Shown: piece after piece, positions 1 through 64,000 of the stretch
How the letters are laid out: the number at the start of each line of letters is the position of its first letter
How positions within the stretch are numbered: position 1 is the first letter of the stretch
Source of the DNA: an uncultured Chloroflexia bacterium
GTDB taxonomy: Bacteria > Chloroflexota > Limnocylindria > Limnocylindrales > CSP1-4
NCBI GenBank assembly: GCA_963812745.1
Contig: CAWEWE010000004.1
Location: 188,760-252,759 of the forward strand
Direction of reading: 5' to 3'
Length of the DNA stretch: 64,000 nt
The notes under the pieces: generated by a model
What the model was told of the DNA's origin: nothing
Databases searched by the model: none
The model's input: only the letters and a program-made list of their open reading frames with translations
Translations under genes and position numbers: made by a program

Positions 1-1663
1 ACCGCGACGCGGGTCTGTCGCAACGCATCGAGGTACGCATCGTTCTGGTTCAGGAGGAGGTGCCAGAACAGGAACGTGGCGAGCCCGAACAGCCCGGCCC
101 AGACGAGCTTGCTCCAGTCGAAGACCGTGGCGCCGTCCATGAACGTGATCGGGATCATCGCGTAGAAGAGCCCCTCGATACCCGCGACGAAGATCGTCAC
201 CAGGGCAGCCTGGAGCAGGACGAGCCACCACGCCCCTTCGGTCTCGGCGATCGGCCGCACGGCCGGGATGGCCGCCCACGCGAGCAGACTCGCGGCCAGC
301 AATGCCAACGCCGGCAGGATGACCAGGGTCGCCGACTGACGGCGGTCGAGCACGACGGTCCCGGCGATCACGCTCGAGGCCACGAAGCCGTACAGGATCC
401 CCGGCTGGAAGTCCATGAGCCGGGTGAGTCCCACACACACCAGCGCGATCGCGACGGCCGCCACATACAGGCGCACCGACGCAGGCGCCCGCATGCGTCT
501 TGAAGCGAGCAGCGCGCCGCCACCCTCGGACAGGAAGGTCACGAAGCCCACGCCGAGGATGATCGAGCCGAAGAGCAGGACGCTCGTCGCGTCGAGCCCG
601 AAGTCGGGTGACAGGAACCCGTAGACGAGCCCGGTGATGCCGAGGATCGCTGCGATTCGAATCGGGCGCGCCACGAAGCGCCGACCGGGCAGTCGCCCCA
701 CCACGCTACCGACTGCATGCCCTGGCGCGGCGACCGGTCGGAGGTGTCGCGCCGCGGCCGCCACCCAACCGTCGATCTCCTCGCGGTTTGACTTGATCGT
801 GCTGTTGAACAGGGAGGAGGTCAGCCCGAACGTGATGACGACGACGACCGTCAGGAAGAGGTTCGTGCCGAGGACCCCGAGGTCGGTCGACAGCGACGCT
901 GGACCCACCACCTCGGCGGTAAGCGCCGGGAGCGGGACGTGCTCGAACGAGGCGGCGATCGCGCCAAACGCGTCAGCGCTGGCAGCGTCGACCGGCCTGG
1001 GGCTGCCGACCGCACCGAGGACGGCGCCGGTCAACGTGGGGCTCGGTGTCGGCGTCGCGGCTGCAGGAGCCACGACCGGGGTCGGGGTCGGGGTCGGCGT
1101 CGGCGTCGGTGAGGGCGAGGGCGTCGGGCTCGGTGTCGGGCTCGGCGTCGGGCTGGGCGACGGTGTCGGGGTCGGGGTTGGGGTGTGTACCGGCGCAGCC
1201 GTCGGCTTCGCGGTCGGCTTCGGCGTGGGCTTCGCGGTCGGCTTCGGCGTGGGCTTTGCCGTCGGTTTGGGCGTGGGGGTCGGTGGAGGTGGCGGCGGAT
1301 CGATGATGTAGACGTCCCTGGCGGCGTCCACGCAGGCACCGCTAACGTCGAGCCAGCACGCGTCGATGGCATGCCGGCCGACCGCGTCGGCGCCCGACGG
1401 CGGCGTGGCCGTCAGCGTGACCGTGCAGTTGGCGTCGAGCTTGGTGTCACCGAGCGGCTTGCCGTCCCACCCGAAGAGCACCGCGGCGCCGGCACAGCCT
1501 CGCCCGTCCGTCCGGTACGTCACATCGAACGCGTCGCCGGCCTGACCGCTGCTCGGCGACACCGACAGCGACGACGCCGCTCCTGCGACCCCGGCCACCG
1601 CGAAAACGAGCGCAACCGCGGCCGCTCCGGCCATCAACCGAGATCGTCCCCTCGGAGCAACCA
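1..1663 (-). CDS. Secreted/polytopic membrane protein, 3' end beyond window start. It has an N-terminal signal peptide and a small extracytoplasmic domain. A Pro/Thr/Lys-rich repeat linker is followed by a C-terminal multi-TM domain.
   Basis: Manual reverse-strand translation reads [28 protein letters not shown]... then a [30 protein letters not shown]...[14 protein letters not shown] linker, then multiple hydrophobic helices. The frame stays open to position 1. GC3 is high. The track omits it because it is edge-truncated. The start is either GTG at 1663 or ATG at 1633. Confidence 0.6.
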
Positions 1664-2189
1664 CACCAGACCCCACTGCACGTCCCTGGACCGAACGAGC
1701 AAACGCCTCGGGCGTGGGGCGCGTCAATCGTCAAGCCGACACCTCGGGATGGACGTTTGTCCATGTCCGCGGCGCGGCCGGTCGTCACGCGGGGCGGGGC
1801 AGCTCCCAGCCGGGCTCCGGCAAGATCACCCGGCGCGCGGTCTCCCCGTGTGTCTCCGCGAGGTGGGCGAAGAACCGCGCGCGTCGGTGCGAGACGATGC
1901 GGGGGTCCTTGCATGGACAACCGGCGGCCAGGCAACCGGATCGAGCCTCCCGATCCGATCTGGTCCTCGTCGTGGTCTCGTTCGTGTCCATGGTCCTTGC
2001 CTCTGCACCTTGTATGGCGCCGCGGCTCCGGTTTTCGTTCGATGTTCGACCCGGCGCCCGTACGAAGATGACGTCGGCTGGGGCGATTTCGTTGCAGCGA
2101 TACAGCACGTTGTCTGCCATCGGACACTCGACGCCACGCGCCGACGAACCGGGGCGTCCTGACCGGCATCAGATGATCGAACGCGCCGC

Positions 2190-2204
2190 AGGAGGGAGCC
2201 GATC
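2190..2204 (+). promoter_or_regulatory. Shine-Dalgarno-like AGGAGGGAG followed 6 nt later by in-frame ATC. This is a candidate non-canonical start for the sigma factor.
   Basis: Seen in sequence. No ATG, GTG or TTG lies in-frame between the stop at 2160 and ATG 2286, although conserved sigma-70 region-2 residues are encoded there. Confidence 0.3.
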
Positions 2205-2285
2205 TCACCCGCGACAGACCGCTCGCTCGTCGAACGGGCTCGCAACGGCGACCTCGACGCGTTCGAGGAGATCCTGCGTGTCCGG

Positions 2286-2753
2286 ATGGATGGCGTGTAT
2301 CGACTGAGTGTGGCGATCCTCGGCGACGAGGCCGACGCACGGGATGCTGCCCAGGAAACGTTCATCGCCGCGTGGCGGCAGATCCGCTCGGTGCGCGATC
2401 CCGCGAAGTTCGACGCGTGGCTCCAGCGGGTGGCTGTCAACGCTGCGCGGATGACGCATCGTGCGCGGCGCCGTCGAGGCGTCCGCGAGATCCCGCAGAG
2501 CCGGATGAGTACCCACGGCGTGGAAGCGCAGCCGACCGACGGTGCCGCCGCGGATGCCCGCGTGCTCGACGCGGCGCTGCGGACGCTCGATATCGACCAA
2601 CGGTCGATCCTCGTCCTCCACCACCTCGAGGGCCAGTCGGTCGCCGCGATCGCCGCGATGCTCGACATCCCGGTCGGCACCGTGAAGTCGCGGCTGCACA
2701 CGGCACGCAAGGCGCTGCAGGGCGCCATCGATGCCGAGGCGGCCGATCGATGA
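2286..2753 (+). CDS. ECF-type RNA polymerase sigma factor (sigma-70 family regions 2 and 4)
   Basis: Region 2 motif RLSVAILGDEADARDAAQETFIAAWRQI and region 4 motif SVAAIAAMLDIPVGTVKSRLHTARKAL. The conserved N-terminus (TDRSLVERARNGDLDAFEEIL) lies in-frame upstream of the first ATG, so the true start is probably upstream (see finding). Confidence 0.85.
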   Translation: MDGVYRLSVAILGDEADARDAAQETFIAAWRQIRSVRDPAKFDAWLQRVAVNAARMTHRARRRRGVREIPQSRMSTHGVEAQPTDGAAADARVLDAALRTLDIDQRSILVLHHLEGQSVAAIAAMLDIPVGTVKSRLHTARKALQGAIDAEAADR

Positions 2754-4810
2754 CGTTGCCGACCGTTTCGCGCGAGCCCTGGGACGACCGTCGACTCGAG
2801 GCTGCATTCGCGATGCGCGCGTCGACCGTTCCGAGACCGCGGGAGCTCGTCGACGAGACCCTCGACCGCGTCCGGACGGCGCCGCGACCAGCACCGCCGT
2901 GGCAACGCTGGCTGCCAGCCGCCGCGGTCATCGTGCTCGCCATCGGCGTAGCTGCAGGTGGCCTCGCGCTCACAGACCAGGTTCGTGGCCGCGCGTTGTT
3001 CCGGCCCGGCCCGACGGCCGACCTGAGAACGCTCGATACCGGCGAGTTCGCCTTCGATTACCCGGCTTCATGGCTCGCGTACGACGCGTCGGCCTCATCC
3101 AGCGGAGGCTCTTCGACTGCAGTCCTCGGCACGCTGCCGGTCGAGCGTCGATGCGGCGACGAGCGCCACGTCGATATCAACTGCGTCTACCAGCAGCGGC
3201 TCGAACCAGGTCATGTCCGACTGGACGTGGGCACCGGTACCTATCGGGGTGGCACGATCCAGGACCTCCCGATCAACGACCTCCCGATCAACGAGATCGG
3301 CAGGATCACGCGCGTCGAAGTCGGGGGCATGCCGGCTCTCTTCGTCGAGTCCGATGGCTCGCCGGACTCCTACTACCGCGAGGACAAGACCCTGCACTGG
3401 GAGATCGCTCGTCCGGGGACGGACGGCTCGAGCGTCGTGGAACTCGAGGCGCGACTGACGGAGCCCGGCGTCGCCGAAGGCCTTGCACAGCTCGAAGCGC
3501 TGATCGCGAGTTTCCGGTTCACGAACGGCCCCGACCCGTCCACACCGCCGACGCCCGAGCCGACGCCGACCGAGACAGCGCCCCGCCTCGCCGACCTCCG
3601 GGTGACGACCGTCGAGGAACTGCTTGCCGCCGCCGAGTCGCCGACCCCTGAGGAGATCATCGTCCATGGCTGGCTGACTCAGACGAACGTGGTCCGTAGC
3701 TGCCCCCTGGTGCTCGACCCCCGGCATCCACTCGTCCGGTCTTGCGAACAGCTCGGGCTGACCCTGACCGATCAGCAGGTTCCGATCGATCGGGGCTTCG
3801 TCACTTGCCGGCCGAACGCACGGTGCGCATGGGTACCGCCTGCTCAGCCCATCCCGGTCATCGTGCCGCTGCTGGGCATCGACGCAAACGTTGGTGTTTC
3901 GACCCTTCCTGGCAGCTCGATCAAGGTCCTAGCCATCGGACACCTCCTCGACCACCGATGGACCACGTGTCCGGAGCGTGACCAAGCCGAATGCAAGTCG
4001 AGGTTCGTGATCGATCGGGTCATAGCAGCGGATCAGCCCATCGCCGATGACCTGCCGGATCCGTGGGCCATCCCGAGTAACCATTCACTGGACGGCGCCG
4101 GAAATTCCGTCGAGGTCCTGCGGTCGGTGCTTGGTGGGATCACTGTGGTGTCGATCGGCGTCGCAGATGCAGAGCCGTTGCGCTCGATCGAGCCGAGCGG
4201 GGAAAACATCAACAACGGTGAGGGAGCATGGGTGATCCGGGCGCTGGTGGCCGGCGACGCTCAGCCGATCGCTCGGACGTTCCTGATCGGCCATATCGGT
4301 TGGTGGACAGTGTTCGAGGTGACCGAGGAGGGTCTCGTCGACCGCAGCCCGCCTGTGGAGGGCGTGCCGACTGCCGTCCCGAGCGACGACCCACACCGGA
4401 CGTTCCCGCCGGCAGGTTCGATCGTCGTGTCCCTGGCCAAGGACGGCGGGTTCGAGCTGCCGAAGTTCCGCGCCGCGCTCGTCGATCTGAGTGGCCGCGT
4501 CACCGCGGTTCGCGCGCCGAGGCCCGATGAACCGCGCCTGATCGATCGTGTCGGACAAGGACCCGCCTTCCTGATGCCTGATCCGGCGGTGCCTGGTCGC
4601 TATCAGCTGGTGTGGACGGGCGGTATGTGCGATGGCGAGACCGTCATCACGATCGATGACGACCTCCGGACGGTCAGCGTCGAGGCGGCCCAGGTCGGCG
4701 GTTGCGATGCCATCGGCGTCGAGCGTCGCCTGGTGATCGATATCGACGGCCCTATCGATCCCGCCGCCGTGGAGGTGCGCTACACCGAGACGAGCGCAGG
4801 CGCCTCGTAA
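2750..4810 (+). CDS. Anti-sigma-factor-like membrane protein with a short cytoplasmic N-terminus, one TM helix and an extracytoplasmic domain of roughly 600 aa
   Basis: ATG at 2750 overlaps the sigma stop (ATGA), indicating translational coupling. TM segment WLPAAAVIVLAIGVAAGGLAL. A PTPEPTPTETAP linker follows. Confidence 0.6.
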   Translation: MTLPTVSREPWDDRRLEAAFAMRASTVPRPRELVDETLDRVRTAPRPAPPWQRWLPAAAVIVLAIGVAAGGLALTDQVRGRALFRPGPTADLRTLDTGEFAFDYPASWLAYDASASSSGGSSTAVLGTLPVERRCGDERHVDINCVYQQRLEPGHVRLDVGTGTYRGGTIQDLPINDLPINEIGRITRVEVGGMPALFVESDGSPDSYYREDKTLHWEIARPGTDGSSVVELEARLTEPGVAEGLAQLEALIASFRFTNGPDPSTPPTPEPTPTETAPRLADLRVTTVEELLAAAESPTPEEIIVHGWLTQTNVVRSCPLVLDPRHPLVRSCEQLGLTLTDQQVPIDRGFVTCRPNARCAWVPPAQPIPVIVPLLGIDANVGVSTLPGSSIKVLAIGHLLDHRWTTCPERDQAECKSRFVIDRVIAADQPIADDLPDPWAIPSNHSLDGAGNSVEVLRSVLGGITVVSIGVADAEPLRSIEPSGENINNGEGAWVIRALVAGDAQPIARTFLIGHIGWWTVFEVTEEGLVDRSPPVEGVPTAVPSDDPHRTFPPAGSIVVSLAKDGGFELPKFRAALVDLSGRVTAVRAPRPDEPRLIDRVGQGPAFLMPDPAVPGRYQLVWTGGMCDGETVITIDDDLRTVSVEAAQVGGCDAIGVERRLVIDIDGPIDPAAVEVRYTETSAGAS

Positions 4811-6156
4811 GCGACCCTGCCGCCGGCCATCGTCAACAGCACCCGGCCGGGCAGGTCCATCCCGAGCAGCGGCGTGTTCTTGCCCTTCGATTCGAGCGCG
4901 TCCGCCGAAACCGTCCAGCGCTCCGAGCGATCGAAGACCACGAGATCGGCGGGCGAGCCCTCGACCAGCCCGCGAGTCTGACCCAGCACCGCCGCCGGAC
5001 CGACCGTCAGCGCCGCGATCGCCCGGCCGAGCGTGAGCTGACCGGCATCGACCGCCGCGAGCACCAGGCCGAGCGCGGTCTCGATGCCGCTGATCCCGTT
5101 GGCCGCCAGCCCGAACTCGACCGCCTTGTCAACCTCGGTGTGTGGCGCATGGTCGGTCGCGATCGCGTCGACGGTGCCGTCGGCAAGCGCGCCGAGACAG
5201 GCGAGCGCGTCGGCCGGCGTTCGCAACGGGGGGTTCACGCGGAGCGCAGATGCATATGGCGAGGCGGTGATCACGTCGTCCTGCCACGGATCGCCGTCTG
5301 GGCCGGCATCCCACGAGAACCGCCGCGCACCGGCGACCCATTCGTCGGTGAGCGCCAGGTGATGTGGCGTGACGTCGCAGGTGACCGGCAGGCCGGACGC
5401 CTTCGCCCGCCGGATGAGCTCGAGTGCACCGGCCGTCGAGACGTGGGTCAGGTGGAGTCGAGCGCCCTGCACGTCGCGGTGCACATCCGCGAGGATCGCG
5501 ATGTCCCGCCCGACCGCCGAGTCCTCGGCCGAGGAGGGCCAGCCGCGCAGGCCGAGCACGGTCGCGACGAACCCGTCGTTCGCCTCGGCCCCGTCGGTCA
5601 GCGTCGGGTCCTCGGGGTGGTCGACGATCGGTATGCCAAACGAGCCCGCGTACGCGAGCGCATTTCGGAGGATCGCCGCGGATCGGATCGGCGCGCCGTC
5701 GTCGGAGAACCCGACAACGCCCGCGTCAGCAAGCTCGCCCAGGGCGGCCAGGGTCTCCCCCATCCGGCCGGTCGACACCGCACCGTGCGCCAGGAGCTCG
5801 ACCGGCGATCCGGACGCCGCGGCCGCGCCGCGGATGGCCGCCAGCACCCCGGGCTCGTCGAGGGCCGGCGTCGTGTTGGGCATCGCGCAGACCGTCGTGA
5901 AACCACCATGCGCGGCGGCCGCGAGACCCGTCGCGACGGTCTCGGCGTCTTCGTTGCCGGGCTCACGCAGGTGTGCGTGGAGATCGATGAACCCGGGCGC
6001 GACCACCACGCCTTGGGCGTCGATCCCATCCGCGTCGGCACCCTCGAGCCAAGTCACCGCCTCGAGGAAACCGTCCCGGACGACGATCTCGCCAGGCCCC
6101 TCGCGACCCGACGCGGGATCGACCACCCAGACTCGGCTCAGGTCGAGGTCGGTCAT
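4780..6156 (-). CDS. pyrC: Dihydroorotase
   Basis: GFIDLHAHLREPG metal-binding motif, ...ATDHAPH..., length typical. The track ORF uses TTG at 6183; ATG at 6156 (MTDLDL) is the alternative start. Confidence 0.88.
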   Translation of the reverse strand: MTDLDLSRVWVVDPASGREGPGEIVVRDGFLEAVTWLEGADADGIDAQGVVVAPGFIDLHAHLREPGNEDAETVATGLAAAAHGGFTTVCAMPNTTPALDEPGVLAAIRGAAAASGSPVELLAHGAVSTGRMGETLAALGELADAGVVGFSDDGAPIRSAAILRNALAYAGSFGIPIVDHPEDPTLTDGAEANDGFVATVLGLRGWPSSAEDSAVGRDIAILADVHRDVQGARLHLTHVSTAGALELIRRAKASGLPVTCDVTPHHLALTDEWVAGARRFSWDAGPDGDPWQDDVITASPYASALRVNPPLRTPADALACLGALADGTVDAIATDHAPHTEVDKAVEFGLAANGISGIETALGLVLAAVDAGQLTLGRAIAALTVGPAAVLGQTRGLVEGSPADLVVFDRSERWTVSADALESKGKNTPLLGMDLPGRVLLTMAGGRVAYEAPALVSV

Positions 6157-6319
6157 CGGCCAGCGTTGCGCCAGACGTGACAAGGAGCACCCAAGCGCTC
6201 GGACTCGCGCGGTCGTCCGCCATCCGTTGCATTCAGCGTTGCGATCGACGAACGAAGGGCGATTCGGGCATGGCGCATCACCGTTCGATCGTCACTTGTC
6301 ACTTGGGACGCAACGCGGC

Positions 6320-7954
<1,635 letters not shown>

Positions 7955-8010
7955 ACGCGGGCGGCATCACGGTGCCGCAGCCGAAGGGTCAACAGGAAGG
8001 ATACAGCGGG

Positions 8011-8568
8011 CTAGTACACGTACACCGTGACGTCGGTGATGCCGCTCCACGATGGGCAACCGCAGATCTTGAAGAAGTCGGGCCGGTACAGGTCGACGAT
8101 CCGGCGCTCCAGCTGCGGGCCGTAGTCGTTCACGACCCGTTCGATGCAGCCCGCTGCGCCGCAGATGATCACGACGGTGCCGCGTGGCAGACGCATCGCG
8201 GTGGTGCCGTGATCGTAGAACGTGGCCTCGCCCTTGAGCGTGTATTTCTCGGGCTTGCGGTCGGATCGTGCCCCGCTGTCGGGCTGGTCGACCGAGGCAC
8301 GACCGAGTGGGCCTGTCTCCGGCGTCTCGCCCGGTTCGAAGAAGGTCGTCTCGGCATCGACGACGCCCACGGAACGGTACGCGCCATCAAGCCCGGCGAT
8401 CTCGATGAGCGATCGCTCGGCGGACGCGGGGATCGAGTACGGCTGGAATGCTCCGGCCGGGACGGGCTCCACGGCGCTGGGGACGCGGGAGCCGGCCAGG
8501 CCCGGCAGCGAGACCAGGGCGAGGGCGGTGCTGATCACCGACCCTACGACCAACCATCTCGGTCGCAC
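8011..8568 (-). CDS. Secreted RlpA-like double-psi beta-barrel (septal ring lytic transglycosylase RlpA family) protein
   Basis: Signal peptide MRPRWLVVGSVISTALALVSLPGLAG. The C-terminal GEATFYDHGTTAMRLPRGTVVIICGAAGCIERVVNDYGP...RIVDLYRPDF matches the RlpA/DPBB pattern. Confidence 0.55.
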   Translation of the reverse strand: MRPRWLVVGSVISTALALVSLPGLAGSRVPSAVEPVPAGAFQPYSIPASAERSLIEIAGLDGAYRSVGVVDAETTFFEPGETPETGPLGRASVDQPDSGARSDRKPEKYTLKGEATFYDHGTTAMRLPRGTVVIICGAAGCIERVVNDYGPQLERRIVDLYRPDFFKICGCPSWSGITDVTVYVY

Positions 8569-8649
8569 GATAAGGCGGGAACCATACGCCGCCGGACCGC
8601 CCCGTGCAAAGCCCCTGGCGCCAACACCGCCGCCGTCTGGGCGCAGGGC

Positions 8650-8937
8650 TCAGGGCAGCCGGCGGATGACCGTGGCCCGGAAGGAGCCCGCTAGGAGCTC
8701 GAGCACCGGGTCATAAGCACCGGCGGCCATGGCCTCCCCGAGATGCGTCGTCCGTGCTTCAGGCGACTCCCAGTCGGCGATGTCGATGAGGACGTCAGGG
8801 TCGTCGAGCGACTCGTAGTACGTGCTCCCGTGGTAGCCACTCGGCCGATCGCGTGTGGCGAGCTGCTCGATGAGCGATCGCAACTCGTCCCGCCGCCCTG
8901 GGTTGGCCTTCAGCTCGACGATGACCTTGACCGCCAT
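8650..8937 (-). CDS. Antibiotic biosynthesis monooxygenase (ABM) domain protein
   Basis: A 95-aa protein MAVKVIVELKANPGRRDELRSLIEQLATRDRPSGYHGSTYYESLDDPDVLIDIADWESPEA... with GGAGGAG SD just upstream. The long N-terminal extension in the track ORF is Arg-rich junk. Confidence 0.6.
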   Translation of the reverse strand: MAVKVIVELKANPGRRDELRSLIEQLATRDRPSGYHGSTYYESLDDPDVLIDIADWESPEARTTHLGEAMAAGAYDPVLELLAGSFRATVIRRLP

Positions 8938-9010
8938 GGCACTCCTCCTGCCAGGACCCCGATCGGGCCGAGCCCCGGCGATGCCGGGAGGCGATCGTAG
9001 CGAAACGGCG

Positions 9011-10735
9011 TCAGCGGATGACGACGATGTCGTCGCCTGGACCGCTCTCGACGATGCCCACGCCGTCTTCCGACCACGCGGCGATCTGGATGCGACTGCC
9101 CTCGCCGCCCTCGCCCGGCGGCGATGCCCATGCGAGGCGGCCCTCGCCCATCGAGAAGCCTGGGAGCGCGGATTCCTGGACGGGTGCACCGTCCACGCGC
9201 TCGAGGCGGCCGTTGGCCTGATCCACGTGGTACAGCGTCAGCTTCCCGACGCTCGACTCGGGCTTCTCGGCGACCCACACGGCGACCCATTCGCCCGCCT
9301 CGTCCCAGCGCACGTCGAAGTCTCCCGCGGCCGCATCGGCCACGACGCGGGATCGCTCCGATCCCGTGGCGTCGCGCGGCCCCGTATCGGTCCATCGCCG
9401 CAGCTCGAGCGTCCCGTTCGCCGGCGCCCACGTCGTATCTGCACGCTCGACCGAGCCATCCCAGGCGATCGCGAAGCGACCGGTCGGGTCGACGACGGGT
9501 CGCCACAGGTCGCCGGCCTCGGCCTCCGCCCGTGTCGCCGGATCGATCCTGACCGACACGGGACGGGCGTCGTCCGATCCCGGTTCGCTCGGCCGACTGG
9601 CGATCATCTCGTTCCCGGACCACGAGGCGAAATACGACATGCCGTCGTCGGTGGCCTTCACGGCTTGCTCGTCACCGACGCGCCAGACATACACGTCCGC
9701 ACCGCCTGACCCGCCCGCCGAACGGGCTGTGAAGGCGAACCACGAGCCATCGGCCGAGAACGCCGCCGACTCGCCGACGACTTCGATCCCACTCGCGATC
9801 GCCACGTTCGCGGCCATGGTCGGTTCAGGGCTCAGCGTCGGGCTGGCCGAGGGTTCGACGGACGCGGCGACGCTCGTGCTGGCCGACGGCTCGCTGGACG
9901 CCGTGACGACCGGCGATGCGCTCGGCGTCGCCGGTACGGGTGTCTCGGCCGGCGGCTTCGCTGATGGGGCTGGTGTCTGGTCGGGCTCCGGGAGCGCCAC
10001 GACGACGACGTCGTCGCCTGCTGTCGCGCTCTTCGCGATGGCGACCGCTTGCCGGCGGGTCGGGGAGCCGACGATCGTCTTCGTCGCGCCCTTGAAGGCC
10101 ATCGCGCTATCCCTGTCGGTCTCGAGGGTCGGACAGCCCGCAGACGCCTTGACGGGGCAGACCTCGTTCACCCTCGCGGTGACGACACCGGCATTCGGAC
10201 CCTGGTCGATCCAGCCGACGGCGCCGGCATCGACTGCGAAGGGCGTCGCTTCTACCCCGGTCGGTACGGCTGCCACGCTCGTCCCCGGCGGCAGCTCGAT
10301 GCCATCATCGCCTTTCACCCCATTTCCGGTGTCGTCATAGAACAGGATGGTCCCGGACAGCAGGGTTACCCCGACAGCGATCGCAACGACGACGATCCCC
10401 GACATGGCCCCGACCGGCACGCTCCGTCGGGCCGGACCGGCCGCGTCCCCGGCCCCGCCCGAGGCCTCCGCCTCGATGGCTGCCGCGGTCCGCGCCCACA
10501 GATCGCGCGGTGGCTCCGGCAGCTGGTCGCGCAATGCCCGCAGCGCGACTCGATCGTCCTCGAACGCAGCGGCGATGGCGGCGCACGACGGACAACCGGC
10601 GAGGTGCTCGTCGAGCCAGGTCGATTCCGTGAGGCCCAGTGGGCCGTCGAGGCGCTCCGCGAGCCGGGTCCGGGCATGGGCGTGCTCGTCGGACCAGCGA
10701 TCCTGCCGCCGACGGAGGTGCGGGAAGCGGCTCAT
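9011..10735 (-). CDS. Zinc-finger (ZAS-type HxxxCxxC) anti-sigma factor with a TM helix and a large extracytoplasmic domain
   Basis: N-terminus ...WLDEHLAGCPSCAAIAAAF contains the H-x3-C-x2-C motif. TM segment GIVVVAIAVGVTLLSGTILFY. An Ala/Ser/Pro-rich linker follows. It overlaps the upstream sigma gene stop by 4 nt. Confidence 0.7.
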   Translation of the reverse strand: MSRFPHLRRRQDRWSDEHAHARTRLAERLDGPLGLTESTWLDEHLAGCPSCAAIAAAFEDDRVALRALRDQLPEPPRDLWARTAAAIEAEASGGAGDAAGPARRSVPVGAMSGIVVVAIAVGVTLLSGTILFYDDTGNGVKGDDGIELPPGTSVAAVPTGVEATPFAVDAGAVGWIDQGPNAGVVTARVNEVCPVKASAGCPTLETDRDSAMAFKGATKTIVGSPTRRQAVAIAKSATAGDDVVVVALPEPDQTPAPSAKPPAETPVPATPSASPVVTASSEPSASTSVAASVEPSASPTLSPEPTMAANVAIASGIEVVGESAAFSADGSWFAFTARSAGGSGGADVYVWRVGDEQAVKATDDGMSYFASWSGNEMIASRPSEPGSDDARPVSVRIDPATRAEAEAGDLWRPVVDPTGRFAIAWDGSVERADTTWAPANGTLELRRWTDTGPRDATGSERSRVVADAAAGDFDVRWDEAGEWVAVWVAEKPESSVGKLTLYHVDQANGRLERVDGAPVQESALPGFSMGEGRLAWASPPGEGGEGSRIQIAAWSEDGVGIVESGPGDDIVVIR

Positions 10736-11322
10736 CGATCGACCTCGGCCGGGCGGCCGTGGTCACGGCCAGCATCCCGGGCGGCCTCGGCGGCGGCGTC
10801 CGCGTCACGCTCCGCGGCGAGTGCCTGGCGCAGGGATTCGCGCGCGCGTGTCAGCAGCGCCCGCGCCGCCACGTGGCTGACGCCCAGGGCGGCTGCCAAC
10901 TCGAGACCGGTCAGGTCGTGCAGCTCGGCTAGCAGGAGCGCGGCCCGCTGGCGCTCGGGGATCCGGGCCAGGGCACGCTGCAAGTCGCCGGATAGTCGGG
11001 CGTCCATGACGAGATGCTCAGCCGACGGCGCCGACCCCTTCGACTCGCCGGTCCACGGCAGGAACCGGACGATCTTGCGCCGGCGGATCTCGTCGAGGGC
11101 CACGCGGTGGGCGATCTGGTACAGCCACGCCCGCGCGTTCTCGGGCTTCTCGAGCGTGTCGTAGTTCTTGTACGCCTTGATGAAGGCGTCCTGGGTCATG
11201 TCGGCCGCGACCTCCGGATCGCGCATCATCCGGAAGAGGTACGCGTAGATCTCGCCGTGGTGCTTGGCGAAGATCTCCTCGACGAAGCTGCCCGCCTCGT
11301 CGCGATCCCAGATGCCGCTCAT
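10732..11322 (-). CDS. ECF-type RNA polymerase sigma factor
   Basis: Region 2 motif EEIFAKHHGEIYAYLFRMMRDPEVAADMTQDAFIKAYKNYD and region 4 motif LTGLELAAALGVSHVAARALLTRARESL. The likely start is MSGIWDRD at 11322. The track ORF extends upstream through non-coding-looking sequence. Confidence 0.8.
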   Translation of the reverse strand: MSGIWDRDEAGSFVEEIFAKHHGEIYAYLFRMMRDPEVAADMTQDAFIKAYKNYDTLEKPENARAWLYQIAHRVALDEIRRRKIVRFLPWTGESKGSAPSAEHLVMDARLSGDLQRALARIPERQRAALLLAELHDLTGLELAAALGVSHVAARALLTRARESLRQALAAERDADAAAEAARDAGRDHGRPAEVDR

Positions 11323-11521
11323 CGGGCGACCTCGATCGGCACCGCGAACGGCGGTTCGGCCGAATGGATCGCGTAGCTGTGCGGTTGACGGGTCGAAGGG
11401 CACGGCGGCTCCGGGCGGATGGGATCCTCGAGCACACGGAGTGGGCAGCGCACGCTCGATGCGCCAGAGACGAGGCATCTCCCCCACATGTGACGCCCGG
11501 CGCCATCGGGCAAGGCCCACA

Positions 11522-12523
11522 TCAACCCGATCCACCTCCCTCCGGATCGGCGCGGCCCAGCAATTCCTCGACCGCGTCCTCCGGTGAGACGGGGTTCACG
11601 GGCAGCCCGGTTCCCAGCTCGAGGCCGGCGATCTCGCGCAGCCGCGGGTGGATCTCCCAGTGCCAGTGGTAGGTGCCGTCGACCTGCTCGCGCAACGGCG
11701 CTGTGTGGAGCACGAGGTTGTACGGCGGCCCATCGAGCGACCCGGCGAGACTGCCGAGGACCTGGCGGAGCGCTTCGGCGGTGGCCTTGATCGTGTTCGC
11801 GTCGGCCCGGCCGAAGTCGGCGTCGTGACGGCGCGGGACGATCCAGATCTCGAACGGCGAGCGCGACGCGTACGGGGCGAACGCCACGCTGTCGTGATCC
11901 TCCCAGACGAGGCGGTCGGGCCGCACCGACTCCTCGCGGACCAGCCGGCAGAACGGGCACTCGCCCTCGCGGATCACGAAGCGGGCAGCGCCGCCGAGCT
12001 CCTCGGCGATCCGATGGGGGATCTGCGGCAGGTCGTACAGGTCGAGACAGAGGTGGTTGGTCCGTGCGCCGGCCTGGGCGCCCCAGTTCTGGACCACTGT
12101 CAGGTACTCGGTCTGCGGGTCGTCCCGCGCCTCGGCGAGGGCATCGCGAGCGCCGGCCACGAGGCCTTCGATCAGATCGGTGCCGACGGCATGCAGCGGT
12201 CGATGCTCGCCCGCCGGGGCGATGACGGTCCGCCACGATCCGGTTGCCCGCGCCTGGGCCAGCGACACCTGGGCGATCCCGTGATCGCGGTCGAGCTCGC
12301 GCGCCTCGCTATCGGTCCCGACGACGTGGAACGCGTAGTCCTTGAGGACGCGCGTGCGCACCCCATCGCCCGGGGCGGCGCAGTTGCCACAGCCGAACAG
12401 CCGGTCGTCGACGGGCTCGGCCGCTCGTGCGAACCGGTCGAGGTGGAAGGCGCGGTCCACCACCGTGGCCACCCACCAGCTGGTGATCGGGTCCTTTCGG
12501 AGCTCGAACAGACCGCTCGGCAT
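11522..12523 (-). CDS. Galactose-1-phosphate uridylyltransferase-like (HIT superfamily) nucleotidyltransferase
   Basis: The N-terminus LRKDPITSWWV resembles the GalT DPLTGEWV signature. Also present: CPFC zinc motif, ...NWGAQAGARTNH..., and a C-terminal HWHWEIHP motif. The canonical HPH nucleophile motif is not obvious. Confidence 0.5.
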   Translation of the reverse strand: MPSGLFELRKDPITSWWVATVVDRAFHLDRFARAAEPVDDRLFGCGNCAAPGDGVRTRVLKDYAFHVVGTDSEARELDRDHGIAQVSLAQARATGSWRTVIAPAGEHRPLHAVGTDLIEGLVAGARDALAEARDDPQTEYLTVVQNWGAQAGARTNHLCLDLYDLPQIPHRIAEELGGAARFVIREGECPFCRLVREESVRPDRLVWEDHDSVAFAPYASRSPFEIWIVPRRHDADFGRADANTIKATAEALRQVLGSLAGSLDGPPYNLVLHTAPLREQVDGTYHWHWEIHPRLREIAGLELGTGLPVNPVSPEDAVEELLGRADPEGGGSG

Positions 12524-12530
12524 CGACCGG

Positions 12531-13259
12531 TCAGGCCTCGGCTACGAGCGGTGCATCGATGGCCGATGCGAACGAGCGAGCGAAGATCCAGGCGGCTTCC
12601 TCGACCGATGCCGTCGACGGGCGGTCGGCTCGGCCGAGCTCCCGGGCGATCGACGTCGAGACGACGCCCGGCATCCCGCAGGCGTCGATCAGCGCAAAGT
12701 CGTCGAGATCGACCGTGACGTTGAGCGCGATCCCGTGATAGCTGACGCCGCGCTCGATGCGAAGACCCAGGGCGCCGATCTTGCGCGGTGCCGTGGAAGT
12801 GGGTTCGCACCAGCACCCGGGATGGCCGTCGCGACGCGCGGCGCTGACGCCGAGTGCCGCGCAGGTGTCGACCATCGCGGACTCGAGCGCCCGGACCAAC
12901 GGGCGGAGAAGCAGGCCGCGCTCGTGGATCCGCAGGATCGGATAGGCCACGAGCTGCCCCGGGCCGTGATAGGTGACCTCCCCTCCCCGCTCGATCCGCT
13001 CGACGGCGATGCTCCTCGCCTCGAGATCCTCGGGGCCGGCCAGGATGTGGGCGGGGTCGGAGTTCCTCCCGAGGGTCAGGACGGCGGGATGCTCCAGCAA
13101 CAGGAGCTGATCGGCGATCTGACCCGCGGCTCGCTCGTCGACGAGCCGCTTCTGGAGCGCGTACGCCTCCCGATAGTCGATCCGACCCAGCCAGCGGGCA
13201 TGGAGCGGCGCGGGCGCGCCGAGCGCGCCACGGTTTGGTTCAGTGAGGGTCGCCTCCAC
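12531..13259 (-). CDS. lipB: Octanoyltransferase (lipoyl(octanoyl) transferase)
   Basis: LLLLEHPAVLTLGR, ERGGEVTYHGPGQLVAYPIL, and catalytic region ...RKIGALGLRIERGVSYHGIALNV. Confidence 0.88.
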   Translation of the reverse strand: MEATLTEPNRGALGAPAPLHARWLGRIDYREAYALQKRLVDERAAGQIADQLLLLEHPAVLTLGRNSDPAHILAGPEDLEARSIAVERIERGGEVTYHGPGQLVAYPILRIHERGLLLRPLVRALESAMVDTCAALGVSAARRDGHPGCWCEPTSTAPRKIGALGLRIERGVSYHGIALNVTVDLDDFALIDACGMPGVVSTSIARELGRADRPSTASVEEAAWIFARSFASAIDAPLVAEA

Positions 13260-13407
13260 GCTCGCACGATAGCAGGGGACCCTTGTTCGGCCGTTCGGGG
13301 TGGCCCAAGGGTACCGGGGGAGCCCCGCCGACCGGGTCGCTGCACTTTCGTTGCAAACCGGGTAGCGTACGCCCGCTCACCGTCACGACACGAAGATCGG
13401 ATCCCGA

Positions 13408-13620
13408 ATGTCCGCATACCTCGTACGTCCTCGCTCGTGCATCGCCGACCCCGAGCTCGCCCGCGCCGCGGTCGTCGACCTGCCCGCACCGTTCAAGTAC
13501 CCGCGGCCGGAGCCCCGGGAGGCGATCGCCAAGGCGCTCGCCGCCTGGCGCGGCTCGATCGAGCCGGAGCGCATGATCGTGATGACGCTCGCACCGGTGC
13601 CCGCCCGCTCGCGACGCTGA
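13408..13620 (+). CDS. Hypothetical small protein (70 aa)
   Basis: A complete ORF with strongly GC-biased third codon positions, typical of this genome. No recognisable motif. Confidence 0.4.
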   Translation: MSAYLVRPRSCIADPELARAAVVDLPAPFKYPRPEPREAIAKALAAWRGSIEPERMIVMTLAPVPARSRR

Positions 13621-13805
13621 GCCGGCCAGCTGGGCAACCAGCGACCCATCAGGGATTGCAACACTTTCGAGATTGCCAGCGCTGCCGGTTTGGCAGATAG
13701 TCTTCCTGGGCACCCGTAAGAGCTGAGTCCCGGACCTCGGATCGACGGTCGATCGACGCGCGCCGCCTGCGCCGGACGACGCGCACTGAGATGAGGTGAC
13801 TCGCC

Positions 13806-14243
13806 ATGATGGAGTCCAGCCTGTACGACCGCCTGGGTGGGGCGTTCGCGATCGCGGCCGTCGTCGACCAGTTCAGCGACGCGCTCTTCGACAACCCCAA
13901 AGTCGGCACCCGCTCGGATAATCCGCAGCTCCAGCAGTGGCACGCGAACCAGCGGGATCGACTGCCTGGACTCAAGTTCATGCGCACGCTATGGGTGTGC
14001 AACGTGGCCGGTGGACCATTCGAGTTCACCGCCACGCGACCCGGCAGCACGGCACTCGGCCTCGAGGAGGCGCACCGCGAGCTCAAGATCTCGCCGGAGG
14101 AGTTCGACGAGGTGGCAGCAGAGCTCGGCCGGACGCTCGACGCGTTCAAGATCCCGGAGAAGGAGAAGGGCGAGGTGCTGGCTGCCTTCGCCGCGCACAA
14201 GGGTGAGGTGACCGAGGGCCACATGGCGCTCGCCGGGCGCTAG
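13806..14243 (+). CDS. Truncated (2/2) haemoglobin family protein
   Basis: N-terminal LYDRLGGAFAIAAVVDQFSDALFDNPKVG matches the trHb pre-A/B-helix signature (YxxxGG...VxxFY..L..D). Length 145 aa. Confidence 0.7.
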   Translation: MMESSLYDRLGGAFAIAAVVDQFSDALFDNPKVGTRSDNPQLQQWHANQRDRLPGLKFMRTLWVCNVAGGPFEFTATRPGSTALGLEEAHRELKISPEEFDEVAAELGRTLDAFKIPEKEKGEVLAAFAAHKGEVTEGHMALAGR

Positions 14244-14250
14244 CGAGTCC

Positions 14251-15369
14251 CTACGAGGGCCGGACGTCCCCGACCGTGTCGTTGAGTCGCAGGAGGGCGG
14301 CCTTCCGCATCCACGGCTCGTAGACCGCGATCCCGTCGTCGCGTCCCTTGGCGGTGTACATCGCGGTGTCCGCCTGCCGCAGCAGGGTCTCAGGCGAGCC
14401 GTCGGGCGCCACGTAGGCGATCCCGATCGTGACCGACACCCGCAGCGAATGGCCACCGATCGTGGTGGCGCCGTGGACGGCGGAGCGGAGCCGTTGGGCG
14501 ATCGTCACGGCCGTGTCGCGCTCGCCGATCGAGGCCAGCACGCAGAACTCATCGCCGCCGAAGCGCGCCAGGATGTCGGCCGGCCTGGTGGCGCTCGCGA
14601 GCCGCTGGGCCACGATCCGGAGCACCTCGTCCCCGATCGAGTGGCCGAGGCCGTCGTTGACGTCCTTGAAGCCGTTGAGGTCGAGGAACAGCAGCGCCCA
14701 CGGTTCGGGCAGCTGGTGCACGCGTTCGAGCTCGATGTCGAGCTGCTCGCGGTTCAGCAGGCCCGTCAGCGTGTCGTGGGAGGCTCGATACGCGAGCGAC
14801 TCCTCGGTGCGCTTCTGATCGGTGATGTCGATCATCACGCCGACGAGCCGGTGACCCGATCCGTCCGCTTTGCGGATGACGCGGATCACGTCAGAGAACC
14901 AGCGGTACTCGCCGGTCGCGATCTGGAAGCGGTACTCGATGCGGATGCTGGTCAGGGCCTTGATCGCCGCATCGGTCACGGACATCGCGCGTACGCGGTC
15001 CTCCGGGTGCAGGTGGCGCTCCCAGAACTCCGGCTCGTTGAGCCAGCGCTCCGGCGGGTAGCCCACGATGTCCAGCGCCCGCGGCGAGACGAACGTCATC
15101 TTGTAGTCGTCGCCATCCGCCTCCCACACGATGGCGTCGAGCGAGCCGACGAGGTCGTCGAACCGGCTCTGGCTCAGGAGCGGTTTGGCTGGGAGGGCCG
15201 GCGCCGACGACCCGTCAGCGGCGGCCGGCAGGCGAGGCAGGGCCGGATGTCGGAGCGGCCGGGCTACGCCCACGGCGGTCGGCGCACGGGGATCCGACCG
15301 AGGCGATTCCCCGGCCTGCGAGCCGGGCGACCTCGGACTGGACGCGGTCCGTTGGTGCGAGCGGGACAT
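14251..15369 (-). CDS. PAS-GGDEF diguanylate cyclase
   Basis: GGDEF active site RFGGDEFCVL and LTGLLNR. A PAS-like region (IEYRFQIATGEYRWF) sits upstream. The low-complexity N-terminus makes the true start uncertain. Confidence 0.8.
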   Translation of the reverse strand: MSRSHQRTASSPRSPGSQAGESPRSDPRAPTAVGVARPLRHPALPRLPAAADGSSAPALPAKPLLSQSRFDDLVGSLDAIVWEADGDDYKMTFVSPRALDIVGYPPERWLNEPEFWERHLHPEDRVRAMSVTDAAIKALTSIRIEYRFQIATGEYRWFSDVIRVIRKADGSGHRLVGVMIDITDQKRTEESLAYRASHDTLTGLLNREQLDIELERVHQLPEPWALLFLDLNGFKDVNDGLGHSIGDEVLRIVAQRLASATRPADILARFGGDEFCVLASIGERDTAVTIAQRLRSAVHGATTIGGHSLRVSVTIGIAYVAPDGSPETLLRQADTAMYTAKGRDDGIAVYEPWMRKAALLRLNDTVGDVRPS

Positions 15370-15485
15370 GCTTGATCCATGGTGGCGAGCGATCTCGGCG
15401 CGAAGCCTAGGGGCTCAGTCCCGTCGCACAACCTACCTATCCGTACCACTCCGGTCCGCCTTCGCGTTCGAGGGCAAGCCCGATG

Positions 15486-15890
15486 TCAGTCGAGCCAGAC
15501 CCTGTCCTGGTTCTCGGGATCGTCGATCGGTGACGAGATGAACAGGACCTGCGGCGCGTCCTCGAACTGGCCGCCGTGCGGCGTGTTGGCCGGGATCACC
15601 CAGACGTCACCGCGCTTGACCGGTCGCGTGACGCCGCCGACCGTGACCGAACCCGTGCCCTCGAGCACGTAGCCGATCTCATCGTGCGTCTCGTGGACGT
15701 GGGACCGGAACGGCCCGGCGTGGCCCTGGAACACGAACACGCTCGATTGCGACCCGTGACCGAGATACGTCCGCTTGAACACATCGGCGTCGGTCAGCTT
15801 GTCGGCCTCGACCGCGGCCGCCACGTCGACGACGTCGATCTTGGTCAGGTGGCTCAGGTCCTTGGCCGGGCGGTCGGCCTGGTCGGTCAT
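15486..15890 (-). CDS. Cupin domain protein
   Basis: Cupin metal motifs HVHETHDEIGYVLEGTG ... GDVWVIPANTPHG. A 4-nt overlap with the upstream aldolase gene suggests an operon. Confidence 0.6.
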   Translation of the reverse strand: MTDQADRPAKDLSHLTKIDVVDVAAAVEADKLTDADVFKRTYLGHGSQSSVFVFQGHAGPFRSHVHETHDEIGYVLEGTGSVTVGGVTRPVKRGDVWVIPANTPHGGQFEDAPQVLFISSPIDDPENQDRVWLD

Positions 15891-16561
15891 CGTCGATCCT
15901 CCGTGTGGCGGTCGCGCCGCGCGACCAGCGCCTCGAACAGGAAGTGGTAGACCTCGGTGTGCCGTTTCGCGTCGAGCACGTCGGCGCCCCAGATGTAGGC
16001 ACCATGGTCGCGCACCACCACGGCCTGCGCGGCGGCGAATCGCGGATCGGCCAGCGCCGCCTCGAGTTGGCTGACGAGCTCGGGCTCGCGTGGCGTATTA
16101 CGGATGACCGGCACGAGGTGCGTGTCGGTGTTCGTCACGCCGGGGATGCCCTTGAGCATCTCGAGTTCTCGGATGGCCAGGTGGTCGGCGCCGGCATCCG
16201 CCGCCAGATCGCCGGCGAGGACGGCCGCGAGCGCGTGCGAGTGCACGACGCTCCACGACCCGCGCGAACGGTGGACGAGACAGAAGATCGCATTGCATTC
16301 GCTGGGCCTCAGGTCGGGGCGATCGGGCGAGCGGACGACGCGGCCGTCAGCGGGGTCGACGGTGAAGAACTCGTCGGTCTGGACCCGTTCTTTGTGGACG
16401 CCGCTCGGTGCCAGGAGGAGCCCGCCGTCGTCGGCCGGGCCGCAGATGCCGCCGCCGGTGCCGGACACCCACGCGCGGCGGTGGAAGTCGCGCAGGAGCT
16501 CGACGAGGAGCTCGCGGGTCGCCTGCTCAGCGGTCATCGCTCGATTATCGCCGCGACCCAC
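15887..16561 (-). CDS. Class II aldolase/adducin family protein, most similar to methylthioribulose-1-phosphate dehydratase
   Basis: GTGGGICGP...LLLAPSGVHKERVQ..DEFF..D...G and HSHAL metal ligands. Confidence 0.65.
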   Translation of the reverse strand: MGRGDNRAMTAEQATRELLVELLRDFHRRAWVSGTGGGICGPADDGGLLLAPSGVHKERVQTDEFFTVDPADGRVVRSPDRPDLRPSECNAIFCLVHRSRGSWSVVHSHALAAVLAGDLAADAGADHLAIRELEMLKGIPGVTNTDTHLVPVIRNTPREPELVSQLEAALADPRFAAAQAVVVRDHGAYIWGADVLDAKRHTEVYHFLFEALVARRDRHTEDRR

Positions 16562-16598
16562 TCGCTGATTGCGGTCGACGAACGGTCCGTGCTAGGTT

Positions 16599-16621
16599 GT
16601 GACTTGCAAGTTGCAAGTCAC
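16599..16621 (+). promoter_or_regulatory. Perfect 23-bp palindrome GTGACTTGCAAG TTGCAAGTCAC (11-bp arms). It is a candidate operator between the divergent aldolase and protease genes.
   Basis: Seen in sequence. The reverse complement is identical except at the central base. It lies 17 nt upstream of the protease ATG, immediately 5' of the AGGAG SD. Confidence 0.55.
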
Positions 16622-16637
16622 AGGAGCAAGCGGTCTC

Positions 16638-17630
16638 ATGGTCTCCACGCTCGAGCGGCCTGACCCCCGCTCGGTAGCCCCGGAAGTCGATAGCGATGAC
16701 AGCGCGGTCCTCGATGCGTATTCGATGGCCGTCAGCGCGGTCGCGGAAACGCTCATCCCGTCCGTCGCGAGCTTGCGCATCACCCGGCAGGTCAACGGCT
16801 GGACCGCAGGCGGCGCAGGGTCGGCAGTCTCGTTCACCCCGGACGGGTTCCTCGTGACGAGCGCCCACGTCGTGGCAGGCGCCGATCGCGGGTCCGCGGC
16901 ATTCGTCGACGGATCGGAGCGTGACTTCCGGGTCGTCGGACGCGACACGCTCAGCGACCTGGCGATCGTCCGTTGTGACGGCGACCTCGTCGCGGCGCGG
17001 TTCGGTGACGCCGCTCGACTCAAAGTCGGACAGCTGGTGGTCGCCATCGGGAATCCGCTCGGCTTCACCGGCTCGGTGACGGCCGGTGTGGTGAGCGCAC
17101 TCGGCCGATCCCTCGCCGTCCGCGAAGGACGGAATAGCCGGATGGTCGAGAACGTGATCCAGACCGACGCGGCACTCAACCCCGGCAACTCCGGCGGAGC
17201 GTTGGCCGATTCCCGCGCCCGCGTGGTCGGCATCAATACCGCCGTCGCAGGGATCGGGCTCGGGCTCGCCGTCCCCATCGACGACCAGGCCCGCGCCATC
17301 CTCGCCGCCCTGATGCGCGAGGGACGCGTTCGGCGCGCCTACCTTGGCGTCGTCGGCGGGCCGAGGCCGCTCCCACCCCGGCTGGCGGGATCGCTCGCCC
17401 GTCAACGCGGGCTCGAGGTCGCCCAGGTCCTGGGCGGGTCGCCCGCCAGTGCGGGCGGCATCCGCGAGGGTGACCTGATCCTCGACCTTGACGCACAGCC
17501 CATCGAAAGCGTCGCGGATCTCCAGCGACGGCTCGTGGGGGACGCCATCGGACGGCGGTTGACGGTCCGCGTCGCCCGCGGCGATCGCCTCGTCGATCTC
17601 GACGTTACGCCGATCGAACTGACGGCCTAG
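16638..17630 (+). CDS. HtrA/DegP-like trypsin-family serine protease with a C-terminal PDZ domain
   Basis: Catalytic triad context: VTSAHVV (His), TLSDLAIV (Asp), GNSGGAL (Ser). PDZ-like region GLEVAQVLGGSPASAGGIREGDLILDLD. The ATG at 16638 is preceded by AGGAG. The track ORF start at 16599 falls inside the palindrome. Confidence 0.8.
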   Translation: MVSTLERPDPRSVAPEVDSDDSAVLDAYSMAVSAVAETLIPSVASLRITRQVNGWTAGGAGSAVSFTPDGFLVTSAHVVAGADRGSAAFVDGSERDFRVVGRDTLSDLAIVRCDGDLVAARFGDAARLKVGQLVVAIGNPLGFTGSVTAGVVSALGRSLAVREGRNSRMVENVIQTDAALNPGNSGGALADSRARVVGINTAVAGIGLGLAVPIDDQARAILAALMREGRVRRAYLGVVGGPRPLPPRLAGSLARQRGLEVAQVLGGSPASAGGIREGDLILDLDAQPIESVADLQRRLVGDAIGRRLTVRVARGDRLVDLDVTPIELTA

Positions 17631-17740
17631 TCGGGCGGCCCGAAGGGCGGCCACGCGCACAGCAAGGCGGACCATCGGCGGCAACGCGCAGACATTCGAC
17701 CCCTCGTGGCGCTCGGGGGAGGCGCTAGGATGCAGGCCTC

Positions 17741-18613
17741 ATGACCGATCAGCCCCGCGCCGAAACTCCCGACGCCTTTGCCTTGGGAGGCCCGCCGCCG
17801 GCATCAAGCCAGCGCCCGCTGCCGCTCCGGCAGATGGGGATCGGCGAGCTCGTCGACGGCGCCGTCAAGCTCTATCGGCGCGACTGGCTCGCGCTCATGG
17901 GGATCTCCGCCTTGGTCCTCGTCCCGGTCACGTTCATCCAGCTCTGGGTGACGCAGACCATGGTCGCGTCGGTGGACGTGTTCGCGACCGACGAGGAGTT
18001 CCAGGCGATGACCACCCAGCTCATCATCGTCACGCTCGTCTTCGTCGTGGTCCAGGTGTTCATCGTCCAGCCGTTCCTCGTCGCCGCGATCTCGCGCGCC
18101 GCCGCCGACGCGTACCTCGGGAAGAGCGTGACCCTGGGGCAGACCCTCCGCTACGCGCTGTCGAGGTTGCCCGCGATCCTGTGGGTCACGATCATCACGC
18201 TGGTCGTGACGACCATCGGGTTCATCCTGTTGATCATCCCTGGGGTCCTCGCGCTGGTTCGTCTCACGCTGACGCCGGCCATCGTGGTCGTCGAGGACGT
18301 GCGCGGGACCAGCGCCGTCAGCAGGTCCTGGAGCCTCACTGGGGGCCATTTCTGGCGGGTGTTCGCGACGTTGATCCTGTCCGGCATCATCGCGGCGGTC
18401 GGGGCGGCGATCATCCAGATCCCGACCGAGGTGATCGCGACGATGCTCGGACCCGAGGGCTGGCCGGTGTCCGCGCTCGGTACCGCGCTGGCCAGTGTGG
18501 TCGTCACTCCGTTCAGCCTCCTGATCGTCGTCCTGCTCTACTTCGACTTGCGCGTGCGCAAGGAGGGCTACGACATCGAGGTGATGGCGCAGGAGCTCGC
18601 ACCCGCTTCGTGA
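17741..18613 (+). CDS. Polytopic membrane protein (glycerophosphodiester-phosphodiesterase-membrane-domain-like). First gene of the conserved MoxR-associated cluster.
   Basis: At least 5 hydrophobic helices. The C-terminal motif is LLYFDLRVRKEGYDIEVMAQEL. It is translationally coupled (GTGA) to the next gene. Confidence 0.55.
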   Translation: MTDQPRAETPDAFALGGPPPASSQRPLPLRQMGIGELVDGAVKLYRRDWLALMGISALVLVPVTFIQLWVTQTMVASVDVFATDEEFQAMTTQLIIVTLVFVVVQVFIVQPFLVAAISRAAADAYLGKSVTLGQTLRYALSRLPAILWVTIITLVVTTIGFILLIIPGVLALVRLTLTPAIVVVEDVRGTSAVSRSWSLTGGHFWRVFATLILSGIIAAVGAAIIQIPTEVIATMLGPEGWPVSALGTALASVVVTPFSLLIVVLLYFDLRVRKEGYDIEVMAQELAPAS

Positions 18614-19542
18614 GGCGGAGGGGCTGGCTGCGTGCGCCGCTCGCGGCGCTGGTCGGCATCCTGGCGCTCGCCTCGCCGGGCCTCGCGCAGACCCAGCTCA
18701 GCCAACAGGAGTTCCTGGATCGGCTCGAACGCGCGACGGAGATCGCACGCCTGGACGGCGCCGTTCCGTCACCGCAGCGCATGGCCGACCTGCGCGCCGC
18801 CCTCGGCCTGCCGGTGGAGATCGTCATCGGCCACTGGTCGGCTGAGATCGAGCGCGACCCGCTCCTCGAACGCTTGTCCGGCGAGAACGCCGACGACTTC
18901 GAGCGGGCGGATCTGCGGCTGGCGGCGATCGGCAGCGCGCTGGACGATGCGATCTCGCGCGAGGCACGTTCCTCCGCCGACATCGCGAATGCCCTCGCGG
19001 GCGCCTATAGCGGCGTGGTCCCGCCGCGTCCTGACCCACTCCTTATCGTGCTCCAGTACTTCGAAGACGTGATCCAGGGGATCCTGCAGCGCCTCGGAAA
19101 CGTGCTGCCCAACGCCGGGAGCGCCCTCGCGTGGGTGGTGCTGGTCGGGATCGTGGTGTTCGCCGCCTGGTTCGCGTTCCGGTCCCGGCTCGTACCCGAC
19201 CGCGCATCGCGGGAGGGTACCCAGCGTGGCCGCACCACGAGTTCGGTGGACTGGGCGGCACGGGCGGAGGAGGCGCTGCGGGCCGGCGATCTCCACGAGG
19301 CGGTCCGGGCCTCCTACCTTGCACTGCTGGCCGTCCTGGCTGGCAAGGGCATCGTGGCGAACGCTCCCGCCCTCACTGCGGGCGAGGCGCGCTTCGCCGT
19401 CCAGCGCCTACGACCGGCGCTCTTCCCGACGATCGCCCGCGCCACCGACTCGTACGAGCGGGTGATCTACGGTGGCGCGCAACCGGACCGACGCGACGTC
19501 GAGCAGCTTCGCGAGGCGACCGCCGAGGCGAGGAAGCCGTGA
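18610..19542 (+). CDS. DUF4129-like secreted/membrane-anchored protein
   Basis: GTG start overlapping the upstream stop. Signal peptide MRRRGWLRAPLAALVGILALASPGLAQ. A C-terminal TM helix (LAWVVLVGIVVFAAWFAF) is followed by a cytoplasmic tail. The family assignment is from pattern memory and not verified. Confidence 0.5.
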   Translation: MRRRGWLRAPLAALVGILALASPGLAQTQLSQQEFLDRLERATEIARLDGAVPSPQRMADLRAALGLPVEIVIGHWSAEIERDPLLERLSGENADDFERADLRLAAIGSALDDAISREARSSADIANALAGAYSGVVPPRPDPLLIVLQYFEDVIQGILQRLGNVLPNAGSALAWVVLVGIVVFAAWFAFRSRLVPDRASREGTQRGRTTSSVDWAARAEEALRAGDLHEAVRASYLALLAVLAGKGIVANAPALTAGEARFAVQRLRPALFPTIARATDSYERVIYGGAQPDRRDVEQLREATAEARKP

Positions 19543-20594
19543 TCACCCGTCGCCGGCTCCTCTTCGCCAGTGCGATCGTGGTATTGGCCGTGCTCGTGTT
19601 GCTCACGCCACGCAGCGAGGACCCTGATTCGATGCTCGCGCTGCGGCGCTTCTACGAGAACCTCGGCCTTGACGTCAGCGAGCGCGACGGATTGCCATCG
19701 AGCGGCGGGACGCTCGTCCTCGTCGCCGACATCCGTGGTCCGGACGAGACCGGGCCCATCCTGGACTGGGTCGATGGTGGCGGCCATCTGGTCGTGGCGG
19801 ACCCGACGTCCGAGTTCGTCCAGATGGCCGGCGGCTCGGCGGCCGCGACACTCGGGTTCGGCGGCACGGTGGACCTTGCACCGGGCTGCGTGACGCCGGC
19901 CGTCGTCGGTGTCGACCGCATCGTCGCGCGGTCGTCCGACCTCATCCTCGTCGCCGATGATCCGGCGTTGGTGCCGTGCTTCCCGGTCGGTGATGGCGCA
20001 CTCGTCCTGACGCGCACATACGGCGAGGGCTCGGTCACGTTGCTCGGCGGCGCCAGCGCGTTCACGAACGCGCTCCTGCGCGAGGCAGACAACGCCGTGT
20101 TCGCCGCCGGCATCGCGGGTCCGGGGTCGGAGGTCGTGTTCGGCCCGCCGACCTCGGCCCTCGGCGGCTCGACCGGGCTGTGGGACACGTTGCCGGATCG
20201 TGCCCGGGCGGCCGTGTGGGCGATCATCGTGGCGGCGGTGGCGTTCGCGCTCGTCCGGGCCCGGCGGCTCGGACGACCCGTGGTCGAGGCGCCGATCGCG
20301 CCGATCCCCGGCAGCGAGCTCGTCCGGGCGGCGGGACGCATGTACCGACGGGCTCGCGCGACACCGTATGCCGGCACGCTGATGCGGCAGGCTACGGTGG
20401 CGCGGTTGTCGCGACGCTTCGGGGCGGCGGGCGCGCACGACCTGTCCGCAGCGGTGGCACGAGCAAGCGGGCAGCCGCGGGATCGCGTCGAGGAGATCCT
20501 CGCCGGGCGCGACCCCCAGAACGACGATGAGCTGATGGCACTCGGAGCAGAACTGGAAGGCCTGTCGGCCGGAGCAGAGATGGGAGGCAGATGA
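19539..20594 (+). CDS. DUF4350-like membrane-anchored protein
   Basis: GTG start overlapping the upstream stop (GTGA). N-terminal TM LLFASAIVVLAVLVLL, a periplasmic domain, and a second TM AAVWAIIVAAVAFALV. Conserved neighbour of MoxR/DUF58 genes. Confidence 0.5.
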   Translation: MITRRRLLFASAIVVLAVLVLLTPRSEDPDSMLALRRFYENLGLDVSERDGLPSSGGTLVLVADIRGPDETGPILDWVDGGGHLVVADPTSEFVQMAGGSAAATLGFGGTVDLAPGCVTPAVVGVDRIVARSSDLILVADDPALVPCFPVGDGALVLTRTYGEGSVTLLGGASAFTNALLREADNAVFAAGIAGPGSEVVFGPPTSALGGSTGLWDTLPDRARAAVWAIIVAAVAFALVRARRLGRPVVEAPIAPIPGSELVRAAGRMYRRARATPYAGTLMRQATVARLSRRFGAAGAHDLSAAVARASGQPRDRVEEILAGRDPQNDDELMALGAELEGLSAGAEMGGR

Positions 20595-21541
20595 ACGACC
20601 CGCGCGAGTCACTCGATGCGGTCCGCCGCGAGGTGGCCAAGGCCGTGGCCGGCCACGATGACGTCGTCGACGGCCTGCTGGTCGCGCTGCTGGTCCGCGG
20701 GCATGTCCTGCTCGAGGGGGTGCCCGGCGTTGCCAAGACGCTGACCGTCAAGGCGCTGGCCAGATCGCTCGACCTCGGGTTCCGCCGGATCCAGCTGGCG
20801 CCTGACCTGATGCCGTCGGACATCACCGGCAACGTCGTCTACGTGGCGGGCTCCGGCGAGTTCCGCTTCCGGCGCGGGCCGGTCTTCACGAACTTCCTGC
20901 TCGCCGACGAGATCAACCGGACCCCACCGAAGACGCAGGCAGCGCTCCTGGAGGCGATGGAGGAGCGACAGGTCACGGTCGAGGGCGAGAGCTCCGCGTT
21001 ACCCGATCCGTTCCTCGTGGTCGCCACCCAGAACCCGGTCGAGTTCGAAGGCACCTATCCCCTTCCTGAGGCGCAACTCGACCGTTTCCTGTTCAAGCTG
21101 GCGGTCGGCTACCCGAACCGGGACGACGAGCGAGCCGTGCTCCAGATGCACAACGAAGGCCGCGATCCGCACGACCTCGCGAGCCTCGGCGTCGAGCCCG
21201 TCGCCGGTGCGGACGTCTTGCGCGAGGGCGCCAAGCAGGTGCGTGATATCGAGGTCGCGACCGAGGTCATGGACTACGTCCTCGACCTCGCCGCCGAGAC
21301 ACGGCGGGCGCCATCACTCGTCCTCGGGGTGAGCCCTCGCGCGGCGGCGATGCTGCTCGTCGCAGTCAAGGGCTGGGCCTACCTGCGCGGGCGCGCGTTC
21401 GTGACGCCCGACGACGTGAAGGCCGTCGTCAAGCCCGCGTGGCGACACCGGGTCGTGCTCCGACCAGAGGTCGAGCTGGAGGGAGGCACGGCCGACTCGG
21501 TGGTCGACGCCGTCGTCGAGCGCGTGCCCGTCCCGCGCTAG
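20591..21541 (+). CDS. MoxR-family AAA+ ATPase
   Basis: Walker A LLEGVPGVAKT, Walker B FLLADEINR, ...VVATQNP..., and the characteristic MoxR length (316 aa). Confidence 0.88.
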   Translation: MNDPRESLDAVRREVAKAVAGHDDVVDGLLVALLVRGHVLLEGVPGVAKTLTVKALARSLDLGFRRIQLAPDLMPSDITGNVVYVAGSGEFRFRRGPVFTNFLLADEINRTPPKTQAALLEAMEERQVTVEGESSALPDPFLVVATQNPVEFEGTYPLPEAQLDRFLFKLAVGYPNRDDERAVLQMHNEGRDPHDLASLGVEPVAGADVLREGAKQVRDIEVATEVMDYVLDLAAETRRAPSLVLGVSPRAAAMLLVAVKGWAYLRGRAFVTPDDVKAVVKPAWRHRVVLRPEVELEGGTADSVVDAVVERVPVPR

Positions 21542-21543
21542 CG

Positions 21544-22848
21544 ATGTACCTCGGACGGCGGCTGCCGCTGGCGATCCTGCTGGTCGCGGCCGCGGCGTTG
21601 GTCGCGCCCGGAATGCCCTGGCTCGTCCTGGCCGTCGGTCTGTTGGCGGTGCTCGCCCTCGTCGTGCTGGACGTGGTGTTGGCACCGCGCGCCGCCGCCC
21701 TCCAGCCGCGCAGGGAAGCACCAAGCGTCCTACGGCTGCGCCGGCCGGCCGCGACGACGCTGTCCCTTTACAACCCGACGGGGCGCTCGCTCGACGTGGC
21801 CGTCCACGACGCCGCGCTGCCGTCGGTGGGTCGGACGCCGCGCCGTGATCGGGCATCGATCGAACCCGGAGGCTGGCTGGAGCTCGGCGCGGAGCTCGAA
21901 CCGAGCCGCCGAGGCCGGTTCCGGCTCGGACCGCTCACGCTGCGGACCGCCGGACCGCTTGGCCTCGCCGGGCGACAGGCGACGCTGCCCCAGGTCCAGG
22001 ACGTCAAGGTCTACCCGGCGTTGAAGGGCCGCGACGAGGTCGCGCTGCGCCTGCGCCGCGGCCGGCTGCTCCAGGCCGGCGTCCGCTCGTCGGCGATCCG
22101 CGGCGGCGGCAGCGAGTTCGACGCGCTGCGCGAGTACCTGCCCGACGACGAGTTCCGACGCATCAACTGGCGCGCGACCGCCCGATCGTCGTCGGCCATC
22201 ACGAACCAGTTCCGCGAGGAGAAGAACCAGCAGCTGATCCTGCTGCTCGATGCGAGCCGGGCGATGGCCGGCCAGGTCGAGGGCGTGTCACGCCTGGAGC
22301 ACGCGCTCGACGCGGCGGTCGCGGTCGCCGAGCTCGGCACGCGGATCGGCGACCACGTCGGGGTCGTCGCGTTCGGCCAGGCAGTGCGCGCCCAGCTCGA
22401 TCCGCGCGGCAGCCGGGATCAGCCGCACCGGATCATCGACGTGTTGTTCGGCATCGAGCCGCTGCTCGAGGCGCCCGACTACGGCGGCGCCTTCGCGAGC
22501 GTGCTGCGCCGCCATCGACGGCGCGCGCTGATGGTCCTGTTCACCGACCTCTCGGAGCGCTCCGTCCTCGAGCCGCTGCTCAAGGCAGTGCCGGTGCTCC
22601 TGACGCGCCACGTCCTGATGATCGCGGCGGTCCGCGACCCGGAGGTGGAGTCGATGGCGCGGGCTACACCGACGACGTCGGCCGAGGCCTACGAGAAGGC
22701 CGCGGCCTCCGAGTTCCTCGAGTGGCGCGATGGCGCGGCGGCCCTGCTGCGACGCATGGGCGTGCCGACGTTCGACCTCCACCCGGATGCGCTCGCGGGT
22801 CGGATGGCCGACGAGTACCTGCGCATCAAAGCGCTGGGGCGCCTCTGA
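21544..22848 (+). CDS. DUF58 domain protein (VWA-like partner of MoxR ATPases)
   Basis: Two N-terminal TM helices, a GGGSEFDALREYLPDDEFRRINWRATAR motif, and a MIDAS-like segment LLLDASRAM. Confidence 0.8.
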   Translation: MYLGRRLPLAILLVAAAALVAPGMPWLVLAVGLLAVLALVVLDVVLAPRAAALQPRREAPSVLRLRRPAATTLSLYNPTGRSLDVAVHDAALPSVGRTPRRDRASIEPGGWLELGAELEPSRRGRFRLGPLTLRTAGPLGLAGRQATLPQVQDVKVYPALKGRDEVALRLRRGRLLQAGVRSSAIRGGGSEFDALREYLPDDEFRRINWRATARSSSAITNQFREEKNQQLILLLDASRAMAGQVEGVSRLEHALDAAVAVAELGTRIGDHVGVVAFGQAVRAQLDPRGSRDQPHRIIDVLFGIEPLLEAPDYGGAFASVLRRHRRRALMVLFTDLSERSVLEPLLKAVPVLLTRHVLMIAAVRDPEVESMARATPTTSAEAYEKAAASEFLEWRDGAAALLRRMGVPTFDLHPDALAGRMADEYLRIKALGRL

Positions 22849-23794
22849 ACCGCGCTAGGCGCGGCAGGCGGGGTCCGAACAGGAACACGACATACCCTGC
22901 CGCGACGGCTGCACCGAGCGCGATCTCGAGGGCCGGCATCCCCGTCCGGCCCGTGACGAACCCCTCGATGAGCGCGGCGATCAGGAACGCCGGGATGACA
23001 CCGATGACGATCAGCACCGCATCCCGCGCCTCCTCCGCCAGGGCCGTGGTGCGCAGCCGGTCACCCGGATCCACGATCGACCAGCCGATGCGCAACCCGG
23101 CGCCACCCGCGATGCAGATCGCAAGGAGCTCGAGGAAGCCGTGGGGCAGCACGAGTGCAAAGAAGATGTCGGCCTTGCCCGCCGCAACGGCTCCACCCGC
23201 GAGGACGCCGATCAGGGCCGCGTTCTGGACGATCACGAAGATGGTCCCGATCCCGAGCGTGATGCCGAGCGCGAAGGCGAGGAACGCCACCTGCACGTTG
23301 TTCTGGAAGATGAAGGCCGACATCTCCGGGCTACCGAGATCGTCAGCGACCGACCCGTCGGCACGCTCGAGGGCTTCGCGGGTAGCGGGCGGGAGCACGC
23401 CCACCCGCGCCTCTTCCGAGGTGGCCACCCAGACGCCCGTCGCAACCATGAGGCCGAACAGCAGCGCTGCGATCACCACGATGTGCGGCACGGTGCGCCG
23501 GATGGCCTGGCGGTAGCGGGCGCCGAAGAGCTCCAGCGTCCCGCGCAGCGAACGGGCCTCGGTGCCGTAGATCGCTGCGTGCGCACGCGCGACCATGCCG
23601 TTGAGGTAATCGACCAGCGTCGGGTCGTGATACCGCGACTGGACCTCGGCCAGGTGCGAGGACACGCGCAGATACAGCCGGATCATCTCGGTCACGTCCG
23701 CGCCCGCGTTCGAACCCTGGTACGAACGGCTGACGGCGCTGTCCAGCGCGTTCCATTCAGCACGGTGCTTGGCGATGTAAGAATCGAGGTCCAT
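22826..23794 (-). CDS. Stage II sporulation protein M-like (DUF95) integral membrane protein
   Basis: A soluble N-terminal region followed by several TM helices (HIVVIAALLFGLMVATGVWV; FLAFALGITLGIGTIFVIV; IIPIV...). Convergent with DUF58, with a 23-nt overlap. Confidence 0.6.
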   Translation of the reverse strand: MDLDSYIAKHRAEWNALDSAVSRSYQGSNAGADVTEMIRLYLRVSSHLAEVQSRYHDPTLVDYLNGMVARAHAAIYGTEARSLRGTLELFGARYRQAIRRTVPHIVVIAALLFGLMVATGVWVATSEEARVGVLPPATREALERADGSVADDLGSPEMSAFIFQNNVQVAFLAFALGITLGIGTIFVIVQNAALIGVLAGGAVAAGKADIFFALVLPHGFLELLAICIAGGAGLRIGWSIVDPGDRLRTTALAEEARDAVLIVIGVIPAFLIAALIEGFVTGRTGMPALEIALGAAVAAGYVVFLFGPRLPRLARFRGAPAL

Positions 23795-23817
23795 CCTGCG
23801 CAGAGTATGAGGGGGCG

Positions 23818-24579
23818 ATGACGGCCGACTACGCGGCGAGCACGGTCACACCCGAGGCAGTCCAGCTCAACGCCGACATCGCCGGCGTCGGGTCCAGGAC
23901 GATCGCCCTCCTGGTCGACACCTTCCTCCAAGGGATGGTGCTGCTGCCCGTCCTGTTCGTGAGCCTCGAGCAGGGGCCGGGTGGGACCGGCCAGGCGATC
24001 GTCATCGGCATCATCGTGTTCTTCGTGGTGTGGTTCTACTACCCGGCATTCGAGCTGCTGTGGCACGGCCAGACGCCGGGCAAGCGGTTCCAGGGGATCC
24101 GTGTCGTGCGGACCGACGGCCAGCCGGTCGGCCTGGCACCCGTGCTCGTGCGCAACCTCATCCGGATCATCGACGTGATCCTGCTGCCGTTCCTGGCGTT
24201 GATCTCGATGGTCATCACGCGGCGCAGCCAGCGGCTCGGCGATCTGGCCGCCGGCACGATGGTGGTCCGGGAACGGGCGCTGCCGGCACCGAGCATTCTG
24301 CCGTTCGGCGTCCCAGGCGTCTCGGGCGCCCCAAGCATTCCCGCGTCGACGCTCGACACGTCCGCCATGACCGAGCGGGACTACACCGTCCTGCGGACGT
24401 TCCTGGCGCGCCGTTCCACGCTGGACTGGAAGGCCCGCCAGCAGCTCGCGACTCGGCTGGCGGCGCGGGTGCGCGAACAGCTCCGCGAGCGACCCGGTGA
24501 TACCGGCCTCACGGACGAGCAGCTCATCGAAGCCGCCGCGCAGTCGTACCGGGCAAGGTTCACGGATCGCCCCGGCTGA
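23818..24579 (+). CDS. RDD family membrane protein
   Basis: The R..D..D signature is spread over the TM region (TIALLVDTFLQ...GKRFQGIRVV...RRSQRLGDLAAGTMVV). A C-terminal soluble domain follows. Confidence 0.65.
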   Translation: MTADYAASTVTPEAVQLNADIAGVGSRTIALLVDTFLQGMVLLPVLFVSLEQGPGGTGQAIVIGIIVFFVVWFYYPAFELLWHGQTPGKRFQGIRVVRTDGQPVGLAPVLVRNLIRIIDVILLPFLALISMVITRRSQRLGDLAAGTMVVRERALPAPSILPFGVPGVSGAPSIPASTLDTSAMTERDYTVLRTFLARRSTLDWKARQQLATRLAARVREQLRERPGDTGLTDEQLIEAAAQSYRARFTDRPG

Positions 24580-24625
24580 TCCGTTGCCCGCCCCTCGAGC
24601 GGCCAGTAGACTGTGATCCTCCCGA

Positions 24626-24701
24626 GCGGGAGTAACTCAGTTGGCAGAGTGTCTGCTTCCCAAGCAGGATGTCGCGGGTTCGAGCCCCGTCTCCCGCTCC
24701 A
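24626..24701 (+). tRNA. tRNA-Gly: tRNA-Gly (anticodon CCC)
   Basis: Cloverleaf folded by eye. Acceptor GCGGGAG/CUCCCGC. D-arm ACUC-AGUUGGCA-GAGU. Anticodon stem UCUGC/GCAGG with loop UUCCCAA. T-arm GCGGG-UUCGAGC-CCCGU. A 3' UCCA is encoded. Confidence 0.85.
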
Positions 24702-24756
24702 GATCCCCCTGATCGACGAACGCCGCATCCCGGCTTGCCACCTGGGCGGGGAGTCC

Positions 24757-24957
24757 CTAGACGCCCTCGAGGAACGTGCCCAGGAGCAGCAGCACGAAGG
24801 CGACGATGGCGGCGAAGAGCGCCAGGGTGCCGGTGGCGAATCCGGCGATCGTGCCCGGCAGCAGGCTCGTGAAGAACACGAGCGCCGCGAAGACGGTCAG
24901 CAGGGCAGCGAGCGCGATGGTGCCTGCTCGCGGCGCGTGGTTGCTGCGACGCCGCAT
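24757..24957 (-). CDS. Hypothetical small membrane protein (66 aa, two predicted TM helices)
   Basis: Hydrophobic ORF with GC-rich third positions. It shares ATGA start/stop overlap with the upstream small ORF. Confidence 0.4.
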   Translation of the reverse strand: MRRRSNHAPRAGTIALAALLTVFAALVFFTSLLPGTIAGFATGTLALFAAIVAFVLLLLGTFLEGV

Positions 24958-25181
24958 CAGAGCCCTCGCACCAGCGAGCCGACGATCAAGAGCGCCGGTG
25001 AGGCGACGATCAAGATGCGAGCGAATTCCCGGCCGGCCGTGACACCGACCATCGCGAGCGCATCACCGACCACCTGGTTGAGCGGCGCGATCGAGAAGAT
25101 GCTGCCTTCCAGTGAAAGCCCGATCACCATCAGCACGACCGCGATCACGATCGTGACCATGTAGGGCGGGTTCGGTTTCAC
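24957..25181 (-). CDS. Hypothetical small membrane protein (74 aa, two predicted TM helices)
   Basis: Hydrophobic ORF with GC-rich third positions, paired with the 66-aa ORF directly after tRNA-Gly. Confidence 0.4.
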   Translation of the reverse strand: MKPNPPYMVTIVIAVVLMVIGLSLEGSIFSIAPLNQVVGDALAMVGVTAGREFARILIVASPALLIVGSLVRGL

Positions 25182-25240
25182 GTGGCGAGTATAGGTCCGC
25201 CGGTTGACCTCGCCGTGCTCGCGCCCCTACCGTCGCAGGC

Positions 25241-26335
25241 GTGAGCGGCCGTCCTGACGCCTCGATCCGCAAGCTCTTCGAGCCGGCCGATGGCATGACC
25301 TACCTCGACGCGGCCACGTACGGGCTGCCGCCACGGTCGACCGTCGCGGCGATGTCGGAGGCACTGGCGGCCTGGCAACACGGCACCGCCCGCTGGATCG
25401 ACGACTGGGATCGACCCGCCCAGGCGGCCCGCGGCCTGTTCGCCGAGCTGATCGGTGCCAGCGCCGAGGAGATCGCCCTCATCCCGTCGGTCTCGATCGG
25501 CACCGGCCTCGTCGCGAACAGCCTCTCCCCGGGCGACGTCGTCCTCGTCCCCGACGACGAGCACGTGTCCGACCTCTATCCGCTGCTCGTCGCGGAGCGC
25601 CGGGGTGTGGTCGTCCGGCAGGTCCCCTTCGCCTCACTGCCGGACGCCATCAACGCGTCCGTGACCCTCGTCGTCACGAGCCTCGTCCAGATGCAGACCG
25701 GCCGCGTCGCCGACCTCGCCGGGATCACGGAGCGAGCCGCGTCCGCCGGCGCGCGGGTCTTCGTCGATTCGACGCACGGGACGCCGTTCGTCGACGTCGC
25801 CGAGCACATCGGGGCCGTCGACTATCTCGTCTGTCACGCCTACAAACACCTCCTCGGCGCCCGCGGCTGCGCGTTCCTGTATGTCCGCCGCGACCGCGTC
25901 GACGATCTCGAGCCGGTCCACGCGAACTGGCGTGGGGCGGCGGCGCCATGGACGACCTTCTTCGGTGGCCCGCTCGACCTCGCTGCCGACGCCGGCCGGT
26001 TCAATGTCTCACTGGCGTGGCTACCGTGGGTCGCCACCGTCGAATCGCTCCGGCTCATGCTGACCTGGCGCCGCGACGGGGTCCTCGCCGAGGTCGTCGC
26101 GCTCGCCGGCCGCTTCGCACGGGCGCTCGATCTCGAGCCGACGGGGTCGTCGCTCGTGTGCGTCCCGGTCGCCGATCCGGAAGCGGTCCGCGAGAGCCTC
26201 GACGCGCGGCGTATACGAGCTGCCGTCCGCGGCGAGTCGATCCGCTTCTCGGTCCATATCTGGAACGACGACGTCGATGTCGAGCGTGCCGTCGAGGCCA
26301 TCAGACCGCTGAGGGTCGAGGCGACGCAGGCCTAG
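25241..26335 (+). CDS. Class V aminotransferase (cysteine desulfurase / epimerase-like, PLP-dependent)
   Basis: PLP-lysine motif HAYKHLLGARG. N-terminal LDAATYGLPP resembles the class V signature. GTG start. Confidence 0.75.
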   Translation: MSGRPDASIRKLFEPADGMTYLDAATYGLPPRSTVAAMSEALAAWQHGTARWIDDWDRPAQAARGLFAELIGASAEEIALIPSVSIGTGLVANSLSPGDVVLVPDDEHVSDLYPLLVAERRGVVVRQVPFASLPDAINASVTLVVTSLVQMQTGRVADLAGITERAASAGARVFVDSTHGTPFVDVAEHIGAVDYLVCHAYKHLLGARGCAFLYVRRDRVDDLEPVHANWRGAAAPWTTFFGGPLDLAADAGRFNVSLAWLPWVATVESLRLMLTWRRDGVLAEVVALAGRFARALDLEPTGSSLVCVPVADPEAVRESLDARRIRAAVRGESIRFSVHIWNDDVDVERAVEAIRPLRVEATQA

Positions 26336-26345
26336 CCGCCACGGA

Positions 26346-26377
26346 AACGGGCCCGACTCTTCCGAGTCGGGCCCGTT
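26346..26377. terminator. Bidirectional intrinsic-terminator-like hairpin between convergent genes
   Basis: AACGGGCCCGACTC-TTCC-GAGTCGGGCCCGTT, a perfect 14-bp stem with a 4-nt loop. Confidence 0.6.
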
Positions 26378-26420
26378 CTGGTCGCGTCGCCAGCCATCGT
26401 TCCGGCGGCGCTCCTTCTCC

Positions 26421-27110
26421 CTAGGCGGGCATCGGCTGCGGGGCAGCCACCCTCTTCGGTGCCTTCTCCTCGGCTGCTCGCGTCGCCCACACCAGCCCGA
26501 GTCCGGCGATGAGGACCGTGAACCCGATCCCTGCGAAGAGCCCGGCGAGGCCGAGGCCCATCTGCAGGGTCGACGCCGTCACGGTGCCGACACCAAGGTT
26601 GGCGATCAGGGCGTGTGCCGTGCCCGTCCAGGCCTTGTCGCGCGCCGGCCCCTCGATGGGATGCTGGCGGTCGAAGTCGGTCCAGTAGCGGCCGTCGACG
26701 GCGAACTCGTACTCACCGGCGGGGAAGATCTCGCCGTTGTACTCCGTCTGCTCGTCAAGGACGATCGTCTGGGTTCCGTGCAAGGTGTGATAGGCGACCG
26801 TCGCCATCTGGTACATGTACTCGGTCGGGGTGTTGACCAGCGGATCGTTCGGGTTCAAGTCACCCTCCACGACCGGATACCCCCACTCCTCGCGCAGCAG
26901 CGCCAGGATCGACTGCGCGCCCTCGGGCTCGCCGCGATCGACGAGCACGCCCTGCTCGTTGTAGCTGAGCTGGATGTCCTGCGCGGCGCTGAACGCCTGC
27001 AGCGACCGGACACCCTCCTGGGTCCGGATGAACGCGTAGGCGCCGCCGGCCATGAAGACCAGGCCGAGGACCGCCAGGATGAGGCCGAGGCCTCGCAATC
27101 GTCCGATCAT
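26421..27110 (-). CDS. Hypothetical bitopic membrane protein with N- and C-terminal TM helices flanking an extracytoplasmic domain of roughly 170 aa
   Basis: Likely start MIGRLRGLGLILAVLGLVFMAGGAYAF at 27110, with GGAAAGGGA SD. C-terminal TM GLGLAGLFAGIGFTVLIAGLGLVWA. The upstream part of the track ORF lies in low-GC non-coding sequence. Confidence 0.5.
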   Translation of the reverse strand: MIGRLRGLGLILAVLGLVFMAGGAYAFIRTQEGVRSLQAFSAAQDIQLSYNEQGVLVDRGEPEGAQSILALLREEWGYPVVEGDLNPNDPLVNTPTEYMYQMATVAYHTLHGTQTIVLDEQTEYNGEIFPAGEYEFAVDGRYWTDFDRQHPIEGPARDKAWTGTAHALIANLGVGTVTASTLQMGLGLAGLFAGIGFTVLIAGLGLVWATRAAEEKAPKRVAAPQPMPA

Positions 27111-27273
27111 CGAAGTATCCCTTTCCACTTTGTTCCTTGTCGTTGACCTGACATGACTTTGGCGGTCCTGATGGCCTCCGCCTGTTGCCGAACGGACCCA
27201 TTCGCAAGCCCGATGGCCCGGGTCCCTGGGGTCCATTCGTCACATGACCCACGGGACCTAGCCCGACTCCGCA

Positions 27274-27735
27274 TCAGTCGACCGGGACGATCTCAACGCG
27301 GCAGGGGGCCCCGCCCGCCACCTTCGAGGAGACGCTCCCGAGGAGGCGAGCCATCCAGCGGTGCTGGCGAGCGCCGACGACCACGACGTCAGGCCGCTCC
27401 GTCCACGCCGCCTCGAGGATCGCGTCCGCTGGCTTCCCGTGCCACACGAAGGAGGTCGCCAGGACGCCCGCCGCGCGGGCACGGCGACGAATAAGGTCGA
27501 CCCCAGGCTCCAGGCGCTTGCGGTCGCCGTGATTGCGTGCCACGGCCAGGATCTGCAAGACCGCGTTCTCGCGGGCGGCGAGTGTGATCGCCTGCTCCGT
27601 CGCACGGCCTGAGGATTCGCTCAGGTCGGTCGCCAGCAGCACGTGGTAGACGGGCCGCGTCCCGCGTCCGGTTTCGGCGCCTTGACCCTGCGATGTGTCG
27701 CGCATATCGATCGCTGTCATCGTCGTATCCCTCAA
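27274..27735 (-). CDS. Universal stress protein (UspA family)
   Basis: VLLATDLSESSGRATEQAITLAA...DVVVVGARQHRWMARLLGSVSSKVAGGAPCRVEIV. Confidence 0.75.
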   Translation of the reverse strand: MRDTTMTAIDMRDTSQGQGAETGRGTRPVYHVLLATDLSESSGRATEQAITLAARENAVLQILAVARNHGDRKRLEPGVDLIRRRARAAGVLATSFVWHGKPADAILEAAWTERPDVVVVGARQHRWMARLLGSVSSKVAGGAPCRVEIVPVD

Positions 27736-27824
27736 TGCGGATTGGCGTGAGCCTGCGCACGACGAGGCCGCTCGGAAAGTGCCGGTCGGCTCTTTCGGAT
27801 GGGCTCTGACGGCCTGCGCCAGCT

Positions 27825-27841
27825 GGGACCAAGGCGTCCCC
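27825..27841. promoter_or_regulatory. GGGACC-AAGGC-GTCCCC inverted repeat in the divergent usp/flavodoxin promoter region
   Basis: Seen in sequence. GGGAC/GTCCC half-sites resemble NarL/DosR-family boxes, but the spacing differs from the mycobacterial DosR consensus. Confidence 0.25.
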
Positions 27842-27980
27842 CTCGACCGCTGCCCGGAAGGCCCATGTCTGGGGGCCGAATGGCCGTGGCGCCATGGCGT
27901 GAACCTCCCTACAACGGCAGAGACCCATGCTGGGCAACGGGATATACGCCCTGCTTCGGGCTGAGGGCTGAGGAGGCGTC

Positions 27981-28436
27981 ATGAGGATCCTGATCGTCTA
28001 CGCATCGCAATACGGGAACACCCAGAAGATCGCCCAGGCCATGAGCAAGGCGTTGGCAGCGGAGCACGACGTGCGCGTCTTGCATGCACCGGCCGCGCGC
28101 ACCATCACGGCCAAGGGCGTCGATCTGCTCTTCGTGGGCGCACCGACCCAGATGCGCGGCCTACGGCTCCTTGCGAAGCCCTTTCTCGCCGGCCTCGAGG
28201 GCCGCGGGTTCGGGGGCGTTCCCGCCGTGGCATTCGATACGCGGATGGCCGACTTCGTCCAGACCATCGCGTCGGATGTCATCGCGCGCCACCTCGTCGG
28301 GGCCGGCTGCCGTCTGGTCGCGCCGCCGGCGAGTTTCCTCGTCCTGGGCCTGGACGGCCCGCTTGCCGCCGGCGAGGAGGCGCGCGCTGCGAGTTGGGCT
28401 CGCTCCGTGGTGGGGGGTCTGTCGGTCCGCGCCTGA
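27981..28436 (+). CDS. Flavodoxin-domain protein
   Basis: MRILIVYASQYGNTQKIAQAM (FMN-binding T/S-x-T-G-x-T-like loop) ... LLFVGAPTQ. AGGAGG SD upstream. Confidence 0.65.
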   Translation: MRILIVYASQYGNTQKIAQAMSKALAAEHDVRVLHAPAARTITAKGVDLLFVGAPTQMRGLRLLAKPFLAGLEGRGFGGVPAVAFDTRMADFVQTIASDVIARHLVGAGCRLVAPPASFLVLGLDGPLAAGEEARAASWARSVVGGLSVRA

Positions 28437-28439
28437 ATG

Positions 28440-29570
28440 TCAGCCGCCAGCGAGACCGATCGTGGCGGTCGCGATCACGAGGTCCTCCCTGGCCCGCACC
28501 TTGAGGACGGAGACGCCGGTCGAAGCTCGCGTCAGTACGACGTCTCCATCCGGATCCAGATCCGGGATCTGCGGCACGCCCAGCAGCCCGAGACGAGCGC
28601 AGATGCGAGATCGGATGCTCCCGGCGTGCTCCCCGATCCCGCCTGTGAACACAAGGGCGTCGAGCCGCGGCAAGGAAGTCGCCATCGCGGCGATGCCCGC
28701 CGCTGCCCGACGAACGAACAGGTCGAGCGCGAGGATCGCACGCTGATCGCCGCTGGTCTCCATCTCGCGGAGTCGGCGCATGTCGGATGAACCGGCAACG
28801 CCCAGCAGACCGGACTCGCGGTCCAACTGGCGCTCGAGATCGTCGGCCGACATCCCATCGCGGATGAGTCGCGTCACGATGCCCGGATCGATCGAGCCGG
28901 CTCGTGTCGTCATCATCAGGCCCTCGAGCGGTGTGAGCCCCATCGACGTGTCGATGGAACGTCCACCGTCGACCGCGGTGACCGATGAGCCGCCACCGAG
29001 GTGGACGACCAGCATCGGCAGATCTTCCCGCTTACGGCCGAGCAGGCTCGCCGATCTGCCGACCGACCACTCGACTGAGAGTCCGTGAAACCCGTAGCGC
29101 CTGATGCCGTGATCCCGGACCCAGGCTTCAGGGACGGGATAGCGTCGTGCCACTTCCGGGAGGGTGGCGTGGAATGCGGTGTCGAAGACCGCGACGTGGG
29201 GCGTCTCCGGCAGTCGCTGTCGAGCCGCCCGGATCGTCGCGATCGCGATCGGGTTGTGAAGCGGGGCAAGATCCGCGAGGTCGTCGAGGGCTGCGACGAC
29301 GTCGTCGTCCAGCGTCGTCGGCGCTACGAACAGTGCCCCTCCGTGGACGACTCGATGGCCGACTGCCACGATCGACGATCGGTCGATGCCGGAGCGCGCT
29401 GCTGCGTCAAGGGCGCCCTCGACCAGGTCGGACACGACCGAGTTCGATCCCGGTTCCCAACCGACCGAGTGATCGAACCGTGGCTCTGTGTCGGGCAGGT
29501 CCAGAACGGTCATCTTGAGCGTGGCTGATCCTGCGTTCAGGACGAGCACCCGGCCCGCCGGCGACGTCAT
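28440..29570 (-). CDS. ackA: Acetate kinase
   Basis: N-terminal VLVLNAGSATLK (acetate/propionate kinase signature) and ...HLGGGSSVTAV. The start MTSPAG at 29570 was chosen over the longer track ORF. Confidence 0.85.
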   Translation of the reverse strand: MTSPAGRVLVLNAGSATLKMTVLDLPDTEPRFDHSVGWEPGSNSVVSDLVEGALDAAARSGIDRSSIVAVGHRVVHGGALFVAPTTLDDDVVAALDDLADLAPLHNPIAIATIRAARQRLPETPHVAVFDTAFHATLPEVARRYPVPEAWVRDHGIRRYGFHGLSVEWSVGRSASLLGRKREDLPMLVVHLGGGSSVTAVDGGRSIDTSMGLTPLEGLMMTTRAGSIDPGIVTRLIRDGMSADDLERQLDRESGLLGVAGSSDMRRLREMETSGDQRAILALDLFVRRAAAGIAAMATSLPRLDALVFTGGIGEHAGSIRSRICARLGLLGVPQIPDLDPDGDVVLTRASTGVSVLKVRAREDLVIATATIGLAGG

Positions 29571-29580
29571 CGAGCAACGG

Positions 29581-31959
29581 TCAGGATGGCCAGGTCCAGT
29601 CACGGATCTCCGGCGGATCCTCGCCGTGCTCCCGCGCAAACGCGCGAGCCCGGAGCCGTTCGTCCACAAGGTCCTGGCGGATCCCGGCGGCGGAGGATCC
29701 CAGATCAGCCACGCGGTCGATCACGTCGATTGCCAGATGGAAGCGATCGAGATCGTTGCGCATGACCATGTCGAACGGCGTCGTGACCGTCCCCTCCTCC
29801 TTGTAGCCACGCACGTGCAGGTTGTCGTGGTTGGCTCGGCGGTACGTCAGTCGATGGATCAGCCATGGGTAGCCGTGGTACGCGAATACGATCGGCCGGT
29901 CCGTCGTGAACACGGCGTCGAACTCGCTATCGGGCAGTCCGTGTGGATGCTCCTTCGGGTCCTGGAGCCGCATGAGGTCCACGACGTTGACGAACCGCAC
30001 GCGCAGCTGCGGCAGCCGCACGCGCAGGATCGACACTGCGGCGAGCGCCTCGAGGGTCGGCACGTCACCACAGGAGGCGATGACGACGTCGGGGTCACCC
30101 GCGTCGTTGCTGGCCCAGTCCCAGATCCCGAGTCCGCGCGTGGCGTGCAGGACGGCATCGTCCATCGACAGGTACGTGAGCGCAGGCTGCTTGCCGGCCA
30201 CGATCACGTTCACGTAGTCGCGGCTGCGCAGGCAGTGGTCGGCGACGGACAGCAGCGTGTTCGTATCGGGCGGCAGGTACACGCGGATCACCTCCGCCTT
30301 CTTGTTGATGACGTGATCGATGAAGCCAGGGTCCTGGTGGCTGAAGCCATTGTGGTCCTGCCGCCAGACATGGCTGGTGAGGAGGTAGTTGAGTGACGCG
30401 ATGGGGCGGCGCCACGGGATCTCCCTGGTCATCTTCAGCCACTTTGCGTGCTGGTTGAACATCGAGTCGACCACGTGGATGAAGGCCTCATAGCAGCTGA
30501 ATAGCCCGTGGCGACCTGTGAGGAGGTACCCCTCCAACCAGCCCTGGCACAGGTGCTCCGACAGGACCTCCATCACCCGACCATCGGGTGCCAGGTGGTC
30601 GTCCGTCGATCGCACCTCGGCGACCCACGTGCGGTCGGTCGCGTCGAACACGGCATCAAGCCGGTTGGAGGATGTCTCGTCTGGGCCGAACAGCCGGAAT
30701 GACGACGGGTTGGCCGCGATCACGTCGCGCAGGAAGGCCCCAAGCACGCGCGTCGCCTCACTCGACGTCGTGGCCGGCGAACTGACCTCGACCCCGTACG
30801 CGCGAAAATCCGGGAGCCGAAGGTCCTTGAGGAGCACGCCGCCATTGGCGTGAGGATTGGCGCTCATCCGGCGCTGGTCCAGCGGGGCCAGCTCGGCAAC
30901 CTCAGACACGAGCGCGCCCGACTCGTCGAACAGCTCTTCCGGTCGATATGACCGCAGCCATGTTTCGAGTTGGCCCAGATAGCTCGGATTCGTCCGTACG
31001 TCCGACAACGGGACCTGGTGCGATCGCCACGTACCCTCGGTCGGCTTTCCATCGACCTCCTTGGGTCCCGTCCAACCCTTCGGCGTGCGCAGGATGATCA
31101 TCGGCCAGCGAGGGCGCTCGACATCTCCCGCGCGGGCGGCGGCCTTGATCCGTCCGATCTCATCGAGGACCTCGTCGAACACTTCAGCCATCGCCCGGTG
31201 GACGAAGGCCGGATCGTCGCCCGCCACGATGTACGGCGCGTACCCGTAGCCCTCGAACAGGCTGATCAGCTCTGGCTCCGGGATGCGATCGAGGACGGCG
31301 GGGTTGGCGATCTTGTACCCGTTGAGCGCGAGGATGGGGATGACCGAACCGTCGGTCGCGGGGTTCAAGAACTTGTTGGAGTGCCAGCTGGCGGCCAGGG
31401 GACCCGTCTCCGCCTCGCCATCGCCCACGACGCAGAACACGACGAGGTCAGGGTTGTCGAATGCTGCGCCGAACGCGTGGACGAGCGCGTAACCGAGCTC
31501 GCCACCCTCGTGGATGGATCCGGGTGTCTCCGGGGTCACGTGGCTGCCGACGCCGCCCGGAAAGGAGAACTGGCGGAAGAGCCGGGTCATCCCGGCTTCG
31601 TCGGACGTCAGATCCGGATAGACCTCGCCGGATGTGCCCTCCAGATAGGCGTTGGCGACCGCCGCCGGCCCGCCGTGCCCGGGACCGACGATCCAGATCG
31701 CGTCGAGGTCGCGGGCCTTGATGACCCGGTTGGCGTGGGCGTAGACGAGGTTGAGGCCGGGCGTCGTGCCCCAGTGACCGAGCAGCCGCGGCTTGGTGTG
31801 CTCCGGGCGGAGCGGCTCGCGCAGGAGCGGATTGGCCATCAGGTAGATCTGGCCGACGGACAGGAAGTTGGCCGCGCGCCAATACGCGTCGATCAGGCGG
31901 AGCTCGTCGTCGCTCAGCGGAGACGAGCCGGCCTCAGCCGGCGATGCGGTCTGGGTCAT
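29581..31959 (-). CDS. xfp: Xylulose-5-phosphate/fructose-6-phosphate phosphoketolase
   Basis: N-terminal [19 protein letters not shown]-binding [10 protein letters not shown]...GPGHGGPA, and [24 protein letters not shown]. About 792 aa from the start at 31959. Confidence 0.9.
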
Positions 31960-32030
31960 CGATACCTCGTCGGTCGCCTCTGGGGTCACCAGGTCCAGCC
32001 TACCCCGACGGCTCGACCGACGGGTTCTGG

Positions 32031-32969
32031 TCAGGCCGTCGCCACGACGGCGGTCTCCTCTCGATGCGCGACCCCTGCCCGCGGCCGGGCGATCAGCACC
32101 GACGCCGCCGCAAGGTGCAGGACAGAGCGCGACACGCTGCCGACGAGCCACCGATGCAAGCTGCCCATATCCCTTGCCCCCAGGACGATGACATCGGCCC
32201 GCCACGTTTCGGCCTCATCGAGGATCCTCTCGACGACTTCCCCGTCCGCGACCACCGAGGCTCCCTCCACGTGACGCTGCCGTAGGCGCTCCGCGGTCAC
32301 CTCTGCCGCCGTCTGGGCTCGATGCTTGGCGATCTCGACCGCGTCGGCGTAGACCTCGATCGACGTCGTGCCGTCGACAGGCGAGATGCCCGTCCACCAG
32401 GGCATGCCTGGATCGGCAACGCTGACGACCCGGATCCGGGCCTCGTCGAAGAGACCGCTCCCGGCGATGAAGTCGGCCGCGGCGGCGGCGCCAGGCGAGC
32501 CGTCGGTCGCGAGCATGACCCGCTCGACGCGGGCGTGACGGGCGACGAGGACGGGGCATGAGGCGTGGTCGACAACCTCGGACGAGACTGAACCGAGCAG
32601 GAGCCGGCGCACGGTGCTCAGGCCGCGCGCACCCATCACGATGAGGTCAGCGCCGAAGTGGGCGGCCTCGGCGACGATCTCGGTCGCCGGTCTACCCTGG
32701 AGGACGCGAACCCCGGTGTGGGTCTCGCCTTTCCGCACGCGATCCGCGATGTCAAGAAGGCGGCGTGCGACGTCGTCACGTATGCGCTCTCGGTCGGTGG
32801 GCGGATCGACACGGATCACGTTGGGCCACGTGCTCCCCTCGGGCGCGAACGAATCCGGGATGACACTCACGACCTCGATCGTGGATTCGGCCGGCATGGA
32901 TAAGGCGGCCGTCGCCGCAACAGCGGACATCGACGCATCGGAGCCGTCGACCGCGAGCAGGATCTTCAT
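32031..32969 (-). CDS. Tandem-domain universal stress protein
   Basis: Two Usp repeats, each ending in the ...GARG(L/M)...LLGSVS..V...A..PVL(V/I)AR-like motif. Start [13 protein letters not shown] at 32969. Confidence 0.75.
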
Positions 32970-33093
32970 TCGTATGCCTCCTTCGATCGTCACGGTGCGG
33001 CACGAGCGGGCGACCTGGGATGTGCCACTTGCACCGCTTCCGCGTGACGCTCGGCCCGACCACGGACTCGGCTCCTCGTGGGAGCATGGGGCC

Positions 33094-35640
33094 ATGTCTC
33101 AGGTCGTGACCGGCTTCGATCGGCCGGATGTGTCCGGCGCACATGCGATGGCGGTGGATGCGGTCGCAGCGAGGCTCGCGGTCGAGCCTATGCATGGCCT
33201 GACGCCGCACGAGGTGGAGCGGCGTGAGGCGTTGTTCGGGTCGAACGAGGTCGAGCCGGCCGCGCGACCGACGCTCTGGTCGATCGCCTGGCACGCCGTG
33301 CGCGAGCCGTTCGTCGTCCTCCTGTTCGTCGCCGGTGTCCTCGCGGTGCTACTCGGCGAGGTGCGCGACGGTGCGCTCGTCCTGGTCGGCCTTCTGCCCA
33401 TCGTGGGTGCTGACGTGCTCACGACGTATCGCTCGGAGCGGGCCTTGGAGACGCTTCGCGCGGCTGGGGCGCCGACCGCGCGGCTACGCCGGGGCGGCGT
33501 CGTCGAAGACGTACCCGCCGCCCGACTCGTTCCTGGTGACGTCGTCCTGCTCCGGGGAGGCGAGATCGTACCGGCCGACGTCCGGCTGACGCTCGCTGAT
33601 CGCCTATTGATCGATCGGAGCGCGCTGACGGGCGAATCGATCCCCGAGCTCAGCTCGGTCGAGCCAGACCCGGGGCCAGCGCCCATCGCCGACCGGCGAT
33701 CCGTGGCGTATGCGGGCACTGCCGTCGTCGCCGGGCGTGGTGAGGGCATCGTGATCGCGACCGGTCCGGCGACGGAGTTCGGCCGTATCGCTCGCGGACT
33801 CGCCCAAACCGAGCGCCGCAGATCGCCCCTTCAGCGCGAGCTCGACCGGCTCGTACGGATCCTTCTGGTCGTCGCGATCGGCCTGATCGTGATCACGTCG
33901 GGACTGGGCTTCCTGCGCGGGAACTCGTTGGGCGAGAACGTCCTCGCCGGTATCGCTGCCGCGATCGCGGCGATCCCCGAGGAACCACCTGTCCTGCTTG
34001 CGGTGATCCTCGGACTCGGCGCCTTTCGCCTATTACGGCGCGGGGTACTCGTCCGGCGGCTCTCCGCGGAGGAGACGCTCGGTGCCGTGGATCTGATCAT
34101 CACCGACAAGACCGGCACGCTGACGGCCAACCGCCTCGCGATCAGCGAGGTCCTGACGCCGGCGGGGGCCGTCCTCGACCCGTCTTCCAGGACCGCTGTG
34201 CTCGCGCTCGCGATCCGTGCCGAGGAGGACGCGTGGCACCTCGACGCCGGAGCCCGGCCCGGATCGTTCACGCAGGCGCTCCTGACCGAGGTCGGCGGCG
34301 ACGCGGCCATGGCGCAGCTCGATCGCGACGCGCTCATCTCCGCGGACGGGCCGAGCGACGGACGCCCGTGGTCGCGTACCTGGAGCCGACGGGCCGGGGT
34401 CGAGGAAGGCTTGGCCATCGGGGCACCCGAGGCGGTCCTGGACCTGTGGGAAGGCGATGGCGACCAGGGTGCATGGCGCGGACTCGTCGAGCGCGAGGCC
34501 GCTCGCGGCGGTCGTCTCCTCCTGCTCGCACGCGCGATCGACCCAAGGTCGTGGCGTCCAGTCGCGGTCATCGCGTTCGCCGATCCCCTGCGCGATGGCG
34601 TCAGCGAGGCCATCGGACTCGCGCGGGGCGCTGGCATCCAGACGGTCGTCGTCACGGGCGATCACCCGACGACGGCCACCACCATCGCCCGCGAGGCGGG
34701 CATCGATCCGGACCGTGTCGTCCTCGGCAGCGACCTTGCGGCGTGGTCGGACACTCAGCTCCGAGAGCGCCTTGCGGGTCTGTCGGTCGTAGCGAGGGCC
34801 GTGCCCGAGGACAAGCTTCGGCTCGTCGATATCGCGCGGACGGCCGGGCGGACCGTCGCGGTAACCGGGGACGGCGTGAACGATGCGCCGGCGCTCCAGC
34901 ACGCAGACGTCGCGGTCGCGATGGGGAGTGGGACCGCCGTCGCCAAGGAGGCGTCGGATCTGGTCCTCGGCGATGACTCCTTCGCGACGCTGATGTACGG
35001 GTTGCGCGAGGGCCGGCGGATCGTCGCGAACGTGCAAAAGGGCCTCGTATTCCTCGTTTCGACCCACGTCGCGCTGCTCGGTTTCATCCTGATCGCAACG
35101 CTCGCGGGAATCTCGCAGCCCCTGCTCCCACTCCAGATCCTGTGGCTCGAGCTGTTCATCGACCTGTCGACATCGGTCGCGTTCGAGCGTGAGCGCGAAG
35201 AGCCGGACGCGATGACGCGCCCGCCGCGCCCCCGCGGGCGGCCGCTCCTGGATACCCCGCTCCTGGTCAGGATCGCGATCGCGGGCGGCTTCAGTGCAGT
35301 GGCTGCTCTCGTGCTGATGCTCGTGCATGACGGCTCCGATGACCACGTTCGGTGGCTCGCCTACACGGCGCTGGTGGTCGCCCAGGTCGTGCGCGCCTAT
35401 GCCAATCGCAGCTTGACCCGACCGGTCGTCACGCTTCCGCGCAACGGAGTGCTGCTGGCGGCATGTCTCGTGGTCGTCGCGGTGCAGATCCTGATCCCGC
35501 TGGTCCCGCCGCTGGCAGAGGCGTTCCACGCGACGCCGCTCGACCTCGTCGACTGGGGCTTCGTGCTGCTGATCGCTTTGGCGCCTGCCGTCGTCGCCGA
35601 GGTCATCCGGGCCACGACGCACCGCGAGTGGGTCGCCTGA
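33094..35640 (+). CDS. P-type (HAD-like, P2-type) cation-transporting ATPase
   Basis: Phosphorylation motif DKTGTLT, TGES, GDGVNDAPAL, and the cation-ATPase N-terminal domain (LTPHEVERREALFGSNE). The start at 33094 avoids the antisense overlap with usp. Confidence 0.88.
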   Translation: MSQVVTGFDRPDVSGAHAMAVDAVAARLAVEPMHGLTPHEVERREALFGSNEVEPAARPTLWSIAWHAVREPFVVLLFVAGVLAVLLGEVRDGALVLVGLLPIVGADVLTTYRSERALETLRAAGAPTARLRRGGVVEDVPAARLVPGDVVLLRGGEIVPADVRLTLADRLLIDRSALTGESIPELSSVEPDPGPAPIADRRSVAYAGTAVVAGRGEGIVIATGPATEFGRIARGLAQTERRRSPLQRELDRLVRILLVVAIGLIVITSGLGFLRGNSLGENVLAGIAAAIAAIPEEPPVLLAVILGLGAFRLLRRGVLVRRLSAEETLGAVDLIITDKTGTLTANRLAISEVLTPAGAVLDPSSRTAVLALAIRAEEDAWHLDAGARPGSFTQALLTEVGGDAAMAQLDRDALISADGPSDGRPWSRTWSRRAGVEEGLAIGAPEAVLDLWEGDGDQGAWRGLVEREAARGGRLLLLARAIDPRSWRPVAVIAFADPLRDGVSEAIGLARGAGIQTVVVTGDHPTTATTIAREAGIDPDRVVLGSDLAAWSDTQLRERLAGLSVVARAVPEDKLRLVDIARTAGRTVAVTGDGVNDAPALQHADVAVAMGSGTAVAKEASDLVLGDDSFATLMYGLREGRRIVANVQKGLVFLVSTHVALLGFILIATLAGISQPLLPLQILWLELFIDLSTSVAFEREREEPDAMTRPPRPRGRPLLDTPLLVRIAIAGGFSAVAALVLMLVHDGSDDHVRWLAYTALVVAQVVRAYANRSLTRPVVTLPRNGVLLAACLVVVAVQILIPLVPPLAEAFHATPLDLVDWGFVLLIALAPAVVAEVIRATTHREWVA

Positions 35641-35690
35641 CCCTGGCCAGGAGTCCTGGGATCGGGTGACGTTCGGCCCTCGCGCGCCCG

Positions 35691-36239
35691 ATGACGTCGG
35701 CGCAGCCTGTGGTCATGAGCGACCCTCGACTGCCGCCGGGCATCCACATCCGCCCTATTCGGCGCGGCGACACCGTCGCGCTCGAGCGCTTCTATGCCGG
35801 GCTGTCGCCCGATTCGCTCGACGCGCGGTTCCATGGCGCGACTCGCGGCATCGAGGACCTGACGGCGCAGCTGTTCTGCGGGCCCGACCATCGCCACCGC
35901 GAGGGGCTGGTCGCTGTCGAACGTATGCATGCCGGGCGCGAGGTGATCGTCGGCCACCTCTGCCTGGAGCCGATCGACGGCACATCCGATCTCGAGATGG
36001 CCGTCGCGGTGGCCGACGCATGGCAGCGCCGCGGCATCGGCCGCGCCCTGCTCGCGGCTGCCATGGAGTGGGCTCCCGCCCATGGCGTCGCCGCGTTGCG
36101 CGCCGCGATCCGCTGGAGTAACCCGGCGATCATCGGCCTGCTGCGTTCGGTCAACCGACCGATGACGATCGTGAACGATGGCGGGGGTGATCTCGAGGCC
36201 GTCATCCAGGTCGGTGGCGAGATCCCGGTCGCGGCCTGA
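35691..36239 (+). CDS. GNAT family N-acetyltransferase
   Basis: Acetyl-CoA-binding motif WQRRGIGRALLAAAMEWA. Confidence 0.65.
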   Translation: MTSAQPVVMSDPRLPPGIHIRPIRRGDTVALERFYAGLSPDSLDARFHGATRGIEDLTAQLFCGPDHRHREGLVAVERMHAGREVIVGHLCLEPIDGTSDLEMAVAVADAWQRRGIGRALLAAAMEWAPAHGVAALRAAIRWSNPAIIGLLRSVNRPMTIVNDGGGDLEAVIQVGGEIPVAA

Positions 36240-36274
36240 CCCAAGTCGCTTGCAGAGCCCCGGACACGGACGAC

Positions 36275-36293
36275 GCGAGCCGTGTCGGCTCGC
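36275..36293 (+). terminator. Terminator-like hairpin downstream of the GNAT gene
   Basis: GCGAGCCG-TGT-CGGCTCGC (8-bp stem) with no U-tract, as is common in high-GC genomes. Confidence 0.35.
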
Positions 36294-36541
36294 GCGCAAA
36301 TCCGGGTTCAACGGCAGATGCCAAAGTATCCGCATCCCCATGTTCCACCAGGGCGAGCGAGGCCGGATGCGCTGCGAACGTCGGGGGCTGAGGTATTTGA
36401 AACCAAGTGCTGCCCCGATGCGATGTAGCGACGCGAATCAGAACATCGCGACGCCCCGGTGTCGGTCAACGGCGAACGGGCAGGAGCCGACCACGGGGGC
36501 GACGTCTGGCAGATGCGAGCCACCATCCCCGGCCCGTTGGA

Positions 36542-36916
36542 TCAGTGGTGCTTTTCGCTCGCGTCCGCCTCAGCCTTGGTGCGATGGATCGTTCCCTCGG
36601 CATGCTGAGGGGGTGCATAGACCGTATAGAGCTTGAGGTCGCCCGTTCCCGCATTCACCAGGTTGTGGCGAGTGCCCGCCGGCACGTGGACCAGGTGCCC
36701 GGGATGGACGGGGCTCCGCTGGCCCTCGAGCACAGCAAGCCCCTCCCCTTCGAGGCAGACAAGCACCTGATCGACGCGGTCGTGGACCTCCTCTCCGATC
36801 TCCCCGCCCGGCGGGATGCTCATCACGACGATTTGGCAGTGCGGCCCGGTCGAGAGCACCTCCCGGAACCAGCCGTTGGCCTTGGCGCGTGCCACGATGT
36901 CCTGGTTGAACGACAC
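36542..36916 (-). CDS. Cupin domain protein
   Basis: GGEIGEEVHDRVDQVLVCLEGEG ... PAGTRHNLVNAG cupin motifs. Confidence 0.65.
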   Translation of the reverse strand: MSFNQDIVARAKANGWFREVLSTGPHCQIVVMSIPPGGEIGEEVHDRVDQVLVCLEGEGLAVLEGQRSPVHPGHLVHVPAGTRHNLVNAGTGDLKLYTVYAPPQHAEGTIHRTKAEADASEKHH

Positions 36917-37266
36917 GTCGACCTCCTTGTAGCCCGAAGTCTCCCCACGCAGGCGGCCACTGACCAGAGCCGCATGGACCCAAACGCGAAGCGGAATGGG
37001 CCTCGTACTCGCGCCCTCGAAGCCTATGGTCTGTCGGCCGATGACGGCCTGAAGGCGGTGCAGCGGTGGCCGCCCAGCCGATCTGATCGAACATCGACAC
37101 TCCCGGCGGGCGTCCGAATCGGCAACGAGAACGACCTGGGCAAGTGGTTGATTTCGCGCTCGTTGTCGACCGCCGTGAAGTCACCCATCGCAACGTCGAA
37201 CGTTGGCAGCAATCGTTCCCTTGACGAATTCGAGCGCGGCACCGATGGCGCCGCGCCCGACACGGT

Positions 37267-37668
37267 TCAGCGTGCGACGACGACTGTCGCGGCCGCGTTG
37301 GTCGCGACGTGCTCGGACACGCTTCCTTGCATGATCCGACCGAGCGTCCCTAGACCGCGGGACCCGACGACGATCATGTCGAACTTCCCAGCCTCGGCGA
37401 TCTTCTCGATCTCCTTCGCAGGATCGCCCGCCGATTCGATCATCTCGGCCGCGATCCCGTTCTGGGTGAGCAAGTCCCGCGCCTCGCGCAGCTCCTGCTC
37501 ATGTACAGAGCGATCGTCCCACGGATCCACCGGCGAGCGCCCAGGATGCACCGGGACGACACTTACGACCGAGAGGCTCGCATCGAGCTTCTTGGTCAGG
37601 TCGATGGCGACGTCGAGCGCCTTCCGCGCGGGTGCTCCGCCATCGTAGGCCAGCAGAATGTTCTTCAT
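37267..37668 (-). CDS. Universal stress protein
   Basis: MKNILLAYDGGAPARKALDVAIDL...MIVVGSRGLGTLGRIMQGSVSEHVATNAAATVVVAR. Start at 37668 with AGGAGACGGG SD. The track ORF upstream extension is Arg-rich junk. Confidence 0.8.
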   Translation of the reverse strand: MKNILLAYDGGAPARKALDVAIDLTKKLDASLSVVSVVPVHPGRSPVDPWDDRSVHEQELREARDLLTQNGIAAEMIESAGDPAKEIEKIAEAGKFDMIVVGSRGLGTLGRIMQGSVSEHVATNAAATVVVAR

Positions 37669-37865
37669 CTCCCGTCTCCTCGTGCCTCCGCCCCTGCCGG
37701 CGATCCGGGGCCCGGCGCCGCGACAGGATGGCGTCCGGGCCCCGTTGAGTCGCCCTACGGTCCACTCGGTCCCGCTTGGACGGCTGTCATGCCGATCGTC
37801 GAGTTCCGGATGGACGGAGCCTAGAGCCGGGCGTCCCGAGTTCATAGGCGGTCTGGCAGGGTGGC

Positions 37866-38597
37866 CTACGCGACCCGCAGTGTCCGCCCGACGTCGGCGA
37901 GCAGCGCGGCGCCATCGCCCCACGCCGCCGGGTGATCCGGTCGCAGATGCGCGGCTTCGGAAAGCACGGTTCGCGCGAACGGCCGCAGGTCTCGAGCAGC
38001 GATCGACATGCCCCGGTGCCGCGCCGCTGCGTCCTGGATGAACGCGGCATATCGCGCCAGCGGCGTTGCGCGGGCCAGCTGCTCCTCGAAGCCCGGCACG
38101 TAATCGACCGTCACGAGCAGTCGACCGAAGAATGCACCGACGGCGTCGGCTCCTTCGTCCCATCCCTGGGAGTGCCCACCCCGGCGGAGGATCGGCGCCG
38201 ACGATGTGAACGCCACGATCGCCGTGCCGTCGATGAGCTCCGCATCGCAACGTCCACCGAAGCCGAGATAGCCGTTCGACTCGCCGAGACGGTCGAGGAT
38301 GCGGATCTCGCCCCACGAGACACCTGTCGAGAACGGCATTCGACTGTCACGGGTGATCGTCTGATGCGTGCCGCGACCTCCACGGCTCGACCAGAACTCG
38401 ACCACCTCGGGGTCGTAATGGCGGAGGGTCGGGCGCTCACGCAGCGCGACGATCAGCGACGCCGGCCCGGGTCGGTCGGGTAGGTCGGGATCCGCCAGGA
38501 AGCCCCACGGCTCAAGGCGGCGGGCAGCGGACTGCAGACTCGGTCGCGGCTCGCTGCCCCCTGGTGGGTCCGCTCGCGAGGAATCCACTGCAGTCAC
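37866..38597 (-). CDS. Hypothetical protein
   Basis: A 243-aa ORF with GC-rich third positions and a 4-nt overlap with the downstream GlsB-like gene. No motif recognised. Confidence 0.45.
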   Translation of the reverse strand: MTAVDSSRADPPGGSEPRPSLQSAARRLEPWGFLADPDLPDRPGPASLIVALRERPTLRHYDPEVVEFWSSRGGRGTHQTITRDSRMPFSTGVSWGEIRILDRLGESNGYLGFGGRCDAELIDGTAIVAFTSSAPILRRGGHSQGWDEGADAVGAFFGRLLVTVDYVPGFEEQLARATPLARYAAFIQDAAARHRGMSIAARDLRPFARTVLSEAAHLRPDHPAAWGDGAALLADVGRTLRVA

Positions 38598-38914
38598 GCG
38601 GACATCGGCCGGCGATGGAATGGGCTGCTGCCGGTAACGAAGCGACCGACCAGCGTGGCGAGCACACCGCCGATGAGCCCACCAAGCAGCGCCTCGTCGA
38701 AGGCGAGGCCATCCACGATCGGCTGGATCTCATCGATCGTCGCCGTGGCGAAGAGCGCCTCGCTCATGTATAGCCCGCCGACGAACCAGCCGGCCGCGCC
38801 GAGGACCCACAGCCACGGCGTCTCGGCTCGGCCGACGAGCTGGGCGACCGCGCCGAAGGCGAGCGCGACGATGACCAGGATGCCGAGCCCGGTCAGTCCG
38901 AGGTCGTACTGCAT
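38594..38914 (-). CDS. GlsB/YeaQ/YmgE family stress-response membrane protein
   Basis: Small Gly-rich membrane protein (GLGILVIVALAFGAVAQLVG...GAAGWFVGGLYM...GGLIGGVLATLVG). Paralogue of 61910..62227. Confidence 0.55.
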   Translation of the reverse strand: MQYDLGLTGLGILVIVALAFGAVAQLVGRAETPWLWVLGAAGWFVGGLYMSEALFATATIDEIQPIVDGLAFDEALLGGLIGGVLATLVGRFVTGSSPFHRRPMSA

Positions 38915-39131
38915 GTCGTCCGCGCTCCTTTCCCTGTGTGACGGACGTGTCCAAGCTCATGCTCGGAGGAAGGTCATCGAGCCGCCAGTGCCGTGTAGCG
39001 CTCCGCGAGAAGGCCGAAGTGCCTGATGTCCATCCCGGGCGACACGACGTGCCGGGCGGCTCCGGCGTTGGTGACAGATGGCCCGTGATGCCGCTTTCGC
39101 GGACCGGCACGATCGGCACAAGGAGCGTGCC

Positions 39132-39371
39132 ATGAGCGCAGGTGCCTTTCACGGACGCCGGGATCCCACGGAGCGCGCCTTGCGCGTGGAGGCGGGCGAG
39201 GTCGTCTGTCCGCGGCGCGGCCTCGTCGATATCGAGGATTGCTGGATCTGCCCGGACTACCGGGGATTGTCCGACGGGCGTGTCGAGTCGTTGATGTGTG
39301 GCCTGACCGAGGAAACGCTGGCCAGCGCGTACTGGGCGCTCGACCGCAGCCCTGGCTCGGATCGCGACTGA
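39132..39371 (+). CDS. Hypothetical small Cys-containing protein (79 aa)
   Basis: AAGGAG SD 6 nt upstream of ATG 39132. Sequence contains CPRRG...CWICPDY...MCGL. GC-rich third positions. Confidence 0.4.
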   Translation: MSAGAFHGRRDPTERALRVEAGEVVCPRRGLVDIEDCWICPDYRGLSDGRVESLMCGLTEETLASAYWALDRSPGSDRD

Positions 39372-39374
39372 GCC

Positions 39375-39845
39375 GTGATGGAGCGCCTGACCGAGCCACT
39401 CGTCGCCCTGATCGGTCGCCTGCTGCCCGGTCTGCCTGCGATCTCGATGCGGACCCTGGCCGCCATCGGCCGCGACGAGCGACCAGCGCCCGGAACCTTC
39501 CTCATGCGAGAAGGTCGCCCGACGCTCGACCTCGGTCTGATCGTCGAGGGCCGGCTGGCCGTGCGTGACCGGATCCGCCAGGACGACGTCACGCTCATGA
39601 CCCTCGAGGCCGGTGACGTCTTCGGCTGGTCGGCGGTACTCGACGGCGTCTCGACCGCGTCGATCGTCGCGCTCGACGGCGCGCGGGTCCTCTTGTTCAG
39701 GCGGGAGGCGATGCTTTCTGCGTTCGAGGGCGACAGTACGATCGCCATCGTCATCTACCGGCGCCTCCTCGAGGCGGTGGCGAGCCGACTCGATGCAACC
39801 CGCCTCCTCATGCGCGACGTGTATGCCGGGGGGCGCGCGTCATGA
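39375..39845 (+). CDS. Cyclic-nucleotide-binding (cNMP/CAP-effector) domain protein without a DNA-binding domain
   Basis: FLMREGRP..DLGLIVEGRLAV...LEAGDVFGWSAVL... resembles the cNMP-binding beta-roll. The stop overlaps the hydrogenase diaphorase start (ATGA). Confidence 0.55.
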   Translation: MMERLTEPLVALIGRLLPGLPAISMRTLAAIGRDERPAPGTFLMREGRPTLDLGLIVEGRLAVRDRIRQDDVTLMTLEAGDVFGWSAVLDGVSTASIVALDGARVLLFRREAMLSAFEGDSTIAIVIYRRLLEAVASRLDATRLLMRDVYAGGRAS

Positions 39846-41839
39846 CGGCAGCCCTACCGCCGACCGCTGCGACGACCGCATATCTGCCCCGGGGCGAGCT
39901 CGACCGTCTTCTCGCCGTGCTCAACGCCGACGGACGCACGGTCGTCGGTCCGACCATCCGCGATGGTGCCGTCGTGTACGCGGAGATCGCCGATGCCAGC
40001 CAACTTCCCGTCGGCTGGCGGGCTGACAGCGCGCCTGGCAGCTATCGGCTGGAGACCACCGCGCGCGATCGAGCCTTCGACTACGGCATCGCGGTGACCG
40101 CGTGGAAGCGGTTCACCCACCCGCCGCGCGTCCCACTCACGACGACGGGCCAGGACGGGCTCGTCGAGCCGGTCGAGCCGGATGTGCCGCGCGTGGCGTT
40201 CATCGGCGTGCGCGCCTGCGAACTGGCCGCGCTGGACATCCAGGAGCGTGTGTTTCGTGCCGGGCCCGCAGGTGACGCCGACCATGCCGCCCGGCGTGAG
40301 GCGAGCCTCGTGGTGGCCGTCGAGTGCGCGGTCGCGATGTCGACCTGTTTCTGCACGTCGATGGGCACGGGACCGGAGGTCAGCGACGACGCGGACATCG
40401 TCCTTGCCGAGCTCGACGACGGCTTCACGGTCCGGGCGCTGACGCCGGCGGGTGAGCGGATCGTCGCGATGCTTGGGCTTGGAGAGGCCTCGGTCGCACA
40501 GATCCGGTCCGCGGCCGCGCAGGTGGCCGGCGTCCGCGCCTGGATCGGCGACCCGGTACCCACCGAAGGGCTCGCGGAACGCCTGCGCGCCGCGCCCGAA
40601 CATCCCCGCTGGGCCGAGGTCGCGGAACGGTGCCTCGCGTGCACCAACTGCACGCTGGTCTGCCCGACCTGCTTCTGCACGAGCGTCAGCGTCAGCTCGG
40701 ATCTCGACGGCGTCAGCGGCGCGACCGAGCGGACATGGGATAGCTGCTTCACGCTCGGGTTCGGCCGGGTGGCTGGCGGTGCCAACTTCCGCCCGCGGGT
40801 CGCCGACCGCTATCGCCAGTGGCTGACCCACAAGTTCTCGACCTGGTGGGACCAGTTCGGGTCGACGGGCTGCGTGGGCTGCGGAAGGTGCATCACGTGG
40901 TGCCCGGTGGGCATCGACGTCCGCGAGGAGCTGCTCGCCATCGCGCCGCCAGGCGCCACCGCGGCGCCCGTGCCCTGGCCGCCCTCCCCCGCTGCCGGGC
41001 ACGCGCCGGCGCCGCTCGCGACCGTCGATCAGGCGCGCGATATGCCCGTCGAGGTCACCGCCGTCGGGCGTGAGACCGCCGATACCGTCACGCTCTCGCT
41101 CGCGACCGACGATCCTGGCCTGCTCGCGAGCCGCGCAGGACAGTTCGTCATGGTCGCGCGTGCCGCGCAGGCCGTGCCGCCCATCTCCATCTCACGCATC
41201 CGCTCGGATGGTCTGGACCTTACGATCCGCAAGGTGGGCCCGGCGACGGCGGCCCTCACCGCGAGCCAGCCCGGCGACCCTCTCTCGCTCCGCGGTCCGC
41301 TCGGCCGGCCGTGGCCGATCGAGTCGGCGTCCGGCGGCGACGTCGTGATCGTCGGCGGCGGCATCGGGTTGGCGCCCTTGCGACCGGTCATCGACGAGGT
41401 GATGCGCGAACGACATCGCTTCGGCGCCGTGCGCATCTACATGGGCGCGCGAACGCCGCACGACCGACTGTTCGTCGCTGAGATGGCGGCTCTCCGCGGT
41501 CGCACCGACCTGGAGCTCGAGGAGATCGTCGACCGCGGCGGACCGGAGTGGCTGGGCCGAGTCGGCGTCGTGACCCAGCTCTTCGAGCGGGCGACGTGGA
41601 CCGGCGAGCGGACCACGGCGTTCGTCTGTGGACCGGACCGGATGATGCAGGCCACGGCAAGGGCGCTCGCCGGCCGCGGCGTCGATCCGGGACGGACATG
41701 GGTGACGCTCGAGCGCAACATGGCTTGTGGGGTCGGGCTGTGCGGTCGCTGCCAGCTCGGACCGTACTTCGTCTGCCGCGACGGGCCCGTCTTCTCGGTC
41801 ACCGAGCTCGGCGACACCTTCACCGTGGAGGGTCGCTGA
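39842..41839 (+). CDS. Fused hydrogenase diaphorase subunit. The N-terminal Fe-S (HydB/AsrA-like) part is joined to a C-terminal FAD/NAD(P)-binding [2Fe-2S] (HydG/AsrB-like) part.
   Basis: Ferredoxin-type motifs CLACTNCTLVCPTCFC and CVGCGRCITWCP. An FNR-like fold (GGGIGLAPLRPV). C-terminal [2Fe-2S] motif CGVGLCGRC. Confidence 0.7.
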   Translation: MTAALPPTAATTAYLPRGELDRLLAVLNADGRTVVGPTIRDGAVVYAEIADASQLPVGWRADSAPGSYRLETTARDRAFDYGIAVTAWKRFTHPPRVPLTTTGQDGLVEPVEPDVPRVAFIGVRACELAALDIQERVFRAGPAGDADHAARREASLVVAVECAVAMSTCFCTSMGTGPEVSDDADIVLAELDDGFTVRALTPAGERIVAMLGLGEASVAQIRSAAAQVAGVRAWIGDPVPTEGLAERLRAAPEHPRWAEVAERCLACTNCTLVCPTCFCTSVSVSSDLDGVSGATERTWDSCFTLGFGRVAGGANFRPRVADRYRQWLTHKFSTWWDQFGSTGCVGCGRCITWCPVGIDVREELLAIAPPGATAAPVPWPPSPAAGHAPAPLATVDQARDMPVEVTAVGRETADTVTLSLATDDPGLLASRAGQFVMVARAAQAVPPISISRIRSDGLDLTIRKVGPATAALTASQPGDPLSLRGPLGRPWPIESASGGDVVIVGGGIGLAPLRPVIDEVMRERHRFGAVRIYMGARTPHDRLFVAEMAALRGRTDLELEEIVDRGGPEWLGRVGVVTQLFERATWTGERTTAFVCGPDRMMQATARALAGRGVDPGRTWVTLERNMACGVGLCGRCQLGPYFVCRDGPVFSVTELGDTFTVEGR

Positions 41840-42687
41840 TGCTGGCCTCGACAGCACCCCGTCAGGTCGCCCGGCACCGACCGCGTATCGGGGTGGTCAA
41901 GTTCGCGTCGTGCGACGGCTGCCAGCTGACGTTGCTCGACCTCGAGGATGACCTGCTGGCCATCGCCGACCGCGTCGACATCGTCGAGTTTGCCGAGGCT
42001 ACCTCGAACCGCTCATCCGGGCCGTTCGACATCCTGTTCGTCGAAGGCTCCATCAGCACGCTGGAGCAGGCGGAGGAGATCGTCCGGTTGCGGGGGGCGG
42101 CGACGACGCTCGTGACGATCGGGGCATGTGCCACGTCGGGCGGCATCCAGGCGCTGCGCAACTGGGCGGATCACGACGCGATCCGGTCGCTCGTGTACCC
42201 GCGACCGGACTACGTGGAGTCGCTCGCCACCGCCACGCCGATCGCCGATCACGTAGCGGTCGACGCGGAGCTGCGCGGCTGCCCCATCTCGCCCGACCAG
42301 CTGCGCGAGTTCGTCACCGCCACGCTCGTGCGACGCCGTCCGAACCTACCGGACGAGGCGCTCTGCGCTGAGTGCAAGCGGCGTGGCGTGGTGTGCGTGG
42401 CGGTCGCCGATGGCGTCACTTGCCTCGGCCCCATCACCAGGAGCGGCTGTGGCGCTCTGTGCCCAGCGTTCGGACGGGGGTGCTACGGCTGCTTCGGGCC
42501 ACGCGAGGGGGCCAACGGCCCGGGCCTCGCTGTCTGGCTTGGACGCACGAACGACGACGCCGACATCGCTCGCGCATTCGCCCTGTTCAACGCCTGGGCG
42601 CCGCCGTTCCGGAGCGTCATCGACGACGCGGGCGGCCCCCCAGGCCCCATCGACGGGTCGCCACCAAAGGAGCAACCCGATGCATGA
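41839..42687 (+). CDS. [NiFe]-hydrogenase small subunit (group 3 type)
   Basis: Proximal cluster motif FASCDGCQ and ...GACATSGG.... C-terminal Cys-rich cluster-binding region CAECKRRGVVCV...CLGPITRSGCGALCP. Confidence 0.75.
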   Translation: MLASTAPRQVARHRPRIGVVKFASCDGCQLTLLDLEDDLLAIADRVDIVEFAEATSNRSSGPFDILFVEGSISTLEQAEEIVRLRGAATTLVTIGACATSGGIQALRNWADHDAIRSLVYPRPDYVESLATATPIADHVAVDAELRGCPISPDQLREFVTATLVRRRPNLPDEALCAECKRRGVVCVAVADGVTCLGPITRSGCGALCPAFGRGCYGCFGPREGANGPGLAVWLGRTNDDADIARAFALFNAWAPPFRSVIDDAGGPPGPIDGSPPKEQPDA

Positions 42688-44002
42688 CGCCGTCGTGGCC
42701 CCGGGCGGCAGCGATCTCACCGTCGACGTGCGCAACCTGACCCGCGTCGAGGGCGAAGGGTCGCTGCACCTGCGGGTACGCGACGGCGCCGTCGAATCCG
42801 CACGCCTGGAGATCTTCGAGGCGCCGCGCTACTTCGAGCGACTCGTCGTCGGCCGGTCGATGGACGAGGTCATCGACATCGTGGCCCGCATCTGCGGCAT
42901 CTGCCCCGTCGCCTATCAGATGACCGCGGTCCACGCGGCCGAGGCCGCGTTCGGGATCACGGTCGATCCGGCGACGGTCGCGCTGCGTCGCCTGCTCTAC
43001 TGCGGCGAGTGGATCGAGAGCCACGCGCTCCACATCTACCTGCTTCACCTGCCGGATCTGCTCGGCTACCCGAGCGCGCTCGACCTCGCGCAGCACGATC
43101 GGGCGACGGTGGAAGGCGGGCTGCGGCTCAAGCGCGCCGGCAACACGATCGTGTCGCGCATCGGCGGTCGGGCGATCCACCCGGTGTCCGTTCGGGTCGG
43201 CGGGTTCTCGCGCGTCATCCGGCGCGACGAGATCGCGCCACTCCGCGCCGACCTGGAGGAGGCACAACGGCTGGCCGATGCGACGATCGACCTCGTCGCG
43301 GGCCTTCAACCGCCACCGTTCCGGCGGGAAGCGCGTCTCGTCGCGTTGCGTGCCGCTGACGAGTACCCGATGAACCATGGCCGCATCGTGTCGAACGACG
43401 GGCTCGACATCCCCGCGTCGGCGTGGGAGTCGATGTTCGAAGAGCGGCAGGTACCGTGGTCGCACGCTCTCCAGGCGCTGAGCCGCGACGGGCGCCCCTA
43501 CCTGCTCGGTCCGTCGTCGCGTGTGACGCTCGACAGCGACCGCCTGCATCCCCGGGCCGCAGACGCACTCGCTCGCCTGGATCTCGCCGACCGCATCGCT
43601 CACGAGCCAAACTGGAGCATCGCGGCGCGGGCTGTCGAGCTGGTCCACTCGGTGGCGGTGGCACTCGACATCGTCGATGCCTATGAGCCGCCGGCGGCGG
43701 GCGCGCTGCCGTGGCTGCCTAGCCCCGGGGTCGCCGCCTGGGCGACCGAGGCGCCACGAGGCCTGCTGTTCCAGCGGTTCCGACTCGACGGCGACGGTCG
43801 CGTCATGGAAGCCCGCATCGTCCCGCCGACCAGCCAGAACCAGGCGGCCATCGAGGCCGACCTGGCGCTCTTCGCGCCGACGATCCTGGATCGTCCGCAC
43901 GCCGAGGTGACGCACCTCCTCGAGGCGCTCATCCGCAGCTACGACCCGTGCATCAGTTGTGCGACGCACTTCCTGGATCTCGAGGTGGAGGACCTGCCAT
44001 GA
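42680..44002 (+). CDS. [NiFe]-hydrogenase large subunit
   Basis: N-terminal Ni-binding RICGICP and C-terminal DPCISCATH motifs. AAGGAG SD. An 8-nt overlap with the small subunit. Confidence 0.85.
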   Translation: MHDAVVAPGGSDLTVDVRNLTRVEGEGSLHLRVRDGAVESARLEIFEAPRYFERLVVGRSMDEVIDIVARICGICPVAYQMTAVHAAEAAFGITVDPATVALRRLLYCGEWIESHALHIYLLHLPDLLGYPSALDLAQHDRATVEGGLRLKRAGNTIVSRIGGRAIHPVSVRVGGFSRVIRRDEIAPLRADLEEAQRLADATIDLVAGLQPPPFRREARLVALRAADEYPMNHGRIVSNDGLDIPASAWESMFEERQVPWSHALQALSRDGRPYLLGPSSRVTLDSDRLHPRAADALARLDLADRIAHEPNWSIAARAVELVHSVAVALDIVDAYEPPAAGALPWLPSPGVAAWATEAPRGLLFQRFRLDGDGRVMEARIVPPTSQNQAAIEADLALFAPTILDRPHAEVTHLLEALIRSYDPCISCATHFLDLEVEDLP

Positions 44003-44568
44003 CTGCCGTACTCGACATCGCCCCGGCCGTTCGTCCACCGGACATCCATGACGGTCTGGACGTCGGCCCACCCGTCCCCACGATCCTCGTCGAGGTCCTC
44101 GCGTGCGGTGCACCCGATCGCGGCGATGACGCTGCCGGGGTGATCGCCGTCGGACGGCTCGCCGATGCGCTGCCCGACGACGTCCGCACGCGGATCGTCG
44201 GTCAGCTCGATATCGACGATCTCCTGGCCGTCCCGGCGGGCGCCGGGGCGATCGTCGTGGATACCGCCCTCGGCGTCGACCCAGGCTGGATCGTCGAGAT
44301 CCCATTCAGCGGACTCGCTGGCCGCGAGTCAGGCATCCGCCCGCGGTCATCACACGCACTCTCGATCCCCGAGACCATCGCCGTCGCTTCGATCATCCGC
44401 GGCCGACCGCTGCCCGGGATGGTCGTGGCCATCGGCGGCATCGACTTCGGGCTTGGGGAGGCGCTGAGCTGGCCGGTCACCGCGGCGATGGACGCCTTCG
44501 TCCTGGCGATCGACGACGCGATCAGACGCGTCCGGGCGCTTGTCGTGGGCACCACACCGGCGCGCTGA
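43999..44568 (+). CDS. Hydrogenase maturation endopeptidase (HycI/HoxW family)
   Basis: ILVEVLACGAPDRGDDAAG...AIVVDTALG matches the protease pattern (GN..xxDDG ... D[AT]). ATGA overlap with the large subunit stop. Confidence 0.65.
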   Translation: MTAVLDIAPAVRPPDIHDGLDVGPPVPTILVEVLACGAPDRGDDAAGVIAVGRLADALPDDVRTRIVGQLDIDDLLAVPAGAGAIVVDTALGVDPGWIVEIPFSGLAGRESGIRPRSSHALSIPETIAVASIIRGRPLPGMVVAIGGIDFGLGEALSWPVTAAMDAFVLAIDDAIRRVRALVVGTTPAR

Positions 44569-44583
44569 CCGGTCCCTGGTGGG

Positions 44584-44601
44584 CCGTGCCGAACGGCACG
44601 G
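44584..44601 (+). terminator. Weak hairpin (CCGTGCCG-AA-CGGCACGG) between the hydrogenase operon and the PFOR operon
   Basis: Seen in sequence. The loop is very tight, and the function is uncertain. Confidence 0.25.
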
Positions 44602-44656
44602 AGTAACGGGCCGGACGCCACATTCGTCCCGGTGACGGCCCCGGCACGCTTGGACC

Positions 44657-46648
44657 ATGAGCAACGGTTCGTTGCGGCCGACAGTCCGTTACCCCGGCAT
44701 CCCCTCGATCGTCGACGGATCCGAGGCGATCGCCCACGTCGAGACGCGCTTGTCCGAGGTGGCCTGCGCGTACCCGATCACGCCGTCGACCACGATGGCC
44801 GCCGTGTTCCAGTCGGCCGTGGCCAATGGCCTAACGAATCTCTGGGACACGCCCCTGCGGTTCGTGGAGCCCGAGTCCGAGCACAGCTCCGCGTCGGCTG
44901 CCGAGGGCGTCGCGCTGGCCGGCGGTCGCGTCACCAACTTCACGGCTGGCCAGGGGCTGGTGCTGATGAAGGAGGTCCTGTACGTCATCAGCGGCAAGCG
45001 GCTGCCCGTGGTGTTCCACGTCGGCGCTCGGGCGCTGACCAGCCAGGCGCTCAACATCCACGCCGGTCACGACGACGTGATGGCGGTGGCCGACACGGGC
45101 TGGGGGATCCTGTTCGCCCGGAACGCCCAGGAGGCCGCGGACCTGACCGCCATCGCTCGCCGCGTCGCCGAGGCGACCGAGACGCCGTTCTTCGTCGTCC
45201 AGGACGGGTTCCTCACGACCCACACGCTCGAGAACGTCCTGCTCCCCGAGGACGAGTTGCTGCGCGAGTTCGTCGGCGACCCGCGACAGCGGATCCGCTC
45301 GATGTTCGAGCCGGCCGAGGCGCTGATGACCGGTGTCGTCGAGAACCAGGACAGCTACATGAAGGGCCGCATCGGCCAACGCGCCTATTACGACCGGATC
45401 CGTCCGGCCCTGGACGAGGCGTTCGCACTCTGGGCTTCATTGACGGGCCGGACCTACCTCCATGTTCGTGACCATCGGTGCAGCGATGCGGACGAGATCG
45501 TCGTCTCGATGGGCACGATCGACGACACCGCGGTAGCCGTGGTCGATGCGCTTCGAGGCGAGGGTCGGTCGGTGGGCTGCGCCGCGGTCACGACCTTCCG
45601 GCCATTCCCCGCGGCGGATCTCCGGCGCATCCTCCGACGGGCGCGAACGGTCGGGGTCGTCGAGCGAACGGATGAGCCCGCGGCAGCCGACAACCCGCTG
45701 ACCCGCGAGACGAAGGCCGTGTTGTACGGCGCCGCCGCCGAAGGCGTTATGGTGCCGCGGGTCCTGTCGGTGTCGGCCGGCCTCGGGTCGCGCGACGTCG
45801 GCGCGGGCGATCTCGCCGCAGTGTTCGACTGGCTTTCCCAACACGGCGAACGCGCGCGCGACTACGCCGTGGTCGGCATCCGCCATCCGCTGGCGCTGCC
45901 AGCCCGTCCGATCGACGTGCGGCCCACAGGGGCGTACTCGCTGCGCGGACACTCGATCGGCGGCTTTGGCTCGGTGACGACGAACAAGCTCATCGCCACG
46001 ATCGTCGGCGAGGTCTTCGGCAAGCACGTCCAGGCGTATCCGCGCTACGGCTCGGAGAAGAAGGGCCTCCCGACGACGTACTACCTCACGATCGCGGACG
46101 AGCCGATCCACACGCACGCCGAGCTCGACCGGGTCGATATCGTCCCGCTTCACGACGTATCGGCCTTCGGCCTGGGCGATCCGCTCGCGGGTCTGGTCGA
46201 CGGCGGCACGCTCTTCCTCCAGTCGGTGCTGACCGACCCGGCGGCCATCTGGGCGTCGATCCCGGTCGTCGCGCGGGCCGACATCGTCCGCCGCCGGATC
46301 CGGGTGACCGCGCTCGACACCGCAGGCCTGGCTCGGGCCAGATCGCCTCGCCCGGATCTTGTTCTGCGGATGCAGGGCATCGCGTTGGTCGGCGTCTTCC
46401 TGCGGGTAGCGCCATTCGCCGCCGAAGCCGGCCTCGATCGGCGAGCACTGCTGGCGGCCGTCGGCGAGCGGCTCGGCCGTTTCTTCGGCAAGCGCGGTCG
46501 CGCCGTGGTGGACGCCAACCTCGAGCTGGTCACTGCCGCCTACGACAGCGTGATCGACGTCAGCCAGGCGCTGGGTCTGCCAGCGGGTGTCGAGCGTCAT
46601 GTCACCGTCCGCACCCAGCCACCGAGCCTGATCGGAGCCACGCCATGA
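44657..46648 (+). CDS. Pyruvate (2-oxoacid):ferredoxin oxidoreductase, fused alpha (PorA) and gamma (PorG) domains
   Basis: GSEAIAHVETRLSEVACAYPITPST (POR N-terminal), ...TAGQGLVLM..., and a gamma-domain C-terminal half. Length 663 aa. Confidence 0.8.
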   Translation: MSNGSLRPTVRYPGIPSIVDGSEAIAHVETRLSEVACAYPITPSTTMAAVFQSAVANGLTNLWDTPLRFVEPESEHSSASAAEGVALAGGRVTNFTAGQGLVLMKEVLYVISGKRLPVVFHVGARALTSQALNIHAGHDDVMAVADTGWGILFARNAQEAADLTAIARRVAEATETPFFVVQDGFLTTHTLENVLLPEDELLREFVGDPRQRIRSMFEPAEALMTGVVENQDSYMKGRIGQRAYYDRIRPALDEAFALWASLTGRTYLHVRDHRCSDADEIVVSMGTIDDTAVAVVDALRGEGRSVGCAAVTTFRPFPAADLRRILRRARTVGVVERTDEPAAADNPLTRETKAVLYGAAAEGVMVPRVLSVSAGLGSRDVGAGDLAAVFDWLSQHGERARDYAVVGIRHPLALPARPIDVRPTGAYSLRGHSIGGFGSVTTNKLIATIVGEVFGKHVQAYPRYGSEKKGLPTTYYLTIADEPIHTHAELDRVDIVPLHDVSAFGLGDPLAGLVDGGTLFLQSVLTDPAAIWASIPVVARADIVRRRIRVTALDTAGLARARSPRPDLVLRMQGIALVGVFLRVAPFAAEAGLDRRALLAAVGERLGRFFGKRGRAVVDANLELVTAAYDSVIDVSQALGLPAGVERHVTVRTQPPSLIGATP

Positions 46649-47073
46649 ACGCGAGTCCACAGACCGGTCGCCCGGTGACCGTTGGCGACCTGATGGCGAA
46701 CGATCCGATCGTGGTCCGCCCCGACGCCTCCCTGACCGCTGCGGCCCGACTCATGGACGAGTACGACATCAGCGGGCTCCCGGTGGTCGCCCCGGCCGGC
46801 CGGGTGATCGGGGTGATCAGCGAGACGGACCTGGTCCGCGCGCGCGCCACGGAATGGCTGTGGGCGAACTGGACGGGGCTCAAGGTCAGTCACCTCATGT
46901 CCAGCCCGCCACTCACCATCGGACGGTCCGCCTCCCTCCAGACCGCGGCGATCAAGATGGAGGACAACCACGTGCATCGGCTCGTCGTGGTCGCCGATGA
47001 TGATCCGCAGCTCCCGATCGGCGTCATCTCGACCAGTGACGTCGTACGCGCCCTCACGGGGGGCGACAGATGA
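46645..47073 (+). CDS. CBS-domain pair protein
   Basis: Two CBS motifs (VTVGDLMANDPIVVRPDASL...; VSHLMSSPPLTIGRSASL...HRLVVV). Both the start and the stop overlap the PFOR genes by 4 nt. Confidence 0.7.
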   Translation: MNASPQTGRPVTVGDLMANDPIVVRPDASLTAAARLMDEYDISGLPVVAPAGRVIGVISETDLVRARATEWLWANWTGLKVSHLMSSPPLTIGRSASLQTAAIKMEDNHVHRLVVVADDDPQLPIGVISTSDVVRALTGGDR

Positions 47074-48758
47074 CCGCCGACCTGCGATCCCCACTGACGA
47101 AGGAGGCCGGAGCCCTCAAGGAGCAGCACGAGGCCGAGCTCGCGATCGCGACCCCGCTGTTCGATATCCAGTCGTACGTCGAGGAGTTCGGCGCATCGAT
47201 CGTTCCGGCCTACCGCCGTGGTGTGGCGGACGAGGAGTGGCCCGCGGACGTCGGCCTCGCGCGGAGCGTCATCCCACCCGGCACGGCCGCGGTCCGTGAC
47301 TTCAGTCGGCTCGCGCCCCGCCTGCCGCAGTTCGTTGCCGAGCGATGCGTCGGCTGCATGGCGTGCGTCAGCGCCTGCCCCGACAGCGCGATCCTGGGGA
47401 TCGCCGTTCCCGAGGGAGACCTCGCGGAGCGCGTCGCCACGTTCGCCGCCGAGGAGCGCACGCCAGACGTTGCCGGTGAGTCGGCACAGGCACATTTCGT
47501 CCATACAGCCAAGTACGCGGAGGTCCCCGCGAAGCGCGGCCTCGAACCGGCGAGCTTCGGGATCTTCATCGAGCCGATCCACTGCAAGGGCTGCGCCGAG
47601 TGCGTCGAGGTATGTGCGGCGCTGGGCCATGACGCCCTGTTCATGGCAGACAAGTCGGACGAGGATGCGACCGGCGAGACCGTGCTCGACCGTGCGATGC
47701 GCGACATGCGCTTCTTCCGATCGCTGCCGCCGACACCTCCGGCATACCGCAACGAGAAGGCCCTCGCCGACCTGATGCTGGGCGAGCATGCGATCGGGTA
47801 TGTCGGCGGCGCCGGCTCGTGCGCGGGCTGCGCGGAAGCGTCGGCGATCCGGATGATGGTCGCGGCGACGCGGCAGGTCCACGGCCCGGAGTCGATGGGC
47901 ATCGTCGCCGCGACGGGCTGCAACAGCGTCTTCGGGAGCACGTATCCGTTCAATCCATACCTCGTCCCATGGACGAACTCGTTGTTCGAGAACGCGCCGG
48001 CGGTGGCGGCCGGGATCCGCGCCCGCTGGGACCAGGCGGGCCACCCGGAGCGCAAGTTGTGGGTGATGGGCGGCGACGGGGCGATGTACGACATCGGCTT
48101 CCAGGCGTTGTCCCGGATGGTTGCCTCGGGCGCCGACATCAACGTCCTCGTGCTGGACACGCAGGTCTACTCCAACACCGGCGGGCAGGCGTCGACAGCG
48201 TCCTTCGGCGGTCAGGTCACCAAGCTGACCGCGTTCGGTTCGGCAGAGCATGGGCGTCCCGAGGCGCGCAAGGAGCTGGGCCGGATCCTGATGGCGCACG
48301 GCAACGCCTATGTCGCCCAGACGACGCCCGCCCACCTGAACCACTTCTACCGCTCGGTGATGGAGGCGAACGCCTTTCCGGGCCCCGCGGTCGTCATCGT
48401 CCATACGGCGTGCATGCCGGAGCACGGCATCGCCGACGACGCGGCGTCGCGGCAGGCCAAGCTGGCCGTCGACTCGCGGGCGTTCCCGCTCTTCACGTAC
48501 GACCCGCGGCGCGGCACGACATTCGCCGAGCGGCTGTCGCTCCAGGGCAACCCCGCCTTGCGCGAGGACTGGTCGGCGCTACCGGGCGGGCAACGCATCG
48601 ACTTCCTGACCTTCGCCCGATCCGAGGGCCGGTTCGGTCCGCACTTCGGGACGGACGGCGCGCCGAGCGTGGAGATCCAGGCGACGCAGGCGGACCGCCT
48701 GGCCAACTGGCGGACGCTCCAGGAGTGGGCCGGCTTTCGCCCGACGGAGGCTGGCTGA
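47070..48758 (+). CDS. Pyruvate:ferredoxin oxidoreductase, fused delta (2x[4Fe-4S]) and beta (TPP-binding) domains
   Basis: CVGCMACVSACP and CKGCAECVEVC ferredoxin motifs. TPP motif GDGAMYDIGFQAL...VLDTQVYSNTGGQ. Confidence 0.85.
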   Translation: MTADLRSPLTKEAGALKEQHEAELAIATPLFDIQSYVEEFGASIVPAYRRGVADEEWPADVGLARSVIPPGTAAVRDFSRLAPRLPQFVAERCVGCMACVSACPDSAILGIAVPEGDLAERVATFAAEERTPDVAGESAQAHFVHTAKYAEVPAKRGLEPASFGIFIEPIHCKGCAECVEVCAALGHDALFMADKSDEDATGETVLDRAMRDMRFFRSLPPTPPAYRNEKALADLMLGEHAIGYVGGAGSCAGCAEASAIRMMVAATRQVHGPESMGIVAATGCNSVFGSTYPFNPYLVPWTNSLFENAPAVAAGIRARWDQAGHPERKLWVMGGDGAMYDIGFQALSRMVASGADINVLVLDTQVYSNTGGQASTASFGGQVTKLTAFGSAEHGRPEARKELGRILMAHGNAYVAQTTPAHLNHFYRSVMEANAFPGPAVVIVHTACMPEHGIADDAASRQAKLAVDSRAFPLFTYDPRRGTTFAERLSLQGNPALREDWSALPGGQRIDFLTFARSEGRFGPHFGTDGAPSVEIQATQADRLANWRTLQEWAGFRPTEAG

Positions 48759-48988
48759 TGTGCCTGACGTTCCCGGGTGAGGTGGTCGCGCTGGACGGCC
48801 TGGAGGCCGTCGTCCTGACGGACGGCCGGCTCCGTCGGGCAACCACCCTGGGCCTACCAGACGCCGCGGTCGGCGACCGGGTCGTCGTGGCCGCCGGATC
48901 GATCATCGCCCGACTCGACACCCAGCAAGCGGATGACATCGAGCGACTCGTCCGGGTCGCGCGAGGAGACGAAGGAGCAACGACATGA
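48758..48988 (+). CDS. hypC: Hydrogenase maturation factor HypC/HupF
   Basis: Begins MCLTFPGEVV, matching the HypC signature MC(L/I)(A/G)(I/V)P. 76 aa. The start overlaps the PFOR stop. Confidence 0.7.
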   Translation: MCLTFPGEVVALDGLEAVVLTDGRLRRATTLGLPDAAVGDRVVVAAGSIIARLDTQQADDIERLVRVARGDEGATT

Positions 48989-49929
48989 TCGCGGTCAACG
49001 GCTCGCGCCCGTGGCGGGCGCTGACCATCCCACGGACCCGGGCCATCGGCCTGTGCCTCGCCGCCGCTACGGCGACGATCAGCGGGGTGTCCGTCTTCAT
49101 CAACGCCGCGGCCGTCAAGCACGTCCCGGACGCCGCCGTGTTCACGACGTTGAAGAACGCGGTGGCGGTCGCCCTGCTCCTTGCGGTCGCCGTGGCCGTC
49201 GTCCGCCCGGCGGAGGTCCGGGCCGTAAATGCGCGGGATCGGGCCCGGCTCGTGATCATCGGCACGCTCGGCGGCGGTGTCGCGTTCCTGCTCTTCTTCT
49301 CCGGTCTGGCGATGGCCAGTGCGCCGTCGGCCGCATTCATCCACAAGACGATGTTCCTCTGGGTCGCACTCATGGCCGGCCCCTTCCTGGGCGAGCGCCT
49401 GGGCTGGGCACCGATCGCGGCGCTCGGCGTGCTCCTCCTCGGCCAGGTCCTGATCCTCCCGCCGCTCGGTATCTCATGGGGCACCGGCGAGACGCTCATC
49501 GCCATCGCGACCGGCCTGTGGGCCATCGAGGTCGTCCTCGCGCGGCGCGTTTTGGGCCGCGTGCGATCGCCCATCGTGGGCGTCGCGCGACTGGGCATCG
49601 GCCTCGTCGTCCTGGTCGGTTTCCTGATTGTGACCGGACGGATCGCCGGCATCGCCGCTCTCGATGGCACGGCCTGGCTGTGGATCGCGATCACCGGGCT
49701 GTTCCTCTCGGGCTACGTCGGGACCTGGCTTGCGGCCATTCGTCGGGCACCGGCCACGGAAGTGACGTCGATCCTCGTCGTCGGCGCAGTGATCACCGGC
49801 GCGCTGACAGCCATCTCGCGCGGTGCCGTCCCGGACCCGTTGACGGCCGGCGGGTACCTGCTGGTGGCGATCGCCGTCGTCGGGCTGGCGGGTCTCGGCT
49901 CGCGACGCCCGGCACCAGTCATCGCCTAG
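48985..49929 (+). CDS. EamA/DMT family transporter
   Basis: Ten predicted TM helices in two 5-helix repeats. 314 aa. Confidence 0.65.
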   Translation: MIAVNGSRPWRALTIPRTRAIGLCLAAATATISGVSVFINAAAVKHVPDAAVFTTLKNAVAVALLLAVAVAVVRPAEVRAVNARDRARLVIIGTLGGGVAFLLFFSGLAMASAPSAAFIHKTMFLWVALMAGPFLGERLGWAPIAALGVLLLGQVLILPPLGISWGTGETLIAIATGLWAIEVVLARRVLGRVRSPIVGVARLGIGLVVLVGFLIVTGRIAGIAALDGTAWLWIAITGLFLSGYVGTWLAAIRRAPATEVTSILVVGAVITGALTAISRGAVPDPLTAGGYLLVAIAVVGLAGLGSRRPAPVIA

Positions 49930-49936
49930 GCCGCAG

Positions 49937-50725
49937 ATGGCCACATCGAGCCTGGTCCCACCGCCCGAGCGCCAGAGGATCGCGCGCCCTCCCGCGTCGG
50001 GCCCGGTCCTGTTCGCACGATACGCCTACGGGCCGAACCGCTACGGCTACTGCGGTCCGGATGACGCCGACGAGCTCCTCGAGGCCGGGGCGGCAAACCA
50101 GGATCCGATCCTTCGCAACCTCGCGAGCAAGTTCGAGGGCGCGTATCCCTACCTCGCCCTGATCGCCCGGTCCAATGGCATACCCGACCCGCTCGACCGA
50201 CGCGTGGTCGAGGCGTACTGGCTGGGCAACGACCTGTTGGCAGCCGTGCCGATCGGAGCCCTGGGTGCGTCCCTCGATGAACGATTCCGGGCGCGCCTGC
50301 GATCGGACGACTGGCGCTGGTTGGCCAGCAAGCCGGTGAGCGGAGCGCGTCCGGTCCACGCGTTCCACGTGCTGGACGTGTTCCCGCGCGTCGGACTGAT
50401 CCGCGGAGGACGGGTCGATGGGATCCTCGAGATCATGGATTCGTGTCGCATCCGGTGGGGGCGCGTGCTGGAGCGGATCGGCGACCAGCTCATCGTCTCG
50501 GCCACGCGGCTCGAGCTCGTCGAAGGGCAGCTTCGGCATGGCAAGCCCGCGCCCGAACGCGTCCAGGCGTGGCGCGATGCGACTGGCTTCATCGACGTTC
50601 CTGAGCCGGGTGACGCAGTGTCCATCCATTGGTCGTGGGCGTGCGATCGACTGGACGCACGACAGCTCATGAACCTCGTCGCCTGGACCGACCGTCAGCT
50701 TCTGATCGCGAACCAGACCATCTGA
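49937..50725 (+). CDS. Conserved hypothetical protein
   Basis: A 262-aa ORF with genome-typical codon usage. Contains YAYGPNRYGYCGPDD. No assignable domain. Confidence 0.45.
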   Translation: MATSSLVPPPERQRIARPPASGPVLFARYAYGPNRYGYCGPDDADELLEAGAANQDPILRNLASKFEGAYPYLALIARSNGIPDPLDRRVVEAYWLGNDLLAAVPIGALGASLDERFRARLRSDDWRWLASKPVSGARPVHAFHVLDVFPRVGLIRGGRVDGILEIMDSCRIRWGRVLERIGDQLIVSATRLELVEGQLRHGKPAPERVQAWRDATGFIDVPEPGDAVSIHWSWACDRLDARQLMNLVAWTDRQLLIANQTI

Positions 50726-50730
50726 GGGCG

Positions 50731-52539
50731 ATGGTGCTTGGCAAGGCCGCGACCGATATGAGCGCGCTCGAGGCGGCGCGGCTTCGCCTGCCTGTCCACC
50801 GCCGAGGCCGCGAGCTGATCGGCCAACCGCTCCTCAACAAGGGCACCGCCTTCAGTGACGAGGAGCGCGATATGTTCGGCCTCCGCGGCCTCCTGCCGCC
50901 GCGTGTCAACACGATCGAGGAGCAGGTCTCCCTCGAGCTCGAGCACGTCCGCCGCAAGGCCGACGACCTCGAGCGCTACATCGGCCTGGCAGCCCTCCAG
51001 GATCGGAACGAGACGCTCTTCTACCGGGTCCTGGCGGAGAACCTCGAAGAATTCCTGCCCATCGTCTACACGCCGACCGTCGGCCGTGCCTGTCAGGACT
51101 TCAGCCACATCTTCCGGCGACCGCGGGGTGTCTGGATCACGCCGGACGACCTCGGGCGCATCGACGACATCCTGCGGGCTGCCGCGGATGCCGAGATCCG
51201 GCTGATCGTCGTGACCGACAACGAGCGGATCCTGGGCCTCGGGGACCTCGGTGCCGGCGGGATGGCGATCCCCGTCGGCAAGCTCGCTCTCTATACCGCC
51301 GCGGCCGGCATCTATCCGGCCTGGACGTTGCCGGTATCGCTCGATGTGGGGACGGACCGTGCTGAGCTGCTGGAGGACCCACTCTATCTCGGCTACCGAG
51401 CGCCTAGGTTGCGAGGCGGGGCGTACGACGAGGTCCTCGAGGCGTTCGTCGACTCGGTGCGACGGGTCTTTCCCGCGGCCGTCGTCCAATGGGAGGACTT
51501 CAAGCAGCACAATGCGCTCCGGATCCTCGACCGGTATCGCCATCGGCTGACGAGCTTCAACGACGATGTCCAGGGCACCGGGGGCGTCGTCCTAGGCGGT
51601 CTGCTCGCCGCTCGTCGCGAGACGGGCGGCCTGTCGGGTGAACGGTTCCTATTCCTCGGCGCAGGTGCCGCCTCCGTCGGGATCGCCGGGCTGCTTCATC
51701 GGCAGCTCGGCCTGGAAGGCGCGGCATCTGCCGCCGAAGGTCCCGCGATCGCGCTCATGGATCGCGGTGGCCTCGTCCATCTCGATCGGCCCGGGCTCCC
51801 CGACGACCAACGACCGTTCGCGGTGGATCAGCGCTGGTTCACCAAGGCCGGGCTCAGCCCACAGGACTTGACGGACCCGGTGGCGATCGCCCGGGTCCTC
51901 CGGCCGACGGTCCTCATCGGCACGACAGGCTGTCGGGGCGCATTCTCCGAGTCGCTCGTACGCGAGGTCGCGCGGCACGCACCGGTGCCGATCATCCTGC
52001 CGCTGTCGAACCCGGGCGATCGGGCAGAGGCCCAGCCGCACGACATCCTGGCGTGGACCGGGGGTCGTGCTCTCGTGGCGACTGGGAGCCCGAGCCGCGA
52101 CGTGACACTGGCCGATGGGCGGCGGACGACCGGCCAGGCGAACAACGTGTTCATCTTCCCCGGCGTCGGTCTGGGCGCGATCGTCGCCGAGGCGCGGGAA
52201 GTCACCGACGACGCGTTCCTGGTGGCCGCCCGGGAGCTGGCCGCCCTGGTATCGGAGGAACGACTGGCGGCGGGCGCGATCTATCCGCCGGTCGGCGATC
52301 TCCGTCGGATCGCGCGAGCGATCGCGATCGCGGTCGTACGCGAGCTCAGGGACAGTGGCTACGGCCGGCAATATCGCGACGAGGAGATCGAGCCTGCCGT
52401 CGACGAGGCGATGTGGTGGCCGGCATATCACCCGCTTCGTTCCCGGATGCCTGTGACCGAGGCACAGCGCGCCCCTTCGCACCTGAGGGCGACGTCTACG
52501 ACAACGCTGAGCGAAGGAAACGGCAGGCCCGGAGCGTGA
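50731..52539 (+). CDS. NAD(P)-dependent malic enzyme (large form)
   Basis: FNDDVQGTGGVVLGGLLAA (dinucleotide site), LPIVYTPTVGRACQ, FLFLGAGAASVGIAG. The C-terminal 40 aa are atypical and overlap an antisense gene remnant. Confidence 0.85.
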   Translation: MVLGKAATDMSALEAARLRLPVHRRGRELIGQPLLNKGTAFSDEERDMFGLRGLLPPRVNTIEEQVSLELEHVRRKADDLERYIGLAALQDRNETLFYRVLAENLEEFLPIVYTPTVGRACQDFSHIFRRPRGVWITPDDLGRIDDILRAAADAEIRLIVVTDNERILGLGDLGAGGMAIPVGKLALYTAAAGIYPAWTLPVSLDVGTDRAELLEDPLYLGYRAPRLRGGAYDEVLEAFVDSVRRVFPAAVVQWEDFKQHNALRILDRYRHRLTSFNDDVQGTGGVVLGGLLAARRETGGLSGERFLFLGAGAASVGIAGLLHRQLGLEGAASAAEGPAIALMDRGGLVHLDRPGLPDDQRPFAVDQRWFTKAGLSPQDLTDPVAIARVLRPTVLIGTTGCRGAFSESLVREVARHAPVPIILPLSNPGDRAEAQPHDILAWTGGRALVATGSPSRDVTLADGRRTTGQANNVFIFPGVGLGAIVAEAREVTDDAFLVAARELAALVSEERLAAGAIYPPVGDLRRIARAIAIAVVRELRDSGYGRQYRDEEIEPAVDEAMWWPAYHPLRSRMPVTEAQRAPSHLRATSTTTLSEGNGRPGA

Positions 52540-52673
52540 CCCACTTGCTGGGTTGTCCCTGCCGATCGATGTCGACCCAGGCCTTGCGGTTGTAGGCGTA
52601 CTCGTTCTTCCAGCGGCCGCGCGCGTCCTGCTTCGCAAGCAGCCAGCCGATCGCGCTGACATCGTCACAGCGG
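52494..52673 (-). pseudogene. Gene remnant: C-terminal fragment of an unidentified protein (...SAIGWLLAKQDARGRWKNEYAYNRKAWVDIDRQGQPSKWVTL...) with no start codon
   Basis: A 59-codon stop-to-stop ORF on the minus strand with coding-like composition. It is antisense to the malic enzyme 3' end and missing from the ATG-anchored track. Confidence 0.3.
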
Positions 52674-52824
52674 CATCAAGCCCCGGGGCATCCGGGCCTG
52701 AGGAGCCGAACGGCCCACTGATGGGTGACGTTTGCCCCTCGAACTGCCGTCGCCGGACGCCCAGGATGCGCGTCAAACCGGACTACGCGGACCGGACGAG
52801 GCGGATCGCGCCGAGGTGGTCACC

Positions 52825-53223
52825 ATGACTCGCGTGCTTGTCGTCCATCACGACCTCGATCTGGCCGGCCAGGAGGCCGACTCGCTTCGAAGGTTCGGCT
52901 ATGACGTGGTCGAATGCGGCGGGCCGACCCGGAACGTGTGCCCCGTCCTCGCCGGACGGCCGTGCGACCTCGCAGAGCGTGCCGATGTCCTCGTGTACGA
53001 CGTGTGGGCGAGCGGCGACGCCGAAGGCGCGCGCACGCTGATCGAGAACATCCGTGACATCCATCCCGAAACACCAGTCGTCCTGACGTCGCCCGGGCTG
53101 CAGCTCAGCTGGGAGGAGACGACCGGTCGTCATTCCGTCACGGTGCTCTTGGGCCAGCCGACCGGCGCGCGCCTCCACGACGCGATCCAGGCTGCCCTCG
53201 GGGGGAGTACCGTAACCACCTGA
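52825..53223 (+). CDS. Stand-alone receiver-like (CheY-fold) protein with a degenerate acidic pocket
   Basis: VLVVHHDLDLAG...ADVLVYDVWASGDAEG resembles a response-regulator receiver, but the usual DD pair is HH. Confidence 0.4.
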   Translation: MTRVLVVHHDLDLAGQEADSLRRFGYDVVECGGPTRNVCPVLAGRPCDLAERADVLVYDVWASGDAEGARTLIENIRDIHPETPVVLTSPGLQLSWEETTGRHSVTVLLGQPTGARLHDAIQAALGGSTVTT

Positions 53224-53243
53224 GCGCTCGGAGGAGGATCGAC

Positions 53244-53735
53244 ATGGGTCGGATCGCGATGCGGCGGGCCATCGCCGCGCTACCGGCCGTCGTGCTCGTC
53301 ATGTCTGCCTGCACGTCGGCCCCATCGAGTACGGCCGTCGCGAGTGCCCCGCCGTCCGCAGCGGGCGGGGCTGGCACGATCGCGGTGACCCTCCAGGAGT
53401 GGGCCGTCGTCCCAGCATCGACATCGACGGCGGCCGGGGACGTGAGCTTCCAGATCACGAACACCGGTCCGGAGGACGTCCACGAGTTCGTGGTGCTCAA
53501 GACCGACCTTGATCCCGGCGCGCTGCCGACCGATGCGAACGGTGCCGTGACCGAGTCCGGTGAAGGGATCGAAGTGATCGGCGAGGTCGAGGACGTCCCG
53601 GTCGGGGAGACGAAGGAGCTGTCGGTGACGCTTGCCGCAGGCAAGTACGTGCTGCTCTGCAACATCTACGACGAGACGGAGAAGGAAGCCCATTACAAGC
53701 TGGGGATGCGAACTCCGTTCGACGTGACTGGCTAG
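53244..53735 (+). CDS. Cupredoxin-like (type-1 copper) lipoprotein
   Basis: Lipobox LVMSAC. Candidate T1Cu ligands are His in EDVHEFVV and the C/H/M triplet in LLCNIYDETEKEAHYKLGM. Confidence 0.5.
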   Translation: MGRIAMRRAIAALPAVVLVMSACTSAPSSTAVASAPPSAAGGAGTIAVTLQEWAVVPASTSTAAGDVSFQITNTGPEDVHEFVVLKTDLDPGALPTDANGAVTESGEGIEVIGEVEDVPVGETKELSVTLAAGKYVLLCNIYDETEKEAHYKLGMRTPFDVTG

Positions 53736-53793
53736 ACCTCGACATCGCCGACTGTCGGTTCGCCCCGGCCGACGGGGCCGAGATCGTCACCGA

Positions 53794-54942
53794 TCAGGCG
53801 ATCGCCGCACCGACGAGGCTGCCTATGCCGTAGGTGATCGCGGCAGCAACCAGACCGAACACGACCTGCCGCGCGCCGGAGCGAAGCGCGTCGGCACCGG
53901 TCACGACGGTGATGGCGGCACCGACCGCCATCAGCGCGACACCGCTCACAACGACCGAGGCGACGATCGCCGGCTGCCCGGTCGTGACGAGGAACGGCAC
54001 GATCGGGATGATCGCCCCCAGCGCGAACAGCAGGAACGACGTCGCGGCGGCGACCCAGGCCGAACCACCCAGGGCCTCCGGATCGATCCCCAGCTCCTCG
54101 CGGGCGAGCGTATCGAGCGCCCGCCCCGCATCGCCCGTGATGATCGTCCGAGCCGTCTGCCGCGCCAGGTCGGGCGCCAGGCCCTTGGCCTCGTAGATGA
54201 GCGCCAGCTCTTCTTCCTCCTCGTCCGGCACCGCCCTGAGCTCCTCGCGCTCGACCGCGATCTGATGGCTGTACAGCTCACGCGCGCTCTGGACCGACAG
54301 CCACTCGCCGAGGGCCATCGAGAGTGCGCCGGCGAGTAGGCCGGCGAGACCAGCGACCTGGACGGCCGGGCCGCCAGTCGACGCGCCCGCCACGCCCATT
54401 GCGAGGGCGAGGTTCGAGACCAGCCCATCGTTCGCGCCGAGCACGGCAGCCCGCAGGGCATTGCCGCCCGTGGTTCGGTGTCGACCCTCGATCCGGGCTA
54501 GCGTGCCGCCCGCGAGCCCTCGCCCCTTGGCGAGCTCCCGGAACAGCCGAGCGTGACTGCGCTCGTCGGCCGGCATGTCGGGCATGGCCTCTGGCTGCGC
54601 GTCGTACATCGTCTGGTCGGACGATTCGAGCTCCGAGATCGTGGCCACGACCGTGGCCGGCCCGAAGCGTCGCGCGACGAGCATCAGGATCCGCGCCCGC
54701 CACGACGGTGCCATCCGGTCGGTGGCGGTGCCTGCCGCCGAGAGTCGCTCGCGCCATACCGCGCCGTGGCGCGTCTCGGCCTCTGCCAGACGCCGGTAGA
54801 GTTCGCGCAACGCCGGCGTGGACTCCGCGTCGGCCATCGTCCGGTACAGCGCGGCCCCATCGATCTCGGCCTGGAGGTTGGCCCGATACCGGTTGATGTC
54901 CTCGCGGCTGACCTCGGCGTGGCCGCTCGTCTGCTCTGCCAT
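53794..54942 (-). CDS. VIT1/CCC1 family iron/manganese transporter with an N-terminal ferritin-like domain
   Basis: N-terminal rubrerythrin/ferritin-like Glu/His pairs (AEAETRHGAVWRE...), then a VIT TM domain (LGANDGLVSNLALAMGVAGA...). Confidence 0.7.
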   Translation of the reverse strand: MAEQTSGHAEVSREDINRYRANLQAEIDGAALYRTMADAESTPALRELYRRLAEAETRHGAVWRERLSAAGTATDRMAPSWRARILMLVARRFGPATVVATISELESSDQTMYDAQPEAMPDMPADERSHARLFRELAKGRGLAGGTLARIEGRHRTTGGNALRAAVLGANDGLVSNLALAMGVAGASTGGPAVQVAGLAGLLAGALSMALGEWLSVQSARELYSHQIAVEREELRAVPDEEEEELALIYEAKGLAPDLARQTARTIITGDAGRALDTLAREELGIDPEALGGSAWVAAATSFLLFALGAIIPIVPFLVTTGQPAIVASVVVSGVALMAVGAAITVVTGADALRSGARQVVFGLVAAAITYGIGSLVGAAIA

Positions 54943-55107
54943 GCATAGAGTCTGCGCGACCGCCTGTCGCTGGGTCAGTGCCGGAGGTCACACCCGAGTA
55001 CCTCACGCGGCGGTTGCGAGGATGACGCCGGTCGGCGCTGGGGTCCCCTCTCGGCCTGATCCCGATGACATTCGGCCCTATCGACGCGGGCGCCCGGACC
55101 CCACGCT

Positions 55108-55536
55108 TTGGTCATGAACCGCCACGCCGTCGTCGACCAGCTTGTGGTGGCCGACCTGATGACCCTTGATCCCGTGGTCGTCGGTGTCGACGACCCCATC
55201 GAAGAAGCAGAGCGCCTGATGCGTGAGCGCCGAGTCACCGGCCTTCCGGTCGTGGACCCCAATGGCGCTCCCGTCGGGGTCATCAGCCAGACCGATGTGA
55301 TCGAGGATGGCGGCGCTCCGTTGGCCATCCTGTTACGCCGCAAGCCGAGTGGCCTTCGCGTCGGCGAGCTCATGACCTCGCCCGCTGTGACCATCGCGGA
55401 CACTGCGCGTCTCGGCGAGGCCGCCCGGCTCATGCGCGACAACCGCATCCATCGACTGGTCGCCGTCGATGAGCACGGCCGAACCGTCGGCGTCCTTTCG
55501 GCGAGCGACTTCGTCGCCCTGTACGCGGACGGCTGA
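55108..55536 (+). CDS. CBS-domain pair protein
   Basis: Two CBS motifs (LVVADLMTLDPVVVGVDDPI...GLPVVD; VGELMTSPAVTIADTARL...HRLVAVD). Confidence 0.7.
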   Translation: MVMNRHAVVDQLVVADLMTLDPVVVGVDDPIEEAERLMRERRVTGLPVVDPNGAPVGVISQTDVIEDGGAPLAILLRRKPSGLRVGELMTSPAVTIADTARLGEAARLMRDNRIHRLVAVDEHGRTVGVLSASDFVALYADG

Positions 55537-55539
55537 ACG

Positions 55540-56429
55540 ATGCAGATCCGCGATGTGTCGCTGCACGTCGAGGTCGTCGGACACGGCGACCCGCTGCTGC
55601 TGATGCACGGCGGGCCCGGGCTCGACCACGTGTCGCTGACACCGTTTCGAGAACTCGCGGGCCGCCACACCGTCATCCTGTACGACCACCGCTGCAACGG
55701 GCGGTCGACCGGTGCACCGGTGACGACGATGACCTGGGAAAACCTCACCGCGGATGCTGACGCGCTCCGCGAAGTGCTCGGGTCGAGCGGTGGGCAGTCC
55801 TTGGGCATTCGTTCGGCGGCCACGTCGCCCTTGAGTACGCGCTGCGCTTTCCAGGACGCGTGTCACGACTCGTCCTGCTGGACACGGCGGGCGACGCACG
55901 ATGGTCGCAAGAGAACGCGGCCGACGTCCTCGCCGACCGCGGGTTCAGCTCGAAGACGGTTGCCGTCGCTCGCCGGTTCTATAGCGGCCGGGTCCAGCCG
56001 AAGGATTTCGTCCGGGCGTCGATCCGGCTCCTGCCCGCCTACGACCATCGGTTCAGCCTCGTTCGGCTCGCGCGCGAGATGATCAAGGGCGGGTGGCGGA
56101 TGAAGACGCGGCCTGAGGCGCTCACCTTCGGCGGGCAGATGATGCGCGGCTGGAGCGTCATGGACCGACTTGGTGAGATCGGCGTGCCGACCCTGGTCAT
56201 CGCAGGGCACGACGACTTCCTCTTCCCGCCCGAGAGCCAGGCCCTCCTCGCCGCCGGCATCGCGAACGCTCGGCTGCGCATCATCGAGCGTGCCGGCCAT
56301 AACCCGCAGTCCGAGCGGCCGGCCGAGACACTGGCGGCCGTCGCGGACTTCCTCGCCACGGCGCCTGCGCTCCCGGCTATGCCAGTCTCGAACGCGGTCG
56401 TCACGTCGCCGGCGCCCGGGAGTGCCTGA
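55540..56429 (+). pseudogene. Alpha/beta-hydrolase (proline iminopeptidase-like) gene interrupted by a frameshift
   Basis: Frame 1 encodes HGGPGLDHVS...ADADALREVLG. The nucleophile elbow LGHSFGGHVALEYAL continues in another frame. The switch maps to a GGG run at 55780-55782, consistent with a 1-nt deletion in GGGG. Confidence 0.65.
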
Positions 56430-56554
56430 CGGCTGAAGAGCCGGATCGTCGGCCGGGCGACGGATCGTAACGGGCGTCATCGGCCTCCGCTACTACCTCG
56501 ACGCCGCGCTGCCGTCGACGATCGACTTCGTCGCCCGGTACGCCAACGGCGGAA

Positions 56555-56583
56555 GGTCCGGCGGACGCGACCTCCGCCGGACC
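56555..56583. terminator. Bidirectional terminator-like hairpin between convergent hydrolase and nirK genes
   Basis: GGTCCGGCGGA-CGCGACC-TCCGCCGGACC, a perfect 11-bp stem. Confidence 0.55.
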
Positions 56584-56598
56584 GACGCGCGAGACCCC

Positions 56599-57999
56599 CT
56601 AGTTCGTCGGGTCGCCGTCCCCGGCCTGGACGATGCCGAGCGCACCGCGGCCCACGAAGTTGAACGCGTGGGTCACGATCGGGTACTGGCCGTCCTCCTG
56701 GGTGGTGAACTCGACGATGCCTCCTTGCGCGGGCGCGAGGTCCAGCGCCTGCGAGCCCCATGACCCGGGGTTGCCCTTCGTCAGGTGGACCCCCTCCTTG
56801 ATCACGGTGTCGAAGATCGTGCCGACGATATGGAACGAGCTGTCGACGCTCGGACCGGCGTTGAGGACGAAGATCCGGTTGGTCTCGCCCGTCCCGACCT
56901 CGATCGGTCCGTCGGCGTACTGGTTGGCGACGCCGTTGAAGACCACGAAGTCCGGGGCGGGAGCGGCCGCGGATGCCTTGGTCAGGTCGGTCGGTTCCTT
57001 CTGCGGCCCGAGATACCACTCGCTCTGGACGAGCGCGAACTCATTGTCGACGGGCGACAGGCCCTCCCTGGGTTCGACGATGACCATGCCGTACATGCCG
57101 TTGGCGATGTGGTGCAAGGTCGGTGCCGTGCCGCAGTGGTACATCCACACGCCGGCGTAGTCGGCCGTCCATTCGTAGAGCAGTTCCTCGCCGGGCGCGA
57201 TCGAGCGCATCTCGTCGTTCCAGGCGACCTGACTTGCGTGGAAGTCGATCGAGTGGGAGAGCTGGTTCTCCGGTGGGTTCTTCAGATGGACCCGGATGGT
57301 GTCACCGACCTTGACCCGGATGACCGGGCCCGGGACGGTGCCGCCGAACGTCCAGACCTTCTGCACGAACCCCTCCGCGACCGTCATCTCCTGCTCGGTC
57401 ATGACGAGATCGATGTCGTGAACGGTGCCAGGCAAGAGCGTGGGTGCGGTCGGGTCGAACCGGACGGGAGCGGGAGCTTTGGGATCGGGCTCGACGTCCG
57501 TCGTCGGTGCCGGACCACCGTGCCCGTTCGGGTCGTCGCTCGGTGCCGCGGCGCCGGCCACCATCACCTCGCCGGTCATGCCAGCCGCGGCGTGCCCCGG
57601 GACGGAGCACAGGAATGTGGTGCCGCCGGCCGGGATGTCGACCTCGACCGACTCCGACTCGCCGGGTCGCGCGGTCGCTACTTCTCCGGTCGGGAACGTG
57701 ATGTCATGCACGACTCCGCCCGTGTTGTTCAGGTTGATCTCGTATCGGCCTGCGGCCGGGACTTCCAGCACCGCGGGCTTGAAGCCGAGGTCGAACGCTT
57801 CGACCTCAAGGACCTCGCCGGACGGAGCGACCGGGGCCGAGGGGCTGGGAGGAGCGACAGGAGCGGAGGGGCTCGCTTGCGAGCCAGGGCTCGACGCGGG
57901 CGGATAGGTCCATCTCGGCGCTGCCGAGGCGGGCGCACAGGCGACCACCAACGACAGGAGCACGGTCAGCGTCAGGCCAGATCGAAGCATCGTGATCAC
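56599..57999 (-). CDS. nirK: Copper-containing nitrite reductase (NirK) with an N-terminally fused cupredoxin domain. Lipoprotein.
   Basis: Lipobox LVVACAP. The N-terminal cupredoxin carries T1Cu ligands (VHDITF...FLCSVPGHAAAGM). The NirK core is HSIDFHAS...VWMYHCGTAPTLHHIANGMYGMVIVEP. Confidence 0.75.
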   Translation of the reverse strand: MITMLRSGLTLTVLLSLVVACAPASAAPRWTYPPASSPGSQASPSAPVAPPSPSAPVAPSGEVLEVEAFDLGFKPAVLEVPAAGRYEINLNNTGGVVHDITFPTGEVATARPGESESVEVDIPAGGTTFLCSVPGHAAAGMTGEVMVAGAAAPSDDPNGHGGPAPTTDVEPDPKAPAPVRFDPTAPTLLPGTVHDIDLVMTEQEMTVAEGFVQKVWTFGGTVPGPVIRVKVGDTIRVHLKNPPENQLSHSIDFHASQVAWNDEMRSIAPGEELLYEWTADYAGVWMYHCGTAPTLHHIANGMYGMVIVEPREGLSPVDNEFALVQSEWYLGPQKEPTDLTKASAAAPAPDFVVFNGVANQYADGPIEVGTGETNRIFVLNAGPSVDSSFHIVGTIFDTVIKEGVHLTKGNPGSWGSQALDLAPAQGGIVEFTTQEDGQYPIVTHAFNFVGRGALGIVQAGDGDPTN

Positions 58000-58026
58000 T
58001 CCTTCAGAAGGTAGCCGAATCGCTGG

Positions 58027-59322
58027 TCAGCCGAGGAGAGGAACGGCACAGGCGAAAGCGGTCGACCCCGCCGCCCGGGCCGCCTGCGCGACCGCCGAGC
58101 CGTCGGTCGAGCGCTTGGCGCTCGGCTCCTGGACCACGAGGGCGGTCACCATCCCGAACATGCCGTCGGGACCCTCGGCGTGCTGCAGGATGTGGCAGTG
58201 GAATGCCCATGCGCCGGGCTCCTCGCAGCGGATGACCACGTCCCAGCGCTCTCCCGGGTTGACACCGAGGGTGTCGCATGTGAATGCCGCCGGCCCGAGG
58301 GGGTACCCGTCACGCGCCACGACCCGCATCGGCATCCCGTGGAGATGCCACGGATGCATCATGTTGCCCTCGTTCATGAAGCGGATCACGATCGTCTCCC
58401 CGAGCGTCGCGACGATCGGAGACGTCGCCGGGAAGCCGCGACCGTTGATCGTGAAGCCGCCCAAGGCATCATTCGAGATCCACACGATGTCTTGCGTCGC
58501 GCCGTACAGCTTGTCGTAGCGCTGCTCGGTGTCCCGCGGCTCCACGATGAACGCCCCAAGCAGCCCACGGCCGACCTGGTCCGTGGCGTTGTGGTGGCTG
58601 TGGTACATGTGCGACCCGGGCGTCCGCGCCGTGAACTCGTAGGTGAACGACTCCCCGGGCTTGATCGGGTCCTGGGTGACGTGCGGGACGCCATCCATGT
58701 TGTTCGGCAGCCGCTGCCCATGGAAGTGGACACCGGTCGTCTCCTGCATGTTGTTGGTGAACGTCGCACGAATGCGGTCACCCTCGACGACGGTCAGACG
58801 GGGTCCAGGCCAGGTCCGGTCGAAGCCGAGCCCTGGGACGGAGTCCTTCATCGCGTCGATCCGGTGGTCGACCTCGTCGATCGTCAGCTCGAAGACCTTG
58901 ACCCCGTCGACCACACGCGGTTCCAGCGGAACATTGCCATGGTTGGGCATCGACGCCCCCTCACCCTCGAGAAAACGCTTGACGACCGCCAGTGCGTTGG
59001 CGTCGTGATCCACGGCCGAGGGGCTCGCAGAAGCTGATGGTGCCGGGCTGTGGCTCATCGTCGGAGCGGCAGGCGCCGATGGGGACCCGGTCGGGGCCGA
59101 TGGACTGGCCGCCGATCCATACATCGAGCCGGGTGGGTACCGGTAGCCCGGAGCTCCGACGACCGGGGCACAGGCGGCGACGCCGGCGGCGACGAGGCCG
59201 CCTCCTGCGGCACGGAGCAGCGCGCGCCGGCTGAGCGCGTCACGGGCGGGCGACGGCGGTTCCCGGTAAGTCGGCGGACCTGCGCCGTCCGCAGGGCGAG
59301 TCAACGTATCCATGACGCCCAT
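58027..59322 (-). CDS. Multicopper oxidase (small laccase-like), Tat-secreted
   Basis: Tat motif SRRALLRAAGGG. Copper motifs HFHG, HSHH, HPWHLHG and HCHILQHAEGPDGMFGM. Confidence 0.8.
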   Translation of the reverse strand: MGVMDTLTRPADGAGPPTYREPPSPARDALSRRALLRAAGGGLVAAGVAACAPVVGAPGYRYPPGSMYGSAASPSAPTGSPSAPAAPTMSHSPAPSASASPSAVDHDANALAVVKRFLEGEGASMPNHGNVPLEPRVVDGVKVFELTIDEVDHRIDAMKDSVPGLGFDRTWPGPRLTVVEGDRIRATFTNNMQETTGVHFHGQRLPNNMDGVPHVTQDPIKPGESFTYEFTARTPGSHMYHSHHNATDQVGRGLLGAFIVEPRDTEQRYDKLYGATQDIVWISNDALGGFTINGRGFPATSPIVATLGETIVIRFMNEGNMMHPWHLHGMPMRVVARDGYPLGPAAFTCDTLGVNPGERWDVVIRCEEPGAWAFHCHILQHAEGPDGMFGMVTALVVQEPSAKRSTDGSAVAQAARAAGSTAFACAVPLLG

Positions 59323-59395
59323 CTTCCCGGGGACGTGCGCGGCGAAGAAGGGACCTCCGGCCCGTCGCGCCGGGCCGATCGGCCCGGTCCGGGCG

Positions 59396-59803
59396 TCAGG
59401 TTCCGAGTGCGTAGGGCGACCAGCGGGACATGAACACGATGGCGAGGAAGCCGACGTCGATCAGCAGCCCAAGCACCAACCAGGGATGGAAGAAGAGCAG
59501 CAGGAGGGCGATCGACGAGCCGGCTCCGGCAGCCACTGCGGCGGGCCACAGGGCCGCCGGTGCGAGGCCGAGGACACAGGCCGCGGCGAGCGTGAACGCG
59601 GCAAGGGTCGCTACCACCAACACCGTTCCGACCGTGCGGGTCAGATCCGATCCGGAACCGATCAGGGAGAGGATCCCCGAACGGCCGAGCGTAAAGGGCC
59701 AGGCGGGCCCGTCAGCAGTCGCTTGGGGACGGGGCGCAAGATAGCTGACATGGATCGCGCCGTGCGCGAACACGAATGCAGCGAGGAGCACTTTCAGCAG
59801 CAC
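59396..59803 (-). CDS. Hypothetical membrane protein (4 predicted TM helices)
   Basis: A hydrophobic 135-aa ORF with genome-typical codon bias. Confidence 0.45.
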   Translation of the reverse strand: MLLKVLLAAFVFAHGAIHVSYLAPRPQATADGPAWPFTLGRSGILSLIGSGSDLTRTVGTVLVVATLAAFTLAAACVLGLAPAALWPAAVAAGAGSSIALLLLFFHPWLVLGLLIDVGFLAIVFMSRWSPYALGT

Positions 59804-59878
59804 GGCAGGACGCCTCCGAAGTGGGTCACGATCCGAGCCTACTCACGGGCCGCGCCGGGGACCCAGAGCCGGATGGCC

Positions 59879-61189
59879 TCAGGTCGCGCTCCGAACGGCC
59901 CCCGCCAGCGCCGCGCTCGGTCGGTCGCTCCGCACCGCCGCGCGGAGCTCGTCACGGAAGTCGGGGTGGGCGATGGCGATCAGGGCCTTCGCGCGCTCGT
60001 CGAGGCTCTTGCCGAACAGCTCAGCGACTCCGTACTCGGTCACGACCGTACGGACGTGCGCCCGGGTCGTGACGACGCCGGCGCCCGGCTGCAGCGTCGC
60101 GGCGATCCGTGACACGGTCCCGCCCGCGGCGGTCGACGGCAGCGCGATGATCGCTCGTCCCTCCGGCGCGAGTGCCGCGCCACGGATGAAGTCCATCTGC
60201 CCGCCGACGCCCGAATACATCCGTCGGCCGACGGAATCGGCCACGACCTGGCCGGTGAGGTCGACCTCGATGGCGGAGTTGATGGCGACCATCCGCCGAA
60301 AGCCCCGGATCACAGCCGAGTCGTTGGTGAAGTCGACGGGTCGCATCTCGACCATCGGGTTGTCGTGCATGAAGTCGTACAGCCGCTTCGTGCCCAGCAC
60401 GAACGCGGTAACGATCTTGCCCCGGTTGCGCTCCTTGGCGTTCCCGGTGATGGCGCCCGCCTCGACCAGGTCGACGACCGAGTCGGTGAACATCTCGGTA
60501 TGGATGCCGAGGTCGCGCTTGTCACGCAGGAACAGAGCCGTCGCGGCCGGGATCGCCCCGATGCCGAGCTGGATCGTCGCCTCGTCGGGAATGAGATCGG
60601 CGACGTACGCGCCGATGCGGCGCTCGACCTCGCCGATCGGCCCGATCGGGTGCTCGTACGGCGACACATCGACATCGACCGCAAGGTCGATCTCATCGAC
60701 GTGGATGAAGCTGTCGCCAAGCGTCCGCGGCATGGCGCGGTTGAACTGGACGATGACGGTCTGCCCGGCGCGCATCGCCGCGTGGATCGCTTCAACGGAC
60801 GTGCCCAGCGAGCAGAAACCGTGGCGATCCGGGGGCGTGGCGTTGATCAGAACGGCATCAAGAGGAAGGGCACCGGACGTGAACAGATGTGGGACGTCCG
60901 ACAGGAACACCGGGACGTAGTCGGCGCGGTCTTCCTCGACGGCCCTTCGCGCGTTGGGGCCGATGAACAGCGCCCGGTGCCGGAAGTGGCGGGCCATTTC
61001 AGGCGCGAGGTGAGGCCCCGGCCCCTCGATGTGGAGATGAACGACGCTGATGTCCGTGAGGTCTTCGGCCGTGGCGCGGTCGACCAGGGCGTCGAGCAGG
61101 ACCGATGGGGCGGCCGCGGCGCAATGGACGTACACCTGCTGCCCACTATCGATGGCCGAGACAGCTTCAGCCGATGTGACGATCCGCAT
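59879..61189 (-). CDS. Acetyl-CoA hydrolase/transferase family protein (4-hydroxybutyrate / succinyl-CoA:acetate CoA-transferase-like)
   Basis: Characteristic ...GIGAIPAATALFL...HTEMFTDSVVDLVEAGAITG...YSGVGGQMDF. Confidence 0.75.
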   Translation of the reverse strand: MRIVTSAEAVSAIDSGQQVYVHCAAAAPSVLLDALVDRATAEDLTDISVVHLHIEGPGPHLAPEMARHFRHRALFIGPNARRAVEEDRADYVPVFLSDVPHLFTSGALPLDAVLINATPPDRHGFCSLGTSVEAIHAAMRAGQTVIVQFNRAMPRTLGDSFIHVDEIDLAVDVDVSPYEHPIGPIGEVERRIGAYVADLIPDEATIQLGIGAIPAATALFLRDKRDLGIHTEMFTDSVVDLVEAGAITGNAKERNRGKIVTAFVLGTKRLYDFMHDNPMVEMRPVDFTNDSAVIRGFRRMVAINSAIEVDLTGQVVADSVGRRMYSGVGGQMDFIRGAALAPEGRAIIALPSTAAGGTVSRIAATLQPGAGVVTTRAHVRTVVTEYGVAELFGKSLDERAKALIAIAHPDFRDELRAAVRSDRPSAALAGAVRSAT

Positions 61190-61255
61190 CGCGTGACTCT
61201 ACTCGGGGATGACGGGCCAGGGCGGGATACGCGACCCTGGCCCGTCCCCGGCTGC

Positions 61256-61762
61256 TCAGGAAACCCCGTCCTGGGCAGCCGTCGCGAGCGCAGCGCCCCA
61301 CTGCCGGGCTCGCTCGAGTTCGCCGTCCTTGAGTGGGCCGTACTTGCCGGTGACGAGGAACTTCTGACCTTTGGAAAGCAGTCGATAGCCGGCGCGCTCG
61401 AGTTCGTGGGTGATCGTCCCGATCGACCCGCCAGGTGAGAATTCGAATCTCGTCTCGAAGGCGGCGACGCGCGCCTTGCCCGCCGGAACGGCGTCAAGCC
61501 ACGACCGCATCGATCGGTGGCTCGTGTCCGCCGGCGTAGGGGCACCATACTCACGAAGCAGCCCCGCCCGAATGTCGTCGGTCGGGAGGCGGAACCCCAA
61601 GACCGGCGCGCCGACGATCACTAGATCCGCGCTCGACATGACGTCCGGGCTGGCTTCGTCGGTCGTGATCGCCGACGCGTCCGGACCGATCCCCTCGGCG
61701 ATGGCGCGGGCGACCGCTGCGGTGTTACCCCAAAAGGACTCATAGACGACGACTGCGTGCAT
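61256..61762 (-). CDS. Flavodoxin-domain protein
   Basis: MHAVVVYESFWGNTAAVARAIAEG...DLVIVGAPV. The start at 61762 is preferred over the longer track ORF. Confidence 0.6.
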   Translation of the reverse strand: MHAVVVYESFWGNTAAVARAIAEGIGPDASAITTDEASPDVMSSADLVIVGAPVLGFRLPTDDIRAGLLREYGAPTPADTSHRSMRSWLDAVPAGKARVAAFETRFEFSPGGSIGTITHELERAGYRLLSKGQKFLVTGKYGPLKDGELERARQWGAALATAAQDGVS

Positions 61763-61909
61763 GTTGTGGTACCTCCGTCGGCTCGATCGTGCGACACCGC
61801 GGGTCGACGCGGCAGGGCCAAACGGCCTGCACGATGCGGGCCACCCGCACATGAAACGACCCGCCGGCGCGATGCCGACGGGTCGTCTGCCGGTCAGCCT
61901 GACCGAAGG

Positions 61910-62227
61910 TCAAGCGGACATCGGCCGATGGGCGGTATACGTGCCACCCGTGGCATACCGAGTGACGAGCTCGACGATCCCGCCAAGGACCACGCCACCA
62001 ACGAGCGCGGGAACGAGCGCGAGCCCATCCCACACTGGGGCGAATGCCTGCAGGCCGACGATGAACTCGCTCGCGATGATCGCGCCGAAGGCGGCAGCGA
62101 TCCCGTCGACGATCCACTCGTAGCCGGTGTTGGCTTCACCGATGAACTGGGCGACGACGCCGAAGACGACTGCTCCGACGATCAGCAGGAGCCACCCGCC
62201 GAGACCGAGAGTGATGGCGAGCTCCAC
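61910..62227 (-). CDS. GlsB/YeaQ/YmgE family stress-response membrane protein (paralogue)
   Basis: Gly-rich small membrane protein whose C-terminus ...TYTAHRPMSA parallels ...SPFHRRPMSA of the 38594..38914 copy. Confidence 0.55.
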   Translation of the reverse strand: MELAITLGLGGWLLLIVGAVVFGVVAQFIGEANTGYEWIVDGIAAAFGAIIASEFIVGLQAFAPVWDGLALVPALVGGVVLGGIVELVTRYATGGTYTAHRPMSA

Positions 62228-62295
62228 CTGACTACCTCCTTTCTCGACGCCAGGTCGGCGCCTCGGTAGTCATCGTCGCTCGTCGTGGTCGACGC

Positions 62296-62317
62296 TCCCA
62301 GTGCCAGGCGACTGGGA
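62296..62317. promoter_or_regulatory. Inverted repeat TCCCAGT-N8-ACTGGGA upstream of the GlsB-like gene and downstream of the response-regulator gene
   Basis: Seen in sequence. Perfect 7-bp arms. The right arm contains GGGAC. Confidence 0.25.
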
Positions 62318-62402
62318 CACGGAAGGCATTCGGACCTATCGCTCGGTCCACCGAACGCTCCGCAGGGGCCGAATCGCCCGGAGGATTAGTCGATCGGACC
62401 TG

Positions 62403-63089
62403 TCAGGTCGGGTGTTCGGAGCGGTGCTTCGCGACGAAAGCAGCCGCTTGGGCGCGTCGTTCGAGGTTGAGCTTCGATAGGATCGAGCTGACGTAGTTCT
62501 TGACGGTCTTGTCCGAGAGGAAGACCTGGGCGGCGATCTCCTTGTTGGTCATTCCTTCGGCTACCAGCGCCAGGATCTTCTGCTCCTGGGAGGTCAGCTG
62601 CGAAAGCTCATCTTGATAGGTTCCGGACGCGATCCGGCGGACGCGCTCGAGGACTTTCTCAGTTACCGCCGGATCGAGGAGCGACTCGCCGCGCCCGACC
62701 GACTCGAGCGCGGCGACCAGGTCGCGCGCCCGGACCTGCTTCAGGAGGTAGCCGGAGGCTCCCGCGACGATCGCCGAGAGGACTGCGTCATCGTCCGGAT
62801 ACGACGTCAGCATCACGATGCGGGTCTCGGGGAACTCGGCCCGGATCTCGCGACACGCCTCGATGCCGGAGCCATCCGGGAGCCGGACGTCCATGACGAC
62901 GATGTCCGGCCGGAAGCGGCGGGCAGCCTCGATCGATTCAGCGACGGTGCCGGCCTCCGCTACGACCTGAAAACCAGGGCGACGGTCGAGGAGCGCGACG
63001 AGCCCCTGACGGACGACTTCGTGGTCGTCGACGACTAGCAGTCGAAGTTGCCTGGCCGGCGCTGTCTCGCCTGCAGTTGCGTCAGTCAC
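62403..63089 (-). CDS. NarL/LuxR-family response regulator (DosR/DevR-like)
   Basis: Receiver LRLLVVDDHEVVRQGL...DIVVMDVRLPDGSG. C-terminal LuxR HTH LTSQEQKILALVAEGMTNKEIAAQVFLSDKTVKNYVSSILSKL. Confidence 0.85.
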   Translation of the reverse strand: MTDATAGETAPARQLRLLVVDDHEVVRQGLVALLDRRPGFQVVAEAGTVAESIEAARRFRPDIVVMDVRLPDGSGIEACREIRAEFPETRIVMLTSYPDDDAVLSAIVAGASGYLLKQVRARDLVAALESVGRGESLLDPAVTEKVLERVRRIASGTYQDELSQLTSQEQKILALVAEGMTNKEIAAQVFLSDKTVKNYVSSILSKLNLERRAQAAAFVAKHRSEHPT

Positions 63090-64000
63090 CGAGTCGCCTC
63101 TTCCTTGTCGGTGGGCCGATCGGCCGTTGATGCGCCGATGGGCACGCGGACGATGATAGTCGTCCCGTTGCGGCCGCTCTCGACCTCGAGTGTCCCGCCC
63201 AGCCGGCCCGCGCGGTCGCGCATGTTGGCGAGCCCGAGATGGCCACCGGGAGTCGCTGCTCGGCTATCGAAGCCCTTCCCGTCGTCCACCAGCTCCAAGC
63301 GCACCTGGTCCGCATCACACCGGAGCAGGACGCGCGCATTGGTCGCGTTCGCGTGGCGCGCGGTATTGGACAGTGCCTCACGCGCGATCTGCAGCAACTC
63401 GCCCCTCGCGTGGGCCGGCATATCGATCCGCTCGGCGGGTACCTCGAGGTCTACATCAATCACGTGGTTCTGCCGGATCTGCTCGGCGAGCGCGGCCAGC
63501 AGGCCGCCGAAATCGGTCGTATCGACGAGTTCCGGCCGGAGACCCACCACGAACTGGCGGAGATCGGCGATGGCGCCGTTGAGGGTGTCGATGGCGCGGT
63601 CAACACGATGGAATGCCTCCGCGCTGTCCGTCTCCATCAGGTCTGGGACGTCCTCGAGGGATAGGGAGATCGCATAGAGCGTCTGGATGATCCCGTCGTG
63701 GAGGTCCTTGCCGATCCGCTCGCGCTCGTCGATCACGGCAAGGTGCTGGACCGCTTCGTGGAGGCGGGCGTTCTCGATCGCGATGGCGGCATGCAGAGCG
63801 AACAGCTCGACCAGGCGCTGATCGTCTTCTGTGAACCCCTCCTCCGAGGCCTTGTCGGTCAGGTACAGGTTCCCGATGGTCCGGTTCTTCAGGCGCACCG
63901 GGACACCGAGAAGAGACGACATCGGGGGATGGTTCACGGGAAAGCCATGACTGGCTGGATGTGCCGCGATTTCCGGGATCCGGAGCGAGCGACCCTCGGT
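63086..64000 (-). CDS. GAF-domain sensor histidine kinase (HisKA_3 / DosS-like), N-terminus beyond window end
   Basis: H-box ERERIGKDLHDGIIQTLYAISL. HATPase motifs ...EALSNTARHANAT... and DDGKGF...GHLGLANMRDRA. A GAF-like segment LLGVPVRLKNRTIGNLYLTDK lies at the window edge. It overlaps the regulator start by 4 nt. Confidence 0.8.
   Translation of the reverse strand, partial: TEGRSLRIPEIAAHPASHGFPVNHPPMSSLLGVPVRLKNRTIGNLYLTDKASEEGFTEDDQRLVELFALHAAIAIENARLHEAVQHLAVIDERERIGKDLHDGIIQTLYAISLSLEDVPDLMETDSAEAFHRVDRAIDTLNGAIADLRQFVVGLRPELVDTTDFGGLLAALAEQIRQNHVIDVDLEVPAERIDMPAHARGELLQIAREALSNTARHANATNARVLLRCDADQVRLELVDDGKGFDSRAATPGGHLGLANMRDRAGRLGGTLEVESGRNGTTIIVRVPIGASTADRPTDKEEATR

Follow-up and report, generated by a model that had tools for sequence, protein, structure and literature searches.

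YodB/CatR and QorR are dimeric winged-helix quinone/diamide repressors that bind short inverted repeats over the promoters of small regulons, often that of a divergent gene. Arrays of WATCACW heptads are bound by the omega ribbon-helix-helix repressor of inc18 plasmids. HypR (YybR) of Bacillus subtilis recognizes a DNase-I-footprinted box, GTATCAA-AA-TTGATAC, a 16-bp inverted repeat of 7-2-7 geometry present at its target promoter and its own (PMC3351151). The site through which HypR activates hypO lies at -53 to -95, and both HxlR and HypR are activators that act from upstream sites (PMC3351151).

Here we analyse a palindrome found ahead of an HtrA-like protease gene in a 64-kb stretch of DNA, referred to below as the window. 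We propose, with a probability of roughly 0.65, that the palindrome is the operator of the protease promoter, lying over the transcription start and bound by an HxlR/DUF24 repressor dimer encoded outside the window. The initial annotation of this DNA had read the palindrome as a dimeric-repressor operator controlling the protease, and that reading is supported both by the 12 hxlR-linked loci of relatives that carry the motif and by conservation of the palindrome itself. Most likely the site is an HxlR operator of a kind already known, in which only the absence of the regulator gene from the window is unusual.

The palindrome and the predicted protease promoter

Two genes flank the site, a minus-strand class II aldolase gene and the plus-strand protease gene, and the gap that separates them is 100 bp long. 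Its earlier placement, between divergent genes and at the protease ribosome-binding site, is therefore correct. The features of the region are as follows.

15887-16537, minus strand: class II aldolase gene, followed by a cupin gene and then a PAS-GGDEF gene
16569-16574, plus strand: predicted -35 element of the protease promoter, TTGCGG, assigned from a conserved pattern
16593-16598, plus strand: predicted -10 element, TAGGTT, a fit to TAnnnT with TGC in front; the palindrome begins on its final T
16598-16622, no strand: proposed operator TGTGACTTGCAAGTTGCAAGTCACA, from symmetry, shuffles and conservation
16622-16626, plus strand: Shine-Dalgarno-like AGGAG, 11 nt ahead of the ATG, read from the sequence
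16638-17630, plus strand: protease gene, 330 aa, with Trypsin_2 and one PDZ domain, S1C (HtrA-like) family

Read directly, positions 16599-16621 are GTGACTTGCAAGTTGCAAGTCAC, matching the earlier record of a 23-bp palindrome with 11-bp arms letter for letter. The real symmetry is 1 bp longer on each side: T16598 and A16622 form an additional symmetric pair, giving a 25-bp palindrome, TGTGACTTGCAAGTTGCAAGTCACA, with 12-bp arms centred on G16610. The TTGCAAG direct repeat that had been reported within it is also present, in tandem, at 16604-16610 and 16611-16617. The palindrome has a G+C content of 44%, as compared with about 70% for the window.

Among perfect inverted repeats in the 64-kb window, the palindrome ranks second by length. 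The longest is a terminator-like hairpin at 26346-26377, AACGGGCCCGACTC-TTCC-GAGTCGGGCCCGTT, which has perfect 14-bp arms and lies between convergent genes at 25241-26335 (plus strand) and 26421-27236 (minus strand); it resembles a bidirectional terminator, with a clear T-run absent.

Palindromes of this length had been described as rare by chance. They are indeed rare, though only modestly so: when the window was shuffled 200 times with dinucleotides preserved, perfect arms of at least 12 bp with a loop of at most 3 occurred in 5.5% of the shuffled windows, and arms of at least 11 bp in 24.5%. Since perfect palindromes as long as this one turn up in 5.5% of shuffled windows, length by itself is a weak argument against chance. 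The same figure, together with a heptad copy number that differs between relatives (see below), is what favours regarding the palindrome as a chance event, or as the functionless by-product of slippage through a 7-bp tandem duplication of TTGCAAG. We return to this explanation with the conservation data.

The open reading frame list starts the protease at GTG 16599, within the palindrome. This N-terminal extension is not kept in frame in the related locus L037, where a 1-bp deletion lies between the palindrome and the ATG, and the nearest protease homologs are 330 aa long; on both grounds, the palindrome is non-coding. The protease itself scores under every equivalog cut-off of the S1C/HtrA family. 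It is probably cytoplasmic, because it is without an N-terminal hydrophobic segment. An exact-sequence look-up of the protein returned no record, and its few named homologs are labelled as Chloroflexi or Chloroflexota MAGs.

Two further features of the neighbourhood were observed. Ahead of the aldolase gene, a GATAAT hexamer stands exactly 6 nt from the ATG (plus-strand ATTATC, 16544-16549), and the retention of this hexamer in L005 and L037 suggests that the aldolase mRNA may be leaderless. Genes for an ECF sigma factor and a zf-HC2 anti-sigma factor lie about 5-7 kb upstream of the protease (L001 3190-4685, roughly 9.8-11.3 kb in the window).

We assigned the protease promoter solely from pattern conservation across 18 loci, and this putative promoter is a weak match to consensus; a strict E. 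coli-type sigma-70 consensus scan passed no promoter at the site. The spacer between TTGCGG and TAGGTT is 18 bp in the window, and a TTGnnn hexamer occurs 17-18 bp upstream of TAnnnT at the equivalent place in 18/18 related promoters inspected. The TAGGTT hexamer recurs in L006, L039 and L049, again 17-18 bp from a TTGnnn hexamer, and across the four relatives that share the regulator-less arrangement the -10 element is unchanged bar one base (TACGTT in L038). With the -10 element at 16593-16598, transcription is predicted to start near 16605, inside the left arm.

This predicted start bears on whether the palindrome might instead act as RNA, that is, as a stable hairpin transcribed at the 5' end of the mRNA that controls translation or mRNA stability from beside the ribosome-binding site. 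If transcribed whole, the hairpin dominates the fold of 16590-16650 (-22.1 kcal/mol, z = -2.25), and it ends on the first base of AGGAG. However, an RNA that begins at 16605 contains only part of the left arm and folds no better than shuffles (z = +1.23), and in relatives with a TAACTT -10 element the invariant core would be untranscribed. The Shine-Dalgarno sequence also falls outside the stem: its first A, A16622, is shared with the palindrome and is the only base of it that pairs, the rest of AGGAG lying beyond, and 16 nt separate the stem from the ATG downstream. Covariation is absent among 16 sites, with 67.0% of cells pairing as against 66.2% in column shuffles (130/500 as high); both-sided change occurs in only 2/11 pairs, which is the chance level; the substitutions in L005 and L038 are uncompensated; and an Rfam search was without a match. 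We consider an RNA element very unlikely.

Heptad architecture and the hxlR-linked loci of relatives

The window protease is the ortholog of the second protease in an hxlR-linked pair. In 12 independent relatives, all uncultured and labelled Chloroflexota, the orthologous gene (57-81% identical to the window protease) stands second in an operon of two protease genes that is divergent from an HxlR/DUF24-family gene (canonical loci L002/3, L004, L006, L011, L017, L019, L020, L029, L039/40, L045, L046/47, L048, L049 and L051). The first gene of the operon encodes a 298-aa protease (protease-1) and the second encodes the window ortholog (protease-2). The contig of P0184 is another canonical locus. 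The divergent regulator is 135-160 aa long, belongs to Pfam HxlR (PF01638), and is the only regulator gene beside the site in every canonical locus, as judged from Pfam-annotated neighbours; among these neighbours, no conserved small gene accompanies the site.

Where these 12 loci have hxlR, the window has the class II aldolase gene as its divergent neighbour. In agreement with the initial annotation, which saw no regulator gene adjacent to the palindrome, there is no HxlR-type gene in the 64-kb window: none was found by tblastn with two HxlR proteins, nor with an HxlR HMM built from 14 sequences and run against the six-frame ORFs (best E 0.77). No HxlR homologs were found either on the 282,111-bp contig of L001, whose locus is 99% identical.

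Several observations were made on individual relatives. In L051 (2012-2997), two separate ORFs of 145 and 195 aa make up the protease-2 ortholog, reflecting either a long-read assembly frameshift error or a pseudogene. The cupin gene beside protease-2 in L048 was considered as an ortholog of the window's cupin gene and rejected (E 0.65). More distant orthologs, at 59-65% identity (L008, L010, L012-L014, L027, L028 and L032), are without hxlR and protease-1 and have a TPR plus AAA-ATPase gene as their divergent neighbour. A motif common to them, CTGGCATCATTGCAA/CATTACAA, is conserved about 100-130 nt upstream of the protease match; a sigma-54 reading of CTGGCATCATTGCAA was rejected, since its TGGCA-TTGCA gap is 2 nt and 5 are needed.

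The intergenic layout is the same in every hxlR/protease-1 locus: TTGnnn, a 17-18-bp spacer, TAnnnT (TAACTT, TAGGTT, TAGATT or TAAGTT), and then the site, which has the form GTAACTT-GC-AAGTCRC-AAGTCAC and overlaps TAnnnT or directly follows it. The building block is a 7-bp unit, GYRACTT, arranged as one forward copy, GC, and one to five reverse copies (AAGTYRC); in L051, L039 and L049 the order is instead two forward copies, GC and one reverse. Relatives thus usually carry a 7-2-7 repeat plus one extra adjoining unit, with 2 to 6 heptads per promoter. The window reads GTGACTT-GC-AAGTTGC-AAGTCAC, or F-GC-R-R, and its parts are as follows.

16599-16605, plus strand: heptad F, GTGACTT, which fits GYRACTT and has an equivalent in all 18 related sites
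16608-16614, minus strand: heptad R1, plus-strand AAGTTGC, minus-strand GCAACTT
16615-16621, minus strand: heptad R2, plus-strand AAGTCAC, minus-strand GTGACTT
16599-16614: 7-2-7 unit 1, GTGACTT-GC-AAGTTGC, 13/16 against the family consensus GTAACTTGCAAGTCAC
16606-16621: 7-2-7 unit 2, GCAAGTT-GC-AAGTCAC, 14/16 against the family consensus GTAACTTGCAAGTCAC

The two overlapping units, offset by 7 bp, each provide a 7-2-7 inverted repeat of about 16 bp with half-sites about one helical turn apart, and their scores compare with 12-16/16 for hxlR-adjacent sites against the same consensus. The likeness extends to the sequence as a whole: the window and GTAACTTGCAAGTCGCAAGTCAC, the site beside hxlR in L046, differ at 2/23 positions, and GTAACTTGCAACTTGCAAGTCTA of L051 matches the window minus strand at 20/23. 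A second R heptad is also found in L046, L048, L019, L020 and L011/L029, and the window's TTGCAAGTCAC lies within the motif of 12 independent loci, at the equivalent promoter. In an alignment of 16 distinct 23-mers, columns 1, 7-11 and 18 are invariant and columns 6, 13 and 16 nearly so. By this comparison, the window site reads as an ordinary three-heptad member of the family, and its perfect 23-25-bp symmetry is incidental, a by-product of R1 being AAGTTGC.

The perfect outer half-sites of the palindrome are 18 bp apart centre to centre, versus 11 bp in a single 7-2-7 repeat, so that a single dimer cannot engage the two together. What functions here is probably a 7-2-7 repeat with an extra heptad beside it, the arrangement of the relatives; either 7-2-7 register could be occupied, or two dimers could bind at once. 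The three heptads span about -6 to +17 of the predicted window promoter. Relatives whose -10 element is TAACTT have the entire site shifted upstream by one heptad, where it covers the -10 element itself.

The same architecture invites a different binder, for example a small ribbon-helix-helix repressor of contiguous 7-bp arrays, with hxlR a mere neighbour. The contiguous heptads, numbering 2 to 6 across relatives (five R in L020, two in L019), would suit such a protein, and the omega heptad WATCACW resembles AAGTCAC/AAATCAC. Conservation is moreover highest at the central TTGCAA, an unusual pattern if a winged-helix dimer reads the outer half-sites. On the other hand, hxlR is the sole consistent regulator neighbour in 12/12 independent canonical loci, where no small gene is conserved among the Pfam-annotated neighbours, and the inverted heptads are not contiguous but stand 2 bp apart, as in the 7-2-7 box of HypR. 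A binder of another family is therefore quite unlikely, and an HxlR/DUF24 dimer is the binder that we favour.

The motif is kept as sequence, without compensatory change, and is specific to these promoters. Across about 300 kb of fetched DNA, clusters of at least 2 exact GYRACTT within 25 bp occur only at protease promoters, and the sole such cluster in the 64-kb window is that at 16599-16621. A search for further copies of the half-site, proposed in the initial annotation, had a divided outcome: the half-site recurs at the promoters of relatives, while the window holds no second copy, its 8 matches to TTGCAAGTCAC with at most 2 mismatches (5.7 expected) including none that is convincing outside the palindrome. 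When the promoter/operator 19-mer TASGTTGYGMCTTGCAAGT was compared with 185,579 species genomes, 4 matches were returned (Armatimonadetes, a cyanobacterium, Paludibacter and Streptomyces), none beside a protease or HxlR gene, and the source genome was unmatched. In the literature, no relevant match was found for the motif or for HxlR-controlled HtrA proteases.

Two side observations concern heptads and related sequences elsewhere. In L044 (Streptomyces andamanensis NZ_JBHSDP010000010.1), a gene for a GntR/UTRA-type regulator (3265-4017, minus strand) is closely preceded, at 4064-4082, by TAGGTTGTGACTTGCAAGTCGAGG, which holds the 12-bp palindrome GACTTGCAAGTC; this sequence is probably an unrelated operator. 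Five AAGTCAC heptads are present in L020 (1564-1606) versus two in its close relative L019 (1547-1569), the kind of difference that replication slippage inside the operator should produce. As the origin of the window site we considered, and dropped, a recent 7-bp duplication in an 18-bp operator resembling TGCGACTTGCAAGTCACA of L006: the three-heptad layout is widespread beside hxlR (L046, L048, L020, L019, L051, L039 and L049) and, being common there, is old.

Conservation where the regulator gene is not adjacent

In the window and in L001 (99%), L005 (95%), L037 (94%) and L038 (84%), hxlR and protease-1 are absent upstream. The upstream gene is the aldolase in the window, L005 and L037; in L038 it is a PEP-utilising enzyme in the same orientation. 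Because L038 has this different upstream gene, the promoter, operator and protease-2 have moved as one unit. Invariant positions among the four distinct sequences of this group (window, L005, L037 and L038) are distributed as follows.

16587-16621, -10 element plus palindrome block: 32/35
16599-16621, palindrome: 21/23
16622-16637, 5' UTR: 2/16
16538-16586, upstream spacer: 18/52

The window and L038 are identical at 22/23 palindrome bases and at only 58% of third codon positions; among the regulator-less lineages, third codon positions are 58-85% identical. The substitutions seen in close relatives are an A to C in L005 and a C to T, giving G-U, in L038. The palindrome is thus far better kept than its flanks and than third codon positions, which argues that the site is still in use and that a regulator encoded elsewhere may still act on it.

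Far from being unique and non-conserved in related genomes, which the initial annotation had named as the outcome that would count against an operator, the palindrome is invariant at 21/23 positions and its motif recurs in 12 loci. The same data bear on the chance or slippage explanation. A functionless palindrome would not be expected to be conserved far beyond its flanks, nor would its motif be expected to recur, across about 300 kb, solely at orthologous promoters in distant relatives. That explanation appears close to refuted by conservation, and we regard it as extremely improbable.

Conservation also weighs on the possibility that the site is a relic, an operator that travelled with the protease after which the regulator was lost or became inactive here, leaving a sequence that now serves only as promoter and initial transcribed region. 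The regulator gene is indeed absent from the window, the regulator-less arrangement is found in two upstream contexts (aldolase and PEP-utilising enzyme), and the outer half-sites have a non-canonical 18-bp spacing. Yet 21/23 palindrome positions are invariant in lineages whose third codon positions are only 58-85% identical, and the adjoining 5' UTR has almost fully diverged, as an unused operator should likewise have done. We consider a relic unlikely, and an operator in current use remains our preferred reading.

Proposed mechanism and comparison with known systems

The nearest solved relatives of the linked regulator are DUF24/HxlR winged-helix proteins: EF0647, HypR/YybR, YtcD, HxlR and YodB. 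It matches the HypR structure 4a5n with an E of 1.8e-16, and YodB (5hs7) is among its PDB matches. In an alignment of the subfamily (A3; L004 3484-3924, L040 2587-3015 and 12 other loci), Thr or Ser replaces the N-terminal sensing cysteine of DUF24 proteins, and the C-terminal tail is invariant for His-x2-Cys ... Cys-Pro-Thr-Cys (H111, C114, C124 and C127 in P0129). AlphaFold predicts the winged-helix core with confidence and the Cys-rich tail as short strands (pLDDT 55-62); in this low-confidence part of the model, the His/Cys3 tail resembles a zinc ribbon. Since the sensing cysteine is absent and the His/Cys3 tail is invariant, our guess is that the signal could be a zinc or thiol switch.

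We propose the following mechanism. The three contiguous 7-bp units, F-GC-R-R, would be bound as DNA, offering two overlapping 7-2-7 repeats on which an HxlR/DUF24 winged-helix dimer, encoded outside the window, could dock. Once docked at about -6 to +17, the regulator would exclude RNA polymerase, and the protease would stay repressed until a signal releases the regulator. Because the site overlaps the RNA polymerase footprint in either of the positions it takes among relatives, we infer that repression is the likelier mode. The proposal thus takes the binder to be of the HxlR/DUF24 family, its action to be repression over activation, the start site to be near 16605 and the regulator gene to persist in the genome. 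Several observations count against it: the window has neither an HxlR gene nor a second copy of the site, the outer half-sites are 18 bp apart, the best-kept bases are central, the promoter matches consensus weakly, and HxlR and HypR are activators.

Modestly new, if this is correct, would be the layout of three heptads and two registers, a number of heptads that varies, a regulator subfamily not yet characterised and, as targets, a pair of cytoplasmic HtrA-like proteases. A bolder version, which we put forward tentatively and hold to be doubtful as a whole, is that the operator is a slippage-variable array of 2 to 6 GYRACTT heptads with registers 7 bp apart, read in trans by an undescribed HxlR subfamily with a zinc-ribbon-like His/Cys3 tail in place of the N-terminal sensing cysteine, which would co-regulate the relocated protease with its partner at the hxlR locus.

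To our knowledge, almost nothing is known of transcriptional regulation in the uncultured soil bacteria labelled Chloroflexota. If the main reading is correct, a cis-element, a likely regulator family and a target would be assigned to a locus of these bacteria, and the locus would be a clean case of selection continuing on an operator whose gene has been separated from the regulator. For regulon prediction in these genomes, the motif GTRACTT-GC-AAGTYRC, give or take one heptad, is ready for use, and the result draws attention to an HxlR subfamily with a sensing module that is probably new. General principles of gene regulation are unchanged.

Of the known systems that the site calls to mind, RNA thermometers and other Shine-Dalgarno-sequestering hairpins share with it a possible stable stem-loop beside the ribosome-binding site; they differ in that the Shine-Dalgarno sequence here is outside the stem, covariation and an Rfam match are absent, and the predicted start is within the stem. 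The CIRCE/HrcA and HAIR/HspR systems of heat-shock repressors are alike in having palindromic operators before chaperone or protease genes, a class in line with the stress-responsive regulator that the initial annotation gave as an example. As candidates for this site, both were rejected: CIRCE has 0 matches in the window with up to 3 mismatches, and HAIR has 1, at 53481, which is the chance rate, with none at or near 16598-16622.

The arrays of omega also consist of contiguous 7-bp units, direct and inverted and in variable number, in addition to the heptad resemblance noted above. Here, however, inverted units are split by GC and only direct ones are contiguous, and the regulator beside the site is winged-helix, with no ribbon-helix-helix gene among the Pfam-annotated neighbours; the likeness is one of resemblance only. 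Among winged-helix repressors, the YodB box, about TACT-N7-AGTA, appears unlike the window site in sequence. The targets of YodB/CatR and QorR are reductases and dioxygenases, whereas the target here is a protease, and their sensing cysteine is absent in the linked subfamily.

The closest parallel is with HypR. The two differ in several respects: the HypR box matches the consensus GTAACTTGCAAGTCAC at 7/16 bases, it is an upstream activator site whereas the window site lies over the -10 element and the start, HypR senses via Cys14 where the subfamily in relatives has Thr or Ser, and the window site has an extra adjoining heptad. In common, HypR belongs to the same Pfam family as the motif-linked regulator of the relatives, its box begins with GTA and ends with AC as does the consensus, and the 7-2-7 geometry of that box is the geometry of F-GC-R.

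Follow-up and report, generated by a model that had tools for sequence, protein, structure and literature searches.

The region at 17741-24579 of the window (the whole 64,000-nucleotide stretch of DNA analyzed here) contains seven tightly packed genes, encoding a MoxR ATPase, a DUF58 protein and five membrane proteins, and raises the question of whether these genes act together and in which process. The cluster had been described in the initial annotation as uncharacterized, and a full-text literature search likewise yielded no functional study of it. The seven genes (g1 to g7), the adjacent tRNA gene and two hexamers read from the sequence are listed below, with the M. tuberculosis gene that matches by position in parentheses.

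17726-17731, + strand: -10-like hexamer TAGGAT, 9 nt upstream of the g1 ATG
17741-18613, + strand: g1, membrane protein of 290 aa, polytopic (about 6 TM segments) (Rv3689)
18610-19542, + strand: g2, bitopic DUF4129 protein of 310 aa, whose GTG start overlaps the g1 stop (Rv3690)
19539-20594, + strand: g3, bitopic DUF4350 protein of 351 aa, whose GTG start overlaps the g2 stop (Rv3691)
20591-21541, + strand: g4, MoxR-type AAA+ ATPase of 316 aa, whose ATG overlaps the g3 stop (Rv3692, moxR2)
21544-22848, + strand: g5, DUF58 protein of 434 aa, starting 2 nt after the MoxR stop (Rv3693)
22826-23794, - strand: g6, membrane protein of the SpoIIM family, 322 aa, about 6 TM segments (Rv3694c)
23802-23807, - strand: -10-like hexamer TACTCT, 7 nt upstream of the g6 ATG
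23818-24579, + strand: g7, RDD-family membrane protein of 253 aa with 3 TM segments (Rv3695)
24626-24701: tRNA-Gly(CCC), 46 nt past the g7 stop

The 4-nt start/stop overlaps reported earlier are found at three junctions (GTGA at 18610, GTGA at 19539 and ATGA at 20591) but not between MoxR and DUF58, where the TAG stop at 21539-21541 is followed by a 2-nt gap and the DUF58 ATG. A DUF58 start at 21538 was rejected because the codon there reads CTA, which is not a start codon; the ATG at 21544 is supported by the length of the orthologues, 20/20 of which measure 433-439 aa. Genes g5 and g6 are convergent and their 3' ends share 23 nt, while g6 and g7 are divergent with 23 nt separating their start codons, and this divergent spacer is kept short (17-85 nt) across related loci.

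The order and strands of all seven genes are kept in 25/25 related genome loci, counted wherever the contig was long enough and with g3 identity down to 40%. The arrangement also holds in more distant metagenome contigs (L026-L028) and in Terrabacter sp. BE26 and Solwaraspora sp., where the same three 4-nt overlaps recur and the MoxR orthologues are about 60% identical to g4. Across the syntenic lineages the DUF4350 proteins show only 30-40% identity, and the flanking genes vary between loci. The neighborhood conservation expected from the initial annotation was therefore found in related and distant genomes, but the scope given for it, "across Actinobacteria", may be too limited, or misplaced, for this genome, as the closest public MAGs, whose DUF4350 protein is 67-80% identical, carry the deposited name "uncultured Chloroflexia bacterium". 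The cluster was also said to end exactly at a tRNA-Gly, which is true of the window but not a conserved feature, the closest relative already lacking it; since the flanks are not conserved, this adjacency is incidental. No enzyme or client gene was found inside the conserved unit.

In its domains, gene order and strands the unit matches M. tuberculosis Rv3689-Rv3695, a likeness that rests on published annotation, in which Rv3689-Rv3695 and M. abscessus MAB_0386c-0392c have the same layout (PMC8191103). The range of hosts runs from uncultured soil bacteria through Terrabacter to M. tuberculosis. In the published table for the locus of M. tuberculosis, M. abscessus and M. chelonae, annotation and strands agree for six of the seven genes (membrane protein, DUF4350, MoxR, DUF58, opposite-strand SpoIIM and RDD), and the DUF4129 position (Rv3690/MAB_0391c) is absent from it (PMC8191103). 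The mycobacterial locus differs in having glpK/glpF neighbors, which the window lacks, and the lineage of the window, uncultured and of roughly 70% GC, is unlike the mycobacterial hosts. In M. chelonae, a contiguous gene run including the block is down-regulated with a log2 change of -6 to -9 (PMC8191103), which could be a deletion instead of co-regulation. Two of the M. tuberculosis proteins, Rv3694c and Rv3695, were recovered together with Rv0954, a divisome protein (PMC8093794), in a co-immunoprecipitation list that is rich in membrane proteins and may be non-specific. The neighborhood is already visible in annotated genomes and the window is a further instance; what is new here are the GIFT and HEPN-like fold readings, the degenerate MIDAS, the conservation gradient and the candidate TAGGAT -10 box.

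What the present analysis shows of the module is its gene content, its topology and folds, and the conservation of its motifs and synteny. Domains were called with Pfam profiles against the curated gathering cut-offs, which all six of the domains named earlier passed (DUF4129, DUF4350, AAA_3, DUF58, SpoIIM and RDD). The first gene, g1, encodes a polytopic membrane protein as annotated; its own Pfam matches are sub-threshold (UPF0259, 26 bits; GPDPase_memb, 22 bits), and 10/10 tested syntenic orthologues match the same family group, with 4/10 above the gathering cut-off. By these profile matches and precomputed labels, g1 belongs to the GPDPase_memb/UPF0259(YciC)/DUF975/DUF7847 group. Its N-terminus is predicted to be cytoplasmic, and its C-terminal motif YFDLRxRKEGxDxExMAQE is highly conserved.

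The g2 protein (DUF4129, 42.5 bits against a cut-off of 24.8) shows an N-terminal signal peptide or anchor, an acidic ectodomain of no known family (residues about 28-165) and a TM segment at 172-190. On the cytoplasmic side, DUF4129 forms a helical bundle at 213-308, which resembles HEPN and lacks the catalytic motif. Compared with distant relatives (212-266 aa), g2 has an ectodomain extended by about 90 aa. Going by the Pfam description, DUF4129 is presumably also the C-terminal domain of TgpA-type transglutaminases, which are encoded beside MoxR and DUF58, and we take this cytoplasmic C-terminus to be common to g2 and the membrane partners of TgpA and Esr type. No transglutaminase core was found in g2 in the Pfam scan, where DUF4129 was the sole match.

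The g3 protein (DUF4350, 68.5 bits against a cut-off of 30.4) has an N-terminal anchor, an extracytoplasmic DUF4350 domain at 25-205 with two invariant cysteines (C117 and C147), a TM segment at 221-243, and a conserved cytoplasmic juxtamembrane motif, RRLGRPxxExPxxPIPGSELVRA, followed by a helical tail that is confined to DUF4350 proteins. The ectodomain is a non-catalytic GIFT domain, as in IFT52 and OST48, with a sequence identity to the GIFT scaffolds IFT52, OST48/WBP1 and GldG of just 11-15%. Unlike these scaffolds, g3 carries a conserved tail of about 110 aa on the cytoplasmic side and lies in a gene cluster with an AAA+ motor; no glycosyltransferase or ABC transporter is linked to it.

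Profile matches of g4 are AAA_3 (212 bits) and AAA_lid_2 (74 bits), and its nearest solved structure is 2r44_A (E 6e-71). Walker A (GVPGVAKT), Walker B (LLADEINR) and sensor-1 (ATQNP) are intact and invariant in 26 sequences, which points to an active motor. The g5 protein matches DUF58 (87.5 bits), VWA_2 (33 bits) and, weakly, VWA_CoxE (26.3 bits); no relative was found in PDB by sequence. Its N-terminal TM hairpin leads into a middle domain in the cytoplasm, after which come the DUF58 signature GGGSEFxxLREYxPDDEFRRINWRATAR and a VWA-like domain. The MIDAS of this last domain is degenerate, reading D-A-S-R-A against the expected DxSxS, and its columns read D-[AS]-[SG]-R-x in 21/21 orthologues. 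Because the canonical metal-binding MIDAS is lost, the VWA-like domain is probably a plain protein-protein adaptor.

For g6, which had been described as a SpoIIM-like permease convergent to g1-g5, family (SpoIIM, 138 bits) and orientation were borne out and the term permease found no support. Its intramembrane PHGxxE motif is invariant, and about 96 N-terminal residues form a cytoplasmic domain, labelled Pfam DUF8413 in orthologues, that distinguishes it from SpoIIM of the B. subtilis SpoIID-SpoIIM-SpoIIP engulfment system. The Bacillus protein serves as a polytopic scaffold for cell-wall enzymes outside the cytoplasm, peptidoglycan hydrolases, which it recruits, and bacterial SpoIIM homologues adjoin vWA and COG0714 genes (PMC5898192). 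No SpoIID or SpoIIP homologue was found among about 57 scanned ORFs of the window. Separately, there is no sign that the host sporulates. The g7 protein (RDD, 83 bits) keeps the signature Arg and Asp residues (R27, D34 and RLGDL) and carries about 110 aa of cytoplasmic tail. RDD domains share a conserved binding site within the membrane, and fusions to VanZ, a lipid-acting domain, are frequent (PMC12419801).

Elements on the cytoplasmic face are conserved far better than the ectodomains: conservation is 0.79 for the DUF58 motif, 0.78 for MoxR, 0.75 for the g3 juxtamembrane motif and 0.69 (mean pairwise identity) for the g1 C-tail, compared to 0.54 and 0.42 for the ectodomains of g3 and g2, the lowest of the parts compared. 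In the topology analysis of g1-g7, the ectodomains are acidic and the tails basic.

We tentatively favor a membrane-embedded AAA+/VWA-like MoxR/DUF58 machine for remodelling or assembling a scaffold of the envelope, and the cell-envelope assembly or remodelling role proposed earlier is plausible. Links to the envelope that favor this reading are the scaffold role of SpoIIM in Bacillus, the recovery of Rv3694c and Rv3695 with Rv0954, the binding site and VanZ fusions of RDD, and the presumed DUF4129 domain of TgpA-type transglutaminases. An active MoxR ring would lie at the inner membrane face, tethered there by DUF58 through its TM hairpin, and might engage the g3 RRLGRP...PIPGSELVRA motif and helical tail, the g2 DUF4129 bundle and the g1 YFDLRxRKEG motif. 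ATP hydrolysis would then assemble, reset or alter the oligomeric state of an extracytoplasmic scaffold made of the g3 GIFT domain and the g2 ectodomain, while the SpoIIM-like and RDD proteins could form a polytopic platform and a lipid- or ligand-sensing element that tie assembly to cell-envelope growth or division. We infer these physical contacts, the direction of action and the envelope target, the motor-tail contacts being suggested by conservation only. Profile comparison found no homology among the cytoplasmic tails of g2, g3 and g7, so a common docking domain is not supported.

A different, rather unlikely reading is transmembrane sensing or signalling, in which the variable g2 and g3 ectodomains and RDD detect an envelope or external cue and MoxR/DUF58 serve as an ATP-dependent thresholding or reset device with its output encoded elsewhere, as in Esr/PFNA-type MoxR-vWA pathways. 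The low conservation of the ectodomains would fit this, as would the proposed intramembrane ligand site of RDD, which is sometimes fused to a histidine kinase (PMC12419801). Esr/PFNA clusters occur in Actinomycetales and bifidobacteria, and in the Schaalia Esr pathway a MoxR-vWA pair relays a surface signal, a surface-cytoplasm link that is experimental (bioRxiv 10.64898/2026.09.08.750141). These clusters and the TgpA-type MoxR-DUF58-transglutaminase operons (P. aeruginosa TgpA, PMC3507681) share the MoxR and DUF58 pair with the seven-gene unit; however, the latter has neither a transglutaminase core in g2 nor a Ser/Thr kinase, FHA, FN3 or beta-propeller gene, its partners being DUF4350, SpoIIM, the g1 family and RDD. 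Neither the unit nor its conserved neighbors include a kinase, phosphatase, FHA protein, transcription factor or beta-propeller sensor, the bpMoxR model scores far below AAA_3 on g4 (40 against 212 bits), and PADLOC gave zero matches. The Solwaraspora unit adjoins mtrA-mtrB-lpqB divergently, but adjacency to mtrAB is seen in this genome only.

We consider it improbable that the unit is a secretion or translocation apparatus with g1, SpoIIM-like and RDD proteins as conduit, and so a bacterial equivalent of the "novel secretion system" predicted for archaeal DUF4350 (arCOG01314)-MoxR-vWA genes. The archaeal neighborhood (Makarova et al. 2015) shares a membrane-anchored DUF4350 protein, whose external domain is flavodoxin/GldG-like, a COG0714 MoxR ATPase and a vWA protein, a core that its authors read as a secretion or membrane-remodelling complex (PMC5898192). 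It adds Ig-domain and S-layer-like proteins (arCOG02884 and others), partners not seen in the window, and no DUF4129, RDD or g1 family is described there (PMC5898192). DUF4350 has a relative in GldG, part of the gliding/T9SS-associated ABC transporter, its fold match is to GIFT domains, and DUF95/SpoIIM-family proteins are conserved parts of circular-bacteriocin gene clusters. Against this, the unit has no cargo gene, recognizable channel or secretion ATPase, and the variable flanks hold no conserved exported protein. Moreover, to our knowledge no MoxR ATPase acts as a translocase.

Equally improbable is a classical MoxR-VWA maturation chaperone, which would insert a metal or cofactor into, or reactivate, a membrane enzyme encoded elsewhere, as NorQ/NorD, CoxD/CoxE, CbbQ/CbbO and RavA/ViaA do, with the membrane partners of g4 and g5 serving as mere anchors. 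The weak VWA_CoxE match of g5 agrees with such a role, which is the best-documented one of MoxR-VWA pairs (PMC12067865, in part), but the MIDAS used by these systems is degenerate in all g5 orthologues analyzed, no linked client enzyme was found in >30 loci, and five strictly co-conserved membrane proteins are poorly explained as anchors alone. The membrane-associated Bacteroides aerotolerance (Bat) and Borrelia BB0170-BB0176 operons have in common with the seven-gene unit a leading pair of MoxR (MRP subfamily) and then DUF58 (PMC5700661). Bat operons continue with BatA and BatB (TM plus VWA_2) and the TPR proteins BatC to BatE, none of which is in the window, and have none of the five membrane partners of the seven-gene unit. 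Finally, a chance location of unrelated membrane genes beside a MoxR-DUF58 pair, with no functional link, is practically refuted by the order, orientation and overlaps kept at such low DUF4350 identity while the flanks change.

The seven genes are a single functional unit of three transcription units (g1-g5, g6 and g7), and g1-g5 are translationally coupled, probably on a near-leaderless transcript. If TAGGAT upstream of g1 acts as the promoter -10 box, its position would leave a leader of just 0-3 nt. The pattern TA[AG]GAT-N8-10-[AG]TG lies directly upstream of g1 in 14/23 related loci and occurs merely 18 times on the + strand across 488 kb of locus DNA. The TACTCT hexamer may likewise be the promoter of g6, whose transcript would then be leaderless, and most related loci show an equivalent TA(G/C)(A/T)CT hexamer 7-9 nt upstream of the g6 start. 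A Shine-Dalgarno-like GGGGG run precedes g7, and the GC3 of g1 is 0.93.

GC3 lies between 0.87 and 0.93 in all seven ORFs of the module, the high level expected for real genes, and the G+C content of the window is about 70%. Six of the seven genes exceed the Pfam curated cut-offs, and among them g2 and g3 are placed in DUF4129 and DUF4350, as the initial annotation had proposed. The remaining gene, g1, has only sub-threshold matches of its own; however, all ten syntenic g1 orthologues tested match one related family group (GPDPase_memb, UPF0259, DUF975, DUF7847 and DUF7544), four of them above the gathering cut-off.

Genes of the module (17741-24579) in window order, with Pfam scores
g1, forward strand: polytopic membrane protein, UPF0259 and GPDPase_memb matches sub-threshold
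g2, forward strand: DUF4129 protein, 42.5 bits against a cut-off of 24.8
g3, forward strand: DUF4350 protein, 68.5 bits against a cut-off of 30.4
g4, forward strand: MoxR ATPase, AAA_3 212.5 bits and AAA_lid_2 74.3 bits
g5, forward strand: DUF58 protein, DUF58 87.5 bits and VWA_2 33 bits
g6, reverse strand: SpoIIM-like protein, SpoIIM (PF01944) 138.4 bits
g7, forward strand: RDD protein, 83 bits

The 4-nt overlaps described in the initial annotation are present at the g1/g2 (GTGA), g2/g3 (GTGA) and g3/g4 (ATGA) junctions, but not between MoxR and DUF58, where position 21538 reads CTA. MoxR ends with TAG at 21541 and DUF58 begins with ATG at 21544, leaving 2 nt between them, and this start is supported because the orthologues have 433-439 amino acid residues. 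Genes g5 and g6 are convergent and overlap by 23 nt, while g6 and g7 are divergent, with start codons 23 nt apart.

An alignment of DUF4350 homologues was searched against one genome per species, which gave 25 related loci, and these were analyzed by tblastn with the seven window proteins. All 25 keep the order and orientation of the seven genes as far as the contig reaches, with identities to the window proteins down to 40% for g3 and 31% for g1. In the public records the closest MAGs bear the name 'uncultured Chloroflexia bacterium', and the next closest genomes are labelled Actinomycetota. A matching layout was found in three distant metagenome contigs with Acidimicrobiales-like relatives (L026-L028), as well as in Terrabacter sp. 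BE26 (complete genome) and Solwaraspora sp. WMMB335, both of which retain the same three 4-nt overlaps; the MoxR protein of the window is about 60% identical to those of these two Actinomycetes. The predicted conservation of the neighbourhood thus held across the 25 loci, L026-L028, L030 and L031, and a chance juxtaposition of the genes is excluded by this synteny. Since the flanking genes differ among the 25 loci while the seven genes stay together, the unit comprises these seven genes and nothing more. The finding of the initial annotation was accurate and its interpretation reasonable.

The window shows the g1 family, DUF4129, DUF4350, MoxR and DUF58 forward, SpoIIM reverse and RDD forward. 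A published M. chelonae table shows a membrane protein, DUF4350, MoxR, DUF58, SpoIIM (on the opposite strand) and RDD as MAB_0386c-0392c and Rv3689-Rv3695 (PMC8191103). The window unit is a seven-gene module of the Rv3689-Rv3695 type, the M. tuberculosis match being by domain names, order and strands from the published annotation, together with the 60% MoxR identity to the other Actinomycetes named above. The 'co-regulation' reported in M. chelonae concerns a contiguous block with log2 changes of -6 to -9 (PMC8191103), and this block may be a deletion instead of co-regulation. Annotated genomes already show this neighbourhood, and part of it has been noted in print; full-text literature searches found no experimental study of the cluster. 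Although no role has been assigned to this seven-gene version, it is nearly unchanged over a range of hosts that extends from uncultured bacteria of soil to M. tuberculosis. Few AAA+ systems that lack a general mechanism are as widespread as MoxR-VWA pairs.

The edges of the module are variable. A gene encoding an HtrA/DegP-like serine protease with Trypsin_2 and PDZ domains (16599-17630, forward strand) precedes g1 in the same orientation at a distance of 110 nt, and it is missing in all 25 related loci, the closest one included; this absence ruled it out as a member of the unit, and the envelope protease beside the module is a lineage-specific insertion. In the closest MAG (L001), an aldolase gene directly precedes g1. 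On the other side, tRNA-Gly(CCC) (24626-24701) is found 46 nt past g7, next to the cluster as the initial annotation had it, although this adjacency was seen in the window alone. The closest MAG already has other flanks, which ruled out the tRNA as a conserved boundary or mobile-element site; in L001 its copy (18707-18782) is located 3.7 kb further on, past an aminotransferase gene. In a dozen more distant loci (L004-L016 and L023), tRNA-Leu(TAA) is found immediately upstream of g1, at about 7900-8100. These tRNA placements suggest repeated rearrangement at the module edges.

Two further loci show particular arrangements. A metagenome contig of 68.6 kb (L032; ENA ERZ25039547 contig_137763) matches the window at 99.6% identity over 20160-24541, a stretch that starts within g3. 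Upstream of the match its DNA is unrelated, with Cob_adeno_trans and an amidohydrolase fragment, so g1, g2 and the g3 ectodomain are missing there; either the module is naturally truncated in a sister strain, or the contig was assembled as a chimera. In Solwaraspora sp. WMMB335, and in this one genome only, the seven-gene unit (L031, 1868-6154) is divergent from putative mtrA-mtrB-lpqB genes, a two-component system and the lipoprotein that partners it, named from the Pfam labels Response_reg/Trans_reg_C, HAMP-HisKA and Germane/Gmad1.

Upstream of g1, a TAGGAT hexamer is located 9 nt before the ATG in the window, and the pattern TA[AG]GAT-N8-10-start is found at the equivalent site in 14 of 23 relatives, with only 18 occurrences in 488 kb of locus DNA. 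On the opposite strand, most loci show a TA(G/C)(A/T)CT hexamer 7-9 nt before the g6 start. Both hexamers stand where the -10 box of a transcript with little or no leader would be expected, with predicted transcript starts at about 17738-17741 (forward strand) and about 23794 (reverse strand). Simple consensus scans showed no sigma-70 consensus sites in the unit. RNA elements and terminators inside the unit found no support: Rfam reported no element besides the tRNA in the unit region of the window and a simple scan found no excess of terminator-like sites over the shuffled expectation.

Topologies were derived from hydropathy and charge bias. The g2 protein shows a signal or anchor, an acidic ectodomain (residues 28-165), a TM segment and a cytoplasmic DUF4129 domain; g3 shows an anchor, an acidic ectodomain (25-205), a TM segment and a basic cytoplasmic tail. 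By the same analysis, g5 has an N-terminal TM hairpin with the remainder in the cytoplasm, g6 a cytoplasmic N-domain of about 96 residues followed by about six TM segments, and g7 three TM segments and a tail of about 110 residues. Fold matches of the g3 ectodomain include OST48 and WBP1 of the oligosaccharyltransferase and, at lower rank, ThuA-like proteins, a GH42 trimerisation domain and GATase1 domains, in agreement with the published HHpred link between DUF4350 and GldG (PMC5898192). The Cys-His-Glu catalytic triad of class I glutamine amidotransferases is missing in this ectodomain, which has two invariant cysteines (C117 and C147) that would be compatible with an external disulfide. For g2, the model gave no significant Foldseek match, the ectodomain matched nothing, the DUF4129 bundle lacks the Rx4-6H motif of HEPN ribonucleases, and DUF4129 alone was found even at E <= 0.01, with no transglutaminase core.

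The cytoplasmic face is the best conserved part of the module. Mean pairwise identity is 0.79 for the DUF58 signature, 0.78 for MoxR, 0.75 for the g3 juxtamembrane motif RRLGRP...PIPGSELVRA and 0.69 for the g1 C-terminal motif YFDLRxRKEGxDxE, compared with 0.54 and 0.42 for the ectodomains of g3 and g2. In each of the 673 representative proteins that carry the g3 tail, it forms the C-terminus of a DUF4350 protein; their sizes are those of DUF4350 proteins, and even the 10 that deviate most belong to this family, which ruled out a portable module carried on other ectodomains. A DUF4129-like docking domain common to the tails of g2, g3 and g7 was ruled out at the sequence level (hhalign probability 0.1-14% with orthologue alignments, and 0.1% with deeper ones), and the only link left between tails after profile comparison is that the AF2 models of g2 and g3 both match the same generic small helical bundles (3mfn_A and 1wwp). 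A motif common to the g3 juxtamembrane and g1 N-terminal regions (GSELVRAAGRMYRR versus IGELVDGAVKLYRR) gave an hhalign probability of 43% over 20 residues, too weak for homology. An amphipathic G-[SE]-EL-V-x-x-A-x-x-h-YRR pattern lies beside a TM helix in both proteins, at residues 255-270 of g3 (20301-20348) and 33-48 of g1 (17837-17884), and it could be a shared contact site of the two.

The MoxR protein (g4) contains Walker A (GVPGVAKT), Walker B (LLADEINR) and sensor-1 (ATQNP) motifs that are invariant in 26 sequences, and its best structural match is 2r44_A (E 6e-71). Its AAA_3 core with AAA_lid_2, together with the DUF58 gene immediately downstream, assigns it to the MRP type. In g5, the beta-1 part of the MIDAS, the metal-binding motif of VWA domains, reads D-[AS]-[SG]-R-x in 21 of 21 orthologues (DASRA in the window) versus DxSxS, and beta-4 reads FT[DE]L. 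The DxSxS of functional MIDAS proteins such as CbbO, NorD and ViaA, which goes together with Thr and Asp ligands further downstream, is therefore absent. No sequence relative of DUF58 was found in PDB, and an Ig-like middle domain in g5 is possible.

We propose, with moderate confidence, that the module remodels an envelope scaffold, the MoxR ring and its DUF58 adaptor acting on the membrane partners; the analysis shows the gene content, the synteny, the topologies, the folds and the motif conservation, whereas all contacts, the direction of action and the target we infer as follows. An active MoxR ring, held at the membrane through the DUF58 adaptor, would engage the cytoplasmic elements that g1, g2 and g3 conserve, and would spend ATP on assembling or resetting a scaffold on the outer side, formed by the g3 GIFT domain, the fold found in IFT52 and OST48, and the g2 ectodomain. 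The SpoIIM-like and RDD proteins would provide a polytopic platform and a sensing element and link the whole to envelope growth. Published work supports this model indirectly. In the oligosaccharyltransferase and the GldG transporter, GIFT domains act as scaffolds without catalytic activity. SpoIIM of Bacillus recruits peptidoglycan hydrolases, and SpoIIM homologues neighbour vWA and COG0714 genes (PMC5898192). RDD has a conserved intramembrane site, and fusions of it with VanZ, a lipid-acting domain, are frequent (PMC12419801). For M. tuberculosis MoxR1, a role in helping the hydrolase RipA to be exported was reported (PMC12067865), and the divisome protein Rv0954 co-purifies Rv3694c and Rv3695, alongside PbpA and LamA (PMC8093794), although this list may be non-specific.

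Signalling is an alternative to scaffold remodelling, since the Esr pathway shows that a MoxR-vWA pair can relay a surface cue (bioRxiv 10.64898/2026.09.08.750141). However, the Esr, PFNA and MoxR-vWA-beta-propeller ternary systems have a linked Ser/Thr kinase, phosphatase and FHA protein plus an FN3 or beta-propeller surface protein, and none of these genes was found in the unit, in about 5 kb on either side or in the Pfam-labelled related loci; a linked regulator was not found either. Secretion is suggested by the predicted archaeal arCOG01314 system, which shares with the window a DUF4350 protein of signal/anchor-external-TM layout, a COG0714 ATPase and a vWA protein (PMC5898192). The unit contains no cargo gene or channel and, apart from the possible Ig-like domain of g5, none of the Ig-domain/S-layer-like proteins of that system (arCOG02884, arCOG03442 and arCOG02487) was found in the unit or its flanks. 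Insertion of a cofactor into an unlinked enzyme, the classical MoxR-VWA role, is opposed by the degenerate MIDAS and by the lack of a linked client.

Other known systems were compared by gene content. The Bat operon shows BatA and BatB (TM and VWA_2) and the TPR proteins BatC-BatE after MoxR-DUF58, whereas the window has SpoIIM and RDD, with no TPR or extra VWA proteins downstream of g5. TgpA-type transglutaminases have their core between the TM region and DUF4129, unlike g2. The g6 protein shares SpoIIM family membership with the SpoIID-SpoIIM-SpoIIP engulfment machine; SpoIID and SpoIIP had no match among about 57 window ORFs scanned. An anti-phage defence system was discarded, with no PADLOC matches save a marginal AAA one.

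The scaffold-remodelling reading can be widened to a hitherto unrecognised AAA+-powered trans-membrane machine, its core homologous to the archaeal DUF4350-MoxR-vWA set, which would pass ATP-driven conformational work from the cytoplasm to an external GIFT scaffold to build, secrete or repair an envelope component across Actinomycetota, including M. tuberculosis, and perhaps neighbouring phyla; we consider this wider reading unlikely. With its motor and adaptor in the cytoplasm, its conserved candidate docking motifs on the same side, its non-catalytic GIFT ectodomain and its SpoIIM and RDD platforms now defined, a vague 'conserved hypothetical' cluster becomes a set of contacts that can be tested in tractable hosts, M. 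smegmatis and Terrabacter among them. Should the module act on the envelope, it could be relevant to how mycobacteria build their cell wall. The finding would not surprise a specialist, but the problem it poses is well defined, and its parts are now mapped in enough detail for tests.

Elsewhere in the window, the following genes were observed.

Other features of the window
2286-2753: second ECF sigma factor
9011-11535, reverse strand: ECF-type sigma factor (267 aa), then a protein of 574 aa in which a zf-HC2 anti-sigma motif at the N-terminus is the only recognised domain
8011-8568, 11522-12523, 26421-27236, 38594-38914 and 61910-62227 (reverse strand) and 53244-53735 (forward strand): six ORFs with coding-like GC3 and no Pfam family at the thresholds used
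39375-48758, forward strand: redox gene run encoding a cNMP-binding protein, an Fe-S/NAD-binding oxidoreductase, a NiFe-hydrogenase large-subunit-like protein (match limited to residues 149-235) and then a 2-oxoacid:ferredoxin oxidoreductase split by a CBS-domain gene
56599-59322: two multicopper-oxidase genes
14251-15369, reverse strand: PAS-GGDEF diguanylate cyclase
13806-14243, forward strand: bacterial-like globin

The diguanylate cyclase and globin genes adjoin each other and, among the related loci, are kept in L001 only.

Follow-up and report, generated by a model that had tools for sequence, protein, structure and literature searches.

We propose that a cluster of genes for stress proteins, fermentation, hydrogen production and copper enzymes in an uncultured soil Chloroflexota bacterium of the class Limnocylindria is probably the core regulon of a two-component system of the DosS/DosT-DosR (DevS-DevR, OsdK-OsdR) type. 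The cluster covers ~43 kb, namely positions 26421-64000 of the window (the whole 64,000-nt stretch analysed) plus ~5 kb past the window edge. Since nearly every cluster operon bears the box of the DosR/DosS-like switch, the dormancy circuit of mycobacteria and Streptomyces appears to exist also in another phylum, the Chloroflexota. The gene observations of the original prediction were confirmed and its interpretation is supported, while the signal, the choice between activation and repression, and the nitrosative part are inferred; the mycobacteria-like organism that it implied is a member of the Limnocylindria and not an actinobacterium.

Results

The two-component system

62403-63089, minus strand, response regulator, DosR/DevR/OsdR-like, NarL-type with REC and GerE HTH, 228 aa (Pfam)
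63086-64000, minus strand, sensor histidine kinase, DosS/DosT-like, GAF-HisKA_3, N-terminus cut by the window end (Pfam)

The GTG start of the regulator overlaps the kinase stop by 4 nt. The top PDB match of the regulator is DevR (3c3w, E 3e-62, 213 bits; runner-up VraR, 160 bits). It shares 104 of 206 residues (~50%) with M. tuberculosis DevR/DosR, including the phospho-acceptor Asp and the whole recognition helix, KTVKNYVS, and close relatives are labelled 'DevR' by JGI pipelines. The complete kinase, as encoded in a 99.6%-identical contig (L082, 7930-9141), has 403 aa, with one heme-type GAF domain followed by HisKA_3 and HATPase_c. Over its whole length the GAF domain best matches GAF-A of DosT (2vzw, E 4e-39) and of DevS (E 1e-35) in the PDB, and it keeps the proximal His (NHPPM) and the distal Tyr (GNLYLT) of heme-binding GAF-A; it may well bind heme. 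The predicted DosR/DosS likeness of the NarL-family regulator and the GAF-HisKA_3 kinase is thus supported by these matches. The pair had also been taken as the end of the island, which proved to be an artefact of the window edge, as the near-identical contig carries the cluster ~5 kb past it.

Genes and operons

Genes were called from codon-position GC and identified via Pfam and NCBIfam; the gene starts in the USP/phosphoketolase/acetate kinase and P-ATPase region and the gene table of 36542-38914 were taken from contig L001.

26421-27236, minus, 271-aa protein of no known family, left end of the cluster
27274-27735, minus, USP (Pfam)
27981-28436, plus, flavodoxin (Pfam)
28440-29669, minus, acetate kinase (Pfam, NCBIfam)
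29581-31989, minus, phosphoketolase (Pfam, NCBIfam)
32031-32969, minus, tandem USP with two USP domains (Pfam, NCBIfam)
33094-35640, plus, type IIA (Ca-type) P-ATPase (Pfam, NCBIfam)
35691-36239, GNAT, following the ATPase stop with a box between
36542-36916, minus, cupin (Pfam)
37267-37668, minus, USP (Pfam)
37866-38597 and 38594-38914, minus, two proteins of no known family (L001 table)
39078-44568, plus, hydrogenase operon, beginning with a small ORF (Pfam)
39375-39845, plus, stand-alone cNMP-binding protein, hydrogenase operon (Pfam)
39842-41839, plus, fused hydrogenase beta-gamma subunit (Pfam, NCBIfam)
41839-42687, plus, hydrogenase small subunit (Pfam, NCBIfam)
42680-44002, plus, hydrogenase large subunit (Pfam, NCBIfam)
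ending at 44568, plus, last ORF of the hydrogenase operon, no assigned family
44657-46648, plus, PFOR alpha/gamma (Pfam, NCBIfam)
46645-47073, plus, CBS-pair protein (Pfam)
47070-48758, plus, PFOR delta/beta (Pfam, NCBIfam)
48725-48988, plus, HypC, PFOR operon (Pfam/NCBIfam)
48985-49929, plus, EamA transporter, PFOR operon (Pfam)
49937-50725, plus, DUF6390, PFOR operon (Pfam)
50731-52539, plus, malic enzyme, PFOR operon (Pfam, NCBIfam)
52816-53735, two genes of no assigned family, boxes upstream
53794-54942, minus, ferritin-like/VIT iron transporter, rubrerythrin-like N-terminus (Pfam)
55108-55536, plus, CBS-pair protein, divergent from VIT (Pfam)
55540-56429, plus, alpha/beta-hydrolase, after the CBS gene (Pfam)
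56599-57999, minus, cupredoxin-fused NirK-like copper nitrite reductase (Pfam)
58027-59322, minus, two-domain multicopper oxidase (MCO), Tat signal (Pfam)
59879-61189, minus, acetyl-CoA hydrolase/CoA-transferase (Pfam)
61256-61762, minus, flavodoxin-like protein (Pfam, weak, E 4e-4)
61910-62227, minus, 105-aa membrane protein, in one operon (59879-62227) with the flavodoxin-like and CoA-transferase genes

The tandem USP, phosphoketolase and acetate kinase genes form one minus-strand operon divergent from the P-ATPase gene, the PFOR-type oxidoreductase is divided over two genes (44657-46648 and 47070-48758) in a long plus-strand operon that reaches to malic enzyme (44657-52539), and the MCO and NirK-like genes form one minus-strand operon (56599-59322), the translation of which shows the Cu-ligand motifs HSIDFH and YHC...H...M. 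The best NCBIfam matches of the [NiFe]-hydrogenase (39842-44002) are sulfhydrogenase (group 3b) subunits, all below cutoffs, and the L1 motif RICGIC and the L2 motif DPCISCATH can be read in the translation. The NirK-like protein aligns with positions 27-310 of 326 of TIGR02376 (E 1.5e-57) at 195 bits, short of the 296-bit cutoff; the CoA-transferase matches the NCBIfam butyryl-CoA:acetate CoA-transferase at 288 bits, below cutoff. The alpha/beta-hydrolase is frameshifted in this assembly and intact (296 aa) in L082.

Most of the predicted gene inventory was recovered, namely two flavodoxins (one of them the weak match), phosphoketolase with acetate kinase, [NiFe]-hydrogenase, PFOR, malic enzyme, the cupredoxin-fused NirK, the multicopper oxidase, the VIT transporter, two CBS proteins and the CoA-transferase. 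Four USPs hold as four Pfam USP domains, on three genes in the window, with a fourth USP gene lying just past its edge, and the two supposed GlsB-like stress proteins gave no Pfam match at E <= 0.1. The Ca-type P-ATPase, GNAT, cupin, cNMP-binding protein, HypC, EamA and DUF6390 genes are additional to that inventory. The truncated globin (13806-14243) and the PAS-GGDEF gene (14251-15369) described upstream are present; both are separated from the island by ~12 kb and lack a promoter-position box.

A common box upstream of the operons

The original prediction had proposed motif discovery on the island intergenic regions. An unbiased EM search of this DNA converges on GGGCCGAAYGNC, which is similar to the experimentally validated OsdR consensus box AGGGCCGATCGGCCCT (PMC5069765); the de novo box, G(G/T)G(A/C)C-N-TT-C-GGCCC, is a variant of the Streptomyces OsdR and M. 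tuberculosis DevR boxes. Even with 3 mismatches allowed, the canonical M. tuberculosis 20-mer has no match, nor is the strict pattern GGGNCN4GNCCC enriched; therefore, a variant box would be recognised.

The PWM built from window sites has 53 intergenic matches of at least 14 bits in 80 foreign loci (permuted PWMs, mean 2.0, maximum 6). Conversely, the PWM from foreign sites, not fully independent because its training sites were chosen with the window-derived one, has at 12 bits or more 10 matches in the 3,236 bp of island intergenic DNA, and none in the 2,643 bp of window intergenic DNA outside the island; the 58 kb of coding sequence contains 3 (permuted PWMs, mean 0.09, maximum 2). The island genes are clustered beyond chance; the common box of their operons is absent from the remaining intergenic DNA of the window. 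Predicted sites (bits from the foreign-trained PWM) are as follows.

27776-27795, 14.5 bits, 50 nt from the USP start, divergent USP/flavodoxin region
27870-27889, 17.3 bits, 101 nt from the flavodoxin start, same region
33041-33060, plus, 12.2 bits, divergent, 81 nt to the tandem USP operon and 44 nt to the P-type ATPase; absent from the training set
35663-35682, plus, CGGGTGACGTTCGGCCCTCG, 19.2 bits, between the ATPase stop and the GNAT gene
39008-39027, weak, the sole box upstream of the hydrogenase operon
44583-44602, 18.1 bits, 65 nt upstream of the PFOR operon
44614-44633, weak, 34 nt upstream of the PFOR operon
52700-52719, 14.8 bits, upstream of the unassigned genes 52816-53735
52722-52741, adjoining the previous box, good score only with the window-trained PWM
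55062-55081, plus, CCGATGACATTCGGCCCTAT, 21.8 bits, the strongest box, divergent region, 129 nt to VIT and 37 nt to the CBS gene
59347-59366, plus, 11.0 bits, tandem box 1 upstream of the MCO gene (pair at 34 and 56 nt)
59369-59388, plus, core GGGCCGATCGGCCC, 16.0 bits, tandem box 2 upstream of the MCO gene
61812-61831, minus, 15.1 bits, ~59 nt upstream of the flavodoxin-like gene; absent from the training set
62363-62382, minus, TCCGGGCGATTCGGCCCCTG, 16.9 bits, 145 nt upstream of the membrane protein/flavodoxin/CoA-transferase operon
62320-62339, weaker partner of 62363-62382

The GGGCCGATCGGCCC core at 59372-59385 is identical to the OsdR consensus. Contigs L002-L004 have a box at the position equivalent to 61812-61831, and both L003 and L004 retain the site orthologous to 62363-62382. 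The near-identical contig has a 19.4-bit box ~60 nt 5′ of the kinase gene. A box was found for 13 of the 15 island transcription units; no convincing box of their own was found for the minus-strand genes at 36542-38914 (cupin, USP and two unassigned). Although the proposed metabolism hinges on the hydrogenase operon, the box of that operon is weak in this genome. The DosR/OsdR-type box, validated on 80 independent loci, supports the predicted coordinated programme, in which the island operons would be co-regulated through it.

Several boxes lie within 19-44 nt of annotated start codons (GNAT 19 nt, MCO and CBS 34-37 nt), which is compatible with leaderless transcripts or with repression, and box orientation relative to the gene shows no preference (47 same, 49 opposite). 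Both features would suit a regulator acting mainly as a repressor or roadblock, with boxes over or just 3′ of promoters and expression when it is unphosphorylated. However, DevR and OsdR activate at such boxes (PMC5069765), and, on small counts, TANNNT elements cluster 29-32 nt 3′ of box centres and in kinase promoters a TAGGCT element precedes the start codon by 6-7 nt, spacings that would put the boxes near -42 and -61.5, respectively, both activator positions. We consider repression improbable and activation the better reading.

Conservation and origin

Orthologues of the regulator with 76-96% identity occur in 80 species-level Chloroflexota MAGs, and adjacent kinase, CoA-transferase, MCO and USP genes recur at these loci, the CoA-transferase gene adjoining the regulator in 50 of the 80. 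Boxes of at least 14 bits occur in only 32 of the 80 loci, many of which are short; per intergenic kb, their density is 0.6-0.8 within 2 kb of the regulator and 0.03 at 8-10 kb, and in nine foreign loci a box precedes the kinase gene by ~60 nt. The foreign targets include USP, flavodoxin, PFOR, NirK-like, CoA-transferase, ATPase, hydrogenase, malic enzyme and CBS genes, and further H+-PPase, Rrf2 and DoxX. Boxes precede the korA homologues of L039, L051, L057 and L073 and the ATPase homologues of L056 and L061, and a 20.6-bit box lies at the hyhBG homologue of L048.

DosR-type systems are best known from Actinobacteria, and this, together with a tRNA-Gly 1.7 kb left of the island and strain-level indel variation within it, would be in keeping with a horizontally acquired mobile island, for instance from Actinobacteria, whose content mirrors the donor rather than a host-native regulon. 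Against this, GC content (~70%) and skew are uniform along the whole window and the genes called in the window include no integrase or transposase by Pfam/NCBIfam. The 80 MAGs share both orthologues and neighbours; therefore, the system is inherited within the class and not recently mobile. Acquisition seems highly improbable. At the left boundary, a hairpin (26336-26420) separates the cluster from an unrelated aminotransferase gene, and the foreign-trained PWM finds no boxes in the window intergenic DNA left of 26421.

Discussion

Based on these protein identities, the box with its enrichment and its conservation elsewhere, and its position at the kinase operon, we propose the following circuit. 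First, the 403-aa kinase could sense O2, possibly also NO or CO, via heme in its single GAF-A-type domain. Upon ligand loss, it would autophosphorylate on the HisKA_3 histidine, and the NarL-type regulator would receive the phosphate on its conserved Asp. The phosphorylated regulator would then bind, as a dimer, imperfect palindromes of 14-16 bp, G(G/T)G(A/C)C-N-TT-C-GGCCC. These sites, often paired or in divergent promoters, precede the start codons by 35-145 nt in at least 13 transcription units, and the regulator would turn all of these units on together, including its own operon through a box ~62 nt 5′ of the kinase start.

The output could be a persistence and fermentation programme including USP and CBS-pair proteins, in which phosphoketolase and acetate kinase would make ATP from acetyl-phosphate, PFOR would oxidise pyruvate with flavodoxins as carriers, and reductant would leave as H2 through the NAD(P)-linked group 3b [NiFe]-hydrogenase. 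Malic enzyme, the CoA-transferase, Ca and Fe transport, and the periplasmic NirK-like nitrite reductase and two-domain MCO may also belong to it, the nitrosative-stress component being a tentative part.

DevS and DosT respond to NO and CO as well. The same circuit could serve another signal, with the GAF domain sensing NO, CO, redox or a non-heme ligand and the regulon being a general energy-starvation, stationary-phase or nitrosative-stress programme instead of one for hypoxia. The presence of the NirK-like enzyme, an NO producer, in the regulon, the Rrf2-type regulator and H+-pyrophosphatase in sister-genome regulons, and the linkage of Streptomyces OsdR to development, stress and oxygen (PMC5069765) fit with this; however, the O2-binding proximal His and distal Tyr are conserved, and PFOR and group 3b hydrogenase are oxygen-sensitive or fermentative enzymes, making sense mainly when O2 is limited. 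We regard this alternative as rather unlikely and O2 as the preferred signal.

Comparison with known systems

The hydrogenase resembles the group 3b Hyh enzymes in four-subunit content, with ShyA-D/HydA,B,D,G as best NCBIfam matches (all scores under the archaeal equivalog cutoffs), in the L1 and L2 NiFe-binding cysteine motifs and in having HypC close by, but differs by the fusion of beta and gamma into one 665-aa protein and the cNMP-binding protein translationally coupled upstream.

As in M. tuberculosis and M. smegmatis DevR, the regulator is NarL-type, with ~50% identity, the same recognition helix and the phospho-Asp kept, and the kinase shares heme-type GAF-A, HisKA_3 and HATPase with DevS/DosT. 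Like DevR boxes, the boxes are palindromes in which GGGNC/GNCCC arms flank a T-rich centre, and they often occur in tandem; as for DevRS, one lies upstream of the system's own operon. The M. tuberculosis DosR regulon includes the CBS-pair protein Rv2626c and the P-type ATPase CtpF. The cluster, which mirrors dormancy regulons as predicted, likewise holds many USPs, CBS-pair proteins, a P-type ATPase and a group 3b hydrogenase, the last as in M. smegmatis, where Hyh is under DosR control (10.1101/2023.09.11.557286). Several features set the system apart from DosRS. It belongs to another phylum, the Chloroflexota, and its 403-aa kinase carries a single GAF domain where DevS/DosT (~575 aa) carry two. 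The kinase gene comes before the regulator gene and the USP gene is divergent, in contrast to USP-devR-devS, and the boxes have GGCCC/GKGMC arms in place of GGGAC/GTCCC. The cluster adds PFOR, phosphoketolase and acetate kinase, flavodoxins, NirK and MCO, whereas hspX, nitroreductase and nitrate-reductase genes were not seen in it.

Compared with Streptomyces OsdR, the operon order is reversed relative to osdR-osdK, the box centre is usually R-TT-C instead of G-AT-C, with a left arm often GTGAC, a link to development genes is not known here, and the content is fermentative (PFOR, hydrogenase, phosphoketolase), whereas the OsdR cluster has nitrate reductase and pyruvate phosphate dikinase. Nevertheless, as with S. 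coelicolor OsdR/OsdK (SCO0204/SCO0203, within SCO0167-SCO0219), the host is a soil bacterium usually considered aerobic, USP genes are chief targets, the box is nearly the same (OsdR consensus AGGGCCGATCGGCCCT; GGGCCGATCGGCCC at 59372-59385 of the window), and the regulon is clustered around its two-component system (PMC5069765).

Gene content and limits of the island

The window has a uniform GC content of about 70% (range 0.66-0.72 throughout), so that raw ORF lists consist mostly of spurious frames; genes were called via codon-position GC and identified with Pfam and NCBIfam. Nearly all genes that the original prediction had named at 26421-64000 are present, including two flavodoxins, phosphoketolase and acetate kinase, a [NiFe]-hydrogenase, PFOR, malic enzyme, a CoA-transferase, a cupredoxin-fused NirK-like protein, a multicopper oxidase (MCO; Tat-signal, two-domain), a ferritin-like/VIT transporter and two CBS-pair proteins (Pfam/NCBIfam), as well as the NarL-type regulator and the GAF-HisKA_3 kinase (Pfam). 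The four universal stress proteins (USPs) counted there correspond to four USP domains, but these are spread over three USP genes within the window, and the stress proteins called GlsB-like lack Pfam support. Overlooked until now were a Ca-type P-ATPase and the GNAT, cupin, cNMP-binding, EamA and DUF6390 genes; HypC is encoded in the island as well.

Features of the window referred to in the text
13806-15369, truncated globin gene (plus strand) and PAS-GGDEF gene (minus strand)
24626-24701, tRNA-Gly(CCC)
26336-26420, intergenic hairpin region
33094-35640, Ca-type P-ATPase gene
39375-39845, cyclic-nucleotide-binding (cNMP) protein gene
46645-47073, CBS-pair gene between the two PFOR genes
55540-56429, alpha/beta-hydrolase gene
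62403-63089, minus strand, NarL-type regulator gene
63086 to window end, minus strand, GAF-HisKA_3 kinase gene

The PFOR-type 2-oxoacid:ferredoxin oxidoreductase is encoded by two genes, alpha/gamma and delta/beta, and the stop and start codons of these and the intervening CBS-pair gene overlap. Homologues of PFOR-alpha and the CBS protein occur together near the regulator in 13-14 of the 80 loci that surround relatives of the regulator in other Chloroflexota MAGs (hereafter foreign loci; species-level, retained from 518 regulator relatives, 1.29 Mb), and this CBS-pair protein may regulate PFOR as an adenylate-sensing subunit. Identification of the CBS-pair and tandem-USP proteins as the specific orthologues of Rv2626c and Rv2623, respectively, was rejected, the similarity being at family level only.

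At the left edge, the DNA that separates the first island gene from the convergent aminotransferase gene contains a perfect GC-rich hairpin (GGGCCCGACTC-TTCC-GAGTCGGGCCC), which is likely a bidirectional terminator marking the island boundary. The tRNA-Gly gene is situated 1.7 kb to the left, no integrase was seen nearby, and a called ORF overlapping the tRNA (24649-25164) is probably spurious. A recently acquired mobile island is unlikely as an explanation for the gene cluster, because the base composition is uniform, no integrase or transposase domains were found among the genes scanned, and the two-component system is conserved across the class; moreover, the tRNA-Gly is separated from the island by the unrelated aminotransferase gene.

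The right edge was extended with the ENA contig ERZ25039588 contig_5600, a 1.35-Mb metagenomic contig that is 99.6-99.7% identical to the window, with differing start calls. In its locus L082, a divergent USP gene, DoxX, a third flavodoxin, a CBS-BON protein and a hemerythrin follow beyond the kinase. Therefore, the island does not close at the two-component system as had been proposed; its apparent end there is due to the window edge.

Several local differences separate the two assemblies. The VIT-to-MCO segment (window 53737-59938, L082 12291-20318) is just 95.8% identical, and the CoA-transferase/MCO interval contains an indel of about 2.3 kb. At this site contig_5600 carries a CitMHS/ArsB-type transporter, and 547 bp of the window remain unaligned and encode a membrane ORF of 125 aa (59396-59773); this divergence and the indel suggest strain-level recombination within the island. 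The window splits the alpha/beta-hydrolase gene, which L082 (15304-17561) has as an intact 296-aa ORF; the NirK-like and MCO genes, in turn, are cut in L082, and in L001, another locus of contig_5600 (11978-16081), PorA/C and CBS are fused as one 805-aa ORF and PorD/B is truncated. Such frameshift differences are probably long-read assembly errors rather than pseudogenes.

The two-component system resembles DevR and DosT/DevS

The likeness to DosR/DosS put forward for the two-component system is borne out for both proteins at the sequence level. The regulator consists of REC and GerE domains of the NarL/LuxR type (Pfam), and its best match in the PDB is DevR (3c3w, E 3e-62, 213 bits); VraR and NarL score well below it, with 160 and 126 bits. 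The regulator shares about 50% identity with Mycobacterium tuberculosis DevR, retains the phospho-acceptor Asp (VMDVRLPDG versus VLDVRLPDG in DevR), and has exactly the DevR recognition helix, KTVKNYVS; the DNA-contacting residues of DevR are reported by Wisedchaisri et al. (2005) to be Lys179, Lys182 and Asn183. Its closest relatives (76-96% identity) are all from Chloroflexota MAGs, mostly labelled Candidatus Limnocylindrales/Limnocylindria, and the JGI pipeline names the close ones 'response regulator DevR'. An actinobacterial host, to which the GC content of about 70% would point, was rejected because of these relatives. In one foreign locus (L038, ~6900-7130), a unit of about 60 bp (…CACCGGGTTCCTGAGYGGCTCCGCCCCGGYACGAAAGCGRTCCCGCACCGACTCGCCACC…) is directly repeated, with at least two tandem copies immediately after the regulator stop codon.

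The kinase, complete in L082, is a 403-aa protein with a single GAF, a HisKA_3 and a HATPase_c domain (Pfam). Its residues 38-181, the entire GAF domain, align with the GAF-A domains of both DosT and DevS (E 4e-39 and 1e-35, respectively). The proximal-His motif is kept as NHPPM (DosT, HHPPM; DevS, YHPPM), and so is the distal Tyr, within GNLYLT. The kinase is thus predicted to carry a GAF-A domain of the heme-binding type. A tandem GAF-A and GAF-B architecture is absent from the complete protein, and the longer kinases of sister genomes, checked for a second GAF domain, likewise hold a single GAF stretch. The order also departs from the regulator→kinase arrangement of DevRS and OsdRK: here the kinase gene precedes the regulator gene with a 4-nt overlap, as it does, in the order of the two genes, in at least 61 of the 80 foreign loci.

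A predicted DosR/OsdR-type box precedes most island operons

The M. tuberculosis 20-mer consensus TTSGGGACTWWAGTCCCSAA has no match in the window at up to 3 mismatches, the strict core GGGNCN4GNCCC is not enriched (5 matches, 5.3 expected), and plain k-mer comparison of intergenic with coding DNA gave a weak signal. Motif discovery by EM on the intergenic DNA of the island, the check named with the original prediction, yielded the motif GGGCCGAAYGNC. This is a variant of the experimentally validated OsdR consensus of Streptomyces, AGGGCCGATCGGCCCT (PMC5069765), the core of which is present exactly at 59372-59385.

To avoid circularity, the motif was cross-tested in both directions. A position weight matrix (PWM) from 11 window sites only, scanned across the foreign loci, gave 53 intergenic matches at ≥14 bits, compared with a mean of 2.0 and a maximum of 6 for column-permuted PWMs, at a density 5-7 times that in coding DNA. 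Conversely, a PWM from these 53 foreign sites only (found with the window PWM; consensus C-G-K-G-M-C-R-T-T-C-G-G-C-C-C-Y) was scanned over the window at ≥12 bits. Intergenic DNA accounted for 10 matches within the island (3,236 bp) and for none elsewhere (2,643 bp), and coding DNA (58 kb) contained 3; permuted PWMs gave a mean of 0.09 and a maximum of 2, relative to which the island intergenic DNA is enriched about 100-fold. The boxes at 33041 and 61812 had not been used for training. Box density in the foreign loci, per intergenic kb, declines from 0.6-0.8 within 2 kb of the regulator to 0.03 at 8-10 kb; the motif is therefore linked to the two-component system rather than being a generic intergenic repeat.

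At least one predicted box was assigned to 13 of the 15 island transcription units, as delimited in this analysis, and co-regulation of the island, the central idea of the original prediction, thereby gains support from both cross-tests.

Island transcription units with a predicted box
USP / unknown protein
Flavodoxin
Tandem USP / phosphoketolase / acetate kinase
P-ATPase
GNAT
VIT transporter
CBS / hydrolase
MCO / NirK-like protein
PFOR-CBS-PFOR-HypC-EamA-DUF6390-malic enzyme operon
Two unknown genes
Membrane protein / flavodoxin / CoA-transferase
Kinase/regulator operon (box just past the window end, 19.4 bits in L082, ~60 nt before the kinase gene)
cNMP/hydrogenase operon (weaker)

Among the foreign loci, boxes stand upstream of genes homologous to those for the kinase (9 loci), USPs, flavodoxin, PFOR, NirK-like protein, CoA-transferase, GNAT, ATPase, hydrogenase, malic enzyme and CBS protein; further boxes lie ahead of genes for DoxX, an Rrf2 regulator, a GltD-like Fe-S flavoprotein and an H+-pyrophosphatase. 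Boxes of the DosR/OsdR type, a variant of the known box, are therefore predicted ahead of both the target operons and the system's own operon. Within the kinase gene 3′ end, a box-like sequence, GGGCCGATCGGCC (63110-63129, 10.4 bits, kept in L082), lies 21-40 nt ahead of the regulator start codon and may serve the regulator gene as an internal promoter or operator.

The truncated globin and PAS-GGDEF genes exist as described, about 12 kb before the island. They were rejected as regulon members: their sole box-like sequence (14254-14273, below 10 bits with the foreign-trained PWM) lies at the junction of convergent 3′ ends, where 7 bp separate the stop codons, and has no promoter position.

Boxes are often paired, 22-43 bp apart, or lie within divergent promoter regions. 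The kinase promoters (L082 7826-7929 and the kinase-upstream DNA of the foreign loci L002, L003, L004, L032, L073, L074 and L078) show, 6-7 nt ahead of the start codon, an extended -10 element resembling TGnTAGGCT, which implies a leaderless kinase mRNA and a box centred near -61.5. TANNNT elements cluster 29-32 nt downstream from box centres, a spacing that would put the boxes concerned near -42, where DevR acts from a class II position. This geometry, read from promoter sequences, is suggestive only. Repression rather than activation by the regulator is the less likely mode, since both the regulator family and the promoter geometry count against it.

Hydrogenase and NirK-like enzyme

The hydrogenase has a four-subunit content with beta and gamma fused, and its large subunit carries the Ni-binding Cys motifs L1 (RICGIC) and L2 (DPCISCATH) in translation. 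Every subunit has a sulfhydrogenase Shy/Hyd subunit as its top NCBIfam match, each below the equivalog cutoff. The large subunit with L1/L2, the small subunit and the diaphorase-like beta/gamma subunits together point to a group 3b [NiFe]-hydrogenase. The stand-alone cNMP-binding protein, which has no DNA-binding domain, is encoded by a gene that overlaps the start of the fused beta-gamma gene, and its homologues lie beside hydrogenase genes in 9 foreign loci. The NirK-like protein has an N-terminal cupredoxin domain (Pfam), matches TIGR02376 over positions 27-310 of 326 (E 1.5e-57) with 195 bits against a cutoff of 296, and shows in translation the motifs HSIDFH and YHCGTAPTLHHIANGM, which are putative type 1 and type 2 Cu ligands.

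Discussion

Based on these findings, we propose, as the best-supported reading, that a phosphorelay of the DosS-DosR type controls the clustered island regulon. The heme-GAF kinase would sense the loss of O2, and possibly also NO or CO. Once phosphorylated, the NarL-type regulator would activate the regulon, the output of which may comprise persistence, substrate-level ATP synthesis, release of reductant in the form of H2, and copper and nitrite chemistry in the periplasm. The fermentative group 3b hydrogenase Hyh of M. smegmatis is under DosR control (10.1101/2023.09.11.557286) and is, by analogy, a direct precedent for the proposed H2-producing regulon. That the system answers a signal other than the loss of O2, or serves another physiology, seems to us rather less likely.

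Limnocylindria are an abundant uncultured class of soil and freshwater, usually called aerobic heterotrophs, and the dormancy circuit controlled by DosR is a classic subject of tuberculosis research. To our knowledge, functional studies of this circuit are confined to Actinobacteria. In the literature on DosR/DevR in Chloroflexi, Limnocylindria and Ellin6529 we found no description of a DosR-type regulon; the label 'DevR' is already carried by annotation pipelines for Chloroflexota relatives of the regulator. The full physiological picture, namely that Limnocylindria survive anoxia by H2-evolving fermentation and nitrite reduction under the control of a heme kinase, with a minimal single-GAF DosS/DosR pair driving one supra-operonic module of about 43 kb, is a tentative one and somewhat doubtful. 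If true, the DosRS circuit would be an ancient Terrabacteria trait or a product of inter-phylum exchange and no actinobacterial invention, and the minimal kinase would offer a natural way to ask what the second GAF domain does in DevS/DosT. The work offers a DosR counterpart that is conserved and box-validated across hundreds of Chloroflexota genomes, a sensor of the DosS type for biochemistry that is naturally reduced to a single GAF domain, a defined PWM usable to map the regulon across MAGs and metatranscriptomes, and a concrete prediction for the response of an uncultured lineage to oxygen loss: fermentative H2, ATP from acetyl-phosphate and copper-dependent nitrite reduction.

Compared with known systems, the island system shares a similar mode of action with DevRS and OsdRK and shows most of the features by which membership of that type is judged. 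However, it comes from a different phylum, its sensor has a single GAF domain whereas that of mycobacterial DevRS/DosT has two, its gene order (kinase→regulator) is the reverse of devR-devS and osdR-osdK, and its box has GGCCC/GKGMC arms and a TT centre. Its regulon also differs in content, with PFOR, phosphoketolase, flavodoxins, NirK and MCO present, while hspX, nitroreductase and nitrate-reductase genes were not seen in the island cluster. It represents no new regulatory principle; it is a known circuit type with some variant features, of use for understanding how an uncultured lineage lives in its habitat, and the placement of this Chloroflexota DosR-type system within the DevRS/OsdRK type, as a member with variant features, is solidly supported.
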